Assembly (NCBI GenBank): GCA_965178125.1
Contig: OZ237754.1
Coordinates: 186,001-250,000, forward strand
DNA: 64,000 nt
Source: Bilabrum cf. latius
Lineage: Eukaryota
Direction: 5' to 3'
Shown: piece after piece, positions 1-64,000 of the stretch
Layout of the letters: the number at the start of each line of letters is the position of its first letter
How positions within the stretch are numbered: position 1 is the first letter of the stretch
Position numbers and translations under genes: made by a program
Notes under the pieces: generated by a model
Told to the model about the DNA's origin: nothing
Seen by the model: only the letters and a program-made list of their open reading frames with translations
Databases searched by the model: none

Positions 1-242
1 CGAGGCTTTGATGCAGCCATATCCGCAATAGAAGATGATCCATATGTAGCTTCTATGCTAGAACTCGAATCATATACCCCGCTCCCTCCTTCAGCGCCAC
101 CTGGAGCCCAAGTTGCAGCAGCAGTCGAGCCATACGTCGCACCAGACACTTTCGAGCCTTTGCTACGCTTCTTTTGCCACATTGCTTCCCGTGCAGATGC
201 AAGTGTGCCTTTGGGTAGGCTTGGAGGTATAACTTGTTCCAT
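1..242 (-). CDS. Possible 5' part of a gene running off the window edge (hypothetical protein)
   Basis: ATG at 242 opens a stop-free frame to position 1 (MEQVIPPSLPKGTLASAREAMWQKKRSKGSK...), divergent from Pelota across a 121-bp gap. No domain recognised. Confidence 0.35.
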   Translation of the reverse strand, partial: MEQVIPPSLPKGTLASAREAMWQKKRSKGSKVSGATYGSTAAATWAPGGAEGGSGVYDSSSSIEATYGSSSIADMAASKP

Positions 243-363
243 CACAATGCAATGGATTCCGCTTGTGCCATGGAAGCGACCTGTTGTTTGGTCTCCGCAA
301 TTGAGGCATTTTCAGTTTGATCGGAGCATGCCGATTGGCAAGTCTGTGCTTGTCGCCACAAAA

Positions 364-2357
364 ATGCGGATACGGCGGAAAAATATCGCGAAGGATGGGA
401 GCGGGAGCGTCGATATTCTTGCCGAGACTGCTGATGACATGTGGCACGTCCTAAACTTGGTCCAGGTTGGTGATGAGGTGCGCGCACCGACCTACAGGAA
501 GGTGAGGAGGGGTGTTTAGCTTGCTTGCCATGATTTGAGTGTCAAAGGCACTTGTCTCCTCGTATTGAGCACGGCACAAATCCGGTGCAGGTTGCAAAGG
601 AAGGTCTTTCGGGGTCCACCACAACAGAGAAGGTCGGTGTTACCCTCTCCGTGAAGGTAAGAACGCAGCGTCATTACACCAAAGCCGGTGCTGCACATGC
701 ACTAGGACCAATACAAGCAGTGCAGCTAATTCTTTCGCAGGTTGAGGCAGTCGAATACGACCAAACCAGTACCACGCTCCGTCTGAAGGGCAAGGTGTGC
801 AAGGCAAATAAATGGGTCCGGATGGGAGCATACCACACCCTGGAACTGTCGTCCAGTGCTCTCACGACAGGGGCACACAAATTTTCGCTGATCAAGCAGT
901 TTTGGGACTCGATGCACCTCAGCCGCCTGCACTCGGCCACGTCCATCAAGCACAAGGCAGAGGTGGCGGCTGTGGCGGTGAGCGGCTCCGAGTCCAGTGT
1001 GTGCCTCATCACGGACGCCATGACCATCCAGCTGGCCTCGATCGAGGCCAAGGCCCCCTCCAAGCGGGCCAGCTCGGCAGACCGCCGCGACAAGGCCATG
1101 AAGGCGTACTACCAGCGGATCACGGACGCCATCGCGCACCACCTGCCCCTGGATCGGATCAAGGCGCTCCTCATCGCCGGCCCGGGGCACTTCAAGGAAC
1201 AGCTCAGGATGCACCTGCTGGAAGCAAGGGCAGCCTCCAAGGGCACCGACTCCCTGCAGGCGCTCGAGCCCTCGAAGATAGTCATGGTGCAGGCCATGGG
1301 CGGGACCAAGGCCACCGTGCAAGCGGCCCTGGCCGACCCGGGCGTGGCCCGGAATCTGTCCGATACCCGCGCGGCGGGGGACGTGGCGGCGGTCGAGGAC
1401 TTCTTCAAGGCCATGCGCGAAGACGAGGACCGCACGGCCTACTCGTTCAAGCACGTCCGCACGGCTCTTGACTCGGCCGCGGTTGACACTCTGCTGCTTG
1501 CCGACGATCTCTTCCGGTCCCCCGATGTAAAGACCAGGGCGGCGTACGTGGCGCTGGCCGATGAGGCGAAAGGGCAAGGGGTGTCGGTGAGGGTGGTCTC
1601 CGGGATGCACCCCGCGGGGCAGCAGCTCGCCATGATGAGCGGGGTGGCGGCGCTGCTGAGGTATCCTATGCCGCACCTGCAGGAGATGGTGGAAGAAGCG
1701 GAGAAGGACAGGAGGGAGGGGAGGAGCGGTGGTGCGGGGGCGTCTTCGGGCGCGGGGACAGGCGGTGCGTCAGCTTCCGGGGCCGGTGCAGACGCGCGAG
1801 ATGTGCTGGAGCTGGGGCGGGGACGGGAGGGCGCGTGGCGCGGGGGCATGGACGAGGACAGCTCGACAGAGGAGGAGAGAGAGTCGGTGCCTGACCACAG
1901 GGACCACAGCTGGCTCTTAGCGGCGCTCGAGACGAGAGCTGGGGCTGGGGCGGGCGTGGTAGCTGCGGGGGGCGACGCGGCTGCAAGCGCTGCGGCAGCG
2001 GGCGCCGGGGAGGGCACGGATGCCTCGCTGCGGGTTGCGCGCGCCCCTGCCGAGCTGGATGCGGTGAGGAGGCGCAGGTGGTGCCAGGTACTGGCGTGCG
2101 AGGCAACGCGGCGGCGGGACGCAGAGCTGAGCGGGGCAGCGGCTTCCAGGCAGGAGGCAGGGGTATCGGCCACCACCGAGGTAGAAGCAGCCTACGGTAG
2201 CCTGATGCCCCCTCCCGGTCCTGTGCCGAGCAAGCTGGCCGAGTCGGCGGATGGAATGGATGAGACCTTGATGTGCAGGGCTATCAAACTAGCTGCTGGG
2301 ACAGGGGGTGGGGGCACGGCACCCGCGCCTTCGTCGGGTGCAAGTGGCGGAACATGA
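364..2357 (+). CDS. PELO: Pelota/Dom34 ribosome-rescue factor (eRF1 paralog), ~606 aa with a low-complexity C-terminal extension
   Basis: Exons 364-501, 591-656, 741-2357; GT-AG introns 502-590 and 657-740. Motifs MRIRRKNIAKDGSGSV, DDMWHVLNLVQVGD, LRLKG, VRMGAYHTLEL, KQFWDS, LLLADDLFRS and GQQLAMMSGVAALLRYP match the Pelota family. Ends in TGA; no in-frame TAG. Confidence 0.95.
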
Positions 2358-2503
2358 TGGAACATGAGTGCACGCATAGCATATCTGATAATTAGATTCT
2401 GATTCCACAGTATGGCAAACACCACTTTGCGCAAAATTTACGAGTGCGCATCGCTCCATGAGAATTCAAAGAGTGCCAGCTGCGAATGCCAAGGTCACTG
2501 GCA

Positions 2504-5500
2504 TTAGCTCTGCCTGCTGTCGTACGAAGCCTGCGTCTCTCGCCGGTCGCCCTCGCTCCCCGCCCCATCGCCGAAATCTTCGGGGACGTATCCCCCCCAC
2601 GAGGTATCCGTCATCCCACGCACACCTCCGCCGCGAGGCATGGCTTGCACAGTTCGACCCCGGTCGCCATCCCCTTCGGCTTCGCCTCCCCAGCGCGTCC
2701 GGCCCCGGCCGCTCCCGCTGCCGTAGGCTTGCATCCTGCCGACTCCAGCGTCCAGCGGGCTGGGGGGCGCGCGGTCCGCTGGTGATCTGTCCGGTCGGAT
2801 CTGCGGAGTGCCCAGCTCGAGGCTCGGTGGCATCCCGGGTGCCTCCCCCGTGTCCCCGTCCGACCTCTGGGTGTTCGAGGGGCGGGAGGGTCCAGAGCCC
2901 GCGGACGTGTGCACTGACCTGGACTCGACCTGCGTGGACAGCAGGGGTCGGTGCCGCTGGGACCCGAATCGAGACCTGGACCGAGACAGCGCCGCCCCAT
3001 TCCGGTCCGAGTACGACTGCGACATCCCAGAGGTGGGCGCTCCAGCGGCGGCGGCAGACCCTGAGAGAGACACGGCCCTGTCGTCCAGCGAGGAGCCGAG
3101 CTTGCCATCGCCCCTGCCGCCTGTGCCGAGGGGCAGCGGGCGCGCGCGGGGGGACCCAGACCCCGGCCCGCGCGGCACCATCCGTTGCTGGTGCTGCTGC
3201 CGCTGCATGTACTCTTGCCGCTGCCTCTGCTGCTGCTGGTATTGCTTCGCCTGCGGGTCTGCAACGAGCGGCCCGGTGGCTGGGCTCCTCACCAGCCCTG
3301 CCCTCGGCGAGGACGACGACTGTCCTCGCGGTCGTCTGCCCGCCCTCCCCGGGGCACTTGCCTGCATGAAACCGCTGGGGGGTAGACCGGGGGAGCGAGG
3401 GGATGCCTGCATGTGGTCCGTCCCGGTCGTGGCAGCGGGCATGGGCGCCAGCCTGTAGGTGGATCCCGTGGCAGACCCAGACCTGCCCTGGGACTGAGAC
3501 GCGCTCGCCGATCCGCGGGAACCCCTGGGAGACCTCGGTTGCAGCGAGACGACAGAGGGGCGCGGGCGGGCGCCGCTGGGACTCCCAGGCGACCTCAGCC
3601 CGGAGAAACCGCTGAAATCCGTCGTGGTGGTCTTCCTCCCCCTGCCGCCCCCGCTGGTGGCGCTGCCAGCGCCCTGTCCCGAGCTGGAGGTGCTCGCTGC
3701 GTGGCCCCTGCTGTAAGAGGACCGCCCCCCGCGCGTGGACGAAGCGCTGGGCAGGTGGATGCTCCTGGGACCCTTGCTCTCGGACGCTGGCACGGAGGAC
3801 AGATAGCCCCGGGGCACGCCTTCCCTGTCCACGTCCTTGCCACCGTGCACGCTCGCAACAGCGCCGCCGGGCGGTCCGGGGCCTGGGTCCGTGCCCGACG
3901 CCTCTCGTCCTGCGCCTGCCGTACTATGCCCGGCGGAATCGAGTCCGGGGCGTCCGTCCGAATTCCTGCTGGCCCTGCTGGCCCTGTCTCCCTCGCTGGA
4001 CCAGAAGCTGGCGCCGGAGGGGACCAGGTTCAGCACGCCTGCCTCGCTCACCTGTCCGGTGTCGCTGACGCCCGCAGGCGTCGCTCCGCTCCGCTGGCTC
4101 CCGGACCCCCGCCACGGCCCGCCAGACTCGCGGTAGGCCAGTCCGAGCACGTCGCCGTCCAAACCCCCGCCTGCACCCCCACTTCCCCCCCTGCCACCGC
4201 CAGCAGCGCCAGCGCTGTCAGGGGCTCCGTCCAAGCCGACAAAGAACCCGCTGCTGCCCGCGCTGTGGGCGAACCCCCCCGCCCGCTCGAAGGCCACGGG
4301 AGCATCGCCGGACAGCCCACTGCCCCCAGGCACCGGCGACTCGCCAGCAGCCCCTGCGCCGTCGCGGCCGCTGCTGCCGCCCAGGCTCTGAGTCGGGTCC
4401 AGTGGAGACCCACCGGCCATCCCGCGGCCCGGCCCCCTCCCCGCGCCCCCCCCCACCTCCACGTCGCGGTATTTGGCCGCCACTTCGATAGCCGCCAGCC
4501 TCCCTCCGTCCTGCCTCAGCATCCTGTTCCGCAGCCCCGCATCCCTGCCGTCGTCGTCCATCACGCGCCCCGCCTCGTCGCCCTCCACGGGGAAGTACTG
4601 CAGAAAGTCCGCAAACTCGTCCATCCAGTCGTACGCCTCAGTGTACGCGCCGCAGCACACGGAGCTGCAGCCCTCGGTGCATTGCACTGCAGGAAGAGGT
4701 TCCCCGAACTCGGTGCCGGCCACCGACGCCGTGCCCATCGCATCGCTGCGCATCGACACGGCATCCCCCTCCAGCTCAACCTCGGTGGCGCTGCCGTCCC
4801 CGAACTCGCCGTGCTCCTCGCGGTCGTGGTCTCGCAGCAGCGGCTCCATCAGTCCGCCCGACTCGGCCGACGACACGCGGCTGGGCCCAGCCCTGCTTCC
4901 AACGGGCTGGCATCGCCCCGGCTCTGCCAGCACCCCGCCTGCACGACGGCTGCTGCCGACGTCGCTTGGAGACTGCTGCAGGAACGGGAAGTCGTCTGCC
5001 TCCAGCGCACGGCCCTCGCGGCTGCTCTCGCGGTGCCTTGGTCTCCTCTCTCTGCTATGCGAGACTCCATCCATCACACCCTTGCTGGACTGTGGCCCCG
5101 TCCCGTTCAGCGGCTCGTGATGGGGCCGCGGGGCATCCTTGTTCCAGAGGCGATACAGGGCGTGGGGCAGCCTCCTGCCGTCGTTGGGCGAGTCGCTGTC
5201 CCTGGTCGCCTCCCTGTCCGGCTCATCGCTGTCGCTTGCTGGGGCTGCGATGGTCAGGCTCCTGCCGCTCCTGTGGCTGCGGTTGCTGCGCTGCGACCGG
5301 TGGCTGGACCTGCGCTGGGCCCTTCCTCCCTTTGCTCCCGTTCCCTGTCGGCTGCTCCTGCTGCGGGTCCTAGATACCCTTCGAGCAACGTTTTTGGATC
5401 CGCCCCCGGCAACCCTACCAGCGTTGGCATCTCCGTCGTCGTCACCGAATAAAATCGCCCTGTACCCTCCCCCGAACCCTCTGCCTCGCCTCCCTGAACC

Positions 5501-7639
5501 GCCGTACGCCCCGCCCGCACCCCCGCCGCCAAAGTCATCCCTCCTGTCCTCGAATCCCAGCGTGTCCAGGAGCTCGGAGGCCGGTGACTGCCTTCCTCCA
5601 CTGATCCCATGGTCCAGATCAAGATCACTGGAATCGCCCCTGCCCATCCCGTGACCGCCATGCCGGGGTGGTGCCGGCGGTGGCCTTTGCACGCTGCCCT
5701 CGCCAGATGCCTCTCGTGCAGCCATGCGCCCATGCTGCCCCGATCCGCTCATCATCGCCTGCACCACGTCTTGCGGTGGCATCCCGCGCCCCTTGGGCTC
5801 TCGAAGCAAGCTGCCGGCGCCCATGCGGAGCGTGTCTGGCAGGTCCGTGGAGCGCGATCCCGCGTGCCAGCCGTCGTGTCCACCGAATTGAGACACTCCT
5901 CCCACGGGAGGGGCGGGCGGCACCCGTATGACTAGGCTCTTCTGTGCCTCGCTTGTGTGCGCCCTCTGCCTCCCATACCCTCCCATGCCGTCACCTGCAG
6001 CAGCAGCAGCGGCAGCAGCTGCGGCGTCCGTTGCAGCGCCGCTCCCGCGCCTGGAGTTCCCCGCGCCGCTTGGCCCCGAGGACTCGCCAGACAGGAGCAT
6101 GCCTGCACCCGATGAGCCCACCGCTAGACTGACGCTGCTGCCCCCGGCTGGCGCGCCTCTACCCATCAGGCCGAACGAATACCGGCCGTTTCCCGCCCTC
6201 CAAGCCGAAGCCGACATGGCCAGCTGGCTGCCCGGCAGCGAAGACTCGGCTACGCTCCTCTGTGACGACGAAGCCTGGCTTGAACTGAGCCCGTCACCGC
6301 TCCCTTGTTCCCTACCCCCGCTTCTCGTCCCGCCCATGCCATTCCCACCCCTACTTTCCTCCCCCTCTCCGGGTCTCACGAAGCCCACCCTCTCCGCCAT
6401 GTCCCGCAGCGTGACCTCTTCGTACTGGGCGCACAGCCTGTCCCGCCGCATCCTCCTCCAGCGCTGGAACGCCTCCGCCCTTCCTCTGCAGCACAGCGGG
6501 CCACACACGGCCAGGCACACCGCCTCCTTCCGCCCGCACTTGCACAGCACCCACAGCGCCCGGCGCCACCCGTGCGGGGGCTCCTCGGCAGTCAGCGCCA
6601 GCGCCAGTGCCACGGGCAGGGTTTCCACCAAGCCGAAGAAAAGGACGTGCTGCAGCTTGACGGGGGGAAAGGTGCTAAGTCGAAACACGTGCTGGGGAAT
6701 GACCTGCCAAATATCAAAGGCCGCCCGACCGAAGAAGAGGAGCGCGAGCAGTACGCTGAGCGCCACCGTGGTGGTGTGCGAGCGCGGGAGGGCGGTCTTG
6801 GCGTACGTGTCAGCGTCCAGGCCCCACAGCTCCGAGGCAAATTGCGACAGGAGCAGGCACAGCGACAGGTACACGATCGCGCTGAATACCGGCTGCATGA
6901 TGGCCACGGCCCGCGCGAGTCCCTTGCTCGTGGAGGACTGCAGGGTGAGCGCCACCTCCACCACGTTGAGCACGCCCAGGACCAGGACCGCCGTGCCGTA
7001 CACGATGGTGGCCAGGCTCACGTACATTCCGCAGCATCTGCAGGCCCCATCGTTCTCGCTCGTGCTGCTGCCGCCGGACCCGCCGCCGGACTGCGGCCTC
7101 TGCTGAGGGCCCAGGGCAGGCTAGGCCGAGCTTCCGGCCGCCGCCGCTCGAATCTACTCCAGCAGCTCGAGCCCGCCCTTGACGTCCACTGTTGTATTAA
7201 TAGGCGTCACTGGGTTGTTGTCGCTGTCCAGATCAATTCCTTCGCTCCCAGCTAGCAGGGTCGGTAGCAGCGAGGAGCGTGTCAAATATGCATATGAAAC
7301 CAGCCATAGAGCGAAGCCTGCAAATTGAACGGTCGTCGGCAATAAATATGCGATTTCAACCCAGTTGGTGGCGTCTTCGTTGCTGGCAAAAAAAACTAGG
7401 CAGCGCAAAGGCAACCAGAGCAGCGCGAGCACGAGAAATACCTGGTGGTACGTCAAATTACATCGGGCCCTTGGTCCCCGCCCCTATGAGATTCCTAGCT
7501 GTAAAAGCGCCCATACCCAGCAAAAAATGTACATGCTGCATATGATCCATACCCATGGATTTAACACCGGCGCGTAGACATGGATGTGATGCGAAGGCTG
7601 GATTGGCGACGGGTCTGGACCGGCCACCAAGCTCGGCAT
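2504..7639 (-). CDS. GPR137/THH1-TOM1-like multi-pass membrane protein with a very long Gly/Ser/Arg-rich C-terminal tail (~1711 aa if TAG=Gln)
   Basis: One frame from ATG 7639 to TAA 2504, crossing 3 TAGs (7484, 7154, 7121). Segments LTYHQVFLVLALLWLPLRCLVFF, YLLPTTVQFAGFALW and FFGLVETLP resemble the GPR137 motifs [31 protein letters not shown] and WELLP. Confidence 0.75.
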
Positions 7640-7835
7640 GGGGTGCTTAGAACCCCGGCAGGCACAATGAGCTCGATTTCAATTGAGCGAGCGAAAACGT
7701 AGTGCTGAACTTGCTCTGTTCGCGTATAATGGAGCGCCGAGAATCTGGCCGAGATTCGATGAAGGTTCGTTTGGCCCAACTTGGAAGGTTCGACTCGTGC
7801 TCGCTAGCGAAGCACTCGTGGTGGTGCGGCTTCAA

Positions 7836-10800
7836 TCAACGAAATTTTCGGACCACCACCGCGTCCTCAATCTCCCGGTGAAGCTGCACGAACTCTGGCG
7901 GCACCATTCGGTGCAGGGCAACGCCTACCCACGCCCGCACCCGTGCTCCAATGGCACACCGCACCGCAGCCCGCAGCGGCGCCACCACCAGCGGGTGCGC
8001 CCCGACGACCATCAGCACCGTCGCGATACACCGCACCGCGAGCACGATCGACTGCACGCTCAGCCCAGGCATCGCTGCAGCGAGCCCCTTGCCCGCGCCG
8101 CCTGCACCAGGACACAGGTCCCAATCGCAGCCCCCCGTCACCGCGCCTTGCACGGCGGCATGCGCCAGCAGCGCCCTGCACGCCATCGCCACCGTCGACC
8201 GCCCGGCGAGCTCGATGTGCGACACGCGCAGCCGACTCCTCAGCGCTGCAGCCCGCGCGCGACCCTCCGGCGAGGCCCCCTGGCCCCCGCACTCGCAGTC
8301 CTCGTCCCTTGGCCGCCAAGAGCAGAGGAGGGCGTAGAGCACGGAGCGGCGGGCCCAGGCATGCACGGGGACCTGCTTGCCCTTGCTGGTCGATGGCACT
8401 GCCATGGCCTCTTGCACCTCCGATGGCTCGCTGTTCGCCGCCCACAGCCTCCACTGAAAGCACGCATCGTCGTGCACCAGGTCCACAGTGTACGTGCTCG
8501 CTGCCAGCCGAGATACAGCCATGCCGTGCCTCCAGAATGCAGCGCACTGCGGCACACTCGCCTGCCAGTCGAGCTGTCCCGCACGATCCACTCGCTGTCC
8601 GTACCACCACCCCCACCCCCGCTGCTGCTGCTGCTGCCCGGCACGCACCACAGAAGTGGTAGTGCTGCCTGACCCCGCCGAGTGGGAAGCTACGAGGCGC
8701 GTCCCGCTGCCGCTGCCCGCGCTCAATGACGCGCTCAGGGAACCGCTCGAGATGCTGCTTGACAGCGAGAAGCCGCTGTTGTCCCCGGAGAGCATAGGCG
8801 GATCAGACTCCTTGGCTCCGCTTTGGGGCTTGGATGCGCTTGACGACACGGGGCCCGTCAGCCCCACAGGCGCTGTCACCCCAGCAGCAGCATCATCATC
8901 GCCCCCGAATCCCTTGGACAGGCAGCCTCGCACCTGTTCCTCGATCGGCTCTGCCACGGCCGGTACGTCGCAATCGATGCACCCTAGCGGCACAAAGGTC
9001 GGGAGGGGTCGCAAGCAGTACTGCCCGTCGAAGACAACCGCTAGATTGGAGAGGCAGACACCCAGCTGGGACCAGATGCGAGGGCGCCAAACGGTCGAAT
9101 ACATCATCGGCTGGTGTCTGCGCCGCATGGCCGTTAGGTCCGACAGCACCTGCATGGCAGATCCCGCCTCGAGACCTGCCCACAGGCAGTGCAGCAGGGC
9201 GGCCACGATGGTGCTGGGCTGCGCGTGCCCCAGCCTCGAACTACCAAGCTGCAGCTGGCGGACAGTGCCGCTGACTCGCCTGGACGTCCACATCCAGTTC
9301 CTGGCCGCGTCCATGTCGCCGAGGCGCCGAGCACCCACCTTGGTCCCGCCCAGCTGTCCCTGGGCCGCGGGCGGTATCGACCGAGGTCGCCTCTCCGGAG
9401 CGAAATCGCTGCTCCTGCTGGACCTTCCCTGCTGCCCCCTGCGATGGCAGGCTGGGCTAGGGCTTCGAGAGGCAGTGGACGCCTCCTCCATCTGCATGGC
9501 TTCCCGCTTCTCTTCCATCTCCAGCTGCTGCAAGAGGCCGGCAGACGCGCGGGCCCTGTCGTCCGAGTCGTCGCTGCCGCGCGGTCCCGCTTGCTCATCC
9601 CCCGATGCAGCAGCTCTACGCATCACCCCCAGGCCCGACTCAGAAGATGTGAAGCGCCGCAGCGAAGAGGCATACATGGCACCCGAGCGGCGAGACGCGG
9701 TGCTCTCGTCCATCATGTCTTCATCCCCGTCCTCGTCCTCGGCCTCGTCGTCATCCTCTTCGTCACTGGAGCCCTGGCTCAGGAACGGGCCCTAGCGCTT
9801 TCTTGATTTGCCCGCATCGCTTTCATCTGACCCGCTGCTGTCGCTCGAGGAGCCGCCCTGCCTCCGCCGCCCCTAGGCTCTTCGTTCCCTGCTTCGCTTG
9901 CCGGAAGAGACCGGAGCCCACAGGGATCGCACAAAGTCGATCGAGCTGCGCTTCTCCAGGCAGAGTGCACGCCGACTCGGCTTGGCTGCGCTTGCTGCGC
10001 TGCCGGCGCTGCCGCTCCCAGCTGCCCATCGGCGCAGGGCAGGCAGCAGCTCGCCATCGAACTGGGCCGGCACGCATTTGGGGAACGCTTCCCTCCCGTC
10101 AAAATCGCAGTCGTCCTGCGCCTACGTCCTGTCGGGCAGCTCGATCGACTCGAACAGCTGCTGCACGTGCTGCAAAACGTCGTGATTCACCAGGTCTGCC
10201 TGACGAGGGGCCGACACGGGGGCAAAGGAAGATACAGCGCTGGGCACTTTCGCGGCTCGTAGAGTGAAGCGAGCCGCCGCAGACTCGAGGGCAGCGTCAC
10301 AGGCGGTGCCGGGCCCATCGGATCGGACCATCCCCGGAGCCGTGGGCTCTTTTGAGCCATTGGCTGCCTCCACTGCCTGACCGGCCGATGCAACATCAGG
10401 GTCCACCTCTTCGATCCCCATAACCTTGGTCTCCTGCCGCTCCTGCATATCTAGGGCCTCAGCTATGTCCAGCAGGCGGTCATCCAGCGGATCATCGTCT
10501 CCATCGTCATCCTGCATGGCAGCCCGGGCAGAAGTGTCACCACTGCTTCCAGCTGCATCCGATGCGGCAGCAGCCGCAAACACATCCTCGGCAGATTGCT
10601 TCACAACCAGGGCAGTGAGCGTGTCCGTGTCCAAGAAACGGCACGCGGCGATGAGCGACTGCAGCTTGCTGTGCCCGTGCACTTCGCCGCCTGCGAGTTG
10701 GCCGGAGCTCTTCTGGGATGCATTGTCCCGCGCCATCTCAGAGACCAGCTGCCAGGTGGCATGCAGCCCAAGGAACGCCGCGCACACCCTCAGCCCATAC

Positions 10801-13706
10801 GCGGACAGCGAGTTCGGGTTGGTCAAGTCGGTCTCTCCGGCGGCCTCGGACGCATGAGTGTTACCTGACTGCTATGCCCTATTCTAGCCGGTTGCAGATG
10901 GACTCGCGGCGGGTCGAGAGGACGTGAAGAGAGCGCTCTGACCTCCGATGCTCGGTGCCGCAACATGGGGCTTCTGGCCGACCTGCGAGGACACTGCGGC
11001 GAGAACGTCTTCGTTGCCTCGCTTGACCCTCTCGCCAGTCTATTCATGTTGCGGACTCCATGGCGTATACTTGGGCGCCTTTCCTCTAAGTACCTGGCTG
11101 AGCTCCTTGCGGACGATGGCAGTCATGACAGATGGGCGCCAGTACCGAGAGACCAGTTGGTGTGACTCCTCGGGCGATATGCTGAACAGCGTATTGCCTT
11201 CCAGGTCGCACACGGGTGCCCCCAGAGCCTCGAAAAGGTGCGAGACGCTCCGATCCACAAGCTCCGCCACGGCGTCACTCGCAGAGACGAGCGCGTCCGC
11301 GCGCTTGCTGAAGGTAATCGTGAAGGCGCCCTGCTGCCCCGCTCGAGCCAGTCGACCGAGCAACGACGGCTCCCACCTTCGCCGCAGCAGGGCAACAACG
11401 CTGTCCCGGTGCACCCTTCTGGCCTCCAGCTCTAGCTGCATCTTGTACTCGTCCGACTGCTTCAGTGCCGTCATTGCCTTCTTCGTTTTCAGTCGTGCTT
11501 CCTTCTATTTGGCTAGGCGAGCCTTTTCGGCTGCAGCGTGGGACGCATGGTACGAGTCGTGCTGCTCCGATAGATCAGTGACGCGGGCATCTATGCGGCG
11601 GCGCTTTGCCTTGCTCTAGACCTAGTGCAACACGGTCGCGTCGCCTGCACGCGAGCCTTTGGGACGCGAAGCTGCTAGCTCCACGTCTGAGTCGTCAGAA
11701 TCGCTGGGATTGAGGTCGATCATGATGCCCCCGCTTGGAGCCTTGGCCATGCTTGTGGACTTGCCCGCGCCCTAAAGCTACTTGCGCTGATCAGTTGCGC
11801 CCATGCCTGCTGCCGCTCGAGATCGCTTGACGCCTGCCTTCTCTGCAGCATTCGGGCCAATGCCCCTTGCGGCCACTCCATCCTCAGCATCGTCCGAAAG
11901 GTCAATCTCTAGGTTCTGTGCGCCTGTAGCACCCAGCGAGCCCACCTGTTCGGCCCTTTCCATCTGCTGCTACCCAGAAATGTCCGCCAATTTGAAGTCC
12001 AAATCAAAGGCCATGTCTTCTTCCGTAAGATCTCCCTCGCCCATCCCAAGACCGGCCGCAGCCTCCGCCCCTCGGGCCTCGTCCAGAGCATTTGCACCCA
12101 CATGCCCGAACTGCAGCATGCCACCGGCCTGCCCTTTCCCCCCCTGTGTGCCCCTTTCCAACGCGCGGGTCCGAGCAGCCCTCGCCTCCCCGAAAGCCTC
12201 GTTGCCCGCCTGCACCGCCACAGCCCGCTCCTTGGCGGCTGCCACCTGAGTGGCCAATGGCAGTGTCCCCGGCCGGCTCTTCACCCGCACCAGAGAGGAC
12301 GTGGCAGACTGGCCCCTTCTGCCCGAGATGGACGTGAGCTTGGATCGCCGCCTCTTGAAGCGATTCTTGATGGAAGGCATTAAGGAGGAAGACCCGGTGC
12401 CGGGCATGATGCCGGTAGCAGTGCCAGCCTTGCTTGACGATGACGAGGGGCGAGATGCCTACGGCTCACGAGCAAGCGCAAGACGTGCAGCCGCATCGGG
12501 TGGCTACGAAGAGGCGCTCGGGATCTCAATGGGGGAGGAGGAGGAAGGAACGGCTGCTTCTCGGCTGCTGTCGCTGCTGCTACCGGTGCTGCTTGTGCTG
12601 CCGGTGCCCTTGCTAGTGTTGCTGTCGCTGCTGCCCCCGGTGCTGCTCGTGCTGCCTTCAGAGCTGGTTTGCTGCCCGTCTCTACTCAAGTGGCTACGTT
12701 GCTTGCTACCAGCAGCAGTGGGGCTGTTCCGCACACCCTTCGACGAGAATGAGGTTGACGACGAAGATGATGCTCCAGCAGCTCGTCCTGATCTGGCTCC
12801 GCACTCCGTAGGGGCAGAACCTGATCCTTGCTTCCCGTTGTTGTTGACGGAGCGCTCCATGGCTGCATTTAGACTCATGCTGCCCTCCAGCACCTTAGCC
12901 ACCGGCGACCTGGGGCCGAGGACATCCAGTGACCCAGCTCCAGGCGACCGCACTGCCTGCATTGGCTGTCCCCCGCGCGTGCTGCCACTGTAGGAATCGC
13001 ATTCGAGCGGTTTCAGCCTATAGTCCGAGTCGAGCAATCCATCGGCATTGGAATAGACCGTGGCACTGCCGGCGGCACTCATGCTCGCACTCATGCTCGT
13101 TCCCTTGCCCTCGGTCCGACTGGAGGCGCTCGGCGGTGCCGACTGCCGAGCACCCCGCGAGTGCATGCGGCTGGCGGACACTGGCTCGGGATTTTCAGGT
13201 TCAATCTCTTGCTTGCTGTCTGCGGCAGGCATGGATAGCATGGGTCGGACGCTCTCCAGCTCGAGGCGCTGTGCCTTCCGCTCGGAGCGAGCACCTGCTC
13301 GGTGCGCACCAGAGGCTGAGGCAAGGCTCCGAGAGCGCTATGACCGCTCAGTTTCTCTAGTGTTCTGCTGGTTTGTTCCTGCTCCAGGCGTCTTGTAAGC
13401 AGATGCTGACTTGTGGGGCGAACGTGCCGACTTCACAGCCATTGCGGGCTTGCTCACAACTGTTGCAACTGCCTGCTGGGAGTTCCCGCCTGTTCTCGGA
13501 GACGTGTTACGGGCAAACTACTATGCACTCCTCGATACTGGACTGTTCGATATCCCAACGCGTGCGCGCGGAGACACCGCCCGCTTCGATGAGGATCTTG
13601 AGGAGCTTTTTGAGGCAGATTTAGGCGACTTGGCCGCGCTCTTCGGTTGCTTACCGCTCTTTGTAGGCGGTGATGCTGTACCTCCAAAAAGAGTGAGTTG
13701 CTTCAT
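7836..13706 (-). CDS. Large hypothetical protein (~1956 aa if TAG=Gln): disordered N-half, helical C-terminal region
   Basis: ORF-track fragments 13521-13706, 12504-13241, 11970-12407, 11778-11963, 11040-11474, 10122-10826, 9873-10073 and 7836-9716 share one frame and are separated only by ~17 TAGs (e.g. TAG-CAG-CAG at 11970). Single TGA at 7836. N-terminus MKQLTLFG. Confidence 0.75.
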
Positions 13707-14030
13707 ATTCTGCGCGGGACAACGGCTTGAAGTATATTGCAGTTCGAATCGGCGACAGCATCACGTCGTTCCCGGGCAGGTTTGGACTTCTTTACAGCGT
13801 ATTAAATTCATCGCTAGGCTCACCAACAAAAAAACGCTGACGTAAGATTACTAACAATAGAATAGTGATAACAACACTTTGTTATATCTCCGGGGCACTC
13901 GGCAAATTGATTTGCAAGGATTGAATTCGAAAATTGCTCGCAAGCGGAACTAGTCCGGCGCCGCGGACTCGGAGTAGTAATAAGTTCAGCGACCTTTATC
14001 CAGATTTTACTGCCGGTTCATACCTGAATC

Positions 14031-17000
14031 ATGTGCAAGCGTGACTTGGAACCACCGGATAATGCGTCATCATTAGTACACATATCAATTGGTACGTGCT
14101 ATTTAGCCGCAATAGGTAAGAGTACGCGAAAAGGATTGAGCTGTTGTTGTTGCCCACCCGTCACGTGTCAACTCTGCTGACACCGTGTCATTATTCGAAT
14201 AGATTTGCCTCTCCACAATTCGCAGGACTTGTGCTGCTTTTGCTGACCATTGCTGCATCGTGGTATCTTACGTTTTGGGTAGGTTACTGGGGTTGGCTGC
14301 TGTCAGTCCCTGTCGCTGTTTGGATCGTACCGGGATTTGCAGCGTTGTATGCGATCACTCGAGTGACAATCACGTCTGGATATCGTAAATGCGCCTCGAT
14401 TCGTGCGATACAGCTCGAGTCAGACGGCATGCCGGTGCTGGCTGGCAGCTCGGCCGGAGCGGGCGGTCGGCAGAGACTCGCATTGCTCGTACGCCCCCTT
14501 CCTATGGTTGGATTATCAAACGTTCTCTTCCAGTACGTTTACGGCAGATTAATGGCAACATTTTTGGGTCTTGATTTTGCCTGCGAGCGCCCAATCGGTA
14601 AGCCGTTCGCTGAGCTTCCTCTGTACGTGCCCTGCGATGCTTCCCCCTTGGGTTGCTCGCTCAACGAGGCCGCAGAGCGACAGGAGGAAAAGAGGTCTCG
14701 CCTTCGTCGGCGCTCCGCGAAGCTGGACCGCGTGCGCCCGGCCAGGATGCGTCGACAGGCCTCGAGGGAGGTGCCGGACCTTGCTGCCGTGGAGAGGGGT
14801 GCCATGAGGACGGCCAGGATGCTGAGGCAGTCCAGCCTCGATTCGCAGGCCAGCGCCAGCGCCAGTGCCAGCGATGGTGAAGACGAGTGCGACAGCCCAG
14901 GTCTGTCTGGCCCGGGAGCTGGCTAGGTCGTCCGTGGCGCCGTCGACAGGGATGCCCTCATGCCGTGGGCCATCGCAGCCGGTGAGATGTCCCTCCGTGC
15001 TGTGCGCAAGGCGGTCAGGGCCGCCCGCACTCGGCGGTGGGCAGCCTGCAGCTGGCTCTTTGGGCTGTGCCCCAACGTCGTAGACGTGGTTCACATGTGG
15101 TGCGTGATGCTGTTCCCTGGGTGGGGTCCTCTGTGGGCCCGAAAGCGGCCTCTGCTCGAGACGCTGTTTGACGAGGCTGCATCAACCCCCCAAGGGGTCA
15201 GGTTGCTGAGGAAACACGAGGAGCGGCTGGAGCAAGTGCTCCGGAGGGCCAAGAGGCGTGCTCACCGACAGGGAGGGCAAGAGAGGGACTGGGATTCCGC
15301 GTGTGGGCGCTTTGCAGCCGCGTGGAGGATCCCGCAGCCGACCGAGTACCTCGCCGAGCGTCGCTCAGGCTACATTGGCCCGACCATGGCCCATCACCCC
15401 GACTCGGATAAGCTGTTTGAGGTACCCGTTGAGATCGCTCGGTACTGCGAGGAAGCTGGGATGGCAGAGGTCAGGATCCGCAGGGCGCTGTCGACCCTGA
15501 CTGCGGCCCAGGTGCTGGACTGGCTCCGTCGGGACTCGCTCGAATTCGTGCAGGACTGGCAGCTGTACGGTGGCCCGTTCGCACCATTGGTGCGGGGCAT
15601 GCTGATGCCGGCCGTGGCTCGCAGGCTCCTTGTGCGGGCGGAAGAGATGGACGCGCGAGCCTTCGATTGCAGCGGAAACTGGTCCGACGAGCGCGACGAC
15701 AAGCACAGAGGCGGTGCGAACGGAGCCGGGAAGGATGAGGACGAGGACAATGGCGAGGAACAGACTGCCCTCGAGCTCCGTGGCCATCGCCGCGCTCCCA
15801 CGGTGGTTGTGCACGTGCGGCTGGGCGACATCGCGACCGGGGCGCACCCCTGCTACAAGCCGATGACGGCCTCTTTTGTGCTTGACGCGATCGAGGCCAT
15901 CACAAAGGGGCGTGCGCGCCAGTACTATCGCACGACCAGTCGTGAGAGAGAGAACAACCAGTCTAGCTACTACGACTCAAAGCAGTGGGAAGATAAGATT
16001 CCCGAGGCTCTCATCGTCACGACCGAGCCAGAGCACCCGGTCACTCTGAGCGCCCGCAAGGCACTCGAGGGGCTGGGCATGGAGGTGCGTCTGCAGGCCA
16101 AATCGGCCGAGGTGGACCTGCTAACGCTCATCGCCTCAAGGAACCTCGTGTGCTCCACCAGCACCTTTTCCTGGTGGGGCGCCTTTCTGGCCATGGATGG
16201 GAGCATGGCAGCTGCGCCCATGTACGGGGTCTTCGGGTCGTCCGCCTGCCGGCCCAACGTGTGGGGGTCCGAGATGCTCTGCAGGCAGCTAGGCGGCGGG
16301 CGGCGGCCCAGCCCCAGGGAACAGTGGCGGGCGGACGAGGAGGAGATGCAAGAGCTTGCGAACGTTCCTTGGTTGGCAGCCGCGGCCAGCGGTGACGTTG
16401 GTGCCAGCCCCGATTTCCGCGGGCTGCCCTCGTAGTACTTCGACAGGCACGGCCAGATCCTGCAGGGCGACCTCGTCGTGAGGCGGTGGGGCAGCCTGGC
16501 CATGCCTGTCGTGAACAAGGTGCGGCGCGCGGGGGTGGAGGCGGGGTACGGCAGCGGCGTCAGGGGCGGCCTCGCCAGGCCGTCAAACGCTGCCCAGAGA
16601 GAGGAGCCGGACCCGTCCGACCCCGAGGCGTGGCGCGACGTGCAGCTGAGCTCTGCCACGCCATGGGAGAAAACAGGCATGGGTTTCCTGTGGCTGGAGC
16701 TCCGCAGCACCATTCGGTGGGTGGAGGAGGCAAAGAAGGAGTCGTGGGACGTGGCAGGCATGGGCGAGGTGAGGCAGGCGAGGGCGAGGCTTGGGAGGGT
16801 GCGGGCGGGCGACACGGTGGAGTGGCCCGACCTGGAGCTGGAGGGACCGCTCCTGGGGGCAGGCAGCGGGGCCGATGGGTACGGTGGTGTGACGAGGGCT
16901 GAAGACTCGAAGGATGAAGATGAGCGGGGATTGGGGGATGGGCAGGACGAGCAGGGTGGGGAGGAGCATGCGCCCGCGAGATATCGCAAGCCTGCCAGGA

Positions 17001-17044
17001 TGAGGAGGGCCCCATCGAGGGCAAAGGGGCGGGTGAGGAAGTGA
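14031..17044 (+). CDS. Glycosyltransferase family 11 (alpha-1,2-fucosyltransferase-like) membrane protein, ~967 aa
   Basis: Exon 14031-14115, intron 14116-14225 (GTAAG...CGCAG), exon 14226-17044 crossing TAGs at 14924 and 16433. N-terminal TM segments. GT11 motifs GLSNVLFQY (before the first TAG), VVHVRLGD and STSTFSWWGAFL (after it). Ends in TGA. Confidence 0.8.
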
Positions 17045-17555
17045 TAGGCTCTGTAGCGACCTGCGATGGGCGCGGGGGGAGCAAATAGCGCGTTATGGGA
17101 CGTGTCCCGTCACGCGTATGGCTTGCTGCAAACAACGCTGCTCACGCAGAGTCACCCAGCGCAATGACACAGTAGCTGCTCCATATGTCAGCATTGGACG
17201 CTTCACTGCACTCCAACCGGCACCTCGCCTGCCACCAGCCTCTGCGACCGAGTGCGCGGCGCCGCCTTGCGACCGCGCGACGGAAACGGATCGACACGGC
17301 AAAACAATCTTGTGAGGCCCATCCAGCGGGAACAAGGTTATAGAAAGCCAGACACACTGTGCCCAAGGTTTCGTTACTCTCTTCATCCGTCACTGATATG
17401 CGTGAGTCTTGCGATGGGGCCGCTATCAGAAATCATCCAAAGATCACGCGCTATTTGTTACGGTACCTGTAGTCCACTGAATTGGCATAGTGACAGCGTG
17501 ACTGCATTGCTCATTAGCTTCTTGTTGCTTCCTTTCTAGTAACTTACGCGCAGCG

Positions 17556-18188
17556 ATGGTGTCTGAGCAGACTTTGCGCGGATGCGGTGTAACTTCAGCC
17601 GTTTCCTTTTGTAGCGTACATAGAATACTTCAGAGTGATGACGAAGGACAAGGAAATAATGATCCTGATGATGGTGGCCCAAGCGTCCCCATATTCGGTG
17701 TTATTCTTGCAGCATTAGCAGGGCTCATTCTGCTTGCCGTTGCGATGTATTGCTGCTTTCGGAGCCGAACAGAGTGTGCGTGCATGTACAGGAATGGTTG
17801 TTTGAAGGTCATCTGTATCGGGTGCCTGGGTTGCTAGTACTGCTGTCCGTCAAAGTCTCCGCGAAAGCGATTGTAGAAGGGAAACTTGAGCACGGAGGAG
17901 GACGGGGCTGTGACAATGGCTCAAATCATGCAAGTGAGTATCTAGCGCTGTAGTAGTTTACCAACTTGGCAAATCATGACGCTGTTGTGTGTTCTGGCGC
18001 GTTCATCGTGCAATTTACCAAGTCGCACCTACCTCCGCATCTTGCCCGCCCCGCCCCGCCCCGCCTTTTCCCCCCAGGGCTACGGGAGGGAAGCGAGCAG
18101 CGCCAGCATGGCAAATGGGAATGGTACCTCGGCTGATGTGAAGCAAACGCAGAATCCGGTGGATGCTGCTCTGGGTGGAGCCAAATGA
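17556..18188 (+). CDS. Small single-pass membrane protein with a Cys-rich juxtamembrane segment (5' end uncertain)
   Basis: TM segment IFGVILAALAGLILLAVAMY followed by CCFRSRTECAC...CIGCLGC. Frame continues through TAGs at 17835 and 17874 to intron 17934-18077 (GTGAGT...CCCCAG), then an in-frame last exon ending in TGA at 18186-18188. Confidence 0.55.
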
Positions 18189-18630
18189 TCGGGCCCAAGC
18201 CCCTATGTCTACTCGCGTCCAGCAGTGCCGACAGCTTCTATGCTGCCATTGCCTTACGATTCGCGGGCCTGTCGTGTGCGGGCCCGTAAGCGCTGTGTCC
18301 TCGGGCTGCCGGTACTGTGCGCGGGTGTATCTCCTGTTGTTGCTACACAGATTTTCCTCAGATGGACGCCTGATTCAACCATCCACGCGAGCCACGGGGC
18401 AGCTACCTGCATCAGTCAGTATCCGGCCCGGTTCCCCGTTAATCAGCCCTAGCCACCAGTGCATGTGACCACCTGAGACCACATGCACGGTTTTGTGCCA
18501 CACCCTGCTTCCTTGTTACCCCTATATCCCGCCCTTGTTCCTGCCGCCAGCATTCGATACAATTGTAAGGTGTAATTTGAGTGAAAATCGTAGTTGATGC
18601 CAAAGCAACTCGACGCAGTTTGGCAATACC

Positions 18631-19323
18631 ATGGCGCTAAGAAATAGCCTTGTCCGGTGTGCAAAGCTTTTGTCTAGACAGCATGCTTGTTCCCGTCCAG
18701 TTGCAGGTCTCGCAAGGATCGCTAGAAGCGGCACCGTCCTAGCCAGGGCAACCGCTGGTACCAGAAGATAGTTGCAGTCTAGTGCTGTCTTGTTTTGCGC
18801 AGAGGCTGCGAAGGATGAGACCACAGACGGTGCAGCTAGCAGCTAGACCGAGAGCGATGATCCAGATTTGGATGCCGAAGGTCGCTTGCCCGAGCCCGAG
18901 CTTGCCAGCAGAGCACAGTATTATCGCCTGCTGCTCTGGCATTGGGTGCGCGAAGACAAGTTCATGGAACGAAGAATAAGTCATATTACGGACCCCGCAC
19001 AGCTCGTTTTGGCCGTTTATTTCTTCGCCATCCATGGCCAGAAATGCGAACCACTCGTGAAGGCTGTCGAGGAGCGGTTGATCTCGGCGCTCAATGCCGT
19101 GGGAAAGGGTTCTAGCGAAGGACTAAAGCCAGAGTACATTGGACAGTTGACGTATGCTCTTGGTTTTCATAATTGCGCTTCCGAGGATATGTGGAAGGCC
19201 GTTCGGACGGCTCTTGGCTCCGTGAAGGACTCGTTGCCGTCCCACGTTCGGACCAACGCCAGCCGCGCCCTGATGCGTGCAGGCGACTCCGAGGCGGACG
19301 CACGAGCCCTAGTTGGACTTTGA
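18631..19323 (+). CDS. Hypothetical protein with a probable mitochondrial presequence (~230 aa), helical C-terminal domain
   Basis: Reading through TAG 18769 and 18844 extends ORF 18868-19323 to ATG 18631: MALRNSLVRCAKLLSRQHACSRPVAGLARIARSGTVLARATAGTRR(Q)LQSSAV. This leader is Arg/Ala/Ser-rich and free of acidic residues. Ends in TGA. Confidence 0.65.
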
Positions 19324-19452
19324 TGTGAACAGAATTATATTGAAACAGTGGAATGCGTGGAAAACTGCCCATTCGACGAGCAATCCGTACCTGCAATCCC
19401 CTCCCTCCAGCCGAGACTGCGGGCCAGGCGGTGGCAGGCGCCCCGCCAATCG

Positions 19453-22176
19453 TTATCGGCCCTGCTCTGTGGGCCCCGCCACCCGCATCACGCGTGCCCC
19501 ACCCTTGGTCTTGCCTGCCGCCTCTAGCGCACCTACCGCCCTTGTCAGCATCGCCTTGCCCTCCTCCCCTTGCGACTCAGCGGGCAGCGGCCCCAGCCCC
19601 TGGCCCCTCAGCCAACGGTAGAGCAGGGGCCTAACCAAGAAGGACAAGGACTCGAAGCTGTACAGCCCGTCCCCCTTGCGATATTTCCGCTCCGGATCCG
19701 TCGCCTCGAAGGTGGCCCTGGGTATGACCCGGCCCATTTGTTCCCCGAGGGCGAGGGGGTGGATGAGGTCGCACTTCCACCATAGCACGTAGGTCGGTAC
19801 CTTGACCAGGGGAAGGATCCCGCGGTGGTCCGTGTACGAGGCGTTGTACAGGACGAGGTGCGTCATGGCCCGAGGCATGGCCTCTGTCATCGAGCACGCG
19901 ATCCCGCCGCCCCACGACCACCCCATGACCACGACGGGGGCACCGGTCCCTCTTTCTCCCCTCTCGTCCACGATCCCGCTCTACATCAGCACCTCGTGAG
20001 TGATCTGAATCGGGCCACGGCGGTCAAGGTTTGTCTCGGATCGAGAACACCACCTGCGGCCAGGCGTGCGCCCGAACCCCGGGTGATCCACAGCCACGAC
20101 CCGCCACCCAGCCTCCTGCAGCCCCGCCCACATGTGCCTCTGATCCCTTGACCACGAGTGCGCCCCCCACCCGTGCAGAGTAATGAACACGGGGAGATCG
20201 TCCCGGGACCAGTCTCCCGCATAGTTAACGGCAACTTCCTGCCCCCAGCTCATCCTCACACGCCTCACCTCCCCGTACATGCAAGTGGCACCCTCCTTCG
20301 CGGCCGCCGCTGCCCTGGAGGAAGCCGTGCTGGAGGTGGAGCTCGTGCTGCGGCTGCGAGTCCTCCTGCCCTCGCCCCTCCCAGTCGCACCCACCGAGCT
20401 GCGAGCCGACCTCGCCGCCCGCCCCGTGCTCCGGCCCCTCGCAGCCCCCTTTCTCGATGCTCTTGCGGCAGCCTGCCTCTCCCTGGAGTAGGAAGAGGGC
20501 CGGCGGCGCTGCAGATGCGGAGGGACCGACGTGCTGCGTCGCCCGCGCCCCGACTCGCTCATCCCTGCAACGCGCCTGCTCGCACCAGCGCGCCGAGACA
20601 TGCTTGATCCGGCAGCCTGGGCGGCACCGGTGCTGGCCTCGGCTCCTGGACCCGCTGTCGACACGTCTCCCTCGGCCGAGCTAGACCCCGACTCCATGGA
20701 CCACGTCCCTGTGCCGCTCTCCTGTGTGCCCCCACCGTCATTTCTGCCCTAGCCGCCATCACCCGCCCCCGTGACAGCTCCGCCGGGGAACACATCCCGC
20801 TCTGCCTGCGCCGCTCCGCCCCCACCCCACAGGGACTCGCCGCCGAGAGGGACATATCGGCTTCTGGCCCTCACCGCCCGCTCCATGCCTGTGGACTCCG
20901 AGCTTGAGCCTGCCAGGCAGCGCAGTCGCGAGGGCCATGGGTTCTCAATGGTGTGACGAATAGCCGCCAGCATCATGTCCTCGTCATCCTGCGCCCCAGC
21001 CACACCGGCCGGAGTACCAGCCGATGCTGCCGTGCCCCCAATGATGCGCCTGCCTGCCCAAGGGTACGACTCTGGAGGAGGCCCCATGGGCAGAGAATCG
21101 AAAGACCAAGGGGGGCAGCCTGCTGTGCAGCGAGCTCCCATTGCAAATTCAGGTGCAGGTGCAGGTGCAGGTGCAGGTGCAGGTGCAGGTGCAGGTGCAG
21201 GTGCAGGTGCAGGTGCAGGTGCAGGTGCAGGTGCAGGTGCAGGTGCAGGTGCAGGTGCAGGCACCCGTATCCCACGCCTTGGGCCTTGCACACTGTCCCC
21301 TGACGCACTGCGGGCCCGGGCCCGTGCCCCCCCTGCAGCGGCACGCTCTAGAATGCCGGGGCGCGCGCTGCTGCTTGATGCAGCTGGACCAGCCGATGCA
21401 CCAGGTGCTCCACCAAGCGCCTTGTCACTCACTGCGGCTGGATGCGTCTCCGAGCGCCCGATGGCGCTATCATCGCTTCTGCAGATGGCGTCGAGCACCG
21501 CACCGCTGATGCTCTCGTAGTTCTTGCGCGATTTCTTGGCGCTGTAGGGCCCCGCGCTGAGCTCAATGTACCTGGACTGCTTGCCTATTGCCTTGTGCAC
21601 GGCTTTCGCCTGAGATGCCGGGTGGAACTGGTCTCGTTTCACTTGCAAGACGAGGCAGGGGCATTGGATCGCCCTCAGCTCGTCGGCCTGGAGGGTCCAG
21701 TTGCAGTGGAAGGCGGTGACTGAGCGAACCTAGCCCGGATTCGCGAGTGCAGCCGCCAGAGCCACGCCTCCTCCGTAATCGTATCCGATGAGGTGGGCCC
21801 TGGGTTTGATTGTCTCTTCTGGAATCACATCCATGCTCGCCTCAGCACCGCTGCTGGATGTGTTTGCGCCGACGGCAGATCCTTCGCCACCGAGCCAATC
21901 AATCACGTCAAACAAAGCCTCTACTGGTCCACCAGGCAGCCTGTGATATTCAGTTCTGGATGAGTACTTCTTGCCATCGGACAAGCCAAACCCAGGAAAA
22001 TCTATGGCGCAAACTCGGAAACCAAGTTCTGCGATCCTGGCCATGTAGGCTGACCAATTCAAACCAGATGCAGTTGGGCCGTAACCATGCAAGAGCATAA
22101 CAATTGGCCCATCATGCCGCCCCGATACGTACACATTTACCTTCCCAGCGCTCGACTTGACTTCGCGAGCCTCCAT
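19453..22176 (-). CDS. Protein with two alpha/beta-hydrolase domains joined by a low-complexity linker (~907 aa)
   Basis: Four same-frame ORFs joined by TAGs at 21730, 20749 and 19981. Domain 1: MLLHGYG, IDFPGFGLS, GYDYGG, DQFHP. Domain 2: ITLHGWG, VDHPGFGRT, GWSWGG, DLIHP. Two of the TAGs fall inside the domains. Ends in TAA. Confidence 0.85.
21150..21261. repeat. Perfect hexamer microsatellite (CAGGTG) x ~18, encoding (Ala-Pro)n in the hydrolase linker
   Basis: Directly visible uninterrupted tandem array; reads PAPAPA in the coding (minus) frame. Confidence 0.97.
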
Positions 22177-22618
22177 CGTATGCTGGCAGCAGGACTCGGA
22201 CTAAATCCTACGATGCCAGCTTCTCCAAGGTACGGTGGATTATGATCAAATTGGTCTTAAGTGGGTTGTAGACAAAGAATGTACTGTCAGTGGGCCCAAA
22301 TCTGCCGTTGAGACTCCGCAGGCGGAACCAAAGCCAGACCTACCACTGCCAGTGGTTTTGCGCGGCACCGTTCTTGGGGACTGTCGCACCGCCATCTTGG
22401 TTCCCCATGCGTTAGTGCAGCGCCCATCTTTCAGCCCCTCAGAAGCTTATCATCTCCAGGGATCCACACCTCAGTAAGCCGCGGCCTTGCGGTCAAGTCG
22501 CGCAGCCGGCAGGAAGCAGGACTCCAAACATTGGCATGTCTCTATTCCAAAAGCAAGCAAGCAAGCATGCATTATAATCTGTGCACTGTGCACTACCTGT
22601 TCATCCCCAGCCGATCAA

Positions 22619-23494
22619 TTAGATGGTTTCCGGGGCCCCTTTGCCGAATACTGTGACCGCGGCTGCTGCAGCGACCGCGGCTGCAGCAGCCACCGTGACC
22701 ATCCCGATCGATGCACCCGCTGCGCGGCCTGCGCCGTCAGGAAGCGTGAATTTCTCGTTGGGGCTGGGCTCGCTGGCGTTCCACCACATGGTCAGGCAGT
22801 TGATGGAGTCGTCAGTTTCAACTTTTTCCACGTACTGGAAGCTTTCGGCCCACATGGCGTTGCATAGCTCCCGGCCGTCTGCGTAGGTGTCTCCGAAGGT
22901 GACGCACGGCGAGTCCTCCTTGCAGCTGTACACGCCATTGTCGTCCACGTGGAATCCATTGAGCCAATCTTTGGCGCACGTAAGGTCGTCTCGGCAGGCA
23001 TCGAACCAGTTGTCGCAAAAGTCCCCGCAAATTGGCACGCGATCAATGGCCCACTCAGTGTCTCCCGGCCAGTATGCCACGCGAGGGCTGCACTGGTACA
23101 TACATTCCTCTGCAGCTCGGAGTAAATTCATACTAAAGATTCATAGCGTTATTATGCAGGCATTCATGCTCTACTATTCCGAACGCAACCAAGGTGCGAC
23201 GTCGTAGACGTGGCGCGTGCACTCACCGGCCAGCAAAAAGTGCTCGCATCTCTCTGAAATCGGACCGCAGTGCGCCCAGTCGAAGTTGTAAAGCCTTGTC
23301 GTATTGAATGTGGACACTTCCTGCATTAGTTCCAAGCTGCAGCAAGCATCGCGCTCGTAGGGGGGGCAGGAGCGCGCTGGGAACCCGCCTGTCCCAAAAT
23401 CCTGTGGCTAGCTCAGGTGCACTTCATTCGGAAGACATTTACCGCTGCTGGAAGCTGAGGCACTGCTTGCAAGGAGCGCAAGTTGGAGAAACAT
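22619..23494 (-). CDS. Folate-receptor / riboflavin-binding family protein, secreted and probably membrane- or GPI-anchored (~252 aa)
   Basis: Exon 23494-23227 (signal peptide MFLQLALLASSASA, then KCLPNEVHLS(TAG 23408)P...CPPYERDACCS...LYNFDWAHCG...CEHF). Intron 23226-23110. Exon 23109-22619 (ECMYQCSP, VPICGDFCDNWFDACRDDLTC, ELCNAMW). Hydrophobic C-terminus; ends in TAA. Confidence 0.88.
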
Positions 23495-23672
23495 GGCAAA
23501 GGGTGAAGATTAATCAACTGCAACTCGCGGTCCATTGCGGAACCTCAAATCTGACGAAACCGACAGCACCGCGCGGCGCCTATAACGCAGATCCTCAGAT
23601 CATCTACGTAATGAGAAGCTTCGCGACATGCGATAATCTAGGTTATCCATAAATATTCATCAGATTTGTCGC

Positions 23673-26600
23673 ATGTCGGCGTTGAGTTTTAAATTGAAGT
23701 GCTAGCTAGGGGACTCTTGGCATGGACCAGCCATGCTTGATGACATTGCACCGATAGAAGGAGTTCCTGGCGCAGCCCAGTGGTTTGCATGGCTATCTAA
23801 GCATTTGTTCAATGGATCGAGGACAATAGCAAAGGGGAAGGCGTTTGATGCTGCAGTCATCGATAGCAACGGCGATGAATTGCAGCTCGCAAGCTCCGAA
23901 GGCCTTCGGGAAGCATGGCAGCGTGCAAACGTGAGTTTTAGCACTAATGCATGTAATGTTGGTGAAGCATACTCATTACGTGCCAAGTGCTTATTGCCAT
24001 AGCTGTGTCACGCAGAACGGAAGGACAGTCTCTGTTATTCTACGCATGAACGATATTGGCAAAAAGCGGTTGGAGCCAAAGATTAAGAGAGCGCAGCAGG
24101 CAAGGGCACCGAGCAGTGCCTTAAAGATGGCTGATAATGTGGATCAAGCCAAAGCTGGGTCTGAGCCAGCGACAGAACCCACCACCCATGGACCAGACAG
24201 CCAGCCAAAAGCTAGCCCTTCAGACGCCCGGCAGCCCGGCTTATCCGTCGGTGAATTTCAGCTAGGTCCAATCATACGCCCGCTGCAGGCCGGCTCACTT
24301 CGCACCTGCCTCGTCGTATCGTCCGCCGAGGTGCTGGAGCTGGCAGAGCTCCGAGCAGGCGCCTGGAGCGAGCACGAGGCCGCGGAGCACGGCGAGCACG
24401 TGCGCAGGCAGGCCGCTCGCAGGCGAAGCAGCGCCGAAGATGGGCATGAAATCGACTCGGACGATGGCTCCGACGGGACGCCAGTTGGCGGGAAATCACC
24501 GTGGGCCCGGGGTGCCCATTCCCCAACCGGGAGGAGCAAGGCATGCAAATGGCAGGTGCTCACTATGGACGAAGCGGGCGAGTTGCAGCGGGCGCTCGCA
24601 CGATTGCGGCGTAAAGTGACGTCACCATATGTGGTTGGACTGAAGGGGGTCGAGATTCACGAAGAAGTAGCAGAAGAGGAAGCAGCAGTAGCGAGTACGA
24701 CTGCGGGCACCACTGGCGCTGGGGTCTCCTCGGCAACAGCAAGCGGTGGTGCTGGTGGTGCTGCTGGTGGTGCTGCTGGTGGTCGTCGTTCCACCCTCAG
24801 CAAACGGTTCATGCTCCGCGTTTTTATGGATCGTGCCGCGGGGGGCACGCTCCGTGCGATGCTGGATCAGTATGGCCGCCGAGTCCCTCTAGACCCGGCT
24901 CTCGTGTCCCGGGTGGCCCGGCAGCTGTGCAAGGGCTTGGTCGCGCTCAAGAAGGCGCGGCTGAGACACACGAACATATCGCCGCAGGCCGTGCTGTTCG
25001 ACGACTCCGGGAGGGTCAAGATCGGGGCGTTGCACGAGGTGAGACTAGCTGTCGAGGGCGACAAGGCAGAAGAAGAGTAGCTCTGGAGCAGCCGCAAGGT
25101 CGGTAGCGTGGTGGCGCAGATGCTGACCGGCGGCCGTGCTGTGGCCATCCCAGATGGAGAGGCGCGATCGCGATTGGTAGATGCCGCTACGTTTGGCATC
25201 CAGCATCCCAACGGATTGATCGAGCTGCCGGCGTGGGTGCCTGCGGCAGGGAGAGACTTCGTTGCCGCTGCCACTGCAAGCTCGGGCAAAGGGGCCCCGC
25301 TAGATCTGCATGGGCTCGTTCGCCACGCCTTCGTAGAGCAAGGCCTCCTTGCACGGCAGGGGCAGCCACACAGCCTGGTCCTAGACGTGGACCAGAGAGC
25401 CGCCGCCATCCAGCAGGCCGCCCAACAGCAGGCGCTGCTCTCAACCCCCGGGTCGTCCTCTCTGGCGTCGCCCAGGGCACGGCGCGCGGTGCAGCACACT
25501 CTGGCGAAGACTCCCGTGGTTCGCGTGGCCATGGCGCGCTCCACCCCGCTTTTCATCACGGGAAGACTGCCGACGCTCGGAGGCGGGTCTGTGCTGCGGT
25601 ATCGCGTGGGCCGGCGGGTGGTAATCCCTCAGGTCCCGCCTCCGCAGCGGTGGCTCGACAGCGTGCTCGGCTACTACGCAGCGGTGCAGCGGTCTGCGAG
25701 GAGCGGCAGCCTCGCAGCTTCGACGGGCGGGGAGTATCCCCAGGTCGACCCACAGGAAGCCGTCGTGAGCAGGCGGCTGTGCGCCGGCAGGATGATTCCC
25801 ATCGTGGGCATGCTGGCCGGATCTGCACCCACGGAGTCATCGGCGGAGGAGATGGCAGGTGCCACAGGTGGAGATGACGACACGTGGGTAGCCGCGGCCA
25901 TAAGAGCGCTTGATGCAAGCCAGCAAACACTGTCTGTCAAGGAGCAAGAGCAGAAACAGAAGTTATCGTCCGCAGGGAACTTGCTTTTGTCTCGACTATC
26001 GGATGAGGGGCAAAGGACTCGCCGTGAGGCCGTGGAAGGACTAGCTAGATGGCAAGCGAGGCAGAGGATGCGACGGTTGAGGCGTGAGGCGGCTTCTCAG
26101 GCTACTGCCACAGTCATCCAGCTCGAGTTGCCCTCTGCGGGTGACGAACCACCATCGGACTGTACCGACCAAGCATGGGATGCGTGGCTCGGTGTGGATG
26201 GCCACGTGCTGGACGACGATGAAGATAAGATGTCGAACAGGCACGGATCTGCATCACCCATTGCAGCTGGCATGCCAGCGTTGCAGGAACTGGTGGGCAT
26301 CGATGGCCATCGCGCACAGCCGCTCGCATGGTACGCTCGATACGCCCGCATCGCCGACAGGGCATATCAAGACAGCCTCATCCAGCTGAAGCAAGTAGCG
26401 CTCGACGCAATCGCAGCAAAAGGGTATACGCCGGGAAGCTCCGGGGAGCCAGTAGAGCCCATGCGGCTCCCGCAGGCCGTTCGTGAGAATGTGCGGGCTG
26501 CTGTCTTGCTGGCGCAGAATGCTTCAGCGGACTCCTAGTCCGGCTTGCTGATGTGGACGTGGCAGGACGCCGTGAGGAGCCCTCCCGTGGATGCGTTGCG

Positions 26601-29600
26601 CCAGCTGCCCGAGCTTAGCCCCCCTGCCGAGGTCTATGGGGCGGTCAGGCAGCCAGACTAGCTGTACGTATCCCCTGATCACCCGGAAAAGGACACAGAG
26701 ATTGATAAAGACAGTACCGCCATCGGCCTTCGGTCGACAGACGAAAACCAGCCAGCGAATAGCCTTGAGGCGACGGTGCGGGCCGTGGAGCAAGCTCTGC
26801 AAAAATCGATCATGGCCATGTCGGGTCGGCACGCCGCTCAAGATGACGCGTACGGCGGAGGTACCGATGAGATGCAACGCTCGTCGAGCGGCAGATCCAT
26901 GACGAAATGGGGCGGGCACTAGTTTCACCGCGACGATCGCGAGGGCGAGGGCCACGGCGACGCAGCATCAGGGGGACGAAGTCTGGCTGCTGACGAGCAT
27001 CGAAGGAGGCGCGCAAGAGTTGTTATGGTGCGCCCGGTGGCCACACTGTAGACAAGCATGCTGGCACAGTCACTCATGGAGTCCAGGCAGAACAGCTCAG
27101 GCTCCGGGTCGCGATTGACCAGCACAGGCGAGCCCGGTGATGAAGATCCGTTCCCCGAGCTGCGCGTGGATGTTGTGGCCGCGATGAACACGAGGCCTGC
27201 CTCCAGGGAAGTATCCAGAGCCAATGCCGTTGATTTTGAGGTCGACGCAGCGTCCGATGGCGCACCTGGGCTCCTTGCTCCTGGTTCTGGAGACGGGGTC
27301 TCACCTGCCGGCAGCAGTGTCGACGGGGAGGAGTGGGGAGATGACGATGCAGACCCAGGCGCGACTCCGGCGGCAGGGAGTGGGCTCGTCAGCGCCGGCC
27401 TGCCATTTGAAATCGTGCACAGCGACCCAGCAGCCGATGCCTCTTTGACCACTGCGGGCGAAAGTCCTCAGCACGTGGCCAAAGCAACTTCGGCTGGAAC
27501 GGTCCGGCGGCGCCGAGTCGGCTTGGATGCCGTCCTGCCCCCTCCCGTGCCAGCCATCACCGTCTCGACGCTTCGTAGACGTCGTGATCCGCCGGAGGCC
27601 GAGTGGCCGGGCGGAGGCCGAGCCATGGGCCCGTCAGGTACTCCCAGATCCGGGAGCTTGGCAGCTGCGCTGGGACCGGAGCCTGACCTGTAGCCCGAAC
27701 CGGCGGATGTGCAAGGCGCCACTCGCGAGCAGCAAGTAGCCGATGCGCAGGAGCAGGCATCCGGAAGCGGTTAGCAGGTGCAGCGGGAGAGTGACACGGA
27801 TGGCTGGGGTGAGGACGAGGCAGCCCCGGACGCCAGGGCTCGCGAGGCTTCCCAGGCATCGGGCCATGGATCGGATCAGGGCGGCGTGACACCGAGACGC
27901 GCTGCCCCATCCTCTATGCGGAACGTTGACACGAGCGCACCGGCTGGCCTAAGCCACGTTTGGCCGGGCACCTCAGAATCTCTCACATCGGACCGATCCA
28001 GGGGTTTCACGGAACGACTGGCAGAAGCCCAGGGCCTCCCATTGCCGGCCACATCGGCTCCCTTCATTAAGGTGGAGCTGATGGATGCTCGTGGGCCACG
28101 GGCCAACGCGAGCGCAAGCACTGACTCCAAGGAAACAACCAGCGCGATTGATCCATGGCACTCGAGCCACGAGGTCGGTGGCCACGTCGTGCCCACCGCG
28201 CCTGCGGCATTGACGGGAGAGGTGCGAAAGCTGCACAGCATGGAGGGCGTGGCACTGGTGCCGGTGGAGGGGCAGGGGTGGGGCCAGCTCATGCCCTTTG
28301 ACTCGAGTAGCGCCTTGCTAGATCGGGGCGCTGGGGCGCTGTCGCGAGCTCTGCAGGAGCCGGGCAGTTCGTATTCGAATGTGACCGCTCCCGCGCGGAA
28401 GCGGGCCACCCAGCCTCTGCTACTCGCAGCAGCGCTTAGTGCTGAGGAGGACGAGGAAGAGGATGGGCAGCCTCTGCAAGCTGGCTCGGAGTCTATGTGG
28501 CCCTCACCTGGAGGCATGGATGGTACCGCTTTCGATGACCAAGTCAGCGATGGGGATATCACGTTTGCAGCTGAGTTAGCTGACACCGGGTCTACTTTGG
28601 CCACAAAGGCGAGCCGAACCGCCAGCACCGGCCGCGAGCATTCTGCAGACGACGTGCTCATGCTGACCAGGCAGCTCCTAGCGAGAACGCTAGGGACTAG
28701 CCCTTCATCCAAGCTAGTCCCCTCCCATCGATCGCCGAGTCACCCTGCGACCGTCGGTTCTCGAGGAGAGAGGAGCGAAGTCTCGTTCACCAGTCACACG
28801 GCTTCTACAGCCTCCGATGATGTGCTTCTCATCAGCGATGGGTTCAATCTATTCGACCCTATCGAGGAGCAGATGCAGCGAGCCATGAGCCAGCCCACCC
28901 CAACCCGGCGGCAGATACCCGTCGCAGGCCCCCGTGGGAAGAGCATCACGCCAACGCAGAGGGCGTTGCTGGAGCTATTGAACAACGGTGCGCACGGCAT
29001 TGCGATGTCACGCGCGTACAGTCAGAATGGGGCGACACGCTTGGCGCCCTGGGCGCAGGAGGGCAGGCAAGGCTGGCTCGACGATTTGGAGACCGGCGGG
29101 GGCGCCGGGTCCTCGGCGTCGTCTCAGGATTTTCGGCAGGGGGCGCCGGCGGCAGTTCTCAGTGGGACTGAAGGGCACAATCAAGGGGGGCATGACCAGG
29201 GTCCCGGTGCGACGAAGCGCCGGGACTCTGATGAGCCGAGCCCCCCAGTCCATCCGCCGGCGCCCCGAACTGAAGACCGGGTGCTGGAGCAAAAGCAAAA
29301 GATGCCGCGTGCAGCTGTTTCAGGTGCATCTAGTGCAGATCCTCCGCGACCACCTCCATTTAATCATGGCTGCGACGTTCTTTGCGACAGCCAAGGGTTC
29401 GGCTGCCCTGCCTGCTGCAGCGCCGCTGACCTCCCTAGAGTGCTCACCACAAGAGAGACTCTGCTTGCGGTGGTTGGGAGTTTCTGGCTGCCTCGGGCGC
29501 GCTTTAGCCTGGAACATCTGCGCTACGACGGCTACGACTATTTTGGAAGAGGGTACGGCAGGTCTGGGGAGCACGGGCAGGGTTTCATGGACGACCGGCG

Positions 29601-32600
29601 CAGCATCTTCAGGCTGAACAAGCCCCCACCCCCGCCCCCGAGCCTGTCCGGCGGTCCTTCCTCACCACCGCATCGATCACAACGCAAACGTCGGGGACGG
29701 GGGGTCGGCGGGAAGCATCGTGCAATGCACGGCGGCTCCGAGCAACGGCAGGGCAAGTCAAGCACAGGTGCTGGGGTCCAAGGCGCCGTGGTTGGCAAGC
29801 GTCGTGGCCGGCGGTTCATGCCTCGACCCCCGGCCTCGAAGCCGCCCCCTGCGGCCGTGCAGCGAGCCAAGCCTCCCCGCATGGCCCCGTTGAGTGCGAG
29901 AGGTCGAGCCGCTTTAGGATCGCCTACTGACGAGGCAGACGGGGAGATGCCGGCCCTGAGGCACAGCCAGCGGGTGTCGCGTGCGTTCGTGTCGAGCGCG
30001 GTGTCTGTGCTGCTGCATCAGCAGCGCACGAAGGCCCGGCTTGCCAAGCAGCTGGACACTGTGCAGGAGGAGACGGGCGAGGATGGCGGCGCTTCGAACA
30101 ATTCCACCGAGGTATCGAGCCCGGGTGTCGCGGCTGATAGCACGGCACCGGGCACAGGCGACGTGATCGGCGGCGGCAGGGAATCTCCCGCATCCACGCG
30201 ATCGAAAATCAGGGTGACCAGTGTGCAGGTGGTCAAGGTGGCCAATGGTGCCGCAAGTGGTGCGGCAGGTGCAGCTAGCGAGAGCAGTACTCCATCACTG
30301 GAAGGTGCCGGACAACCGCGTAGTGTCGATGGCACTGACAAGGCACTGGGCACAAACCCTCTGGACGCAGCGCGGCCAAGCGGGGGCATGGACGACGCTG
30401 GGGCCGGAGAGGAGGTCGATGGCGCCACGCAGGAGCCCATCGTCGTGCTCAGCGTAGAGGAGGAGGTTCCGCTAGGCCTCGTCCCGCTCGAGTCGTCCAG
30501 GTCCAGGCCCTCTGACCCGGAGGGCAAGATGGGCGTGCTGACTCCGAGCAGCAGCTTCTACGGCGGATTCGAGATGGCACGGTATGCCATCGCCACGCCC
30601 CGCCCCGATGTTGTGCTCCGCCTTCCGGCGCGCGTCATCGAGAGCTATGAAGCGGTGGAGGGCAGCGAGCTGTCGGCTGGTGAGGGCGACATCGTCATGG
30701 TGGACGAGCAGGACGAGTCCGGGTGGTGGGCATGCACGCTACTACAGACGGGTCACCCTGCGAATACCAGCACCTCCGGTGACGGGGGTCCGGGTGGCGG
30801 CGTATCTGCGCATGCTCTGGGCCAGACCCGATATCCAAAGGCCCTGCTCGGTCCGCAGGGTAAGCCCAAGCAGCCAGACAAGCAGGCAAACGGCCAGTCC
30901 GCGACGAAAGAGTCCGAGCAGCAGCCTGAGGACCCATATGATGACGGAACGCCCGTGCCCCCCAGCGGCTTCATTCCCTGCACATTCCTGGAGTGGGTAG
31001 ATCCTGCCGTGGCTGGCCTCAAGATAGAGAAGCGGCTTGATGGCTCCGCTGTGCTGATCCCGCTGCTCATGGGCCCGGCCGCCAGTCCTCCCACTGCGTC
31101 AAATCACCTGGACCTGTCCAAGCCAGCGGGTCGCAGCGCAGCCCGCAAGGTGGCCGACGCGGTGCGGACCGGTCCCAACCCAAAAGCCTGGGCAGAAGGC
31201 ACCAAAACGTTTGAGGACCTAGCGAGGGAGCGGCAGGGGCCCGGCGCTCAGGAACAGCCAGGAGAAGACACGACGCTGCCTGGGGCAGTCCCTGACAGCG
31301 CTGCGAGTGCCGGGGCGATAGAGGGCGGCACCGGGAGCGAGAGCGAGGTCTCGGATTCGAACTGGCGGCTGGACGTCGACAGCGGCATGTACGTGCGTCG
31401 CAACATGGCGTCCGGGCTGATCGAGCGCAGCGCGGATCCGTTCGCGGCAGCTTCCTTGGAAGAGACCCTGAAGCGGGTCGACCTGGAAGCATAGAGAAGG
31501 AAGGCACTGGCGGGGGACGCGACTGCGACTGGGGCGGCGTAGGACGTGGAATCGTTGGGGGCGTCGGTGGGAGGCTCGTCTGCGACGCAGACCGTGGACG
31601 GAGGGGATCGAGTGAATGCAGGCGACGAATACGGCGACCCGGACGGTGGAGAGGACTGGGAAGAGGACGAGGATGAGGACGGGGACGGGGACGGTGCCCG
31701 GCCTGCTGGTCCGGTTGACGATCCAGTTGGGCACTTTTATAGGGCCTTTGCGTCCTATGACGGGGGCGGAGAGAGCGATGTTGTCCTGTAGAAGGACGAC
31801 TGCCTGATCGTGTGGGACAGGGACGAGGGCGGGTGGTGGGAGGGCCGCAACGTGCGGACCCATCAGGACGGCTGGTTGCCCAGCACGTACCTGCAGGCCT
31901 GGCTCGAGGAGGAGCCGCTGCCCCAGGGGGCCCAGGCCGAGGCCTCTGCGCTGCTTGAGACGATCGCGACGGAGAGGTCTGGCTCAGGCGCCATGTCTGC
32001 AAGGGCGAGCCAGCTGATGGCAGCCGTGAGAATGAAGTCGATTCTGTCTGCGAGACGGGAAGAGGAGAAGACCGTCGAGGCGGACAGCGTGGAGGGCGCG
32101 CCGAACTCGATGGGCGGGGGCGCAGGGTCTTCTCCGGGCGCTGGGACTGCATCACGTGGCGAGTCACCAGGCCTCGCACCTGGCGGTGGAATCGCTGGGA
32201 CGGGGGCAGCCAGGCGGGGAACAGCTCATGGGCTCGGGAATGAGAGCGCGCCCTTCGTCAGCAGTCCAGGGGCTGCCCCAGGCGGGGGGCGGTCCATCTT
32301 GCGGGCGGCGCAGGCGCAGGCGCAGGCGCATGTGCAGCCTGGGTAGACCACGGCTCTTGGCGGGTTCGCGCCAGATGCGGGCCCAGGCAGTCGGATAGCT
32401 GAAGCTGATGCTGCAGCTGCGACTGAATCTGGTGAAATCCTTGCTTCGGACAGCAGCAGCGGCTGGCCGTTCGGCGGGCGGGACGGCAGCCGCGGATCGC
32501 TCCCCACACAGGACAAGCCCATCGACTGCAGGATAGGGTCGGGGTGGGAAGCCGGGGCCGGAGACAGCGGGGATGGGGATGGGGATGGTACGCTTGCTGT

Positions 32601-32766
32601 GGCTGTCGGGGATGTGGTGCGGGTATCCGGAGTCGACGACTCCGGTGACTGGTGCTATGGTTTCGTTGTGAGCGACGGCGACGAGTTGGGAAGCAGTGCT
32701 GGTGGTAAGCAGGCTGGCTGGTTCCCAGTGGCGGCAGTGTCGGAAAGTGTGGAATTGAGTAACTGA
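23673..32766 (+). CDS. Giant multidomain signalling protein: PB1-like domain, degenerate (pseudo)kinase domain, long disordered region, three SH3 domains (~3002 aa)
   Basis: Exon 23673-23930 (FKLKC(Q)LGD...DSNGDELQLASSEGLREA, PB1-like), intron 23931-24015, exon 24016-32766. One frame with 12 TAGs and a single terminal TGA. Kinase-like segments VFMDRAAGGTL, RQLCKGL, HTNISPQAVLFDDSGRVKI. SH3 motifs near 30630 (ELSAGEGDIV..DESGWW..GFIP), 31740 (YRAFASYD..GGWWEG..GWLPSTYL) and 32590 (LAVAVGDVV..GDWCYG..GWFP). Confidence 0.8.
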
Positions 32767-32905
32767 TTTGTGTGCCAGATTCTTGTTAGCTTGATGGTTA
32801 TTTGCGCGTGCTCAACTTGAGCCCGGCGGTGCAACTGCACCGCACTGCCAACTTCCACAACACGGGACTATTTCACGTAGCACACCCGTTCACTACTAGC
32901 CAGCC

Positions 32906-34507
32906 ATGCAATCACTCGCGATTTATGCTTTGGCATGCTCTTTCGCCAGTGCAAACGTATCAGCGCGCTGGGATCCCAAGAGTGCTCGTCCTGTTCGAAA
33001 AGCATTCTCGGGATTTAACGTGAATCTCAGCGGTGAAGGAGCTGGATCGTGGCGCAACTCAAGCTTTTTGGAGGGTTTCGAGCAAATTGGAGCTCAAATC
33101 GTGCGCTATCCTGCCGGAACGATCGCGCAGTGGTGGGACTGGCGGAAAGGCTGGTTCTGCGACCCGAAGCCGGGGCCCTGCGAGGATATTCCGGAGAGCT
33201 TTAAGCACCGCCCGTTGCCCCCACGCTTCCCGAATGGTTATCGTCTGGAAGACTTGGCCTACGCCAACCAAAATGGCGCCCATTTCCAGGTAGTTCTAGA
33301 TTTAAATATGATCTCGTCGAATCTATCTGAACAAGTCGCGATGGTATCCCATGCTGTTGAACTAGGCCTGTCCGTGCGGTACGTAGAGCTCGGCAATGAG
33401 TTCTACTTCCCTGTGGATTGGATGATCAAGCGATTTCCCAGCGTGGAATCGTATGCGAACGAGGCGACGAAGTATGCGACTGCGGTCAGAGGAGCCACGA
33501 ACTCCAGCATTCCAATAGCAGCAGTGGGAGAATTTCTTGGAAAGCAAGGCCCACCTCCATACAAGAATGGCACGGGAAGGATGGGAACCTGGAACGAGGG
33601 CATCAGGTCTGGCTTCGCGGACCGCTCCATTGTGCAGGGGGTGATTCTTCACGCGTACGAAGACCTCGGCCTCGCGGATGAGACTCATCTATGCGGCCCT
33701 AGCAGCTCCTTTGCGAATTGCAGCGTGCAGCAGACCATTCACGATGAATTCGTGCATCCTGGCGGCGTAGATCAAGTGCTCAGCTAGCCCTACTTCGCGA
33801 TCAAGTGGCTCGAGGACGTGGCGGCCCCGTTCGTTGCAGATGGGTTCGACGTGATCATCACAGAGGCAAATTTGATGAGTTTCTGTGGGTCAGTCCGGCA
33901 GACCTGGACGCACGCCCTTTGGATCGCGCTGTGGCAGAGCATGCTGGCGGGATCGCATCGCGCCTCGGTGTCCATGGGCCTGGTGCACGCACTCAGCGGC
34001 AACCCCATGTTCACGGCCATGTGGACGATGGAAGACTCGCTCAAGGACGTCTGCCTGAGCTCCAAGTCTGAGGATCCAGGCTCGGTGGCCGTGTTCCAGC
34101 CCTCCCCCCCTGGGATGGCTGTGCAGCTGGTGGCGGCTGCCGAGCGGTACGGCGAGGGGCGCGCGGTGGGACCCATCGATTTCGAAGGGAGTGTGCCCAT
34201 GTCCAACAGCTCCAATGGGCAGTATCCTGCATTGGCTGGCGTCTCGTGGCAGCCCGCCTCTGGCGGACTCGATGGCGGAAGCGACCGCACCGCTGTGCTG
34301 ATCAACTTGTCGGGATAGGAGCAAGAGGTGCGCCTGGATTCGTCCCTTGGATTCAATGCCTCTGCAAGGGTCATGGTGGCGAGTGCGAAGGCTGCTGGGT
34401 GGGTAACGCAGGGATGGTCAGACCCCAGGCTCGCGGTGGACGAGGGTACGCTCGGAGACGGGCAGGTCATTGGCATGCCCGCTTATTCGATCGCACAGGT
34501 ACTTTGA
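32906..34507 (+). CDS. Secreted clan GH-A glycoside hydrolase (GH51/GH44/GH79-like TIM barrel plus C-terminal beta domain), ~533 aa
   Basis: Signal peptide; VRYPAGT..WWDW, YVELGNEFY (acid/base), VILHAY, IITEANL (nucleophile region), C-terminal MPAYSIAQVL. TAGs at 33785 and 34316 are read through. Intronless; ends in TGA. Confidence 0.8.
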
Positions 34508-34702
34508 TTTTTTTCATTTTGCGTGTGATTTGCTGCATGACTTTGCGGGAGCTCTTGCACATCTATGCCTGGCCGTCAACAGTATCCATGAGTTCATCAA
34601 CAAAGCAGAGCAGTGGCAGTCCTGCTCAGAAAACAAAGCTAGAGTGCCCAGGAACATATGAATGAAACAGATTCACTCAGAACTGTGGCACGAGCGAAGA
34701 GG

Positions 34703-35122
34703 TCAGCCGGTAAGCTCCCAGAAGTAGACCTGCTTCTTGTCCCTTGTCCAGTAGGATCCATTCCCGTCGTGCCCGACCGGCCCGTCATCGTCCCAGAGAT
34801 CGACATGACTTGTCACGTAGAACATGATTATTCCAGTTTTGCCCTTGACTTCAGACTTGGAATCTACAGTGGCCGGCTCGCCAAGCTGAGCTGAGAGGAA
34901 AGTGAACATAGTTTTCACCTTGATGATGTACTTGTTGCCGTCTTTGTCGTAGTAGTCGCTGGGGATCGAGATTGGGAGACCAGCTTTGGTGAGAGCATAC
35001 GACATCCGCATCGCGCATGTGTCCTTCATTCTGTCGTCGTTGATGTTGCCGCCCCGAGCTGCTTTGAAGGTCTCGCCATCCGTCTCGTAGCTACCTTTGA
35101 CCGCGCTAAACTTCAGCGGCAT
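34703..35122 (-). CDS. tae4: Tae4-family (T6SS amidase effector 4-like, NlpC/P60 fold) peptidoglycan amidase, 139 aa
   Basis: Motifs DTCAMRMSYAL (catalytic Cys), YIIKV, LGEP, KGKTGIIMF, TSHVDLWD (catalytic His) and VYFWEL in the order and spacing typical of Tae4. ATG at 35122 is preferred over the ORF-track non-ATG start at 35194. Intronless; ends in TGA. Confidence 0.85.
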   Translation of the reverse strand: MPLKFSAVKGSYETDGETFKAARGGNINDDRMKDTCAMRMSYALTKAGLPISIPSDYYDKDGNKYIIKVKTMFTFLSAQLGEPATVDSKSEVKGKTGIIMFYVTSHVDLWDDDGPVGHDGNGSYWTRDKKQVYFWELTG

Positions 35123-35471
35123 GCTGCTATGGTAGAAAAGTAACGGTTCATGAATGCTGTATTTGGGATCCTGTGGATAGTATCCAGAATACACTGTTCG
35201 GGATCACAACTGCGGATCCTGGGAGCCTCGCACGCACGCCGCTGTGCACGCTGCGCCCATGCAACTCCAGTTCTGGTACAAGCAAGACATCCTGGTCTAT
35301 ACAAGTGCCTATCTATCTCACATGCAACTTATTTGAAGGTGGTGTTATTGTGTGATCACATTGATCAATTCGACTGCAACAGTGGGCAAAGCTGTGAACC
35401 CGGAACCGGCTATTCCCGCGGAAACCCGGAACTGGAACCGGTTCTGAAAAGAGAGCAAAGACTCCAACAGC

Positions 35472-37712
35472 TCACGCTTGCGCAGCCGCCCTGTAGTTCC
35501 CCACCAGCTCCGACACCAGCAGCGCCTCATCGTACAGGAGACCGTCCACGGACAGGTCCGAACCCCCCTTCGAAAGCACCGTCAGCCGCTGATCGGCAGT
35601 GTTCAGGTCTGCAAAGTCCCCTTGGAACCAGCTGAAGCCAGCCTGGTTGGTCTGCCCACCGTCGCACACGGTGCCGTCCACCACCCAGAACACTACGCGG
35701 GCGTTGCCGTCGGCCACCACCGCCAACCGCCTGGTGTCCACGCCAGGCGCGAAGATCTTCTTGCCGCACGCATCGTCCATGACAGACCGAACCATCGATT
35801 GGCCCTCCGGCTGCGACCTGTCGGCGAGCTGGAGCTCCACGGTGCTGGTCCCGTTGCCCTGCACCACGCCGAGCCTGATGCCCTGGCCGATGCTGCCACT
35901 GCCAGCGCCCGAGGCACCCGCGTCTGATGCCCTGGCTCCACCCCCTGCTTCGCTTGCGTCCAGCACAAAGTCGCCCACATCCAACAGGCTCATGTTCGTC
36001 ACCGACACGTCGATGGTCAAACCGGCGCGGGGTGCGTACACCGTGGAGGAGGCCTGCAGCCGGGGTAGCGTTTGCACCTGCGGCTGCTGGTAAGCACCCA
36101 GCCGCGTGTAGTTGCCGTCCCTGATCGTCTGCGCGCTCCACTGCCCGGCCAACGCCGACAGAAGATCGTCGCTCAGAGGGTGCGCCCTCGCTGTTGTTTT
36201 CTGCGTCTCTGTCATGGTGAGGCCCCAACTGCAGGACCCCCCCGACGGACTCGGGCTCTCTCGCTTGCCTGACGGTTGGGAGGCAGCGCGGAGGTCCTGC
36301 ACGATATCGGGGTAGCCCGGGCGAGTGTCTGGGTCGTTGCGGTCGTACAGCACAATCTCTGGCTGAGACCACAGGATGGTGCGGGTGCCGTTAGGGAGGT
36401 TGGACACGCGGCCAGCAGATAGCCAGTAGGGGTTGCGACCGTGCGCATACGACGGGTACGAGTTGAAGTAGAACAGGAGAAAGTACACCCCATCAGTAAC
36501 GGCGTCGTCAACAGTGCCACCGCTGACGGCGGTGCTCGAGGCGGGGGCGGGCTGCACGAACCTCATCTGCAGAGGGCCCCGAGGCTACTTGAGGCTGCCG
36601 CAGGGGAGCTGGGCGTACGGGTCCGGGATCACGCTGGCACCGACGCAGGCAAACTTGGCATAGCCTGTTGGTGCCCATCCAGCTTTACCCGTGGTGTCTG
36701 CCGTGTACGCTGCCGCCAGGTATCCCTGGGTGTTGCGAAACGCCACGTAGAATCCAAAGTAGTCGACGTTGACCGGCAGCTGCAGCGAGCGCCGGAGCTC
36801 TGGTGTGAGGCTGCTCGGCCAGTCTTCTGTCGGGTCAGCCAAGGCTCCTTGGCGTGCTTTTGGCAGCAGGATAGGTACGACATGCGGCTCCTCCCCGATG
36901 TTTGGATTGCCTCCAGGCGGGGCGATTCCGTGGTCAGCGTGCGGGAGCAGCTGGAAGCTCGCGGTAGACGGGTCCGATTCGCCCACCTGCAGCAAGTTGT
37001 CCGAAGCCAGTACGTACACCTCTTCTGGAGGATTGTAGGGGTAGTTTCCTATCTTCGTGTATGCGAACATGCAGGACAGGCTGCCGCTGCCCTGTGGGTA
37101 TCCCTCGGTGACGTTGTATGGGACGGTCTTCCACGCGTCTACGTTCCAGAACATCTGCTGCGAGCCCTTGAACGTGTTGTCTCTATCGATCGCAGTCACC
37201 TCGACGGGGATGCGAACGTAATCAGAGCTCCATGACCGCCCCTGGTTGTCAGTCCAGCGCAGCAAGAACGCCCCAACGGTATCCTTGCGAGACAGAGACT
37301 GCCCGCTTGGGTCCTTGGTTATGTTCCAGAAATTGTCATTGTAGACGACAAAAGAACGCTTGCCTGTGGTGACAATTGCAGAGTATGCATTGGTGATCCC
37401 GAGCGTAGTCGCATTCTTGTCGACAGGATTTAGGCTGCTGGCATTACGCGGATCCCAGGACTTGCCGCCATCCGTACTCCACAGCGACGTCACCTGCTCC
37501 CCCGCTCCGCCCTCATGAGCTGCATCTACAGTAGTGGGGCAATTCCACGTGCCATCCAGCGTAATTGCGCAGTATGGTTGGTCAGCGTACGCAGTCTCGA
37601 GCATCACGGCTGCTTCGGGCGCGTATATATTGCGAGGATCCGCAGACACGTTGTATCCTCCACGCACTGACACAGCTACGAGCAAAAGAATAGTGAGTAG
37701 AATGTTCAGCAT
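35472..37712 (-). CDS. Secreted sialidase/BNR (Asp-box) beta-propeller protein with a C-terminal LamG/concanavalin-like region (~746 aa)
   Basis: Signal peptide MLNILLTILLLVAVSVRG; YADQPY; Asp-boxes STDGGKSW and TDNQGRSW; RNPYWLSAG, WSQPEIVLY, GYPD, TETQK. ORFs 36585-37712 and 35472-36566 are joined by TAG 36585 (LK(Q)PRGP). Intronless; ends in TGA. Confidence 0.8.
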
Positions 37713-37897
37713 CGTAGCAAGTCAGACTAGGCCTTAGTCCTTGGATCTTGAGATGATTTCAACTGCAACTTCAAAATAATAGTTTTCATCAAAGTGTCAC
37801 GTTACTTTGAAGCCCCAGCCTGTTTCGGATTTCAGCGCGCTGAAACAGAATTATTCGGCTAGCTGAGAATATTTCATGGCACCGGGCTACTTGCCAC

Positions 37898-40099
37898 TTG
37901 ATGCGACGTGCAGCCATCGTCTATTGTAACCTTCCAGCTACTACTAGTAGTACTACATTTGCGACCATTGGCAGGCAAGTCCAGAGGCTGAGCCAGTGTG
38001 CGATCGTATCTGCCCAAGAAGCCCGCATGGGTGTCAATGGAGTGCCTAGGCGTGTAAAGGATTGCAAATGCGTGCTTGTGCTGAATGTGTTGCCGGTGGT
38101 GATGAATGGCACAGCTATTTCCGGTCTGCCAGTGCGGGATCGGAGGCAGGTAGAGACAACTTGCGGCCCAAATCTGGTTCCAAACAGACTTGCACCTCAT
38201 CACAATATGGAGAACGTAAGAGTATCTGTCAGATCCTCATGTGCCGAATCTTTGATTCCCCTAGAAGTAACAGAATGGTTGCTTCGTTCCTCGCTCGATC
38301 CATCACTATCGCAGGATTGCCCAAAGCGGACAACTGACGAGCGCCTGGGTGCAGTAACCAGGATTTTACCACACCGTTTGAAATCATCTGGCGGCACATG
38401 GCCGGTAGGCTCCATGCACCTGGCTACGGAGTGTCCAACGCCTCGCCAAGTCGAGGTGGAGCTCGAAACAGGCACTGCAGAGGACGTTGAATATTCCTTC
38501 TGGGAAGGCGTGCCAGAAAATGCAGAATCGCATCTTTTCCTTTCAAGAACAGATTTTCTGGTCGAACAGCTGGGATCGGAGGATTCTGCATCTGTGGAAG
38601 CAGCAGCAGTCGCTATTTCCGTGTCGGCAGCAACCGCCGCAGGTCGCAACGCAGTGGTCGGCAGTGGGGTGCTGCCGGCCCTGGTGCGAATCTCCCGCTC
38701 TGCTAGAGGCCGCGAGGCCATTAAAGCAATGTGGGCATTATCTTCACTTGCTCTCGGAAACCATGAAATTAAGTCCGCGATCGTGTCGGCAGGGGCGTTA
38801 GCGGCGGCATCGGCCTTGATGGGGGCAGCCACCTCTTCCTCTTCTTCCTCTTCTTCCTGCTCTCCAGGTGATCCGAGCGAGGCGCACGCAACCACTGAGG
38901 CAGAGGAGGGAGCTGCGCTACTACGCAATTTAGCCTGCGGAGCAGAAGACATCAAGTTGGCCATCGTTCGATCTGAGTCCCTCCCGAGACTGATCCACCT
39001 GCTGGGGTCTTGCAAAGGCAACGAGGCGGAGGAGGCTGCTGGCTGCCTCCGCGCACTGGCTGCCGGGACTGCCGCGATCAAGGACGCTATCATCGCAAAG
39101 GGTGGAGCGCCAGCTCTAGCAAGAGTGCTGCGCACCACTGAGGATAAAGCGGTGGAGGAGGCAGCAGGTGCGCTGCGACTGCTTGCCGCCGGCAGCGATG
39201 AACACCGCGAGGCCGTGCGTGCGGCTGGTGCTCTCCCTGCTGCTGTTGATTTGCTAGGATCTGGGTGCCCTAGCATTAAACGAAAGGTATTGGGCATTCT
39301 ATTAAATGTCGCAGCTGGTTCTACTTCTCTCAAAGCAGCGCTGGTGGACTGTATGACCCTGCCGACCGTGGTGCGGTTGATGGAGCATGCGATGAGCGTA
39401 GCCACCGACCATCCTGTAGCCGCGGCAGGAGGCAAAAAAGTCGGGTTGAGGCCAAAATGTGGATTATCTACACCTTCTAGTGATCGGTTGCCCTGTGATG
39501 GTCCTAGTGTCCCCGAGCATGAGGTGCTGGAGCAGCTGGCTGTGACAAAAAAGGCGGCTAGCCTGATGTGGAACGTCGCAGCCGGCCCCGGGCCGCTCAA
39601 GCGAGCCATTGTGGGCTGTGGTGCGGTGCCTTACCTTGTGCAGATCATGAATCTTATCCCAGTTGCAGATGCTGCAAGTGCACGCGCCGCTGCAGCTGCT
39701 GCTTCGGGTCCAGGCGAAGCAGGGTCCAAGCGAGGAAAAGCCAGCAGGTCACCAGCAGTCGCACGAGCCCGGGAGGCAGCGGGGCGCAAAGCCCTGGGTG
39801 CGCTATGGAACTTGAGCTGCGGGGCAGCCGGTAAGGTGAAAGCACTTTCGGACGCTGGCGCACAGCCTGTGCTAGCGAAGCTCGTTGAATCGGAGCACAG
39901 CAGCACGCGGCGAATGGCATCAGAGATGCTGGACAGAATACGAGGTATCACCAGTGACGCAACGGAGCACGCATCGGCGGAGACAATCTCAATGGGCTCC
40001 ATTGCATCGCCGGCTTCGAGCCAGAGGTTAGTAGCAAGCCCACTGGCCGCCCTCGATAGCTCGCACTCGCCGAGCTGGTCGGGAGCGCGGTTCACTTGA
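37898..40099 (+). CDS. Armadillo-repeat protein (start uncertain, between 37898 and 38207)
   Basis: Repeated ARM units: GVLPALVRI...AMWALSSLA, GALAAASAL...AALLRNLA, LPRLIHLL...AAGCLRALA, GALPAAVDLL...ILLNVA, GAVPYLVQI...ALGALWNLS. Ends TGA-TGA. Confidence 0.85.
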   Translation: MMRRAAIVYCNLPATTSSTTFATIGRQVQRLSQCAIVSAQEARMGVNGVPRRVKDCKCVLVLNVLPVVMNGTAISGLPVRDRRQVETTCGPNLVPNRLAPHHNMENVRVSVRSSCAESLIPLEVTEWLLRSSLDPSLSQDCPKRTTDERLGAVTRILPHRLKSSGGTWPVGSMHLATECPTPRQVEVELETGTAEDVEYSFWEGVPENAESHLFLSRTDFLVEQLGSEDSASVEAAAVAISVSAATAAGRNAVVGSGVLPALVRISRSARGREAIKAMWALSSLALGNHEIKSAIVSAGALAAASALMGAATSSSSSSSSCSPGDPSEAHATTEAEEGAALLRNLACGAEDIKLAIVRSESLPRLIHLLGSCKGNEAEEAAGCLRALAAGTAAIKDAIIAKGGAPALARVLRTTEDKAVEEAAGALRLLAAGSDEHREAVRAAGALPAAVDLLGSGCPSIKRKVLGILLNVAAGSTSLKAALVDCMTLPTVVRLMEHAMSVATDHPVAAAGGKKVGLRPKCGLSTPSSDRLPCDGPSVPEHEVLEQLAVTKKAASLMWNVAAGPGPLKRAIVGCGAVPYLVQIMNLIPVADAASARAAAAAASGPGEAGSKRGKASRSPAVARAREAAGRKALGALWNLSCGAAGKVKALSDAGAQPVLAKLVESEHSSTRRMASEMLDRIRGITSDATEHASAETISMGSIASPASSQRLVASPLAALDSSHSPSWSGARFT

Positions 40100-40289
40100 T
40101 GAGGCACATTTCTTGTATTTAGGCAGGCGTCTGTGCTGAGCCAATTGCTGTGCAAAAGCTGATTATCACTACGCAGAGGCGCGCCTGAGAAGCAATGCTG
40201 ATTGTAAATGCAGGTACTCTTCGGCATCTATCACGTTCTCGCTGGAGAAAGACCGAACCCCTACTTCTAAACTGCGATGAAGCCATAGA

Positions 40290-43200
40290 TCACCCGATGT
40301 GGCTGCTGCTTTCATGCGCAATGAGTTCTTCTTGCGCGCGTTGCTTTTCTTCATCGCTCTCGCCGCCATCTTCCGCCTCGCGGTGAAACTGGTGATGGTG
40401 CCTTTGGTGCGAAGCATCCTTGTCCAGCAGCACCGGGCCGAGTTGGGAGATCCCCACAGCTCCAGCTGGCGCTGTCAGTAGGACCGACAGGACGGCCACA
40501 GCAAAGATAACCAGAGCACGGCGCTCGTCCTCCTCCTACACATCCGGGTTTTCGTACGAGCGTTTGCCAATCTGTTTCACCGCGACGCCAGCGTAGGCCG
40601 CCTGCACTGTCGCCTTGGGCATCCAGGCGATGGCGATGAACAGCATCTCGCTGTACGAGAACTCGCCGGTCGCCACGGACAGGAACGCGGTGATGCTTCG
40701 GGCCGCAAGCGCCAGCAGAACAACCACGAGACCCCACCCCAGATAGCTGGGATCCAGCTCCGCGAGATTTACGGAAGCTCCGATCAAGCCGAATAGCAGC
40801 GGCTGGAGAAAGGACCACAGCCACGACACGTTCTCCTCCACAGCCTCGGAACCTACGGATCCTGCGTGTGCGCCCAGCATGTACGACGCCATCGTCCCGG
40901 CGATGATGGAGCCAAGAGGACCGATTCCTTCCACCCCCAGTTCCTTCGCCACGAACATCCCGGTGATCGACATGCTTAGGAGCAATACCGTGCGGCGGGC
41001 AGGGAGTTGTGGGTCGATGTCTTGGTCTGGCACCACGAGCGTTCTTGGCCCGTGCAGCTGCTCATCTTCAATAGTAGACCGCACCACATCGTCGTCACAC
41101 TCATCTTCCGCTCCCACGCACCCTTCACCGGCGAACTCCTCGGGTTCACGGTACGGCAGGCCATCTCGGCCGGTGATCGATCCAATGCTGCTGTGCCGTC
41201 TCATTCTTCCACCCGCAGGGTCCGTAGACTCGGCACCCAGACCGAACCAGCTCGAGGCTCCGAGCGTTTGTGCGTCCATGGAAGCCTGACGCGAGTACTG
41301 CCGGCCCGCCGCCATTTCTGGGTCGAGAGCCGCGCTGCCCTGCGTGTCTCTCTCCGGATCCAACGCTCTGCTACTTTTCCCCGGTCTCCAGCGGTGCAGC
41401 CGAAGCGTGCTAGGATGCACGGACATCAAGTCATCATCGGCCGGGCGGCGCGGTGGAGCGCTTGTCGCGGCTGCTTCCCACAGGGGCATCAGGTCGTTTG
41501 TGCCGAGACCCATGGTAAGGTACTGTGAATCTGCACCGGCGCCGACTTCGGCCCCTGGTTGCCTTGCCTAGACCACGCGCTGCCGCTCGCGCACTGCCTG
41601 CTCATCCAATCGACGGTCGACCTGCGCCTGCTCCTCGCGGTCGCCTTGCCGCTCGGCTCGCCAATCATCGCCACACAGAGTATGCGCATAGTGCATCTAG
41701 CCGCGTTGCTACTGCAATCGACCGGCCGGATCCGGCCACTCCTCAAAGTCGACCGATGCGATGGGGTGCACCTCGCTGGAGTCGTCCTGCATGCCAGTGG
41801 GGGCCCAGCCGTCCTGCAGGCTTTGGCATCGTGCCCTCCTCGTCGCTCGCTGCTTGGTTGGGCTATGGTCTCCTGCACTGGGTGAATTCGGCGCAAGCCC
41901 TGCCTCGCTTTCGTGCTTCTTCGTTTCTGACGCTGGCGGCAATCGAACCGGAGTAGGCGGCTCGTCATTGCGGTGGACAGACTGCTGCTGGACTGTGGCT
42001 CCCCTGCCAGTGGCTGCTGGGCCGCGAGTCTGCTCCTGCATGCTGCTGTCGGGCCCGACGTAGCCACCCTCGAGATTGGTGCTGCTCGTGCTAGAGCTGC
42101 TGCTTGTTCGTGTGCGCTGGCGGCCTTGCTGCTCGGGAGCAGCACCTTGTTCCACCCCTTCAATCGTGGCTGTGATCCCAGATACGCCTGAAATCCCCCT
42201 TCGAATTGCATCCTGCCGCCTCTCCTCGATTGTGCGGCACTCGTCCTGATCCAGCGGTCCAGCTTGCCTCCCCGCAGCCCCAGGGGCTCCTTGCCCTCGA
42301 CCGTCCGCGTCGGGGTCTGGGCAGTGTCGGTGGATGGATGCGGTGACGTCACTATGCACCGCAGTCGCTGCACCAGGCGTCCCGCCAGATGATGGCACCG
42401 GGCTGCCTCTCGCTGCTGCATCCTGGCGGAGCTCGAGCAGCCTTGGCTGGCGGACCCTCAGCTTCCTCGCGAGGTCGACATCGTCCGGCGCTCCCACGTG
42501 CGGCCCTATCGGAGGTGCCGACGACTGCACAATTTTGCGAACCGGGTCGGAGGGGGTCGATATCCGCACCTTCTTTTGCTTGCTGGCGCCTGCTCCGCCA
42601 CCGCGACGTATTCTGTCGGCCGGAGGCGACTCGCCAGTGGGTGGAGGAAGAATTGGCCTCGGCTGCCCAGAGCGATGCCGGGTCTCTGGTGTGGCAGTCC
42701 GGCTGTCCAGCACCGCCTTGTCGGGAGTTTCCCTCGTCGAAGACTTGTGCGCGGGACCGCAGCGGTCTTTGCCCGAAGCATCGCTCTGCATTGCCTGCCG
42801 CCCCTCTCGCATCCCCACGGAACCACACGTGCGAGCATAACTCGGCTTGCGTCTGCGCGCCCCAGCTGCTGCAGCCTCAACTCGAAATCTCGTCGCGTCA
42901 TCCGAGGCAATCTGTGCAGCGCCACTCGTCCCTCTCGATGAATTTCGTCCCGCGCCGCCCCCGGCAAGCTCCCTTCGAAACCTTTCAGCAATTGTAGACC
43001 GACCGTCGCTGTCCTGTCGGCCACGGTATGCATCCCCTACAGCCGTCTATAGCCGGCGGAGAACGTGCGGTCTCGCTGCGACCGGCTCGCCCTTGGTCAG
43101 TGCTCTGTACGTTAGCAGCATTTCGTCCTCATCCCTGTGCTCCTCCTTGCGAGCGTGCGGGCGGTTCCGCTTGTCGACCTCCTGGTGGTGCTGCTGCAGC

Positions 43201-45154
43201 CACGCCGGGGCAGGGAAGGGCTGCAAGGTACCCACGGGCATTGCCCGCATACGGCGTCCTCGGCGGCGAGGCAGCAGCTTCTTTCTGTTGTCAATCTGCA
43301 GTCGCTGCTCGTTTGCTTGCCACGGGGCGTGCTCGTTGGCGTGCTCGGCGTGCTGCCTCGCTCGATTATCCGCCCGTCTCTGCCTCTCTCTCTGTGCCTT
43401 GCGGAGCGCAGTGATCTGTGACGCATTGCTGGTCGCAGATCCCATGCTGTCTTGTCGCGGCCGCGTCACCTGGCTCCCGGCGCCGCGGAGGGACCGTCCC
43501 TGCATCATGCTGTCAGTGCCAGTCCGGGTCCAAGCCGAGGCCACCGGACTCTGCTCGCGCACTCGCTTTGCCATGGACTCTTGGCTCATGGATGCTTCCT
43601 GATGGACGTAATGGTGTGATTGAGGTGTCAACTGGTTGCCGACGCGTCCACCGCTAGATTCCGTGTCGCTCCTACCGTCATCTTCCTCACTCTACTTGTG
43701 CTCGAGTGCGCCGTCGATATGGTCCCTTCCATGGTGTGAACCACCCTAACTGCCGCCGCCACCCAGCTCCCAGCCTTTTGAGTCCTCACCGGCTCCCAGC
43801 AGCCCAGCTATCCTCTTACCGATGGCCCCCAATTTGCCGCTGACACCCTCTGGGACTTCCCCCCGACCAGAGTCGGCCTCAACAACAGGCCCTGGGTCCG
43901 GCTGCCTCCTTGCAACGGTACCCTCGCCCTTTCCCTCATCCTGCGACGGCTCATCCCCACCTTTCTCGCTACCAATACCATCGCGCGCACCCTCCTCCTG
44001 GTCGCAGCTGCGAGCCTCTGCCTCTGCCTCTGGCTGCTGGCTTCCGCCGCTGTCAAGTCTAGCCATCTCGATAGATTTCGAGTCCGATGTCTGCAGCCCG
44101 TAGTATCCGGAGCCACCTCGCTAGTATGGCTTGATGGCATCAGCTGTAGGCAGCAGGAACCACACGGCGTAGCCCTGCAAGCAGCCCCACATCACGCCGA
44201 CCGCCAGCTCCACCGGCCCCTTGCCGACCACCCATCCGATGCTCTCCCCGCTGGAAAACAAAATGCTGGCCACCACGCCTATACCCGCGATTGCAAACAC
44301 GTCATCAAGGCTGCTGGCACCGACAACCAGGGATGGGATCCCTTTGTCTACTCCGTATCCACCCTTTTGTAGCTGAAGCAGACTGGGCACCACAATTGCG
44401 GGGCTCACGGCACCAAGAATAAACCCAAGAAGCAAGCCCCATACTGGCGGTAGGTCCAGAAGATAATATCCCGTTAGGCATGTGGCTCCAGCCTCCACGA
44501 TCATCGGGAGAATGCTAAGCGTGAAGACTACGACTTCTTCGTGCAAGAGAGCTTGCAGATCGATCTCAAGACCGGCAAGCACAAGGATCACAGCGAGGCA
44601 AGTCTCACGTAATACCTCGCCAAGATGCTCATCAATATCAGCTCCAACGTTGACAGCCGCCAGATTCCTCAGAACTCCGCCTCCCTGCGCGATATTGATG
44701 GCAATGCTAGTTGATGGGGTGGTGACTGAAGCAGTCTTGCGTTGATATTTTGGTTGTAGATTCAACCATGGGGTAACGGGGGCCTCAATACAATGAGTTA
44801 AATAGTGGTTAATACATTAAAAGCGTGATGCATTCAACAGAGCGATTTTCAGGCGTACTACTAGTGGACCAGCATAGAAGAATGGACCGCAACTTGAAGA
44901 TGTGTCGCCTGACAGCTCTAACTCACGATCAACATGCCCAGGATAGGCGGAAGGCCTGCTTTCTCGCAAAGCTTGCCAAGTATAGCAGACAAAGCGTAGA
45001 CTGCCTCAACACCAAACCAAGAGCCGCCTGGCCTGAACGTTTCAGCAGAGAAGCCCAAGGCAAGCGCTACAAAGGCAAATAGCAAGATGCGCCAAGCGGC
45101 CGACCGCACCATTCTGGCAACAGGGTCTGGCATGCTCCCTTCAACTAGTACCAT
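40290..45154 (-). CDS. NHA/SLC9B-type (CPA2) cation:proton antiporter with a very large internal hydrophilic insertion (~1540 aa)
   Basis: Exon 45154-44927, intron 44926-44685, exon 44684-40290 with 8 TAGs. Motifs LPPILGMLI|GGGVLRN, LGAVSPAIVVP, GYGVDKGIP, SSLDDV, QPLLFGLIGA, IAWMPKATVQAA and, after TAG 40536, VAVLSVLLTAPAGA. Ends in TGA. Confidence 0.9.
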
Positions 45155-45349
45155 CTCAAAAACGTAGTGGGAGCGCGGAATGCGATTGTCTGGATAGTGA
45201 GAATTCGACCAGGTGTCGAGTGTTCACGCTCCGGATGGCGAGGATCGGATCAATCCATCGCAGTGCAGGAAGCTACTCAAAATGCGTGAAGCGCCAGTTT
45301 GGCTGCAACAACAGCCTACAATAATTCTACGATGCACACAGCTATATGA

Positions 45350-47560
45350 TCACGAGTGCTGCAGAGTCGCCGCCACCCGGAACCGGGACAGGGCCACGTG
45401 CCTCGCCCTCCGCAGCACTGCCTGGGCCAGCCTGGCCGCCTTGATGATGGCGGGGACAGATTTCTCCACCCTGCCCCTCTCGAAGTCGTCCTGCAGCGAG
45501 GGAGCGGTCTTTCTCAGCAGCCCTTCACCGAATTGCACAGCAGCATCCGTGGCTTTCTGCACGCCGTCCGCGATGTGCGGCCTTGCGAACCTGCTCCTTA
45601 CCGCGTTGGCCAGAACCCTCGTCATGGTGTGCGACATGATCTCAGGCTTGCTGTTCTCCTTCAGCACGGCCCCGCCCTGCAGGTACCACTTCGTCCTGCT
45701 GTAGAGGGCCCCAATGAGGCTGTTCCTGAGTGGCGGGCCCTCGGTCCCGGGGACCCAGCAGCCCTCAGGGGCCGCCTCGGGCTCTGCCGTGCTGGTGGGG
45801 AACCACGAGGGGGTCATGCTGCCGTCGCACAGCACGCGGCCCATGATCAGCAGAGTTTCCTTGTCCAGCGTATCTGCCGTCCCCCGGGCCAGCTTGCGCA
45901 CATGCTCATCGCAAAACTCCGCCATGCTCGCCCACATGGCCCGCTTCAAGTAGCCCGACTTGGCCATAGCGTTGGCAAACCGCCGTCGGATGGGCAGGGT
46001 GCTCTTGCCGCCCCTGGCCATGATGGCCATGATCTCACTCATCACACGGACCGCCAGCTTGGCCCAGTCAAACATGGGATACTCTGTTGATTTCGCACTG
46101 AGGTCGTCGCACCTCGAGACAGAGAGGCGCTCCGTCCTATCTTTAAACCCGTCGATCATCGACTAGTCCTCTTCCAGGATGTACCGCATGCGCATCGCGC
46201 ACACCTCCTCAATGAAATTGCCCATGATCGGGAGCACGTCCAGGTGGTCACAGATGGCCCGTACCACGTGGTCCATCTGCTCGTTGCAGAACAGCCCGAG
46301 CACTGCGAACGCCTCGTTGAGCGCGTTCTTCCTGGCCATCACCTCCAGCCTGTGCCCCCCGTTGATGCCATCGATGCCCCCCCGCATTGCGTCTGCAACC
46401 ACATCGCAGGCCAGCTCGAACAAACCATCCCTACCCATGGACTCCACGAGTGGCGGGATCAGACCCCCGAACGCCTGCATCATCATGTAGCAAAGCTTGA
46501 GCGAGATCCGCTTCACGTCAAACCCACGTCCCGGCGCCCTCGCCACGTGCAGCACAGCAGACACAAATCCACCGGTCACCAGGCTAATTATCAGGTCGAG
46601 GTGCTGCGACTGGTTGAACACGCCAGAGGCCCGGTTCAAAAAGTTGACCAGGTACCTCTCGTCGAGCGCAAAGTCGGCCCCGGGAGTGCCTTCAGGTGGT
46701 GCGGTGGTGGAGCACTCCCCACTGCGTGCCGATGCGGCCGATGCGCTGCCAGTGCTGGCGGTGGCAGCCGTCTCGTCTCTGTGCCCCTCCAAGGCCCGCC
46801 TGACCTTCTCGCGCAAGTGCTTGGGCACTGCCGGTCGCACAGGCCTGGCCCCAGGGTCGTGGGTAGGGTGGGGCGCAGGCAGGGCCTTGTCACCCTTCAG
46901 CTTCTCCATACTGCTCTCCAGGGACTCCCCCATGCCTCCCAGTACACTCGTCATCGAGGTCACCACCTGGCCGTTCCTGCCCTTCACGGGGGCTTGCGGC
47001 TTGAGAATATCGGCGGGGGGCGGGCCCGCCGGCAGGCCGATCGAGGACCGGGCCTGCGCGGCCGCGTCGACGAGAGAAGCCGCCGAAAGGAGCGCCTGAC
47101 CGAATTTTTTCGAGCCATTGGCAGCGAAGAAGTCCCTTTTGAAACGTGGTGCTGTTTTCAGGAGCCCAATGAGAAGATTTGCGTCCATGCAGGCCCTTGG
47201 GTTTTCGTCTGGCGTCGCTACAATGTCAAGAAGCCTTGGCAGCAGCTTCGGTTCAGCCACCGCCCGCCCGACTCGCGGACCAGACAGGCCTCTAAAGCAC
47301 TTCGAAGCCAGGCTGCGAATCGCGTTTCTGAGCTTTGTCGTTGTAGTGCCGTCTGCAACGATTGCCCGCACCGCTTCGTGGGGGGGTAGACCCCCATCTA
47401 CCCCTCCCATTAAGCCTTGGAGGTCGCCTCTGCAGCCTGGAACGTCGTCATCAGAAATAAAACCAAATCGAGCGTCTTGCCTGGGAACACTGCGGTGCTT
47501 GTCGGGATCCAATCCCAGAATGTACAATTCTGCGCGAGTGTCAGCTATCCTCGCGCACAT
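45350..47560 (-). CDS. Hypothetical alpha-helical (ARM/HEAT-like) protein, ~736 aa
   Basis: ORFs 46163-47560 and 45350-46159 are in one frame, separated by one TAG (46163). Amphipathic helical segments such as LLPRLLDIV and GFVSAVLHVAR. Ends in TGA. Confidence 0.7.
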
Positions 47561-47760
47561 CGGTCAAATCAGCCGAAAAGAAAACACTATATTTGCCAAG
47601 GCGCAGAGTCAAGACAATTTTTGCCAAAGTACACAAAGAATCAGGACAAAATGACGAAAATCTGTTCCACAAACGTGATCACTCGTCACATGCTTGCTAG
47701 ACCACTGCGGCTCGGCCGTCGGCATCCGTCATCGATCACGGACACAAGGTCACGCACACG

Positions 47761-49351
47761 ATGCAAGCTCCATGGCCCCTTGGAGATTCTACCACTGTAG
47801 AGTAGCTTGAATAGTAGATTCAAGATATGAACCAGATTGACATCAGAACGCTCGGACCGTAAGAAGAATCCAGCTCTGGAAGTGGCGTGATTTGGGAGCA
47901 AGGGCAGCGGCACTTCACCTGGCTGCCCTACAGCATCTCTTGGGTCCGCACGGGCTCGTGCAGTTCCCATCCATGACCTGCTCGATAAACATAATTCCAT
48001 TGATTGCGACTATCCTTGAAATTGCTTTCATCTTGGGAGGCAGAGCACAGACTTGCTCACGTGAAGTGCACCTCCTGGTCCGATTGATTCTCGCTCCGTA
48101 TGCCTCGCAGGAAGCAACGAACACGACATAATGCGCGCCGTGCAAGGCTAAGGAGACGGCTGGATCTGTTGGTACTCGAGTAGGAGGCTCAAAAGCTGGA
48201 GGGCGAAAACTCTATCATTCGTCGAGTGCTGTTGTACGTAGAGGACATTTATGAAGATGCTCGAAACAGACAGAGCCAGGCGGCAGCAGTGCAAAATCCA
48301 TCGGATCAGCATGTTTTGGCTGATTAGGGTGTGAGCCTAGCACTGTTGTCGCAGGCAGCCTCAGCAGCAAGCGAGACGTTCCGTACTACCGCAACTACAC
48401 CTTCTCTCCAACTGGGCCAGAGTGCCTCGACGCAACCTCCTCAGATGTCCATGATAGATACACCGCAATCGATTGGACCACGACGGATGGCAGGGATCCC
48501 GCCAGTTGCCGTAAGCGGGATATCGAGCTCAGGGTCCGACCGCGCTGGGCCAACCACCACCGAGATGAGTACGCTACCGTTGGATTATTCGTAGTAGCAG
48601 TAGTTGTAGCAGCCATAGGAGTCGATGTAGAGCCAATTTACCGCCGAGTCAAGCTCCAGTAGGACCGAATCCGTGGTTGATGGCCTGGATGAGCGCTCCA
48701 AGCAACTGGCCGAGGGCCTCAACGCCGTGCGAGCCATCGAGCTGCAACTGCAGCAGGCAAAAATACTGGCAAACACGCTGAGACAGGCAGTTCCACTCCC
48801 TTCATCGAATTCTTTCGATCGAGCCGGCACTGCAATCGAGCCCAGCAGTGCACAGAGCCATCAGCTGCAACTGAGGCACGGTGGAATGGATGCCTTTGAG
48901 GCCCACGCGAAGGGGATCGGCGAAAAGCAAGCGCTCGTGGCTCCTGGCCCGCCCCGTGGGGGTGGCCTTAGGAATCCCTTCGGCCCCACAGGATCCGAAT
49001 CGGACGGAAGCTTTGGGGGCCTTGTCGCAGCCGTCGCGGGGGGCATGCCGCCGGGGCCTGGCGGGTACCCGGCCGATTCAGGGGCAGATTCCTTCGCGCA
49101 GCTTCGGGGCGGGGCAGGGTCCAGCACGATATCGTCCTTGGCTGGTGCTAGAGGACGTGTGAAGCGCAGGAGCTATTCCAAGGCGGGATCCTTCGACGAC
49201 GACGGAGCAGACAGCTCCAGGGCGGGATCTGCGGGTGCGATGCCCGGGGCATTCTTCGCAAAAGCGTCTGGAATCGTCAACTCTTCTGCGTCCCAGTCGG
49301 GCTTGGAACAAGGCAGCAGCAAGAACATGCAAGCTGCTGCGAATCACAGCT

Positions 49352-49382
<31 letters not shown>

Positions 49383-52206
49383 TGCAAGCGGGCCGCATGC
49401 GCCTCTTCAGAACAGCGGGCGGCCATCCTCCGTCTCCATGCGCCTGGCCGGACTCTCTAGACTGCAGCCACCCGTGGCACCGTTCGGCCACACGGGCACC
49501 ACCTCCATGCCCGGGGAGTGGAAGGGTGTGGGGGAACATCGGCAAGGTAGCGGAAGGAGAGCAGCGGTGCGCCAGGGTGGGCACGGCCACGGATAGCACG
49601 GTAGCTCCATGCAATCTTCCACACGGACGGGCACCACCGCCCCGGGTGCAGCCAATGGACACGACCGGGATCGGGACACTGGTTCCTCCTCCAACGACCT
49701 GGGGCTTGATCCTTCAAGGAGCGTTGGGAAGGATAGTCGTTCCAGTGGCCAACGCGGGTCCTCAAGCTCTTCAGCGGCGAACAGCAACCGTGATGGCAAC
49801 GCGAGCGGAGGTGGCAGGAGCGGGCCCGACGAGCGGTAGTCAGGCAGCAGCGGCAACAGCAGTGCGCGGCTGGTCAGGGGGGGCAGGGCTGGAGAGAGAC
49901 ATCAACGCAAGGACTCTAGCGGAGCTGACAGCGGCGGGGATCTCGATCCAGTGTCCTAGGCCGGTGGAGCTGCCTTCCTCGTGCCCTCCTCGCACATGCG
50001 AGCCCCCCACCGTTCAGACTCGGGCTCCGACTCGGGCTCGGGACAGTCTGGGGTGGGGGTGGGCCGGCTCGGGGTGCCTTCAGGGACCGCAAGCCACGGC
50101 GCTTCATCCCACATGCAGGCCGTGCTGGGGTACCGGGGAACCCAGCCGGACGACGACAACGAGTACGGGCAGCCCGAAGGACAGGCAGAAGGGCCTGGTC
50201 GATTTCAGCCGGGTGCCACCGCCACCGCCACAGGCAGCGATGTGGGAGGTCCTGGAGGGAGCGGCATGGACGCTCCAGGTGAAGCTGCAGCGAACCAAGT
50301 GGTCGAGGCGGGACAGGCCACCGGTACCGATGGTGCTGAGGCATCTCGAGAGGATGTCATCAGGGTGGCTCAAGAGGCTGCGCATGCCGTGCTCGGAGGA
50401 CAAGTTCCTACGGAGGTGCGCCTGTCTGACGCAGACTCTGCGATGGCAATCCCTCCGAACTGCAACGTGGAGAATGAGATAGCCAGGAACACGATGCTGG
50501 ACTCGCGAGAGAGTTTCATGATCTGCAACGGGCTGGAGAACTAGGTGATCGAGCAAGGCGTGGCCGTGTGCACCGTCATGTTCGTGTCGGATGGGCTGCA
50601 GAAGATGTGCGGCTTCATGCCCGGCGAGCTCGTGGGCTTGCCGTGGACAGTGCTTCTGCATCCCGAGCACCGCTCGGAAGACGCTGCCTCGATGTAGCTC
50701 ACCACGATGCGCCGCGCAGGCATGGCGGAGGCGGTGGTGCAGTGCAGGAAGAGGGATGGCAGCTGCTTCTGGAACCACTGCTTGGTCGCACCCGTGATCC
50801 ACAACAGTCCAGGCAGTCCCGTCATCCGCTGGGCGTTCCTCATGAAAGAGGTCACCCCGGAGTTCGCCAGAGAGCGCAAGCTCCAGCTGGCCCAGGTCGA
50901 GGTGGCAAGCGCGCGGCAGATCAGGCAGGTGCAGCCGGGCTGGGGCAAAGGCTCACGCGCAGGCGCGAGTGCTTCAGGTGCGCACAATCGCCGCGGCAGG
51001 GCAAGGGCAAGCCAGCAGTACGCAGGCTAGCGAGGGTCGCGCCCGTCCAGCATGGCAGGGATGCACAGCGGCAGCGGCAGTGGGTCCGGGAGGGGTACTC
51101 CAGCCCAGTACCAGGAGGGGTTCGGTGGTAGACCCTTCCATGGCAGCGGTATGCCTCCCGTGTCGGCTCTTGGAATGAGCATGGCCAGGACTGGGGGCAG
51201 CAGCGGGCACAGCAGCGTTCACATGCGGCAGGTCAGGACCTCCGGTTCCAGCGGGGCCAACGCTGCCTTCGGGGGCCTGCGAGACCCTGAGACCGGGATG
51301 GCTCCGCTGAGCAACGGCAACAGCAGCAGCAGCAGCGGTGGTAGTGGTGGACACTTCGGGCTGTCTGGTCTCGGGCCCGTCGAGTGGCTTCCTCCTCGCA
51401 CTGGCGACGGCAAGCCCCGCGGCATCATCGGGCGCGAGCATGACAGCAGGGACGCGTATTCAGTCGCTTCTTCGATGTTCTCGAGAGAGGCTGCGGCATT
51501 CGGGGGCAGGTCGCGGAGCCTGAGGGCAGCTGGCATGGATGGGTTGGCGCTGCCGCCTAGAGGGGGAGAGGGGGGGACTGGCAGCAGCGTAGATTTAGGC
51601 AGCGCCGAAGTGCAATCGTACCAAGGCTCGCTGTAGCCAGGCAATGCCTCGGCATCGACGACCCCCCGTGCTGGAATCATGCATGCTGGTAGCGATGCCG
51701 CTAGAGGGGCTCAGCTACTGCCTTCTGGGTTTGAGAGAGGTAGCATCGGTGCAGATGGCAGCAGTGAGTTGGGGGTGAAGCATGGATTGGACAGCCTGCA
51801 AGGCGGACCAGCTCCGAGCCGTGCTCGAGGCAAGGCGGGTCGTGGCGCTCCAGTCGGTGCCAACCAGAACGGGGCCACCCAAATGATGAGCGGGGAAGAG
51901 CTCGATCACCAGCGCTCTGGCTCCGCAGAGTCGTTCCCGCGGATTGGTTCTCTGGCGAGGCAGAAGCACAATGGTCCCGCGGCTGCCGGATCGCAGATCT
52001 CCATGCCATCGACGTCGCGCCCCTTTGATTTGGCGGCGGTAGCACTGCATACACATCAGCACTCTGCAAGCTCGAAGGGGGATTCCCAGCGAGTGCCAGT
52101 GCAACAAGCTCTTGGGGCCGGACACTCGGCTGACGCTCAGGAGAAGGCTGCGATGGCCGGTGATGACCAGGAGCCCTCTGCAAAGCGGAGACGAGTGTAG
52201 AATTGA
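47761..52206 (+). CDS. bZIP transcription factor with a downstream PAS (LOV-like, Cys-less) domain, ~1397 aa
   Basis: Exon 47761-47858, intron 47859-48110 (GTAAGA...TCGCAG), exon 48111-52206; ~20 TAGs. Basic region/zipper KQRTRHNARRARLRRRLDLLVLE(Q)EAQKLEGENSII. PAS region 50490-50860 (SFMIC..VMFVSDGLQKMCGF..ELVG..RKRDGSCFWN..VAPV..MKEVT). Poly-Q tracts; C-terminal KRRR. Ends in TGA. First exon is inferred. Confidence 0.75.
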
Positions 52207-52444
52207 CTTTTATGAATTGCTAGCTGCAGAACTGTTGTTGAATATACACGAAAAGTTGACTGGAGCACCTGAAGAAAGAAGCAATTTGGCAGCACGTGCA
52301 GACTGTGACCAGGGCACGCCGGACACAGTCACCAGCTATCGTGTTCACAGCATCCGCCCCCACCCCTACGTCTCTGTTGCATGCCATCTTCGACTAGAGG
52401 GCACCCCGCCGCTCGTCCGGGCCTGGGTACTCGGCACCTGCAGC

Positions 52445-54046
52445 TCAGGTGCTGCCAGCTCCAGAGCTGGCCGAGGTCGTGCCGGCCTCGTCGCCCTTGG
52501 CACAGCTTGCCGCTGCGACCCAAATGCGCCTTGCGATGCCCCCCCTTGGGCTGCTGCTGTCGGCCTCCTTGAAGCACCCCTTCAGAGACTCAAGCACCTG
52601 GCGCCTGGCATCGAGCAGCCGCGCGTCACCGGCTGCCGCCGCCGGGAGGCTCAAGGGGAGCTTGCACTGGAGCATTGGGTCGCTGGATGCGCCTGCACGA
52701 GCGCCAGATGCAATGTTTCTGGATCGTTTTGCGTCTGGTTCTGCCCTGGACGCGCGATCTTCCGTGGCTGATGCCGGCACACTGCGGCTGGAGCTGCCTT
52801 GAGCACCAGATTGCTCATCGCACTCCGGCTCCCTTTCCACCCGAAGCTGCCTCAAGCACTCTGCTTGCCACTGGAGGCCGTACTTGGGAAGATCTTCATT
52901 CGCCTCGTGCCATTTCTCCATGGAAGACACGATTCTCTGCCTGTGGGCGGGTGAGAGATCGGCGTCTGTGGACAGGCACCACCCGGGTATCCCCTCTTCC
53001 ATGGAGAGGCACTCGCGCAGAAGGGGCAGGGCGAATCCATGGCCCATGCACAGCTCGTAGTCGTCGAATTGGCTGCTTTCGTCGGCTGCCGCCCGACTGT
53101 CGGACTTGGAGATGTACGTGTAGGAGGTGTCCTCGACACTGGTGCCGGTCGAAACCTCGGCTGGCGAGTTGTTGTCGCCGAGGAAATGGCAGATGCAGTC
53201 GCCTTCTGCGTCTCCATAGACTACAGAATTCATCCTCAGTGAGGAAAGAAGCTCCGCTGCGATCGCGACGAGCGTGCCGTGCCGTGCGACCAAAGACACG
53301 GGGTTTGCGTCGCCCCAGGCCTGCCCTTCCTTGGCAGATCCACCACTGCCTGCGAACACTTCTTTCTGGGCCCTTCGTAGCTCACGCATGGCAGTCGACA
53401 GACGGTACAGATCTACCGTGTTCATGACAGCCTCCTTGGAAACACGAACGCTCCCCTCGCTCTCCGGGCAATGCAAGCCAGCGGCTGCCGGGGAGCCCTT
53501 GGGTATGCCAGGCACCGATGAGTAGCCGTTTAAAAGCATTCCCATAGCATTGTCGCCTGATGCCAACCCGAAAGCTGTCTTGCGCAGCTCAATTGGGCCA
53601 TGTGCTGCTTGCTTCGAGCCTGCCTCAGTGCCTGGTGCCTGTTCATCGCTCTAGCCCATGAGCGAAGATGCGAGACTTTTGGCTTGTTGATTGAGCATCG
53701 TTAGCACAGTCTTGCGCGATTTGCTCTTCATATCTTTGAGGGCCTCTGTGGATGTACGCAGCTGCTCCTCAGCTGCTCTCTGGGCTGATTTGGCTTGCGC
53801 GAGAGTAGTCTCGCGCTGGCGTAGCTCCGAGGACACCCTCGCATCTCTTGATTGTAACCTTCCAACAGTCTACTCGAGACTAGTCTTCTTTTTCTGAGTG
53901 TTGCGGTGCCTGGCTTGCACTTCTGCCAGACGCTCTTCCAGCTTCTTCGTCCTCGCCTGTGCCTAGATGAGCTCCTTCTCTTGCTGGCCGAAAGCATTTA
54001 TCACAGAATCTAGCTTATCTTTTTCTTGATCAAGGTACGATGCCAT
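52445..54046 (-). CDS. Hypothetical protein with an N-terminal coiled coil (~533 aa)
   Basis: One frame from ATG 54046 (MASYLDQEKDKLDSVINAFGQQEKELI(Q)AQARTKKLEERLAEVQ...) through 3 TAGs to TGA 52445. Confidence 0.65.
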
Positions 54047-54249
54047 GACACAGCTTGACAAGCCCTCTTAGGAGTGAAGTAGTATCAGTGCTCGCTTCGC
54101 GGTTGTGGTCGCACAGCGCGGCCGGGCGCCGCAATATCTCGGGTGTGGTTCCGCAAAGCCAATCGAATTTTGGCGTATTTCTGCAGACTGCATGCAATTA
54201 AAAACTCAAATTAATCGCTAGGCAATCAATTTACGGGCGCTTGTGAGTG

Positions 54250-56538
54250 ATGCAATCGCAAGATCCGGAGGAGGAGCCTTCTTCTGTGCTCCTACTGCGG
54301 AGCCCTCCCGTCGCGGTAAGCGCAAAGTCACGCGGAGCGCTGGACGGTAGCGGCGAAATCGGTGGTGACAGCGATGAAGATAAAGGTGCTGGTGTTGTCA
54401 TTTGCTGCCGTGTCTCTCGCGCATCTTGTACGGACTTCGTAGCAGTGGCTCGAGCTCGACGGCTGGCAGACTCTACCGTTATTCGGACGCTGCTGCTAGT
54501 TGCAAACGTGTTTGTATCGCTGCTTTTGATGGTACTTTGCTGTGAGGCTGCGTGGGATCGCGGCACCCAGCAGTATCACACTGATGCCGGCACGGAACGG
54601 CTGCGATGGGCGATCGTCGTGCTTACAGCTCTGCTCGAAGGCCAGCTCGTAGAATACTACGTGAACGCGTACCGCGCAAAGAGACGATTCGTCGTTACAT
54701 TTGATTCAAGCGGGCATGCCAGGCTGCACCAAAAGAGCAAGCCGAGGAACCTCTAGCTCTGGATGCTCGCCGTGGAAATGCTCATTTGCGCCCTCATCCC
54801 GCTCCCAGGCGACGCCCTCGGCATGTCGGTGCGCTCCGGCCTGCTCATGTTTCTGAGGCTTTACCTGGTGTTTCGCCTGCTGCATCAGTGCACTGCGGTG
54901 TACGCGTTCCGGGACGACTTGCTGGCTATCCACACGGCCGCGGGTGACGAGGCGGCCAGGGTCGCCGCCTCTGTCCAGTTCGACGTGGTCTTCTCCCTGA
55001 GGACCCTCTTCGACGCGCAGCCGACTCTTTTCCTGCTCGTGATCGTACTCGCGACCTATTTTCCCATCTCGTTCTGCATCTACGTGCAGGAGAGGGACGA
55101 GCAGCCGGCCGAGTTCAACCTCGCCGGCTCCCTCTTCTTCACGGCCGTCGCGGCCACCACCGTGGGTTTCGGGAGGCTCGTCCCGGTGGATCCGTGGGGC
55201 AAGGCGCTGGCGATCCTCGCCTGCTGCTGGGGCATCATCATCCTCTCGCTCACGGTGACGGTGGTGCAGCGTGGCCTCGCCCTCACGGACGCGGAGGCTC
55301 TCGTCTGGGAGGCAGCCAAAGGGGTCTCGGAGAGGGTCGCCTCAGCCTCCCCGCATGATAAGAATGTGACGGGGGTCAGGTTGCTGACGCGGGAGGGCGA
55401 GGACGGGAAGGTGGTCAACCGGCGGGGCGACTGCATCATGGACGCGGCCTCTTTGCTGCAATGCTGCGGAGCGGTTGCTGGCGGGGCCGACCGCCTCTTC
55501 GCCCCTGAGCCTGGCAGCACGGGGGGGGCGGGATCTACCGGCGAATCTGGCTCGCACGCAGGGTATCAGGAGCTGTCCGAGGGGGGCGGCCGCGCATCCC
55601 TTCTGGGCGCTGGAGGTGCTGGGCCCAGAGGAGGCAGGGGTGGCTACGGCACCTCTGGCGGCGGACCCAAAACAGTCCCACTGCGAGCAATGGGACCCGG
55701 CGGCAAGCCCGTGATCGACGGCAGCAGCGTGCAGCCGAGCAGCCCCGGCGGCCGCGTGCTGCCTTTGCATGTATCTCGAGAGGCCAGCGTGGCAGCCATG
55801 ACTCGGGAAATGCTGGACCAGCAGGAACAGGAGCAGGAGCAGCACGATGCTGAGATGGGAGGCAGGCAGCCCCAATCGAGAGCAGGCAGGGCAGCTGGTG
55901 CTGGTAGGATCCTTGCAGATCCCCCTCTGGAGAGGGACGGGCAGGCGGGACACTCGCAGACGATCGGGCTGCTAGACGTATCCCTGCCTCCGGTGGTCAG
56001 GGCGCTGTCTGCCGGTGGGACTGGCGCCTATCGCCGACTGCCGCGGTCCACTGCTGGCCCACGCAATGGGGCAAGATCCAGGAGCGTATCCGATGCATCC
56101 GTTGCATCGACTGGCGCTGGCGATGCTACTAGGCGACCACAGTCTGGACCCGGGGGAACACATCCCTCACCGCGCCAGGACCTGCGAGGTGGCGCAGACG
56201 AGCCGAGCAGCCGCGCGGGTTCATCGGGCCAGCTGCCTGGGAACAGCAGTCCGCTGGGATCTGCTCGTCGAGATCGCCGGCCCTCTGCCAGGCTAGACCG
56301 GGCAGGCTCTCGCACTAGCCTGGGCACGCACGGGCACTTTGACGTGGACGCGGGAGATGGTGCGCAGGCGTCGGAGGATGCGCACCTGATGGACGTGCCC
56401 ATGCGGCTGCTTTTGCTGCGGGTGGTGCGGGAGCTGGCTGGCCTCAGACACGAGGTGCACTCCCTGAGAGGGCAAGTGAGGGCGCTTGAGCAAGCGAGAG
56501 ATGATCCTTCGGTGCATCTGAACCGGCATCAGCAGTGA
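54250..56538 (+). CDS. SK/KCNN-like potassium channel subunit (~762 aa)
   Basis: TM segments on both sides of TAG 54754. SK-type motifs EMLICALIPLPG and LMFLRLYLVFR; pore SLFFTAVAATTVGFGRLVP. C-terminal coiled coil. Ends in TGA. Confidence 0.85.
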
Positions 56539-57128
56539 CACGCAGACCTAGCGCTGAGTTTCGAAGTCCGTATTCTGGCACGGGCAAATGCTATTCCACC
56601 ACACTCACAAGCCTTCCCGGCCACACGCTCAACTACATGCATGGACCATGTATCGATATTTGCCTGCCTGCAGAACACTTTGCGAACACAAAAGTACAAC
56701 AACAAGCAATCGAACAATACGCACATCGGCGTTGCCCAGTTGCAGTTGCACTTCGCGACGCGCTCGCCACCCGATTAGTCCATCATCGACGCCCAATGCA
56801 AATGCAGAGTAATCATTGCCATGTGTGTGCGACTTGTGGCATTCGAATCAACGTGCCTGCGCGATGGCACACCTTGACACTGGTCGCTCCTGCTTGAGCA
56901 AGCACGAACTGGCTCGCGGCCACAACGCCATCTCTCCCGGCATGTGCTTCAAAGCCGTGTTAGTATCATATGATGCATACACGTTGCACGCTAGCGTATC
57001 TGAAGCTATCGCTGCCTCCCCGCGAAAGCCGTGCTTACATAAGGCCTCAAGGCGCGCTCCAGACTGGCCAAGCACCTGCCGAGGCTGCCTGGCACACGGG
57101 GCAAGGGGCCCCTTGCATTGCTGCGATT

Positions 57129-57387
57129 CCGGCTTATACAGAAATACAGAAATACATTGTTGGGTTAAGTTACCGAACCCGCCACAGATGCACCATATCT
57201 CAGGTGATCACCTGCAGCGGTAGGAGCCCTCATAAGAGGACTACAAGACCCCCGGCTTATACAGAAATACAGAAATACATTGTTGGGTAAAGATTCCACA
57301 AGCACCCAGATGCACCGTTGCCCCCGAAGGAGTTCGAGTGATCACCTGAATCCAGAGGAGTCCTCAAACAAGGACTACAAGACCCCC
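57129..57387. repeat. Two-copy degenerate tandem duplication (~125-135 bp unit)
   Basis: Exact 37-bp match CCGGCTTATACAGAAATACAGAAATACATTGTTGGGT at 57129 and 57252. The units also share CAGATGCACC, GTGATCACCTG and AGGACTACAAGACCCCC. Confidence 0.85.
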
Positions 57388-57487
57388 GACCCTTTCAGGC
57401 CAAAGGCCCCCCAATCTCAGCCTACACCGCCGAGTCCCCTTTATTCGCCATCAATGTGGTCCCCCACAAGCCCTCAGCCTGATGCCT

Positions 57488-58258
57488 TCACAAGGAGAAA
57501 GCATACAGGTGCGGAGCATGTGCCCGGCACAAAGCGCGGTCCAGTCCCACATCAGGGTCCCCTGCCGGGACCCACCATTTCCTCCTCCATGACCGTCTCT
57601 GCGTCTCACGATCCTTCAGAGAGGCTAGCATGCACGCGCTCATGCCTTTGGCCCATTGCCTCTCTATGTCCCTTAGCAAGCCGTGGGGCTTAAACATCCG
57701 TCGCTGTAGCCGAGCGTTCGCATTGGTTGCCGCTATCAGCTCTTGCGTGGCCGTGGCGGCAAGAGCAGCCGCCGCATCGCCTCGCATCCACTGCCTGCAC
57801 GTCAGCTACTCCTGCTAGCGCAGCTGGTTCCTGATCACCTGCACCACTCGGTTGGCCAGCTCCTTGACAGCTGTCCGTTCCGATGACCGCGCAATCGTAC
57901 GCTCTATCCGAGTGAGTGCGTCTTCGACGATTGGCTTGGCCCTGCTGGTGCGCTCCAGCTTCTCGTCCCAAGGGTCCTGAGCGAGAGCTGTCTTCGCCCA
58001 TGCTTTCCGGAGGGAGGCAGGGGACCTCCCTCTATTCTGATCCGCATCATCGGGTTGCCACGGTCTCGTTCCGGCATGATGGTCATGCTCGGCCCGCTCC
58101 ATCTGCTCTACCGCGGTGCCCATCACTTGAAGGTTGGGCGTGCCCTGTTGCGGGTATTGTCCAGCTCGGATGCGCAGAATTCGTCTTCCTTGGTGGCCGT
58201 ATTCCTGCACCACCGCTGCTGTTGGCATGGCTCCCTGCGATTCCATGTTGCGTGTCAT
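57488..58258 (-). CDS. Hypothetical protein (~256 aa if TAG=Gln)
   Basis: ORFs 57815-58258 and 57488-57787 are in one frame, joined by TAG-CAG-GAG-TAG (NQLR(Q)QE(Q)LTC). Ends in TGA. No domain recognised. Confidence 0.45.
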
Positions 58259-58362
58259 TGCACGCCAATGCAGATTGCCACATTCCCCAGTCGCTCCTTG
58301 GACGCCTCATTCCTGAAGTCGCTACCGCACCCACGGCCGCCTACTCCAAGCCAACGACAAGC

Positions 58363-59755
58363 ATGAAGACCGCCATCATCGCAATCATCGCAGCTTGCAC
58401 TGCCATGGCTGCAATCACCGAGGACCGCATGGCCCAGTTCGCGCAATGGGCCGCCCAGCACGGCAAGACCTACGAGGGCGAGGAGGCCCACCGCCGCCTG
58501 GAGATTTTCTCGGCCAAAGCCGAGGCCATCGAGGAGCACAACGCCAAGGGCCTGCCATGGACCATGGGCCTGAACGAGTTCTCTGATCTGACGAACGAGG
58601 AGTTTGCCGCCATCTACACAGGAGGCTTCAAAGGCGCCTCCCACAACGTGAGCGACCTGACCAAAGTCGCTCGTCGGACGCAGGGGCAGGGCAGCCTGCC
58701 GCCATCGGTCGATTGGACCGCAGCAGGTAAGAAGTAAATGGTATTGTGATTGCTTGCGCTTGCTAGCATTTGAATCCTGGTCCTGGAACACTCAGTTCTT
58801 GGACCGGCCAGTCTGGTGTCCGAAATTGACAGAAGTCGAATTGCCACCTGAGCATTTCGTCCCCCCTAGAGGGTATCATGGGATGATGCGTGCTGTTGAT
58901 CCTAGTAATCATATCATATTGAGTGTGTGTGTGTGTTGCAGTGCAAGTGTCCATCCGCTAGCGAGATGCTGGTGATGTGGCCCAGATTGGGATGCTTGGC
59001 GAGATGGTCAACCCGGCCGAACACGTGCTCAGCAAACTAGCCGCCGCGCCATGCACCCATGATTATAGTAATCGCAATTATCGGATTGTTTTTCTGTTTC
59101 CGCAGGTGCCGTCACACCGGTGAAGACCCAGCAGAGGATGATGTGCGGGTCCGACTACGCATTCTCTGCGGCAGGTGCCATAGAGGGCATCGACTTCATC
59201 AAGAACGGTGGGCCGGTCACCAGCCTGTCCGTGCAGCAGATCGTGGACTGCTCTGGGCCGTACACGAACAACGGTTGCGGGGGAGGCACCATGATCATGA
59301 GCTTCCACTACGCCCAGCAGGTCTTCGGCCTCACCCACGACGTGGACTACCCCTACACCGCCCAGGATGGCACCTGCCAATGCAACGGCATGGCGCCTCC
59401 ATGCCTGGTGCGAGTGCCAATCACGACGTTCTCCACCGTGCCGAGCGGGTCCGAGCAGGACCTCATGGCAGCCGTGGCCAGGCAGCCCATCTCCGTGGCG
59501 GTCTCTGCCCAATCGCTCAACTTCCAGAACTACCACAGCGGCGTCATGACGGCCCCATGCGGCACCCACCTCGACACCGGCATGCTGCTGGTCGGCTATG
59601 GCACCCTCAACGGGCAGGACTACTGGAAGGTCAAGAACCAGTGGGGCACCACGTGGGGCGATCAGGGGTACATTTTGCTGGGCCGGGGGCCTCAGTTCGG
59701 GGCTGCTGGGCAGTGCGGGATCCAGATGGATGCGTCGTACCCGGAGATCCTGTGA
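58363..59755 (+). CDS. Papain/cathepsin-L family (C1A) protein with I29 propeptide; catalytic residues substituted (~337 aa)
   Basis: Exon 58363-58726 (signal peptide, FAQWAAQHGKTY, MGLNEFSDLTNEEF, LPPSVDW), intron 58727-59105, exon 59106-59755 (GAVTPVKTQ, CGSDYAFS, SLSVQQIVDCS, GCGGG, YPY, LDTGMLLVGYG, YWKVKNQWG). Ends in TGA. Confidence 0.92.
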
Positions 59756-60247
59756 GCGCTGCTCGCGTGCTGAGCGGGCGGCGAATGCCACCACTGGCAG
59801 CCACGAGACCTTGTTGCTCATAGGTCGGGCTGCCTGTACCCTGTTGATGAAATGTTTGCTTTGCTTGCTAGTGATAGATATTGTTGATGCAATTCACTGC
59901 CAGACTTGCTGAGCCCTGCAGCTTTGAATGCACGTAATCCCAAGGAGTACTCCGGCGAAGCTCCTGGCCTCACTGAGTGCCTGCTGTTCCCAATGGCTGT
60001 TAGTACCCGGGATGCTATAGCTTTAGTTTATTTACTAGGGTAATATTTCTGTTGTGATCGTGAATGAGATGCCTGCATGCACGCGCACATCGGATTGGTG
60101 CTACCGAAAATTATGTGAAGATGTGGATCCAATACTTGACTCGGTGTTTGCTCGTTGGGACCCTTGGGTTGGAGTCAGAGTGCCGCCTGTGCCTAACTAG
60201 CAAGCGCGTTGGCAGGCCCCGGGAATAAGCGCCACAGCTAGCAGACC

Positions 60248-61918
60248 TCATTGCACGGTGACCTCTCTTTGGCCAGCTCCCAGAGCACCATGGTCATGGA
60301 TTGCGCCAGCCTCCAGCGCAACTCCCTTGTGCTGCACTTGCCCCTGCTGCTTGCTGTTCCTCTTCTTGATGTCGAAGAGCTTTTCCTCTCCGACCGCCTC
60401 CCTGAACACGTCCTCGATCTCCTCCAAGGTCTTGCCCTTTGTTTCTGGGACGTAGTACACGGTGAACACGATGGCCGCGACTCCGATGGCGCTGTACAGG
60501 TAGAACAGCCCGTAGATGCTGATGGCCTTCTCAAGGGGCACAAAGAGAATAAGCACCACGAACACAAAGATCCAGTTGGTGGAAGACCCGAGTGCCATGG
60601 CCGTGCCCCGCACCTCGAGCGGGAACATCTCCGAGAGGAGGAGCCAGAGCACCGGCCCCAAGGAGATCTCGAAGAAGGCCATGTAGAACCAGAGGCACAC
60701 AGCCGATATCATCCCCCACGCCTTTGGAACCTTCTCGTTGGCATGATCGAAGTGCAGGAGGATGGAGGACAGTGCCACCATGCATACGATCATGCCCGTG
60801 GTGCCAGCCAGCAGCATGGTCTTCCTGCCCAGTCTATCCATGAGCATCATCGCGATGGCCACGAGCACAACCTTGACCACGCCGATGAAGATAGCCATGA
60901 TCTTGCTCTTGCTCTTGTCGAAGCCAGCAGCCTGCAGCACGTCGGGGGCGTACGCGTTGATGGCGTTCACGCCCGTGATCTGCTGGAACACGCCCAGCAC
61001 ACAGCCAACCACAACCGACCGGAACACGGCAGGTTCCCTCAGCCGTTCCCACCCGTGGTTGGTGGTCTCCAGACTCTTCTGAATCTCGCCCAGCTCCGCG
61101 CCCACATACGCGGTTTCGTGTTCCCCGCGGATGCTGAGGAGAACCTTCCTCGAGTCATCGAACCTTCCTTGGGCGGCCAGCCACCGGGGCGACATGGGAG
61201 TGACGAAGAGGAAGGACAGGATGAGGGGCGCCGCGAGCAGGACGCCGCACCCCAGCTGCACCCACCAGTTCGTCACGAAGGCGTCCACCAAGTACCCCAG
61301 GAGGATGCCGATGCAGATGTTGAGCTGGTTCGAAGTCACCAGCATGCCTCGGATGTGCGCCGGGCTCAGCTCGGCAATGTACATGGGCACGGTGGACGAC
61401 AGCCACCCGACGCCGAGGCCCACCACGATCCGGCCCGTCAGGAGCATTTCGAATGAATGGCCGTGGGAGAAGAACTCCACAGCCGCTCCAGCGATATAAA
61501 TCACGCAAGCCAGCACTACTGTTGCCTTTCGTCCGATCCAGTCCTGCAGGAGGCCCGCTGTAGCAGACCCAGGGATAGCCCCGATTGTCATGCTCGAAGC
61601 TAGCGTCGCATACTTCATTGATTTCTTTCCGAAACCGAATTCCGTGGCAGCTTGCTCTTTGGCTCCAGAAATAATCGAGATCTCGAACCCAAACAGAATC
61701 GCAGCCAAACTGACCAGCACCACGTAAACATAAAGAAGCAAGCTTGAGGGAGGGGCCTCTGACAAGTCAATATCTACTTGTTCATCGTGTTCGAATCTCA
61801 ACTGGACTGACGAAGCTCCCGCCGATGAATGGAGCGCTTCGGATGCCAGAAGTGACCGAGTCTGAGAATCCTTCTGGTCGGTGTAGTCTCCATCGTCAGA
61901 CACTCTCGCGCCATTCAT
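60248..61918 (-). CDS. MFS sugar porter family transporter (~556 aa)
   Basis: Many TM segments; DWIGRK, GRIVVGLGVG, PMYIAELSPAHIRG, QQITGVNAINAY, DRLGRK, SEMFPLEVRG, VPETKGKTLEEI. ATG at 61918; ends in TGA; no in-frame TAG. Confidence 0.95.
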   Translation of the reverse strand: MNGARVSDDGDYTDQKDSQTRSLLASEALHSSAGASSVQLRFEHDEQVDIDLSEAPPSSLLLYVYVVLVSLAAILFGFEISIISGAKEQAATEFGFGKKSMKYATLASSMTIGAIPGSATAGLLQDWIGRKATVVLACVIYIAGAAVEFFSHGHSFEMLLTGRIVVGLGVGWLSSTVPMYIAELSPAHIRGMLVTSNQLNICIGILLGYLVDAFVTNWWVQLGCGVLLAAPLILSFLFVTPMSPRWLAAQGRFDDSRKVLLSIRGEHETAYVGAELGEIQKSLETTNHGWERLREPAVFRSVVVGCVLGVFQQITGVNAINAYAPDVLQAAGFDKSKSKIMAIFIGVVKVVLVAIAMMLMDRLGRKTMLLAGTTGMIVCMVALSSILLHFDHANEKVPKAWGMISAVCLWFYMAFFEISLGPVLWLLLSEMFPLEVRGTAMALGSSTNWIFVFVVLILFVPLEKAISIYGLFYLYSAIGVAAIVFTVYYVPETKGKTLEEIEDVFREAVGEEKLFDIKKRNSKQQGQVQHKGVALEAGAIHDHGALGAGQREVTVQ

Positions 61919-62131
61919 AACAGTCAAATTCAGCGGTTGGCAAGATATTCGCTTGAACAGCCAGCAAAGGCTGCACCGATCCGGACAACCACCCACAAGT
62001 TGCGTGTGACGCGGAGCCAAACAAAGGGCAACTGCAGTTGCGACCAAATTTCTGATTATCTATATCAACACGTTACTATGTCTTTGGTGACCGTTTGTGG
62101 TAGGCAGTACTAGATTTGAATTCAACACACG

Positions 62132-63163
62132 ATGGCATCTATTGCAGACTCGTCGCTTGGATCAACTGCGTTGTCAGATATATACGAATCGGATTAGGAG
62201 AGCTTGCACGGAATTATCACCGTCATCAAGAAGTCAGGGCAAGATGGAGGTTCATTCGAGATGGACCAGGACAGCATCCTGATTGGGCGGTAAGTTCAGT
62301 ATCCTAATCGGACGTATCTCGTGTACAGCTATTTATCAATATCATGATAATAGTTGGCTGCCAGAATTTGCTATATATACCATGAATGTGCTGTTCAGGT
62401 TGCCAGAACAGTCCACCACACCGCGTGGCTCTTGTGCTCTTGACTGCCTTTCGCAGGTCTGAAGACGCCAACATTCGCATTCGGGCCCCTACAATCTCCA
62501 GGTCTCATGCGAGTCTTACCGTGGGGTCAAATGGCGCTGTTTGGATCAGGAACTTGTCGAAAACGAAGGCAGTGCACGTGAACGACGAGAAGTTCGGCGC
62601 AGACGGCCAACGACCCCTTCGCCAGGGTGATATCTTCAGCGTAGGGGACAGGAAGTTCCGCTTTGATTATCGTGAGATATTGTCATGAGTTTGAGTGGGG
62701 TAGCTGAGATCAGGTACATCAGACTACTCCTGATCATCGCGCAGCGTCACGTGACAGAACCCCATCCATGCTCTCTTTCTTGAGCTCGCAGCAGAGGACA
62801 TGGAAGGAAGCGAGGCCGGCCCTACCGGTACCTTCCGCCCTCCAAAAGCCCCCAAGATGACCCGCTTCGAGGAGGGCGAGCCCACCATCGATCTCGCCGC
62901 GCAGGCCGGCGGACACGACGCACTGCGGAACGCCACCGCGGCGGCAAACCGCAGGAAGAGCCTTCCCTCCGGCGAGAAGCGCATGCCCACTGTGCGTACG
63001 CCCGGCCCTGTCGCCGCGAGGGCCGCTCTCGCGAGCCAGGCTCCCATGGAGGAGGACGAGGAAGAGTCGGGGCAGGGGCAGGGGAGCGGCTAGGGAGTGT
63101 CACAGCTCCGGCCCACGCCCGCCTCCGCGAAAAGGCAGCTGGTCATGGCGTCATCATCATCAG

Positions 63164-63194
<31 letters not shown>

Positions 63195-64000
63195 AGCAGG
63201 CACCTCTGTGGAACCCGCGATGGAGGAACAGTCGGAGGTACAGCGCGATCTGCAGCGAGAAGACGTCAAGGATGAGGATGAGGATGAGGAAGGCTCCGCC
63301 CCGGCCGCCCGCCGTGAATCTTTTTCTCGCAGCAAGTCGCAGATGGTAAGGCTGAGGGAACTTTCCAAGGCCTCCCAGGTGAGTTCAATGGAATCTAGTG
63401 CACCAAAGTGCAATTCAGTGACATTGTATGGCACGTTTGCCTTGGACCCACACAGGAATCGCTTGCGCTACGGTTCTGCGTTTAAAGCCAATTCCGAATC
63501 GAATCGAAGTAACCGACTGTCTATTGGACCTGTTCGCTATCCGCAGATCGCAAGGCAGGCTGAGATGGAGGCCGCAAGCAGCACCGAAGACAAGGCCGTT
63601 GAGACGGCGCTGGCCCGCCAGGGGGTTCCAACCCCGATCCGTCGGGCCATCCACAAGAGGAGAATCAGCGCAGGCAGAGACATCGCCCCGCACATGGAGG
63701 CTGCCGCTGCTGCTGCTGCTGCTTCATCGTCGTCGTCGTCGGCCCAGGGCGCAGCGCGCACAGTGCCTGTCAAGGTCGTGGTGGACAACACCTCGGCTGC
63801 CTCTACAGGAGGCAGGTCGGGCGAGGAGGCGCCGCCCATGCGAATGCCCAGGGCGCTGCCCACCCCGGTCCGCAAGGCAATCAAAAAGAGGCGGAAGAGC
63901 TCGGGAGGAAGCACCGCACCCGCCGCCGCCAGCATGTCGCAAGAGTCAAGCGGTAAATCCGCCGCCGGCAGCAGCATCCCCACCCGAATGGCGCTGCCTA
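62132..64000 (+). CDS. Ki-67-type FHA-domain protein, 3'-partial
   Basis: Exons 62132-62289, 62457-62671, 62792-63378, 63547-end. Spliced product GIITVIKKSGQDGGSF..ILIGR|SEDANIRI..TISRSHA..IRNLS..VHVN..LRQGDIFSVGDRKFRFDY matches the Ki-67-like FHA pattern. TAGs at 62195 and 63091. Downstream PTP-x-R-x-AI repeats. Confidence 0.8.

What the first reader, a model, noticed from the sequence alone, without database searches (positions are those of the whole stretch)
2504..63093. Variant nuclear genetic code: UAG is a sense codon across the whole window
Seen: in 17 genes on both strands, standard-code ORFs abut in the same frame separated only by TAG. I counted about 80 by hand, and saw no internal TAA/TGA and no frameshifts. 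Several TAGs split conserved folds: between the acid/base and nucleophile motifs of the GH-A enzyme (33785), between GT11 motifs (14924), inside an SH3 (31789), PB1 (23703), bZIP zipper (48181), PAS (50542, 50695), the folate-receptor domain (23408), and before the last NHA helix (40536). Established: UAG-only reassignment is rare in nuclear genomes (reported e.g. in the metamonad Iotanema spirale and some phyllopharyngean ciliates; NCBI table 15 has this form). Inference: this GC-rich genome does not look like a ciliate, so it may be an independent, possibly unreported origin. Standard-code annotation would shatter most genes here.
Basis: partly seen in the sequence, partly recalled or inferred. 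Interest (0 to 1): 0.95.

Follow-up and report, generated by a model that had tools for sequence, protein, structure and literature searches.

The report
UAG read as glutamine, nuclear genome
In this stretch of a GC-rich protist genome the usual stop signal TAG sits inside most genes and is evidently read as the amino acid glutamine, a rare change of the genetic code that makes standard gene prediction cut these genes to pieces.

Summary
In 17 long open frames (16,609 codons after the first ATG) there are 69 in-frame TAG. All 17 frames end in TGA (15) or TAA (2). Four TAGs lie inside single Pfam matches: DLH, Abhydrolase_1, SH3_1 and PAS_9. Gene-sized public contigs (run X5) lack two GT..AG introns, and one carries a poly-A end. 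They hold 26 TAGs unchanged, so the TAGs are neither spliced out nor edited.

A syntenic metagenome contig of a relative (L002, about 60% protein identity) also has in-frame TAGs. At well-aligned codons TAG pairs with CAA or CAG (Gln) 4 times, with Ala twice and with TAG once. Gln makes up 16 of 700 residues there. A third relative has Q at TAG 19983. Sequence context also ranks Gln first.

Best reading: UAG = Gln, with UAA and UGA as stops. This is the NCBI table 15 form, known from Iotanema and some ciliates, but here the genome is compact and GC-rich and TGA is the main stop.

I could not examine the tRNA(CUA), eRF1 or the organism's identity, because no genome is held. It is a new member of a known kind, possibly an independent origin.

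The parts
2504..7678 (-). Open frame of 1724 codons: membrane N-terminus plus a long low-complexity tail. TAG at 7486, 7156, 7123 (first base of the codon, gene direction). TAA stop.
7836..13760 (-). Open frame of 1974 codons with 17 in-frame TAG and a TGA stop. No Pfam family. A relative's fragment, P0129 (81% identical), covers residues 763-906 and stops within 3 codons of TAG 11042.
14120..17044 (+). Open frame of 974 codons with a weak GT11 match below the Pfam cut-off. TAG at 14924 and 16433. TGA stop.
17502..18188 (+). Small Cys-rich membrane protein gene. TAG at 17835, 17874, 17943. Ortholog in L002 4621-5040(-), 58% identical. Window TAG 17874 pairs with relative CAA. Window CAA 17922 and 17931 pair with relative TAG. 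Window TAG 17835 pairs with relative GCA.
18598..19323 (+). Conserved gene of unknown family. TAG at 18769 and 18844. Ortholog in L002 3086-3823(-), 64.9% identical. Window CAG 19144 pairs with relative TAG in a conserved motif.
19453..22176 (-). Protein with two alpha/beta-hydrolase domains joined by an (AP)n linker. TAG at 21732 (inside the DLH match), 20751, and 19983 (inside the Abhydrolase_1 match). The TAA stop aligns with the relative's TGA stop.
22619..23509 (-). Folate-receptor-family gene in two frames, probably split by an intron. TAG at 23408-23410, upstream of the Pfam match. Two further TAGs at the frame end may be intronic.
23935..32766 (+). Open frame of 2943 codons with SH3 domains and 11 TAG. 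TAG 31789 lies inside SH3_1 (residues 2604-2650). TGA stop. A poly-A loose end in X5 sits at 32796.
32795..34507 (+). Secreted enzyme-like protein with no Pfam hit and 6 distant homologs. TAG at 33785 and 34316. TGA stop.
35472..37721 (-). Secreted protein; BNR/sialidase-like by language-model features only. TAG at 36587, covered unchanged by X5 record 9.
40290..45185 (-). Na+/H+ exchanger gene. Exon 2 is 40290-44683, the intron is 44684-44925 (GT..AG on the minus strand), and exon 1 is 44926-45185 with the ATG. Eight TAGs, all inside X5 record 11 with 0 differences.
45350..47563 (-). Helical-repeat protein of 737 codons. TAG at 46165, covered unchanged by X5 record 12 and X8 record 27.
47707..52246 (+). 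Transcript of a basic-zipper-like plus PAS protein. Exon 1 is 47707-47858 with the ATG, the intron is 47859-48110 (GT..AG), and the frame ends at TGA 52204-52206. It has 17 TAGs. TAG 50695 lies inside PAS_9. Six TAGs fall within 13 codons of a Q-rich stretch, and one heads a run of nine Q. The last TAG (52198) lies two codons before the TGA.
52445..54067 (-). Coiled-coil-like protein. TAG at 53965, 53872, 53653.
54247..56538 (+). Ion_trans_2 potassium-channel-like protein. TAG at 54754.
62755..63999 (+). Frame open at the window's end, with no Pfam hit. TAG at 63091-63093.
534..2357 (+). Pelota/Dom34 gene (not eRF1) with no TAG. It is one of five TAG-free genes. The others are 34703-35203(-), 37844-40099(+), 57916-59755(+) and 60251-61918(-).

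Best explanation
The organism reads UAG as glutamine throughout its nuclear genes and ends translation only at UGA (mostly) and UAA. This is the form of NCBI table 15.

Shown here: TAG lies in frame inside real, transcribed, conserved genes. It is kept in spliced transcripts. It interchanges with CAA/CAG between related species.

Inferred, not seen: a tRNA-Gln with anticodon CUA (one base away from the normal CUG) decodes it, and eRF1 no longer recognises UAG but still recognises UAA and UGA.

TAG makes up about 9% of putative Gln codons (69 against CAG 530 and CAA 162). It is rarer in genes with strong codon bias, which suggests it is decoded less efficiently than CAG.
For: (1) 69 in-frame TAG in 16,609 codons of 17 frames. 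All frames end in TGA (15) or TAA (2) and none needs TAG as terminator.

(2) 4 TAGs lie inside single Pfam-matched stretches: DLH 144-223, Abhydrolase_1 683-800, SH3_1 2604-2650, PAS_9 828-923.

(3) X5 contigs are gene-sized and skip 44684-44925 and 47859-48110 (GT..AG), which the 28-kb X1 contig retains. One has a poly-A loose end at 32796. Both splices keep the reading frame and supply the ATG exons. These contigs cover 26 of the 29 coding TAGs of 32700-52300 with 0 other letters. X8, from another study, has one GT..AG joint and covers 5 TAGs unchanged.

(4) L002 is a syntenic metagenome contig of a relative: 67% nucleotide identity and 58-65% protein identity over 3 genes. It carries 7 in-frame TAG in about 1,680 codons.

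(5) Of 1,224 aligned codon pairs, 11 involve TAG. At the 7 with at least 6 of 10 identical flanking residues, the partners are Gln x4 (CAA, CAG, CAA, CAA), Ala x2 and TAG x1. Gln is 16 of 700 residues at such sites, so 4 of 6 by chance is about 4e-6 (my arithmetic).

(6) P0130, a third relative (60% identical), has Q at TAG 19983 within an otherwise identical HEVLM_SGIV.

(7) A neighbour-composition classifier ranks Q first at three window sizes. At +/-5 residues: Q 8.5, E -0.5, K -3.7, S -6.9, L -7.1. With known codons hidden, the true residue was first in 520 and in the top three in 899 of 1,160 trials.

(8) The abhydrolase TAA stop aligns with the relative's TGA stop.

(9) No nucleotide bias follows TAG.
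Against: Two of the six well-aligned partners are Ala. The four poorly aligned partners are Ser, Arg, Gly and Trp.

Distant-family columns at the two abhydrolase sites do not favour Q. One column reads R 53, L 17, K 14, Q 1 of 114. The other reads A 20, H 10, L 10, F 10, Q 3 of 114, with 29 gaps.

Both PAS-region TAGs align with Ile of the hERG PAS domain.

No tRNA gene is in the window or the loci, and no eRF1 was seen.

The library type of X5 is not on record. The tool itself marks X5 'RNA? (probably DNA)'. Its cDNA nature is my inference from splicing and the poly-A end.

TAG 52198 lies two codons before a TGA and could be a terminator.

Only 64 kb of one genome and 6.6 kb of one relative were examined.
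Confidence: 0.88

Rival explanations
1. UAG is a sense codon but stands for another amino acid, such as Ala, Leu (as in the rhizarian exLh) or Ser (as in Scotinosphaera).
For: Two well-aligned partners are Ala. The family columns and the hERG PAS alignment put hydrophobic or basic residues at four TAG sites.
Against: Gln is the partner at 4 of 6 well-aligned sites, against a 2.3% background. Two Ala out of 6 is expected by chance about 16% of the time, since Ala is 85 of 700. P0130 has Q. The context classifier puts S at rank 10 and L at rank 11 at +/-5 residues, whereas real L codons averaged ranks 1.8-3.2 and real S codons 1.0-5.5 in calibration. TAGs sit in and beside Q runs.
Confidence: 0.06
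2. UAG is ambiguous. It is read as Gln inside genes but still ends translation in some contexts, or it is read through by the ordinary tRNA-Gln(CUG) against a weakened eRF1, without a dedicated tRNA(CUA).
For: TAG 52198 lies two codons before the TGA of its gene. TAG is rarer in genes with high GC3 (Spearman -0.52, p = 0.03, n = 17). No tRNA(CUA) was seen.
Against: 0 of 17 frames need TAG as terminator, and 16 have long, domain-bearing sequence after their last TAG. There is no context signal after TAG. A frame with 17 TAGs could hardly be made by partial read-through.
Confidence: 0.05
3. The TAGs are not translated. The genes would then be pseudogenes, or the TAGs would be removed by splicing or RNA editing, or they would be assembly errors.
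For: None beyond the standard-code expectation.
Against: Only TAG interrupts the frames; there are no TAA, TGA or frameshifts over 16,609 codons. The same letters stand in contigs of four studies. Spliced contigs keep TAG with 0 differences. TAG 19983 is conserved as TAG in a relative whose flanking protein is 75% identical.
Confidence: 0.01

Closest known systems
Iotanema spirale (Fornicata) nuclear code: UAG = Gln, UAA and UGA stop (PMC5304391, passages read)
   Same: Only UAG is reassigned, and to glutamine. UAG is never seen as a terminator. It was inferred from in-frame UAG aligned with Gln in orthologs.
   Different: I. spirale ends genes with UAA in 104 cases and UGA in 15. Here the counts are TGA 15 and TAA 2, in a 62% G+C genome. 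Whether the two organisms are related was not testable.
Protocruzia tuzeti and some phyllopharyngean ciliates: UAG = Gln (PMC11687900, discussion passages read)
   Same: Same codon and same amino acid, with UAA kept as a stop.
   Different: This is a 64-kb stretch of about 22 genes on both strands, with short spacers, GT..AG introns and high G+C. From recall only, ciliate macronuclear genomes are AT-rich and phyllopharyngean ones gene-sized. No ciliate marker was tested.
Rhizarian exLh (UAG = Leu) and Scotinosphaera (UAG = Ser) (PMC5304391, PMC8271138, passages read)
   Same: UAG alone is reassigned, while UAA and UGA terminate.
   Different: The amino acid differs. Here Leu and Ser rank 11th and 10th by context, and neither is a well-aligned partner.
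UAR = Gln codes (NCBI table 6: many ciliates, Hexamita, some ulvophytes, Amoeboaphelidium; listed in PMC11687900)
   Same: A stop codon is reassigned to Gln, presumably through a tRNA-Gln with a changed anticodon.
   Different: UAA is still a stop here. It ends 2 of 17 frames, one of them confirmed by the relative's stop at the same place, and it never occurs in frame.

Membership tests
UAG = Gln, UAA/UGA = stop nuclear code (form of NCBI table 15) | In-frame UAG inside conserved, expressed protein-coding genes | tested here: met
   69 TAG in 12 of 17 frames. 4 lie inside single Pfam matches. 26 are kept in spliced X5 contigs.
UAG = Gln, UAA/UGA = stop nuclear code (form of NCBI table 15) | UAG aligns with Gln in orthologs | tested here: met
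   4 of 6 well-aligned non-TAG partners are CAA/CAG, against Gln at 16 of 700. Counting all 10 non-TAG partners, 4 are Gln. P0130 has Q at TAG 19983. Distant-family columns at two sites do not favour Q.
UAG = Gln, UAA/UGA = stop nuclear code (form of NCBI table 15) | UAA and UGA still terminate and are absent in frame | tested here: met
   Terminators are TGA 15 and TAA 2 of 17. The abhydrolase TAA aligns with the relative's TGA stop. X5 contigs end 40-92 bases after five of these stops, and one shows a poly-A end about 30 bases after the stop. The in-frame absence is partly by construction of the frames.
UAG = Gln, UAA/UGA = stop nuclear code (form of NCBI table 15) | UAG is not used as a terminator | tested here: inconclusive
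   0 of 17 frames need it, but frames were extended through TAG by design. TAG 52198 lies two codons before a TGA. A genome-wide set of orthology-defined gene ends is needed.
UAG = Gln, UAA/UGA = stop nuclear code (form of NCBI table 15) | A cognate tRNA-Gln with anticodon CUA | not testable with these tools
   No tRNA gene is in the window or in L001/L002. No whole genome is held.
UAG = Gln, UAA/UGA = stop nuclear code (form of NCBI table 15) | eRF1 with changed stop-codon recognition | not testable with these tools
   The only gene with an eRF1-like fold in the window is Pelota/Dom34. No eRF1 sequence was available.

The most novel reading that the evidence does not exclude
This is an unreported, independent origin of the UAG = Gln code, with UAA and UGA as stops, in a clade of GC-rich, compact-genome, intron-poor protists that are neither ciliates nor fornicates. 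At least two members about 40% diverged in protein sequence share it, so it is an old trait of a clade. The relative's in-frame TAA opposite a window Lys codon (L002 849-851) could even mean that the code is still changing in that lineage. That last part is much less likely than the rest.
Probability: 0.4. Interest if true: 0.85.

Novelty: new member of a known kind. Interest (0 to 1): 0.7.

Why it matters
Nuclear code changes that touch UAG but not UAA are rare. The papers I read name only a handful of lineages. They bear on a long-standing question: how can eRF1 and the tRNA pool tell UAG from UAA?

A case in a compact, genome-sequenced organism for which several public runs exist would let the tRNA(CUA) gene and the eRF1 changes be read directly. 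A diverged relative that shares the trait adds a comparison.

There is also a practical side. Standard-code annotation breaks at least 12 of about 22 genes in this window, one of them into 18 pieces. Public protein collections already hold fragments of the relatives' genes that begin or end near such TAGs (P0129, P0132).

Tried and rejected
- Whole genome: none is held, so the tRNA, eRF1 and 18S searches were impossible.
- Rfam and tRNA scans of the window and of L001/L002 found nothing.
- No RNA holder is listed for the stretch. X5 and X8 are only guessed to be RNA.
- Homologs of the enzyme-like gene: 6 distant ones, of which only one covers a TAG site, with Ser at 27% identity. This was uninformative.
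- A 'shorter' search with the 1974-codon protein gave one fragment, which does not cross a TAG cleanly.
- The first metagenome scan, with that same protein, found no relative.
- PDB alignments put the SH3 TAG opposite Ser/Leu of p47phox and the PAS TAGs opposite Ile of hERG. They were too few and too distant to decide the residue.
- Family columns from the 150 best of 617 hits (114 alignments cover each site) do not point to Gln.
- The protein atlas gave only fold-level leads, BNR-like and ARM-like, and no taxa of use.
- Placing the organism failed. The best named hit of the sugar transporter is a EukProt record from TSA GECG01 (49% identity). I could not establish its species.
- Ten paper searches found no report of UAG = Gln in a GC-rich non-ciliate. 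The library lacks most subscription journals, and supplements were closed. That gap may matter for lists of code variants.
- Rejected readings: a ciliate-type UAR = Gln code, because TAA terminates; motif-driven read-through, because there is no downstream bias; and eRF1 for the gene at 534-2357, which is Pelota.
Full report
**What is there**

The window is 61.6% G+C. If only TAA and TGA are treated as stops, it resolves into long frames on both strands of 2943, 1974, 1724, 1508 and 1372 codons. Under the standard code the longest frame has 1539 codons.

I took 17 frames chosen by length, codon-usage score or Pfam match. They hold 72 in-frame TAG, 69 of them after the first ATG, in 16,609 codons. 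Twelve of the 17 carry at least one. All 17 end in TGA (15) or TAA (2). Further TAGs lie in two small conserved genes (17502-18188, 18598-19323), in 62755-63999 and in the folate-receptor gene.

I defined the frames by the absence of TAA/TGA, so that absence is partly circular. The lengths are not. Out of frame, the same DNA carries 16.8 TGA and 2.5 TAA per 1000 codons. In-frame TAG (4.15 per 1000) is near its out-of-frame rate of 6.17.

**Are these real genes, translated across TAG?**

Pfam finds two alpha/beta-hydrolase domains, SH3, Na_H_Exchanger, PAS_9, Ion_trans_2, Arm, Sugar_tr, Folate_rec, Peptidase_C1 with its I29 propeptide, Tae4 and the three eRF1-like domains. Four TAGs lie inside one continuous domain match:
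- 21732 in DLH
- 19983 in Abhydrolase_1
- 31789 in SH3_1
- 50695 in PAS_9

**Transcripts**

Eight of ten listed public runs, from four studies, hold the stretch. None is on record as RNA. Laid on 32700-52300, run X1 gives a 28-kb contig that runs unbroken over 32700-49344.

Run X5 instead gives gene-sized contigs separated by gaps of 47 to 641 bases. They skip 44684-44925 (GT..AG on the minus strand) and 47859-48110 (GT..AG). One has a poly-A loose end at 32796, about 30 bases after the TGA of the 2943-codon frame. Both splices keep the frame and bring in an upstream exon with an ATG. For the exchanger, that exon encodes a membrane N-terminus ending in LPPILGMLI. I therefore take X5 to be cDNA, although the tool marks it 'RNA? 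(probably DNA)'.

X5's listed pieces cover 26 of the 29 coding TAGs of the stretch with no differing letter. The two in 32795-34507 are not among the pieces listed. TAG 49351 lies in a skipped repeat. X8, from another study, has a GT..AG joint at 38215/38315 and covers five TAGs unchanged. So the TAGs are not spliced out, not edited and not an artefact of one assembly.

**Which amino acid?**

Distant homology was ambiguous. The SH3 TAG aligns with Ser or Leu of p47phox, and the PAS TAGs with Ile of hERG. The two abhydrolase sites fall in columns dominated by R/L/K and by A/H/L/F.

Close relatives decided it. The representative search found fragments 60-75% identical to the abhydrolase protein. 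One of them, P0130, has Q at TAG 19983 within an otherwise identical HEVLM_SGIV. Cluster look-up showed that two fragments lie on one 6.6-kb JGI contig, which I fetched.

That contig, L002 (55.5% G+C), is collinear with window 22176 to 17500 at 67% nucleotide identity. Three orthologous gene pairs gave 1,224 aligned codon pairs. Eleven of them involve TAG.
- At the seven with at least 6 of 10 identical flanking residues:
  - window TAG 17874 pairs with relative CAA;
  - the relative's TAG pairs with window CAG 19144, CAA 17922 and CAA 17931;
  - window TAG 21732 and 17835 pair with GCC and GCA (Ala);
  - TAG 19983 is TAG in both.
- The four poorly aligned pairs have Ser, Arg, Gly and Trp.

Gln makes up 16 of 700 residues at well-aligned sites, so four Gln among six partners has a chance probability near 4e-6. 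Two Ala among six is unremarkable, because Ala is 85 of 700.

A separate test used only the window. A naive-Bayes comparison of the residues around TAG with those around each amino acid ranks Gln first at +/-3, 5 and 8 residues. Leu ranks 11th to 14th and Ser 8th to 10th. When 69 occurrences of a known codon were hidden, the true residue ranked first in 520 and in the top three in 899 of 1,160 trials at +/-5. TAGs also stand in Q-rich runs: six within 13 codons at 48592-48628, and one heading nine Q at 49351.

**Stops**

The abhydrolase gene's TAA aligns exactly with the relative's TGA stop, so TAA terminates. No frame requires TAG as terminator. One TAG (52198) lies two codons before a TGA, so it cannot be classified. 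No nucleotide preference follows in-frame TAG, which argues against motif-driven read-through.

**The relative shares the code**

L002 carries 7 in-frame TAG in about 1,680 codons, the same density as the window. P0132, a fragment of the same relative (100% identical to L002 over the residues fetched), begins 11 codons after TAG 19983, which is TAG in L002 too. P0129 (81% identical), from a relative in another collection, ends within three codons of TAG 11042. The trait therefore belongs to a clade whose members differ by about 40% in these proteins.

**Mechanism**

Translation of UAG as Gln, with UAA and UGA as stops, is shown as far as sequence can show it. The decoding parts are inferred from what is established for other reassignments (PMC5304391, passages): a tRNA-Gln with anticodon CUA, and an eRF1 that has lost UAG recognition. 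Neither could be looked for, because no genome is held and the window has no tRNA. The gene at 534-2357 with eRF1-like domains is Pelota (human Pelota 8e-65).

TAG density falls with GC3 (Spearman -0.52, p = 0.03, n = 17). The five TAG-free genes include the most conserved ones: Pelota, the cathepsin and the sugar transporter. This resembles the low UAG use in ribosomal-protein genes reported for the rhizarian exLh (PMC5304391, passage).

**Comparison with known cases**

UAG-only reassignments named in the passages I read (PMC11687900 discussion; PMC5304391; PMC8271138):
- rhizarian exLh (Leu)
- Iotanema spirale (Gln)
- Scotinosphaera (Ser)
- Protocruzia tuzeti (Gln)
- several phyllopharyngean ciliates (among them Gln twice and Leu)

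The present code equals the Iotanema/Protocruzia form. It differs from I. spirale in terminator use (UAA 104 and UGA 15 there; TGA 15 and TAA 2 here) and in base composition.

I could not place the organism. Its nearest named protein hit is a EukProt record from TSA GECG01, at 49% identity. I recall this may be a halophilic bicosoecid, but no call confirmed it. Ten full-text searches found no report of this code in a GC-rich non-ciliate. The library lacks most subscription journals, and supplements were closed.

**Verdict**

The finding is a new member of a known kind of code. Whether it is an independent and unreported origin depends on the organism's placement, which is the main open step.

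Noticed in passing
L002:849-851 against window about 21540 (abhydrolase gene, minus strand): The relative has an in-frame TAA where the window has AAA (Lys). The frame stays open and conserved for 700 codons after it, and the far domain is 75% identical. It could be a contig error, a nonsense allele, or a sign that UAA is also read in that lineage. There is only one instance.
   Followed up: partly
window 34703-35203 (-): A small gene matches Pfam Tae4, the type VI secretion amidase effector family (E = 4.9e-19), in a eukaryotic, intron-bearing context. It may be a gene acquired from bacteria. It has no TAG.
   Followed up: no
window 534-2357 (+): A Pelota/Dom34 gene (human Pelota 8e-65) with a long Gly/Ala/Ser-rich C-terminal extension of about 220 residues. 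Its first roughly 95 residues seem to lie upstream, perhaps across an intron. It should not be mistaken for eRF1.
   Followed up: partly
window 60251-61918 (-): A sugar-porter gene has relatives at 98% (Logan) and 84% (JGI) identity. After a set of unnamed environmental proteins, its best named hits are haloarchaea (Natrinema, Halostagnicola, Haloterrigena, 39-41%). This is a weak hint at habitat or gene transfer.
   Followed up: no
window 52198-52206 (+): The basic-zipper/PAS gene ends ...V-TAG-AAC-TGA. This TAG could be either a Gln codon or a terminator. It is the only such case among the 17 frames.
   Followed up: no
window 20990-21270 (-) and L002 about 1100-1250: An (Ala-Pro)n linker of about 30 repeats between the two hydrolase domains is kept in the relative, with interruptions.
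   Followed up: no
window 39684-39685 (+): One X8 contig carries three extra bases (A, then CT) in the Arm-repeat gene. This is an in-frame length variant between samples.
   Followed up: no
window 57916-58737 and 59072-59755 (+): A cathepsin-L-like protease is split between two frames (I29 propeptide and Peptidase_C1), probably by an intron. It has no TAG and the highest GC3 in the window (0.87).
   Followed up: no
window 50455-50907 (+): The PAS domain behind the basic-zipper-like N-terminus resembles the LOV/hERG type, but it has no Cys where I recall the LOV flavin-binding Cys to be. The layout recalls aureochromes without being one. This rests on my reading of the alignment and on recall.
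   Followed up: no

Follow-up and report, generated by a model that had tools for sequence, protein, structure and literature searches.

Dae4/Tae4 proteins encoded by eukaryotes are already known from Nematostella and Giardia muris, and Chou 2015 is the founding dae paper. The Nematostella vectensis protein, nvDae4, retains the activity of the family: it cleaves sacculi and kills B. subtilis. It has a secretion signal, and E. coli was lysed only when the protein was directed to the periplasm (PMC8713801). The bond that Tae4 hydrolyzes is γ-D-glutamyl-mDAP, as stated in an excerpt of PMC7641422, and according to a section of PMC3695027, catalysis requires a Cys and a His, with Tae4-specific elements around the active site proposed to set specificity. 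Among the bacterial enzymes, Serratia Ssp1 has the triad C50-H133-D135 and Agrobacterium Tae4 the triad C47-H131-D133, with the Asp at His+2 (excerpt of PMC6277958).

The G. muris Tae4 (GMRT_14171) is a protist protein for which an action on bacteria has been proposed. It is transcribed (FPKM 43 to 146 in the paper's table) and was reported as a recent acquisition, its best match being to Bacteroides, at 46%. In the excerpt of that paper, the labels of the tree in Fig. S8J include Monosiga XP_001745837, Branchiostoma, Saccoglossus, Exaiptasia, and Nematostella but no parabasalid or SAR organism, and the topology is not visible there. Trichomonas NlpC/P60 enzymes reach the cell surface though some of their signal peptides escape prediction, and T. 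vaginalis NlpC_A1 is surface located (both from an excerpt of 10.1101/320382). Our literature search found no description of a leaderless protist subfamily of Tae4; Chou 2015 or Hayes 2020 may cover Monosiga. The term dae is absent from the excerpted text of the review PMC4832377, and none of the words dae4, tae4, amidase, and peptidoglycan occurs in the main text of PMC8592570, a paper on choanoflagellate STING.

Here we describe a Tae4 gene in a 64,000-nucleotide stretch of eukaryotic DNA (the window). Like nvDae4 and the dae4-like proteins of Branchiostoma and Saccoglossus, its product is a eukaryote-encoded Tae4 with a catalytic Cys, outside any secretion system. Unlike nvDae4, which has a secretion signal and comes from an NF-κB-induced immune gene, the window protein appears to be leaderless. 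The Branchiostoma and Saccoglossus proteins differ from it in forming a starred clade of their own and in having a longer Cys-to-Tyr spacing, the distance in residues between the catalytic Cys and the Tyr in the YII strand, which is 29 in the window protein. The predicted fold is that of the Enterobacter and Salmonella Tae4 (4hfk, 4j30), Agrobacterium Tae4 (6ijf), and Serratia Ssp1 (4bi3), at TM 0.71 to 0.78, but structural identity is 20 to 25%, the window protein is about 20 residues shorter, and unlike bacterial Tae4 effectors it has no Tai4/Rap1a partner or T6SS genes. On balance, and with modest confidence, we read it as a long-domesticated, host-encoded Tae4-type peptidoglycan peptidase that lies in, or is sister to, a leaderless protist subfamily and is probably cytosolic.

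The Tae4 gene and its catalytic residues

Judged by its sequence, the window gene is a real, intact, and domesticated Tae4-family gene with a predicted activity. It runs from an ATG at 35122 to a TGA stop in the translated window and contains no TAG codon. The 139-aa ORF with Tae4 Cys and His motifs that a sequence-only reading had pointed out is in place, with DTCAMRMS and TSHVDLW both present. Its features are as follows.

34703..35122, minus strand: cysteine peptidase gene of the Tae4 family (PF14113) with the NlpC/P60 fold, one ORF of 139 aa, assigned by profile, PDB, and model
35015..35017, minus strand: Cys36, predicted catalytic nucleophile, within DTCAMRMS, aligning with the Cys of 4hfk C-P-I-R-M-S-Y
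34907..34960, minus strand: SDYYDKDGNKYIIKVKTM segment, the signature and shortened hairpin with a Cys-to-Tyr spacing of 29, common to the protist subfamily
34805..34822, minus strand: loop ahead of the catalytic His, cut to 5 residues in P0001 (the window protein) and P0002, a shortening absent in the orthologue P0003/P0004
34799..34807, minus strand: His106-Val-Asp108, predicted catalytic His and H+2 Asp, within TSHVDLW, assigned by alignment
34805-34807, minus strand: His106 codon
34799-34801, minus strand: Asp108 codon

The Pfam Tae4 profile PF14113 matched the protein over profile positions 2 to 125 of 125, with a score of 69.8 bits against a cut-off of 27 (E 3e-19), and a full-length match so far above the cut-off bears out the proposed family. 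A sequence search against the PDB matched 4hfk at E 1.2e-9. We then looked at structure. The AlphaFold model, made from a 16-sequence alignment, had a pLDDT of 89.7 and a pTM of 0.85, and the top 11 Foldseek matches to it (E ≤ 1e-3) were Tae4/Ssp1 structures in 11 of 11 cases, the best TM, 0.78, being to 4hfk. A search of the ESM Atlas with the 139-aa protein led to Tae4 clusters too, at 0.96.

Cys36 is invariant throughout alignment A2, and all three residues are present in the four rows of the query group (P0001 to P0004, defined below). The Cys36-His106-Asp108 triad, assigned by alignment rather than by side-chain geometry, is intact and by sequence is of the H+2 type found in Ssp1 and Agrobacterium Tae4. 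By analogy with the family, Cys36, together with His106 and Asp108, would attack the γ-D-Glu-mDAP bond of peptidoglycan stems, and we consider γ-D-glutamyl-mDAP hydrolysis the very probable chemistry of P0001.

Chromosomal setting and host code

The gene content of the window is eukaryotic, with matches to pelota/eRF1 domains, SH3, Armadillo, bZIP-PAS, and papain; the papain gene has apparent GT-AG introns, and the window is intron poor overall. The stretch is present whole or in part in 8 sequencing runs from 4 studies, and 4 of the 10 listed were compared. In run X5, from a second study, one 3372-base contig covers 32864-36235 with 0 differences at a depth of 2.6, and since it bridges both flanks of the Tae4 gene, the join is not chimeric. 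One contig of run X1 spans 32000-38000, but X1 may be the source of the assembly. Both junctions are thus bridged by contigs, as distinct from raw long reads, and the earlier placement of the gene on a contig of eukaryotic genes stands: the Tae4 gene does belong to a eukaryotic chromosome.

The GC3 of the Tae4 ORF is 0.71 and its codon adaptation 0.705, compared with 0.54 to 0.81 and 0.59 to 0.79, respectively, in 16 host frames. Both values lie within the host range, which supports amelioration of the gene. A bacterial contaminant joined into a eukaryotic contig might be suspected from the bacterial family, the absence of introns, and an overall GC of 0.53 that is the lowest of the 17 frames. 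We give this explanation next to no weight, since most neighboring genes are likewise intronless, codon use is host-like, and an orthologue lies on another eukaryotic contig, L001; together with the X5 bridge, these findings refute a chimeric contig as far as contigs allow. No transposon-like repeats flanked the gene, where only one 13-nt direct pair and one 11-nt inverted pair were found.

Run X6 ("RNA?, probably DNA") has separate contigs at 32000-32796, 32989-34548, 34572-34982, and 35380-37737, one per gene, with no cover between the four; the first of them ends in a loose A run. Run X8 ("RNA?") covers 34694-35121 and neither flanking gene. This pattern of cover looks like transcripts, which we take as a hint only, and contig depth cannot rank the genes.

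The sequence-only reading had stated that no immunity or T6SS genes were adjacent, and we agree. No Rap1a/Tai4 or other Pfam match was found in 8 of 8 small ORFs around the Tae4 gene, nor any Pfam match in the two flanking genes, while the same search detected Rap1a beside a phage-borne Tae4. Over these ORFs and genes, the window gene does not form a T6SS effector-immunity pair (Tae4-Tai4). The host has no peptidoglycan, so an immunity gene would be unneeded. The two flanking genes are as follows.

32906..34507, plus strand: convergent host gene downstream of Tae4, encoding 533 aa across 2 in-frame TAG, N-terminus hydrophobic, without a match in Pfam, NCBIfam, or the PDB
35472..37712, minus strand: host gene upstream of Tae4 on the same strand, encoding 746 aa across 1 in-frame TAG, N-terminus hydrophobic, without a match in Pfam, NCBIfam, or the PDB

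These neighbors are given as context only, not as proposed parts of a system with the Tae4 gene. Structure prediction of the 533-aa protein without an alignment gave a pLDDT of 34. By eye, it has RYPAG and GNE motifs that we take to be like those of the GH-A clan, and the 746-aa protein has S-x-D-x-G-x-[ST]-W repeats that are presumably Asp-box-like; the two may be enzymes that are secreted and degrade glycans.

The reading frames of both flanking genes continue through TAG codons, which the sequence-only reading had overlooked. From its sequence, the host reads TAG as sense, with Gln as the best fit, and TAA and TGA end genes. Between 2504 and 56538 of the window, 71 in-frame TAG codons occur in 13 of 16 long frames, a count that is partly circular because the frames were picked under TAG read-through. 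Five of these codons are covered by Pfam matches, namely those to SH3, alpha/beta hydrolase, Na/H exchanger, bZIP, and PAS, and TAG is located in polyglutamine runs. In the TAG neighbor profile, Gln was the best of 20 residues (log-likelihood 5.9), with His next (3.9). ARAGORN found 0 tRNA genes in the window. Going by the bZIP-PAS gene and the style of the genome, the host may be a heterotrophic stramenopile, though this is a guess. An excerpt of PMC11687900 lists UAG-only Gln for Iotanema, Protocruzia tuzeti, Hartmannula, and Trochilia, which the GC-rich, TGA-preferring host seems unlike, and our literature search found no report of a UAG-only Gln code in a stramenopile. The AT-richer (53% GC) protist contig L001 also reads through TAG at 1425-4271, where a DnaJ gene has 6 in-frame TAG; another frame has 1. 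The code change is therefore common to at least two divergent organisms, and the TAG=Gln code of the host may be of separate interest.

Other genes of the window also had unusual features. The pelota gene (eRF1-domain ribosome-rescue factor; 552-2357, plus strand) has a C-terminal extension of about 140 aa; its closest match is 77% identical and 369 aa long, and an extended pelota is possibly of interest in a stop-recoding organism. A 1368-aa bZIP and PAS protein (48100-52206, plus strand) has 17 in-frame TAG. Some 1000 aa of low-complexity sequence, which could include unrecognized introns, interrupt the membrane domain of a Na+/H+ exchanger (40290-44504, minus strand). Two alpha/beta-hydrolase domains (19453-22176, minus strand) are connected by a linker that contains a long Ala-Pro dipeptide repeat.

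Relatives of the window protein and their origin

We searched 1.84 billion representatives with phmmer and found 98 matches, 10 of them at E ≤ 1e-10. P0002 is 89% identical to the window protein, with catalytic residues unchanged, and P0003/P0004 are 47 to 52% identical. P0004 is encoded on L001, and because that locus reads through TAG, a second TAG=Gln protist has the Tae4 gene as well; its neighbors there differ, and the genes that flank Tae4 in the window are not conserved beside it. Searching with a profile of 16 close matches yielded 138 proteins, of which 120 were listed. Their scores leave a gap from 139 down to 116 bits, which is not independent evidence because the profile was built from these sequences. 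Above the gap, the named proteins among the matches listed belong to Monosiga brevicollis, Tritrichomonas foetus, and Histomonas meleagridis, so that all 3 named subfamily members among the matches listed are protists.

These three proteins, XP_001745837 (P0006), TRFO_21668 (P0013), and GPJ56_006500 (P0120), are the nearest named relatives in the trees and are uncharacterized database proteins. They resemble the window protein in their length (about 140 to 160 aa), lack of a leader, and signature segment. Local identity to P0001 is 36 to 40% for P0006 and P0013 and 29% for P0120. Several have Thr, Cys, or Ala in place of the Asp at His+2, and all retain a long pre-His loop.

All four of the metagenome loci recovered (L001 to L004) look eukaryotic. 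L002 begins with 16 telomere repeats, and in L002:1-679 the subfamily gene starts 167 bases from the (CCCTAA)n tract, a subtelomeric position. L003 carries a code-6 GTPase gene, a 468-aa frame with 23 TAA and 19 TAG. L004, an AT-rich contig of 26% GC, is the weakest of the four; it has one in-frame TAA in the gene and could be a pseudogene.

Prokaryotic and viral sequences were also searched. The exact 8-residue motif GNKYII[KR]V, on which the negative result for GTDB rests, had 46 matches in 185,579 prokaryote genomes, with 0 relatives among them, and a scan of GTDB with P0001's own words gave 138 pattern matches and 0 relatives. No subfamily members were found in plasmids. Viral contigs gave 0 of 5 with A1 and 3 of 121 with A2; L005 and L006, the two of these three that were inspected, encode ordinary bacterial-type Tae4. 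Phage records gave 1 weak, unannotated match. The Tae4 genes of L005 (3543-4375) and L006 (3513-4375) are on viral contigs of 60 and 42 kb; the gene upstream in L005 is a Rap1a immunity gene, which makes up an effector-immunity pair carried by phage-like DNA, and in L006 the upstream ORF resembles it.

For phylogeny we collected 214 proteins and excluded 4 pelota proteins; the profile was matched by 209, of which 204 had a coverage of 75 columns or more. Four trees were made: a quick mixture tree of 94 rows, a quick LG+G4 tree of all 204, a careful LG+G4 tree of 50 rows, and a careful mixture tree of 34 rows with L003/L004. Subset rows were hand chosen, nvDae4 is not among the named rows, and the G. 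muris Tae4 is not in the trees. The query group (P0001 to P0004) was starred in all four trees (98, 98, 100/96, and 100/99). Its sister was a group that holds Monosiga, Tritrichomonas, Histomonas, and three eukaryotic metagenome loci and that was itself starred (98/97) in the tree of 34 rows with L003/L004; we call it the protist group, a label that for its mostly metagenome-derived rows is inferred from the 3 named members and 3 loci. The value for the sister relation was 88 (SH-aLRT) with 94 rows, 92/95 with 50, and 93/78 with 34 and L003/L004; the branch was unresolved with 204 rows and never starred (UFBoot 92 to 93 in the two careful trees).

The Cys-to-Tyr spacing was 29 in 4 of 4 query-group rows, in 25 of the 29 measurable protist-group rows (31 in all), and in none of the 169 others (154 unassigned, 8 animal, and 7 short-loop rows). 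An alignment-free count gave 4 of 4, 23 of 26, and 0 of the 113 measurable others, 56 of the 169 not being measurable. P0001 has this spacing together with the SD[YF]-D-GNKYII segment, and the spacing, as a structural character of the sequences, agrees with the sister relation of the query and protist groups.

It therefore seems probable from trees and sequence characters that the window gene did not arise by a new transfer of its own, and that it lies within, or is sister to, an undescribed branch of protist Tae4 that lacks a leader. That branch would extend across a choanoflagellate, parabasalids, and several uncultured eukaryotes, and vertical inheritance within the query group is supported by the 89% identity of P0002 and the grouping of P0003/P0004 with P0001. 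We put forward more tentatively, as somewhat less than an even prospect, that one old acquisition of tae4 gave rise to a eukaryote-only leaderless peptidase now spread over choanoflagellates, parabasalids, and other protists, by descent or by protist-to-protist transfer.

The sequence-only reading had proposed that this may be a further independent domestication, serving to digest prey or to defend against bacteria. The chromosomal Tae4 is indeed domesticated, but by tree and shared deletion its nearest relatives are the Tae4 proteins of other protists. An independent origin keeps some probability because the sister relation is unstarred and because AU tests on the 50-row tree left its alternatives unrejected. 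The TAG=Gln lineage could have obtained tae4 from an unsampled bacterium, the protist likeness then being due to convergence or to one bacterial pool drawn twice. The query and protist groups are starred separately while their union is not, a position of the query group with the bacterial short-loop group was left standing (p 0.114), and G. muris offers a case of a separate recent tae4 transfer to a protist. P0001 also has its shortened pre-His loop and a YETDG stretch in common with P0019 of the short-loop group, which contains the named bacterial Rhs toxin P0009. However, the pre-His loop is long in the orthologue P0003, and its shortening in P0001/P0002 is therefore probably of later date; the spacing-29 deletion with the SDY-DK-GNKYII signature is absent in 169 of 169 other rows; and the searches of GTDB, plasmids, and viral contigs turned up no donor. 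We regard an independent acquisition as unlikely, but as deserving serious weight.

Still less probable, in our judgment, is a single ancient acquisition for all eukaryotic dae4, of animals and protists alike, which would make the window gene an orthologue of nvDae4. The animal, query, and protist groups do lie together in the tree, though with weak support (81 with 204 rows; 81/38 with 34 rows and L003/L004), Branchiostoma is the second-best phmmer match, aided by its three repeats, and the AU test did not reject query and animals together (p 0.372; 50-row tree). Against this, the spacing in animal rows is 33 to 41 rather than 29, these rows mostly have leaders, and in the 50-row tree the same unresolved fork also holds unnamed rows and one bacterial row. 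The query group lay outside the starred animal clade (Branchiostoma and Saccoglossus) in four of four trees, so nesting within the animal dae4-like clade, which the earlier reading had asked about, was ruled out, while a sister position was unrejected. Among the animal proteins, P0005 and P0101 (Branchiostoma, lancelet) have tandem Tae4 domains, with 3 matched stretches in P0005. P0024 has a seeming kringle domain (by eye) fused to Tae4.

Site of action and substrate

The best 9-residue mean of N-terminal hydrophobicity in the window protein was 0.48, well under the 2.5 above which our crude proxy scores an N-terminus as signal-like, and in the sequence 5′ of the ORF, a TGA is reached before any further in-frame ATG. 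The earlier remark that there was no obvious signal peptide thus holds: the 139-aa protein is leaderless by the hydrophobicity proxy, an upstream exon being possible. Across the query and protist groups, 1 of 35 rows (P0109) had a hydrophobic N-terminus, several rows being N-terminal fragments, compared with 5 of 8 animal rows.

Since the leader is missing in nearly the whole subfamily, we place the working site in the cytosol. There the enzyme may break down wall fragments from digested bacterial prey, for salvage or disposal, and as a side benefit it could act on bacteria that reach the cytosol or escape the vacuole.

The main rival to a cytosolic site is nonclassical delivery: an enzyme of the same origin, though leaderless, would reach the food vacuole or cell surface and lyse prey or competitors directly, as nvDae4 does. 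The killing of B. subtilis by nvDae4, the surface location of T. vaginalis NlpC_A1, the signal-like N-terminus of P0109, and the hydrophobic N-termini of both flanking genes are all consistent with it. On the other hand, the proxy scores no hydrophobic N-terminus in 34 of the 35 rows, nvDae4 carries a secretion signal and needed periplasmic targeting to lyse E. coli, and the orthologue in L001 does not have the flanking genes beside it. We judge such delivery to be unlikely, and the cytosol remains our preferred site.

Peptidoglycan disposal by bacteria-eating protists is poorly described. As a single further eukaryotic Tae4, the window protein would be ordinary. A cytosolic subfamily, if real, would represent an unrecognized step in the handling of bacterial wall material or, alternatively, a cell-autonomous antibacterial weapon older than animal immunity. 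The eukaryotic Dae4 that has been tested, from Nematostella, is a secreted animal immune protein; the leaderless branch would show the same weapon used intracellularly, and widely. The predicted enzyme is small and soluble, a Cys-to-Ala control is ready, and there is a member in a laboratory choanoflagellate.

Finally, because the G-W/F-x-D-A loop before the catalytic His has been lost in P0001/P0002, we considered whether the enzyme might have drifted to another substrate, for example one from the host or small D-amino-acid peptides. This loop has 10 to 11 residues in most homologues, including 28 of the 30 protist-group rows measured, as opposed to 5 in P0001/P0002, and Tae4-specific elements around the active site are the ones proposed, in the section of PMC3695027 cited above, to set specificity. 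However, all 7 of the short-loop rows have a loop of 4 residues, the C-terminal domain of the bacterial Rhs protein P0009 among them, and a short loop is therefore compatible with a presumed wall toxin. A change of substrate appears improbable to us, and peptidoglycan remains the predicted substrate of the window protein.

What the first reader, a model, noticed from the sequence alone, without database searches (positions are those of the whole stretch)
48592..49380. Poly-glutamine tracts mix TAG with CAG/CAA, identifying the amino acid as Gln
Seen: 48592-48636 reads TAG TAG CAG TAG TTG TAG CAG CCA TAG GAG TCG ATG TAG AGC CAA, i.e. QQQQLQQPQESMQSQ if TAG=Q. At 49351 a TAG heads a run of nine CAGs. 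Similar contexts occur at 47800-47823 (GAG TAG CTT GAA TAG TAG ATT CAA, EQLEQQIQ), 11970 (TAG CAG CAG), 27772 (TAG CAG GTG CAG) and 41709 (CAG TAG CAA). Inference: synonymous interchange within homopolymer tracts points to Gln rather than Leu, Glu, Tyr, Trp or Pyl.
Basis: partly seen in the sequence, partly recalled or inferred. Interest (0 to 1): 0.85.

Follow-up and report, generated by a model that had tools for sequence, protein, structure and literature searches.

The report
TAG read as glutamine codon
In this GC-rich eukaryotic DNA the usual stop codon TAG sits inside many genes and is most likely read as glutamine, a rare but already known kind of genetic-code change.

Summary
The sequence is as described. 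Six TAGs lie among 13 codons at 48592-48630, and TAG plus nine CAG lies at 49351-49380. All are in frame in one bZIP-like/PAS gene.

The poly-Q argument alone is weak. CAG/CAA near TAG is not enriched (16 observed, 13.1 expected, p=0.22). Only TAG-TAG clustering is significant (p=0.001).

The conclusion holds on other evidence:
- 77 in-frame TAGs lie in 16,998 codons of 17 gene models that end in TGA or TAA.
- A transcript-shaped contig keeps every TAG unchanged. It splices exon 1, which carries three TAGs, in frame to exon 2.
- In a syntenic metagenome relative, TAG pairs with CAA or CAG in 5 columns. One TAG is shared and is Gln in a third relative.
- Gln is the best meaning by likelihood, posterior 0.99.
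- Sequence context also ranks Gln first.

TAA appears to remain a stop. This would match the UAG=Gln, UAA=stop code reported for Iotanema and some ciliates. The tRNA, eRF1 and the lineage could not be examined.

The parts
47707..52246 (+). Extent of the transcript-shaped contigs of run X5 over the gene that holds the finding. There is a break at the CAG repeat, 49345-49388.
   Evidence: table 8: records 2 and 3 have 0 other letters and 0 gaps. An adapter-like loose end lies at 47707.
47761..47858 (+). Exon 1 coding part. It runs from the first ATG of the contig and holds TAG codons at 47803, 47812 and 47815.
   Evidence: The 98 nt from the ATG plus base 48111 keep the frame of the long ORF.
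47859..48110 (+). Intron of 252 nt with GT..AG ends.
   Evidence: table 5: a joint in one X5 contig, side 152.
48111..52206 (+). Exon 2 coding part of a bZIP-like/PAS protein. It holds 17 in-frame TAGs and ends in TGA at 52204-52206.
48112..48231 (+). Basic region and zipper-like stretch, with one TAG at 48181.
   Evidence: bZIP_1, E=0.013, 16 bits, below the Pfam cut-off of 27.6. This is a weak match.
48592..48630 (+). Cluster of six TAG codons (48592, 48595, 48601, 48607, 48616, 48628) within 13 codons. Two of those 13 are CAG, and a CAA follows at 48634.
49351..49380 (+). TAG followed by nine CAG codons.
50569..50856 (+). PAS domain (P0001 residues 824-919), with a TAG at 50695.
   Evidence: PAS_9, E=3.1e-7..
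19981..19983 (-). TAG in the second alpha/beta-hydrolase domain. The relative L002 also has TAG here, and relative P0003 has Gln.
   Evidence: 9 of 12 flanking residues are identical.
17874..17876 (+). TAG facing CAA (Gln) in relative L002.
   Evidence: 10 of 12 flanking residues are identical.
17922..17933 (+). Two CAA codons (17922, 17931), each facing a TAG in relative L002. The second is the last codon of the exon in both species.
19144..19146 (+). CAG facing a TAG in relative L002.
   Evidence: 10 of 12 flanking residues are identical.
18144..18146 (+). CAA facing a TAG in relative L002, in a poorly conserved context.
   Evidence: 4 of 12 flanking residues are identical.
17835..17837 (+). 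TAG facing GCA (Ala) in relative L002. This column counts against a simple TAG-Gln match.
   Evidence: 11 of 12 flanking residues are identical.
21730..21732 (-). TAG facing GCC (Ala) in relative L002, at a column that varies across the family.
19453..19455 (-). TAA that ends the hydrolase gene. It aligns with the TGA stop of the relative.
11970..11972 (-). TAG followed by CAG CAG in the 1956-codon ORF.
27772..27774 (+). TAG CAG GTG CAG in the 2939-codon ORF.
41709..41711 (-). CAG TAG CAA in the Na+/H+ exchanger gene.

Best explanation
The window is nuclear DNA of a GC-rich microbial eukaryote with few introns. In it, UAG has been reassigned from stop to glutamine, while UGA and very probably UAA still terminate.

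TAG makes up about a tenth of Gln codons: 77 TAG against 529 CAG and 174 CAA. TAG is commonest in fast-evolving, disordered, Q-rich proteins such as the bZIP-like/PAS protein at 47761-52206. There, C-to-T changes in CAG would be silent under this code.

What is shown:
- In-frame TAGs are present.
- They are retained in a spliced contig.
- TAG exchanges with CAA/CAG across species.

What is inferred and not tested:
- Decoding by a dedicated tRNA-Gln with anticodon CUA.
- An eRF1 that no longer recognises UAG efficiently.
- That run X5 is RNA-derived.
For: 1. TAG is sense.
- Reading TAG through lengthens the longest ORFs from 1538, 1239 and 751 codons to 2943, 1974, 1724, 1508 and 1372. Reading TAA through changes little.
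- In the gene models, in-frame TAG numbers 77, against 116 and 98 in the two other frames. TAA is 0 against 42 and 44, and TGA is 0 against 287 and 291.
- Pfam domains lie on both sides of TAGs: the Na_H_Exchanger halves, two hydrolase domains, and SH3 domains.

2. The TAGs are not removed or edited.
- X5 contigs cover 47707-47858 joined to 48111-49344, and 49389-52246, with 0 other letters.

3. The code is shared with a relative.
- Locus L002 is syntenic with 17556-22176 at 60-66% protein identity. It has 8 in-frame TAGs in four genes, one at the same codon as here.

4. The meaning is Gln.
- The partner is Gln in 6 of 13 columns, and in 5 of 7 well-aligned ones.
- Gln has posterior 0.9965 over all columns and 0.9917 over the well-aligned ones.
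- Real Gln faces Gln in 16 of 33 counts. As a partner, Gln is rare for Lys (1/53), Arg (5/156), His (3/43) and Leu (3/145).

5. Context agrees.
- The log-likelihood ratio for Gln is +2.8; the next best, Thr, is -3.3.
- Held-out real Gln sites give a median of 2.6.

6. TAA acts as a stop.
- Our TAA at 19453 aligns with the relative's TGA stop. The relative's TAA aligns with our TGA stop.
- No gene model is interrupted by TAA, although CAA is used 174 times.
Against: - Two well-aligned columns pair TAG with Ala (17835; 21730). One pairs it with His, in relative P0156.
- The orthologue sample is small: 13 columns, nearly all from one 6.6-kb contig.
- Zero in-frame TAA or TGA, and no TAG terminators, follow partly from how the ORFs were delimited.
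- The last TAG of the bZIP-like/PAS gene lies two codons before its TGA, so it could be the real stop.
- A few of the 77 TAGs may lie upstream of the true start. An example is 62062 in the sugar-transporter ORF, whose first ATG is at 61918.
- The relative has one in-frame TAA, at L002 position 849, facing our AAA. A strict UAA=stop code does not explain this.
- Run X5 is not on record as RNA.
- No tRNA gene is in the window or in L002.
Confidence: 0.88

Rival explanations
1. Both UAG and UAA encode glutamine and only UGA terminates, as in NCBI table 6. On this view TAA is simply very rare as a sense codon in this GC-rich genome.
For: - The relative L002 has an in-frame TAA inside its hydrolase gene, with conserved sequence on both sides.
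- Two of the three TAA 'stops' seen are followed by TGA within two or three codons: ours at 2504 and the relative's in gene B.
- Three papers cite Amoeboaphelidium protococcarum as reading both TAG and TAA as Gln (passages).
Against: - There are 0 in-frame TAAs in 16,998 codons. About 25 would be expected if TAA:TAG followed CAA:CAG (174:529).
- Reading TAA as sense merges no verified gene.
- After the TAA at 19453 the next TGA lies 347 codons on, running antisense through the convergent neighbouring gene, which ends 130 nt away at 19323. The relative ends at the same position with TGA.
Confidence: 0.1
2. TAG is sense but encodes another residue, such as Glu, Arg, Ala, Ser, Leu, Tyr or Lys, or has more than one meaning.
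For: Ala twice and His, Ser, Gly, Arg and Thr once each face TAG in orthologue columns. The context classifier names real Gln sites correctly only 65 times in 100.
Against: - In the likelihood over 13 columns, Arg scores -6.3, Glu -7.4, Ser -7.8, Lys -8.5 and Ala -8.8 natural-log units below Gln. Leu, Tyr and Trp score lower still.
- Real Gln codons show the same degree of mismatch, facing Gln in 48% of counts.
- Context ranks Gln first by 6 units.
Confidence: 0.04
3. The code is standard. TAGs are tolerated because near-cognate tRNA-Gln reads through stops that sit in Gln-rich contexts, as described for yeast.
For: PMC13192750 (abstract read) reports that QXQ flanks and high Gln-codon content promote Gln insertion at premature stops in yeast. 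The most striking TAGs here lie in Q-rich stretches.
Against: - 54 of 77 TAGs have no CAG, CAA or TAG within two codons.
- TAGs occur in tandem, and six occur within 13 codons. This would need near-complete read-through.
- One TAG lies in a hydrolase domain and is conserved between species.
- In-frame TAG frequency is 66-79% of the frequency in the other frames.
Confidence: 0.03
4. The TAGs are not translated at all. They would lie in introns, pseudogenes or assembly errors, or be edited to CAG in the RNA.
For: One TAG first counted as coding, at 17943, proved to be intronic. X5 is not on record as RNA.
Against: - The X5 contig removes a GT..AG intron yet keeps all TAGs, with 0 other letters.
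- Contigs of four runs agree with the window.
- ORFs of 1368 to 2939 codons are free of TGA and TAA.
- The frame and the TAG position are conserved in the relative.
Confidence: 0.02

Closest known systems
Iotanema spirale nuclear code (UAG=Gln; UAA and UGA stop). Panek et al. 2017, PMC5304391, passages read.
   Same: UAG alone appears reassigned to Gln and UAA is kept as a terminator. UAG is a minor Gln codon in both: about 8% there, 9.9% here (77 of 780).
   Different: Iotanema is an anaerobic fornicate in which UAA is the predominant stop. Here TGA ends 16 of 18 gene models, the DNA is 61% GC, and the genes look like those of an aerobic free-living or parasitic eukaryote. The tRNA and eRF1 were not examined here.
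UAG=Gln with UAA as stop in Protocruzia tuzeti and two phyllopharyngean ciliate lineages. McGowan et al. 2024, PMC11687900, discussion passages read.
   Same: The same codon and the same amino acid, with the meanings of UAA and UAG uncoupled.
   Different: Nothing in this window was tested for ciliate affinity, and no ciliate relative turned up in any search. From my own recollection, not from any call, ciliate macronuclear genomes are AT-rich; this window is 61% GC.
UAR=Gln (NCBI table 6): many ciliates, Hexamita, Streblomastix, ulvophycean green algae, and the aphelid Amoeboaphelidium protococcarum. Passages in PMC5304391, PMC11687900, PMC6299283 and PMC6394959.
   Same: A stop codon reassigned to Gln, found here in a non-ciliate eukaryote.
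   Different: Table 6 also reads UAA as Gln, with UGA the only stop. Here TAA is never in frame and ends two genes. Whether the window's organism belongs to one of these lineages could not be tested. The primary aphelid papers are not held.
Q-rich motifs built from reassigned stop codons in ciliates. PMC10942620, title and abstract from the search listing only.
   Same: Poly-Q and Q-rich tracts encoded by a mixture of standard Gln codons and reassigned stop codons.
   Different: That work concerns ciliates that use UAA and UAG. Here only TAG is used, and the link with Q tracts is weak (p=0.22).
Gln-codon-driven read-through of stop codons in yeast. PMC13192750, abstract read.
   Same: Gln is inserted at UAG/UAA when the stop is flanked by Gln codons. 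This is a plausible stepping stone for the reassignment.
   Different: That is leaky read-through of premature stops under a standard code. Here TAG is used throughout genes and mostly outside Q contexts.
Code 15 (TAG=Gln) in crAss-like and other phages. PMC9523058, listing and abstract only.
   Same: TAG is read as Gln while TAA and TGA stay stops.
   Different: That is a phage system used for late genes, with phage-borne suppressor tRNA. This window holds spliced eukaryotic genes.

Membership tests
UAG=Gln nuclear code with UAA/UGA stops (Iotanema type) | In-frame UAG in expressed, conserved protein-coding genes | tested here: met
   77 TAGs in 17 gene models. TAGs lie between or inside Pfam domains. 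They are retained in a spliced contig. One is conserved in a relative.
UAG=Gln nuclear code with UAA/UGA stops (Iotanema type) | UAG aligns with Gln in orthologues | tested here: met
   Gln in 6 of 13 columns and in 5 of 7 well-aligned ones. Posterior 0.99. The sample is small.
UAG=Gln nuclear code with UAA/UGA stops (Iotanema type) | UAA is not used as a sense codon and functions as a terminator | tested here: met
   0 in-frame TAAs in 16,998 codons, against 174 CAA. Two genes end in TAA, one aligned to the relative's TGA stop. Caveat: ORFs were delimited by TAA, and the relative has one in-frame TAA.
UAG=Gln nuclear code with UAA/UGA stops (Iotanema type) | UAG is not used as a terminator | tested here: inconclusive
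   Three orthologue pairs end together at TGA or TAA. Elsewhere TAG stops cannot be seen by construction. The TAG at 52198 lies two codons before the TGA.
UAG=Gln nuclear code with UAA/UGA stops (Iotanema type) | A tRNA-Gln gene with anticodon CUA | not testable with these tools
   No whole genome is held. There are 0 tRNA genes in the window and in L002 and 0 Rfam matches.
UAG=Gln nuclear code with UAA/UGA stops (Iotanema type) | eRF1 altered in its stop-codon recognition motifs | not testable with these tools
   The only gene with eRF1 domains in the window (552-2357) is Pelota/Dom34, not eRF1.
UAR=Gln code (NCBI table 6) | UAA is used in frame as a Gln codon, with UGA the sole terminator | tested here: not met
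   No in-frame TAA. The TAA at 19453 must terminate, because the next TGA is 347 codons on, through the convergent gene.
Pyrrolysine decoding of UAG | UAG aligns with Lys/Pyl positions of particular enzymes, and pylTSBCD genes are present | tested here: not met
   No Lys among the 13 partners of TAG. TAGs are spread over unrelated genes at 0.45% of codons. The pyl genes themselves could not be searched because no genome is held.
Ambiguous, context-dependent stop/sense codes (Condylostoma or Blastocrithidia type) | The same codon is sense inside genes and stop near the mRNA 3' end | tested here: inconclusive
   Only one transcript end is seen, at 52246, 40 nt after the TGA. The TAG two codons before that TGA cannot be assigned.

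The most novel reading that the evidence does not exclude
The window and its metagenomic relatives may represent a eukaryotic clade, outside ciliates and metamonads, in which UAG=Gln has not been described and UAA and UAG have been uncoupled. The relative's conserved in-frame TAA would then point to a lineage caught between codes, with UAA partly readable. That would make it a natural system for studying how UAR reassignment proceeds one codon at a time in a GC-rich genome, where the usual AT-pressure explanation does not apply.
Probability: 0.3. Interest if true: 0.75.

Novelty: new member of a known kind. Interest (0 to 1): 0.5.

Why it matters
Nuclear stop-codon reassignments are rare. Cases where UAG and UAA differ in meaning are rarer still. 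By the papers read here they comprise Iotanema, one rhizarian, Scotinosphaera and a few ciliates (PMC5304391, PMC11687900).

There are three reasons this matters:
- Annotation. Gene prediction under the standard code breaks genes apart in this organism and its relatives. The relatives' database proteins are fragments of 146 to 379 residues from genes of 900 to 1950 codons.
- Theory. A GC-rich genome with TAG=Gln does not fit the idea that such changes follow AT pressure.
- Abundance. The relatives occur in several public metagenomes, so the code may belong to an environmentally common clade.

If the organism is one already reported to read stops as Gln, the added value shrinks to the evidence that TAA is not used as sense.

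Tried and rejected
- Whole genome: none is held, so no search for tRNA(CUA) or eRF1 was possible.
- Sequencing runs: no RNA holder is listed. X5, X7 and X8 are only guessed to be RNA. I infer that X5 is RNA-derived from its intron-less joint and from contig ends at gene borders.
- Protein searches:
  - P0002 against shorter proteins gave 0 hits.
  - P0001 gave one fragment, P0156.
  - The 1956-codon ORF gave one fragment, P0157. It covers only the TAG-free stretch, and its end aligns ambiguously with the TAG at 11042.
- First metagenome scan, with the single hydrolase protein: 31 pattern matches, none a relative. The second scan, with alignment A1, gave L001-L003.
- Scans of genome contigs and viral contigs with alignment A2: no relatives.
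- Conserved-column checks in deep families were uninformative.
  - The TAG in the SH3 domain (31789) faces Ser or Leu in the PDB alignments shown.
  - The hydrolase TAGs face Ala, Tyr or His in distant homologues.
  - The TAG in the zipper-like stretch lies in a weak bZIP match, and I did not see column-level alignments for it.
- Lineage: two ESM Atlas look-ups gave only broad eukaryotic clusters. Pelota is closest to the mammalian PDB entry. None of this places the organism.
- Earlier findings of this scan: three look-ups, nothing returned.
- The TAG at 17943 was first read as coding and facing Trp in the relative. I dropped it after the donor site at 17934 showed it to be intronic.
- The first context-classifier control was circular. 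I replaced it with held-out sampling.
- The primary aphelid papers (Protist 2013, Curr Biol 2022) are not held. What they say about TAA is known to me only through citing passages.

Full report
**What is in the sequence**

The window is 58-67% GC. It contains no tRNA gene or Rfam family.
- 48592-48636 reads TAG TAG CAG TAG TTG TAG CAG CCA TAG GAG TCG ATG TAG AGC CAA.
- 49351 is TAG followed by nine CAG.
- 47800-47823, 27772, and the minus-strand sites at 11972-11970 and 41711-41709 are as described.

**TAG is a sense codon**

Under the standard stops the longest open frames are 1538, 1239 and 751 codons. Reading TAG through gives 2943, 1974, 1724, 1508 and 1372. Reading TAA through changes almost nothing (ORF lists).

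The long frames carry eukaryotic domains on either side of their TAGs:
- PAS;
- SH3;
- the two halves of a Na+/H+ exchanger;
- two alpha/beta-hydrolase domains;
- an ion channel;
- a sugar transporter.

In 17 gene models (18 coding segments, 16,998 codons) I count 77 in-frame TAGs. The two other frames hold 116 and 98. TAA is 0 in frame against 42 and 44, and TGA is 0 against 287 and 291.

Two caveats apply. The zeros follow partly from delimiting ORFs by TAA and TGA. A few TAGs may lie upstream of true starts; one example is 62062.

**The gene that holds the finding**

Contigs of the coded run X5 cover three stretches with no differing letters and no gaps:
- 47707-47858;
- 48111-49344, reached by skipping 252 nt with GT..AG ends;
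- 49389-52246.

The break between the last two falls in the CAG repeat.

X5 is not on record as RNA. I infer that it is RNA-derived for three reasons:
- An intron is missing from the contig.
- The contigs end 54 nt before the first ATG (47761) and 40 nt after the TGA (52204-52206).
- The neighbouring contig has the size of the neighbouring gene plus short UTRs.

Exon 1 read from the ATG at 47761 continues in frame into exon 2. If X5 is RNA-derived, none of the 20 TAGs of this gene is spliced out or edited.

The protein has a weak bZIP-like basic region and zipper (E=0.013, below the Pfam cut-off). It also has a PAS domain and long low-complexity stretches, including the Q-rich tracts.

**How much the poly-Q argument shows on its own**

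It shows little.
- 9 of 136 codons next to TAG are CAG/CAA (6.6%), against a 4.2% background. CGG and CTG reach 6.2%.
- In 5000 within-gene permutations, TAGs with CAG/CAA within two codons number 16 against 13.07 expected (p=0.22).
- TAG-TAG clustering is 12 against 2.54 expected (p=0.001). Either kind is 23 against 15.17 (p=0.024).

A yeast preprint (PMC13192750, abstract read) reports that stops flanked by Gln codons are read through with Gln under the standard code. Q-tract TAGs alone therefore cannot separate reassignment from leaky termination. Here, however, 54 of 77 TAGs have no Gln-type codon within two codons.

A classifier built on the six flanking residues ranks Gln first: +2.8, then Thr -3.3, Arg -3.5 and Glu -5.5. 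With held-out sampling, real Gln sites give a median of 2.6 and are called correctly 65 times in 100. The context therefore fits Gln but is not decisive.

**Orthologue evidence**

A search of 1.84 billion representative proteins with the hydrolase gene found relatives at 61-75% identity (P0003, P0004, P0005). They come from metagenome and run assemblies.

A metagenome scan with an alignment returned L002, 6630 nt and 55.5% GC. It also returned L001, which is identical to part of L002. L002 is syntenic with window 17556-22176 and holds three shared genes at 60-66% protein identity. L002 itself has in-frame TAGs, so the code is shared.

Codon by codon:

| This window | Relative | Context |
|---|---|---|
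| TAG 19983-19981 | TAG in L002; Gln in P0003 | well aligned |
| CAG 19144 | TAG | well aligned |
| TAG 17874 | CAA | well aligned |
| CAA 17922 | TAG | well aligned |
| CAA 17931 | TAG | well aligned |
| CAA 18144 | TAG | poor |
| TAG 17835 | GCA (Ala) | well aligned |
| TAG 21732-21730 | GCC (Ala) | well aligned |
| TAG (hydrolase codon 476) | TCT (Ser) | poor |
| TAG (gene B codon 47) | GGG (Gly) | poor |
| AGA (Arg) | TAG (gene B codon 30) | poor |
| one TAG | gap | not counted |

Two Logan-derived fragments add two more columns. P0156 gives His at P0001 residue 1179 (77% identity). P0157 gives an ambiguous Thr.

In total the partner is Gln in 6 of 13 columns and in 5 of 7 well-aligned ones. 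In the same alignments real Gln faces Gln in 16 of 33 counts. Gln is a rare partner for Lys (1/53), Arg (5/156), His (3/43) and Leu (3/145).

A BLOSUM62 likelihood with a flat prior gives Gln 0.9965 over all 13 columns and 0.9917 over the 7 well-aligned ones. The next best are Arg (-6.3) and Glu (-7.4 or -5.7).

**TAA and TGA**

Gene models end in TGA 16 times and in TAA twice.
- The TAA at 19453 aligns with the relative's TGA stop.
- The relative's TAA in gene B aligns with our TGA.
- Past the TAA at 19453 the frame stays open for 347 codons. It runs antisense through the convergent gene, which ends 130 nt away. TAA must terminate there.
- CAA is used 174 times. If TAA were an equivalent Gln codon, about 25 in-frame TAAs would be expected. 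None is seen.

Against this, L002 has an in-frame TAA at position 849 facing our AAA, with conserved sequence on both sides. Three data sources hold a protein that ends near there. I cannot explain this. It leaves about a 10% chance that UAA is partly readable in this clade.

Whether TAG can also terminate near 3' ends is open. The TAG at 52198 lies two codons before the TGA.

**Mechanism**

The most likely mechanism is a tRNA-Gln whose anticodon changed from CUG to CUA, together with an eRF1 that has lost efficient UAG recognition. This is inferred from how known reassignments work. Neither component could be examined, because no genome is held. The eRF1-domain gene at 552-2357 is Pelota.

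**Comparison with what is known**

By the passages read, UAG=Gln with UAA kept as a stop is known from Iotanema spirale, Protocruzia tuzeti and two phyllopharyngean ciliate lineages (PMC5304391; PMC11687900). UAG is about 8% of Gln codons in Iotanema and 9.9% here.

UAR=Gln is known from ciliates, Hexamita, Streblomastix, ulvophytes and the aphelid Amoeboaphelidium protococcarum.

The lineage of this window could not be placed. I therefore cannot say whether it is one of these or a new one. I searched the held literature six times and found no report of a GC-rich non-ciliate eukaryote with UAG-only Gln. The two primary aphelid papers are not held.

**Verdict**

The sequence observation is correct. 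The inference of Gln is supported, mainly by cross-species codon comparison rather than by the poly-Q tracts. The code is a known kind, seen here in what is probably a further lineage.

Noticed in passing
L002:849-851 (relative), facing window 21526-21528 region (-): An in-frame TAA lies inside the relative's two-domain hydrolase gene and faces an AAA (Lys) codon here. Conserved coding sequence continues in the same frame after it. Database proteins from three sources end at or near this point.
   Followed up: partly
window 552-2357 (+): A Pelota/Dom34 gene with eRF1 domains 1-3. Its best PDB match is mammalian Pelota (E=2.4e-73). It has a roughly 200-residue low-complexity C-terminal tail. 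The match starts at residue 34, so a first exon probably lies upstream. It contains no TAG.
   Followed up: partly
window 58360-59830 (+): A two-exon cathepsin L-like gene with an I29 propeptide and a papain-like domain in another frame. The usual active-site motif reads CGSDYAFS, so the catalytic Cys appears to be replaced. It has no in-frame TAG and ends in TGA.
   Followed up: no
window 40290-44765 (-): A Na+/H+ exchanger whose two transmembrane halves are separated by roughly 1000 residues of low-complexity sequence that holds six of its eight TAGs.
   Followed up: no
window 17934-18077 (+) and the matching place in L002: A small membrane-protein gene has an intron at the same position in both species: 144 nt here, with donor GTGAGT. 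In the relative the last codon of exon 1 is TAG, directly before the donor GTAAGC.
   Followed up: yes
window 21100-21270 (-) and L002 1100-1290: An (Ala-Pro)n repeat linker lies between the two hydrolase domains. It is kept as a repeat in the relative.
   Followed up: no
window 23947-32766 (+): A 2939-codon ORF with SH3 domains near the C-terminus. I read its N-terminal region by eye as a degenerate protein-kinase-like region, but Pfam gave no kinase match at E<=0.001. It holds 11 TAGs.
   Followed up: no
window gene ends: Both TAA-type ends that have a close follower are backed by a TGA within two or three codons: ours at 2504 and the relative's in gene B. 2 of the 14 TGA ends listed also have a second in-frame stop within three codons. 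The numbers are too small to interpret.
   Followed up: partly
orthologue columns, window 17922, 17931, 18144, 17874: Where TAG faces a standard Gln codon across species, the partner is CAA in 4 of 5 cases. Yet CAA is only a quarter of CAG+CAA in this window.
   Followed up: no
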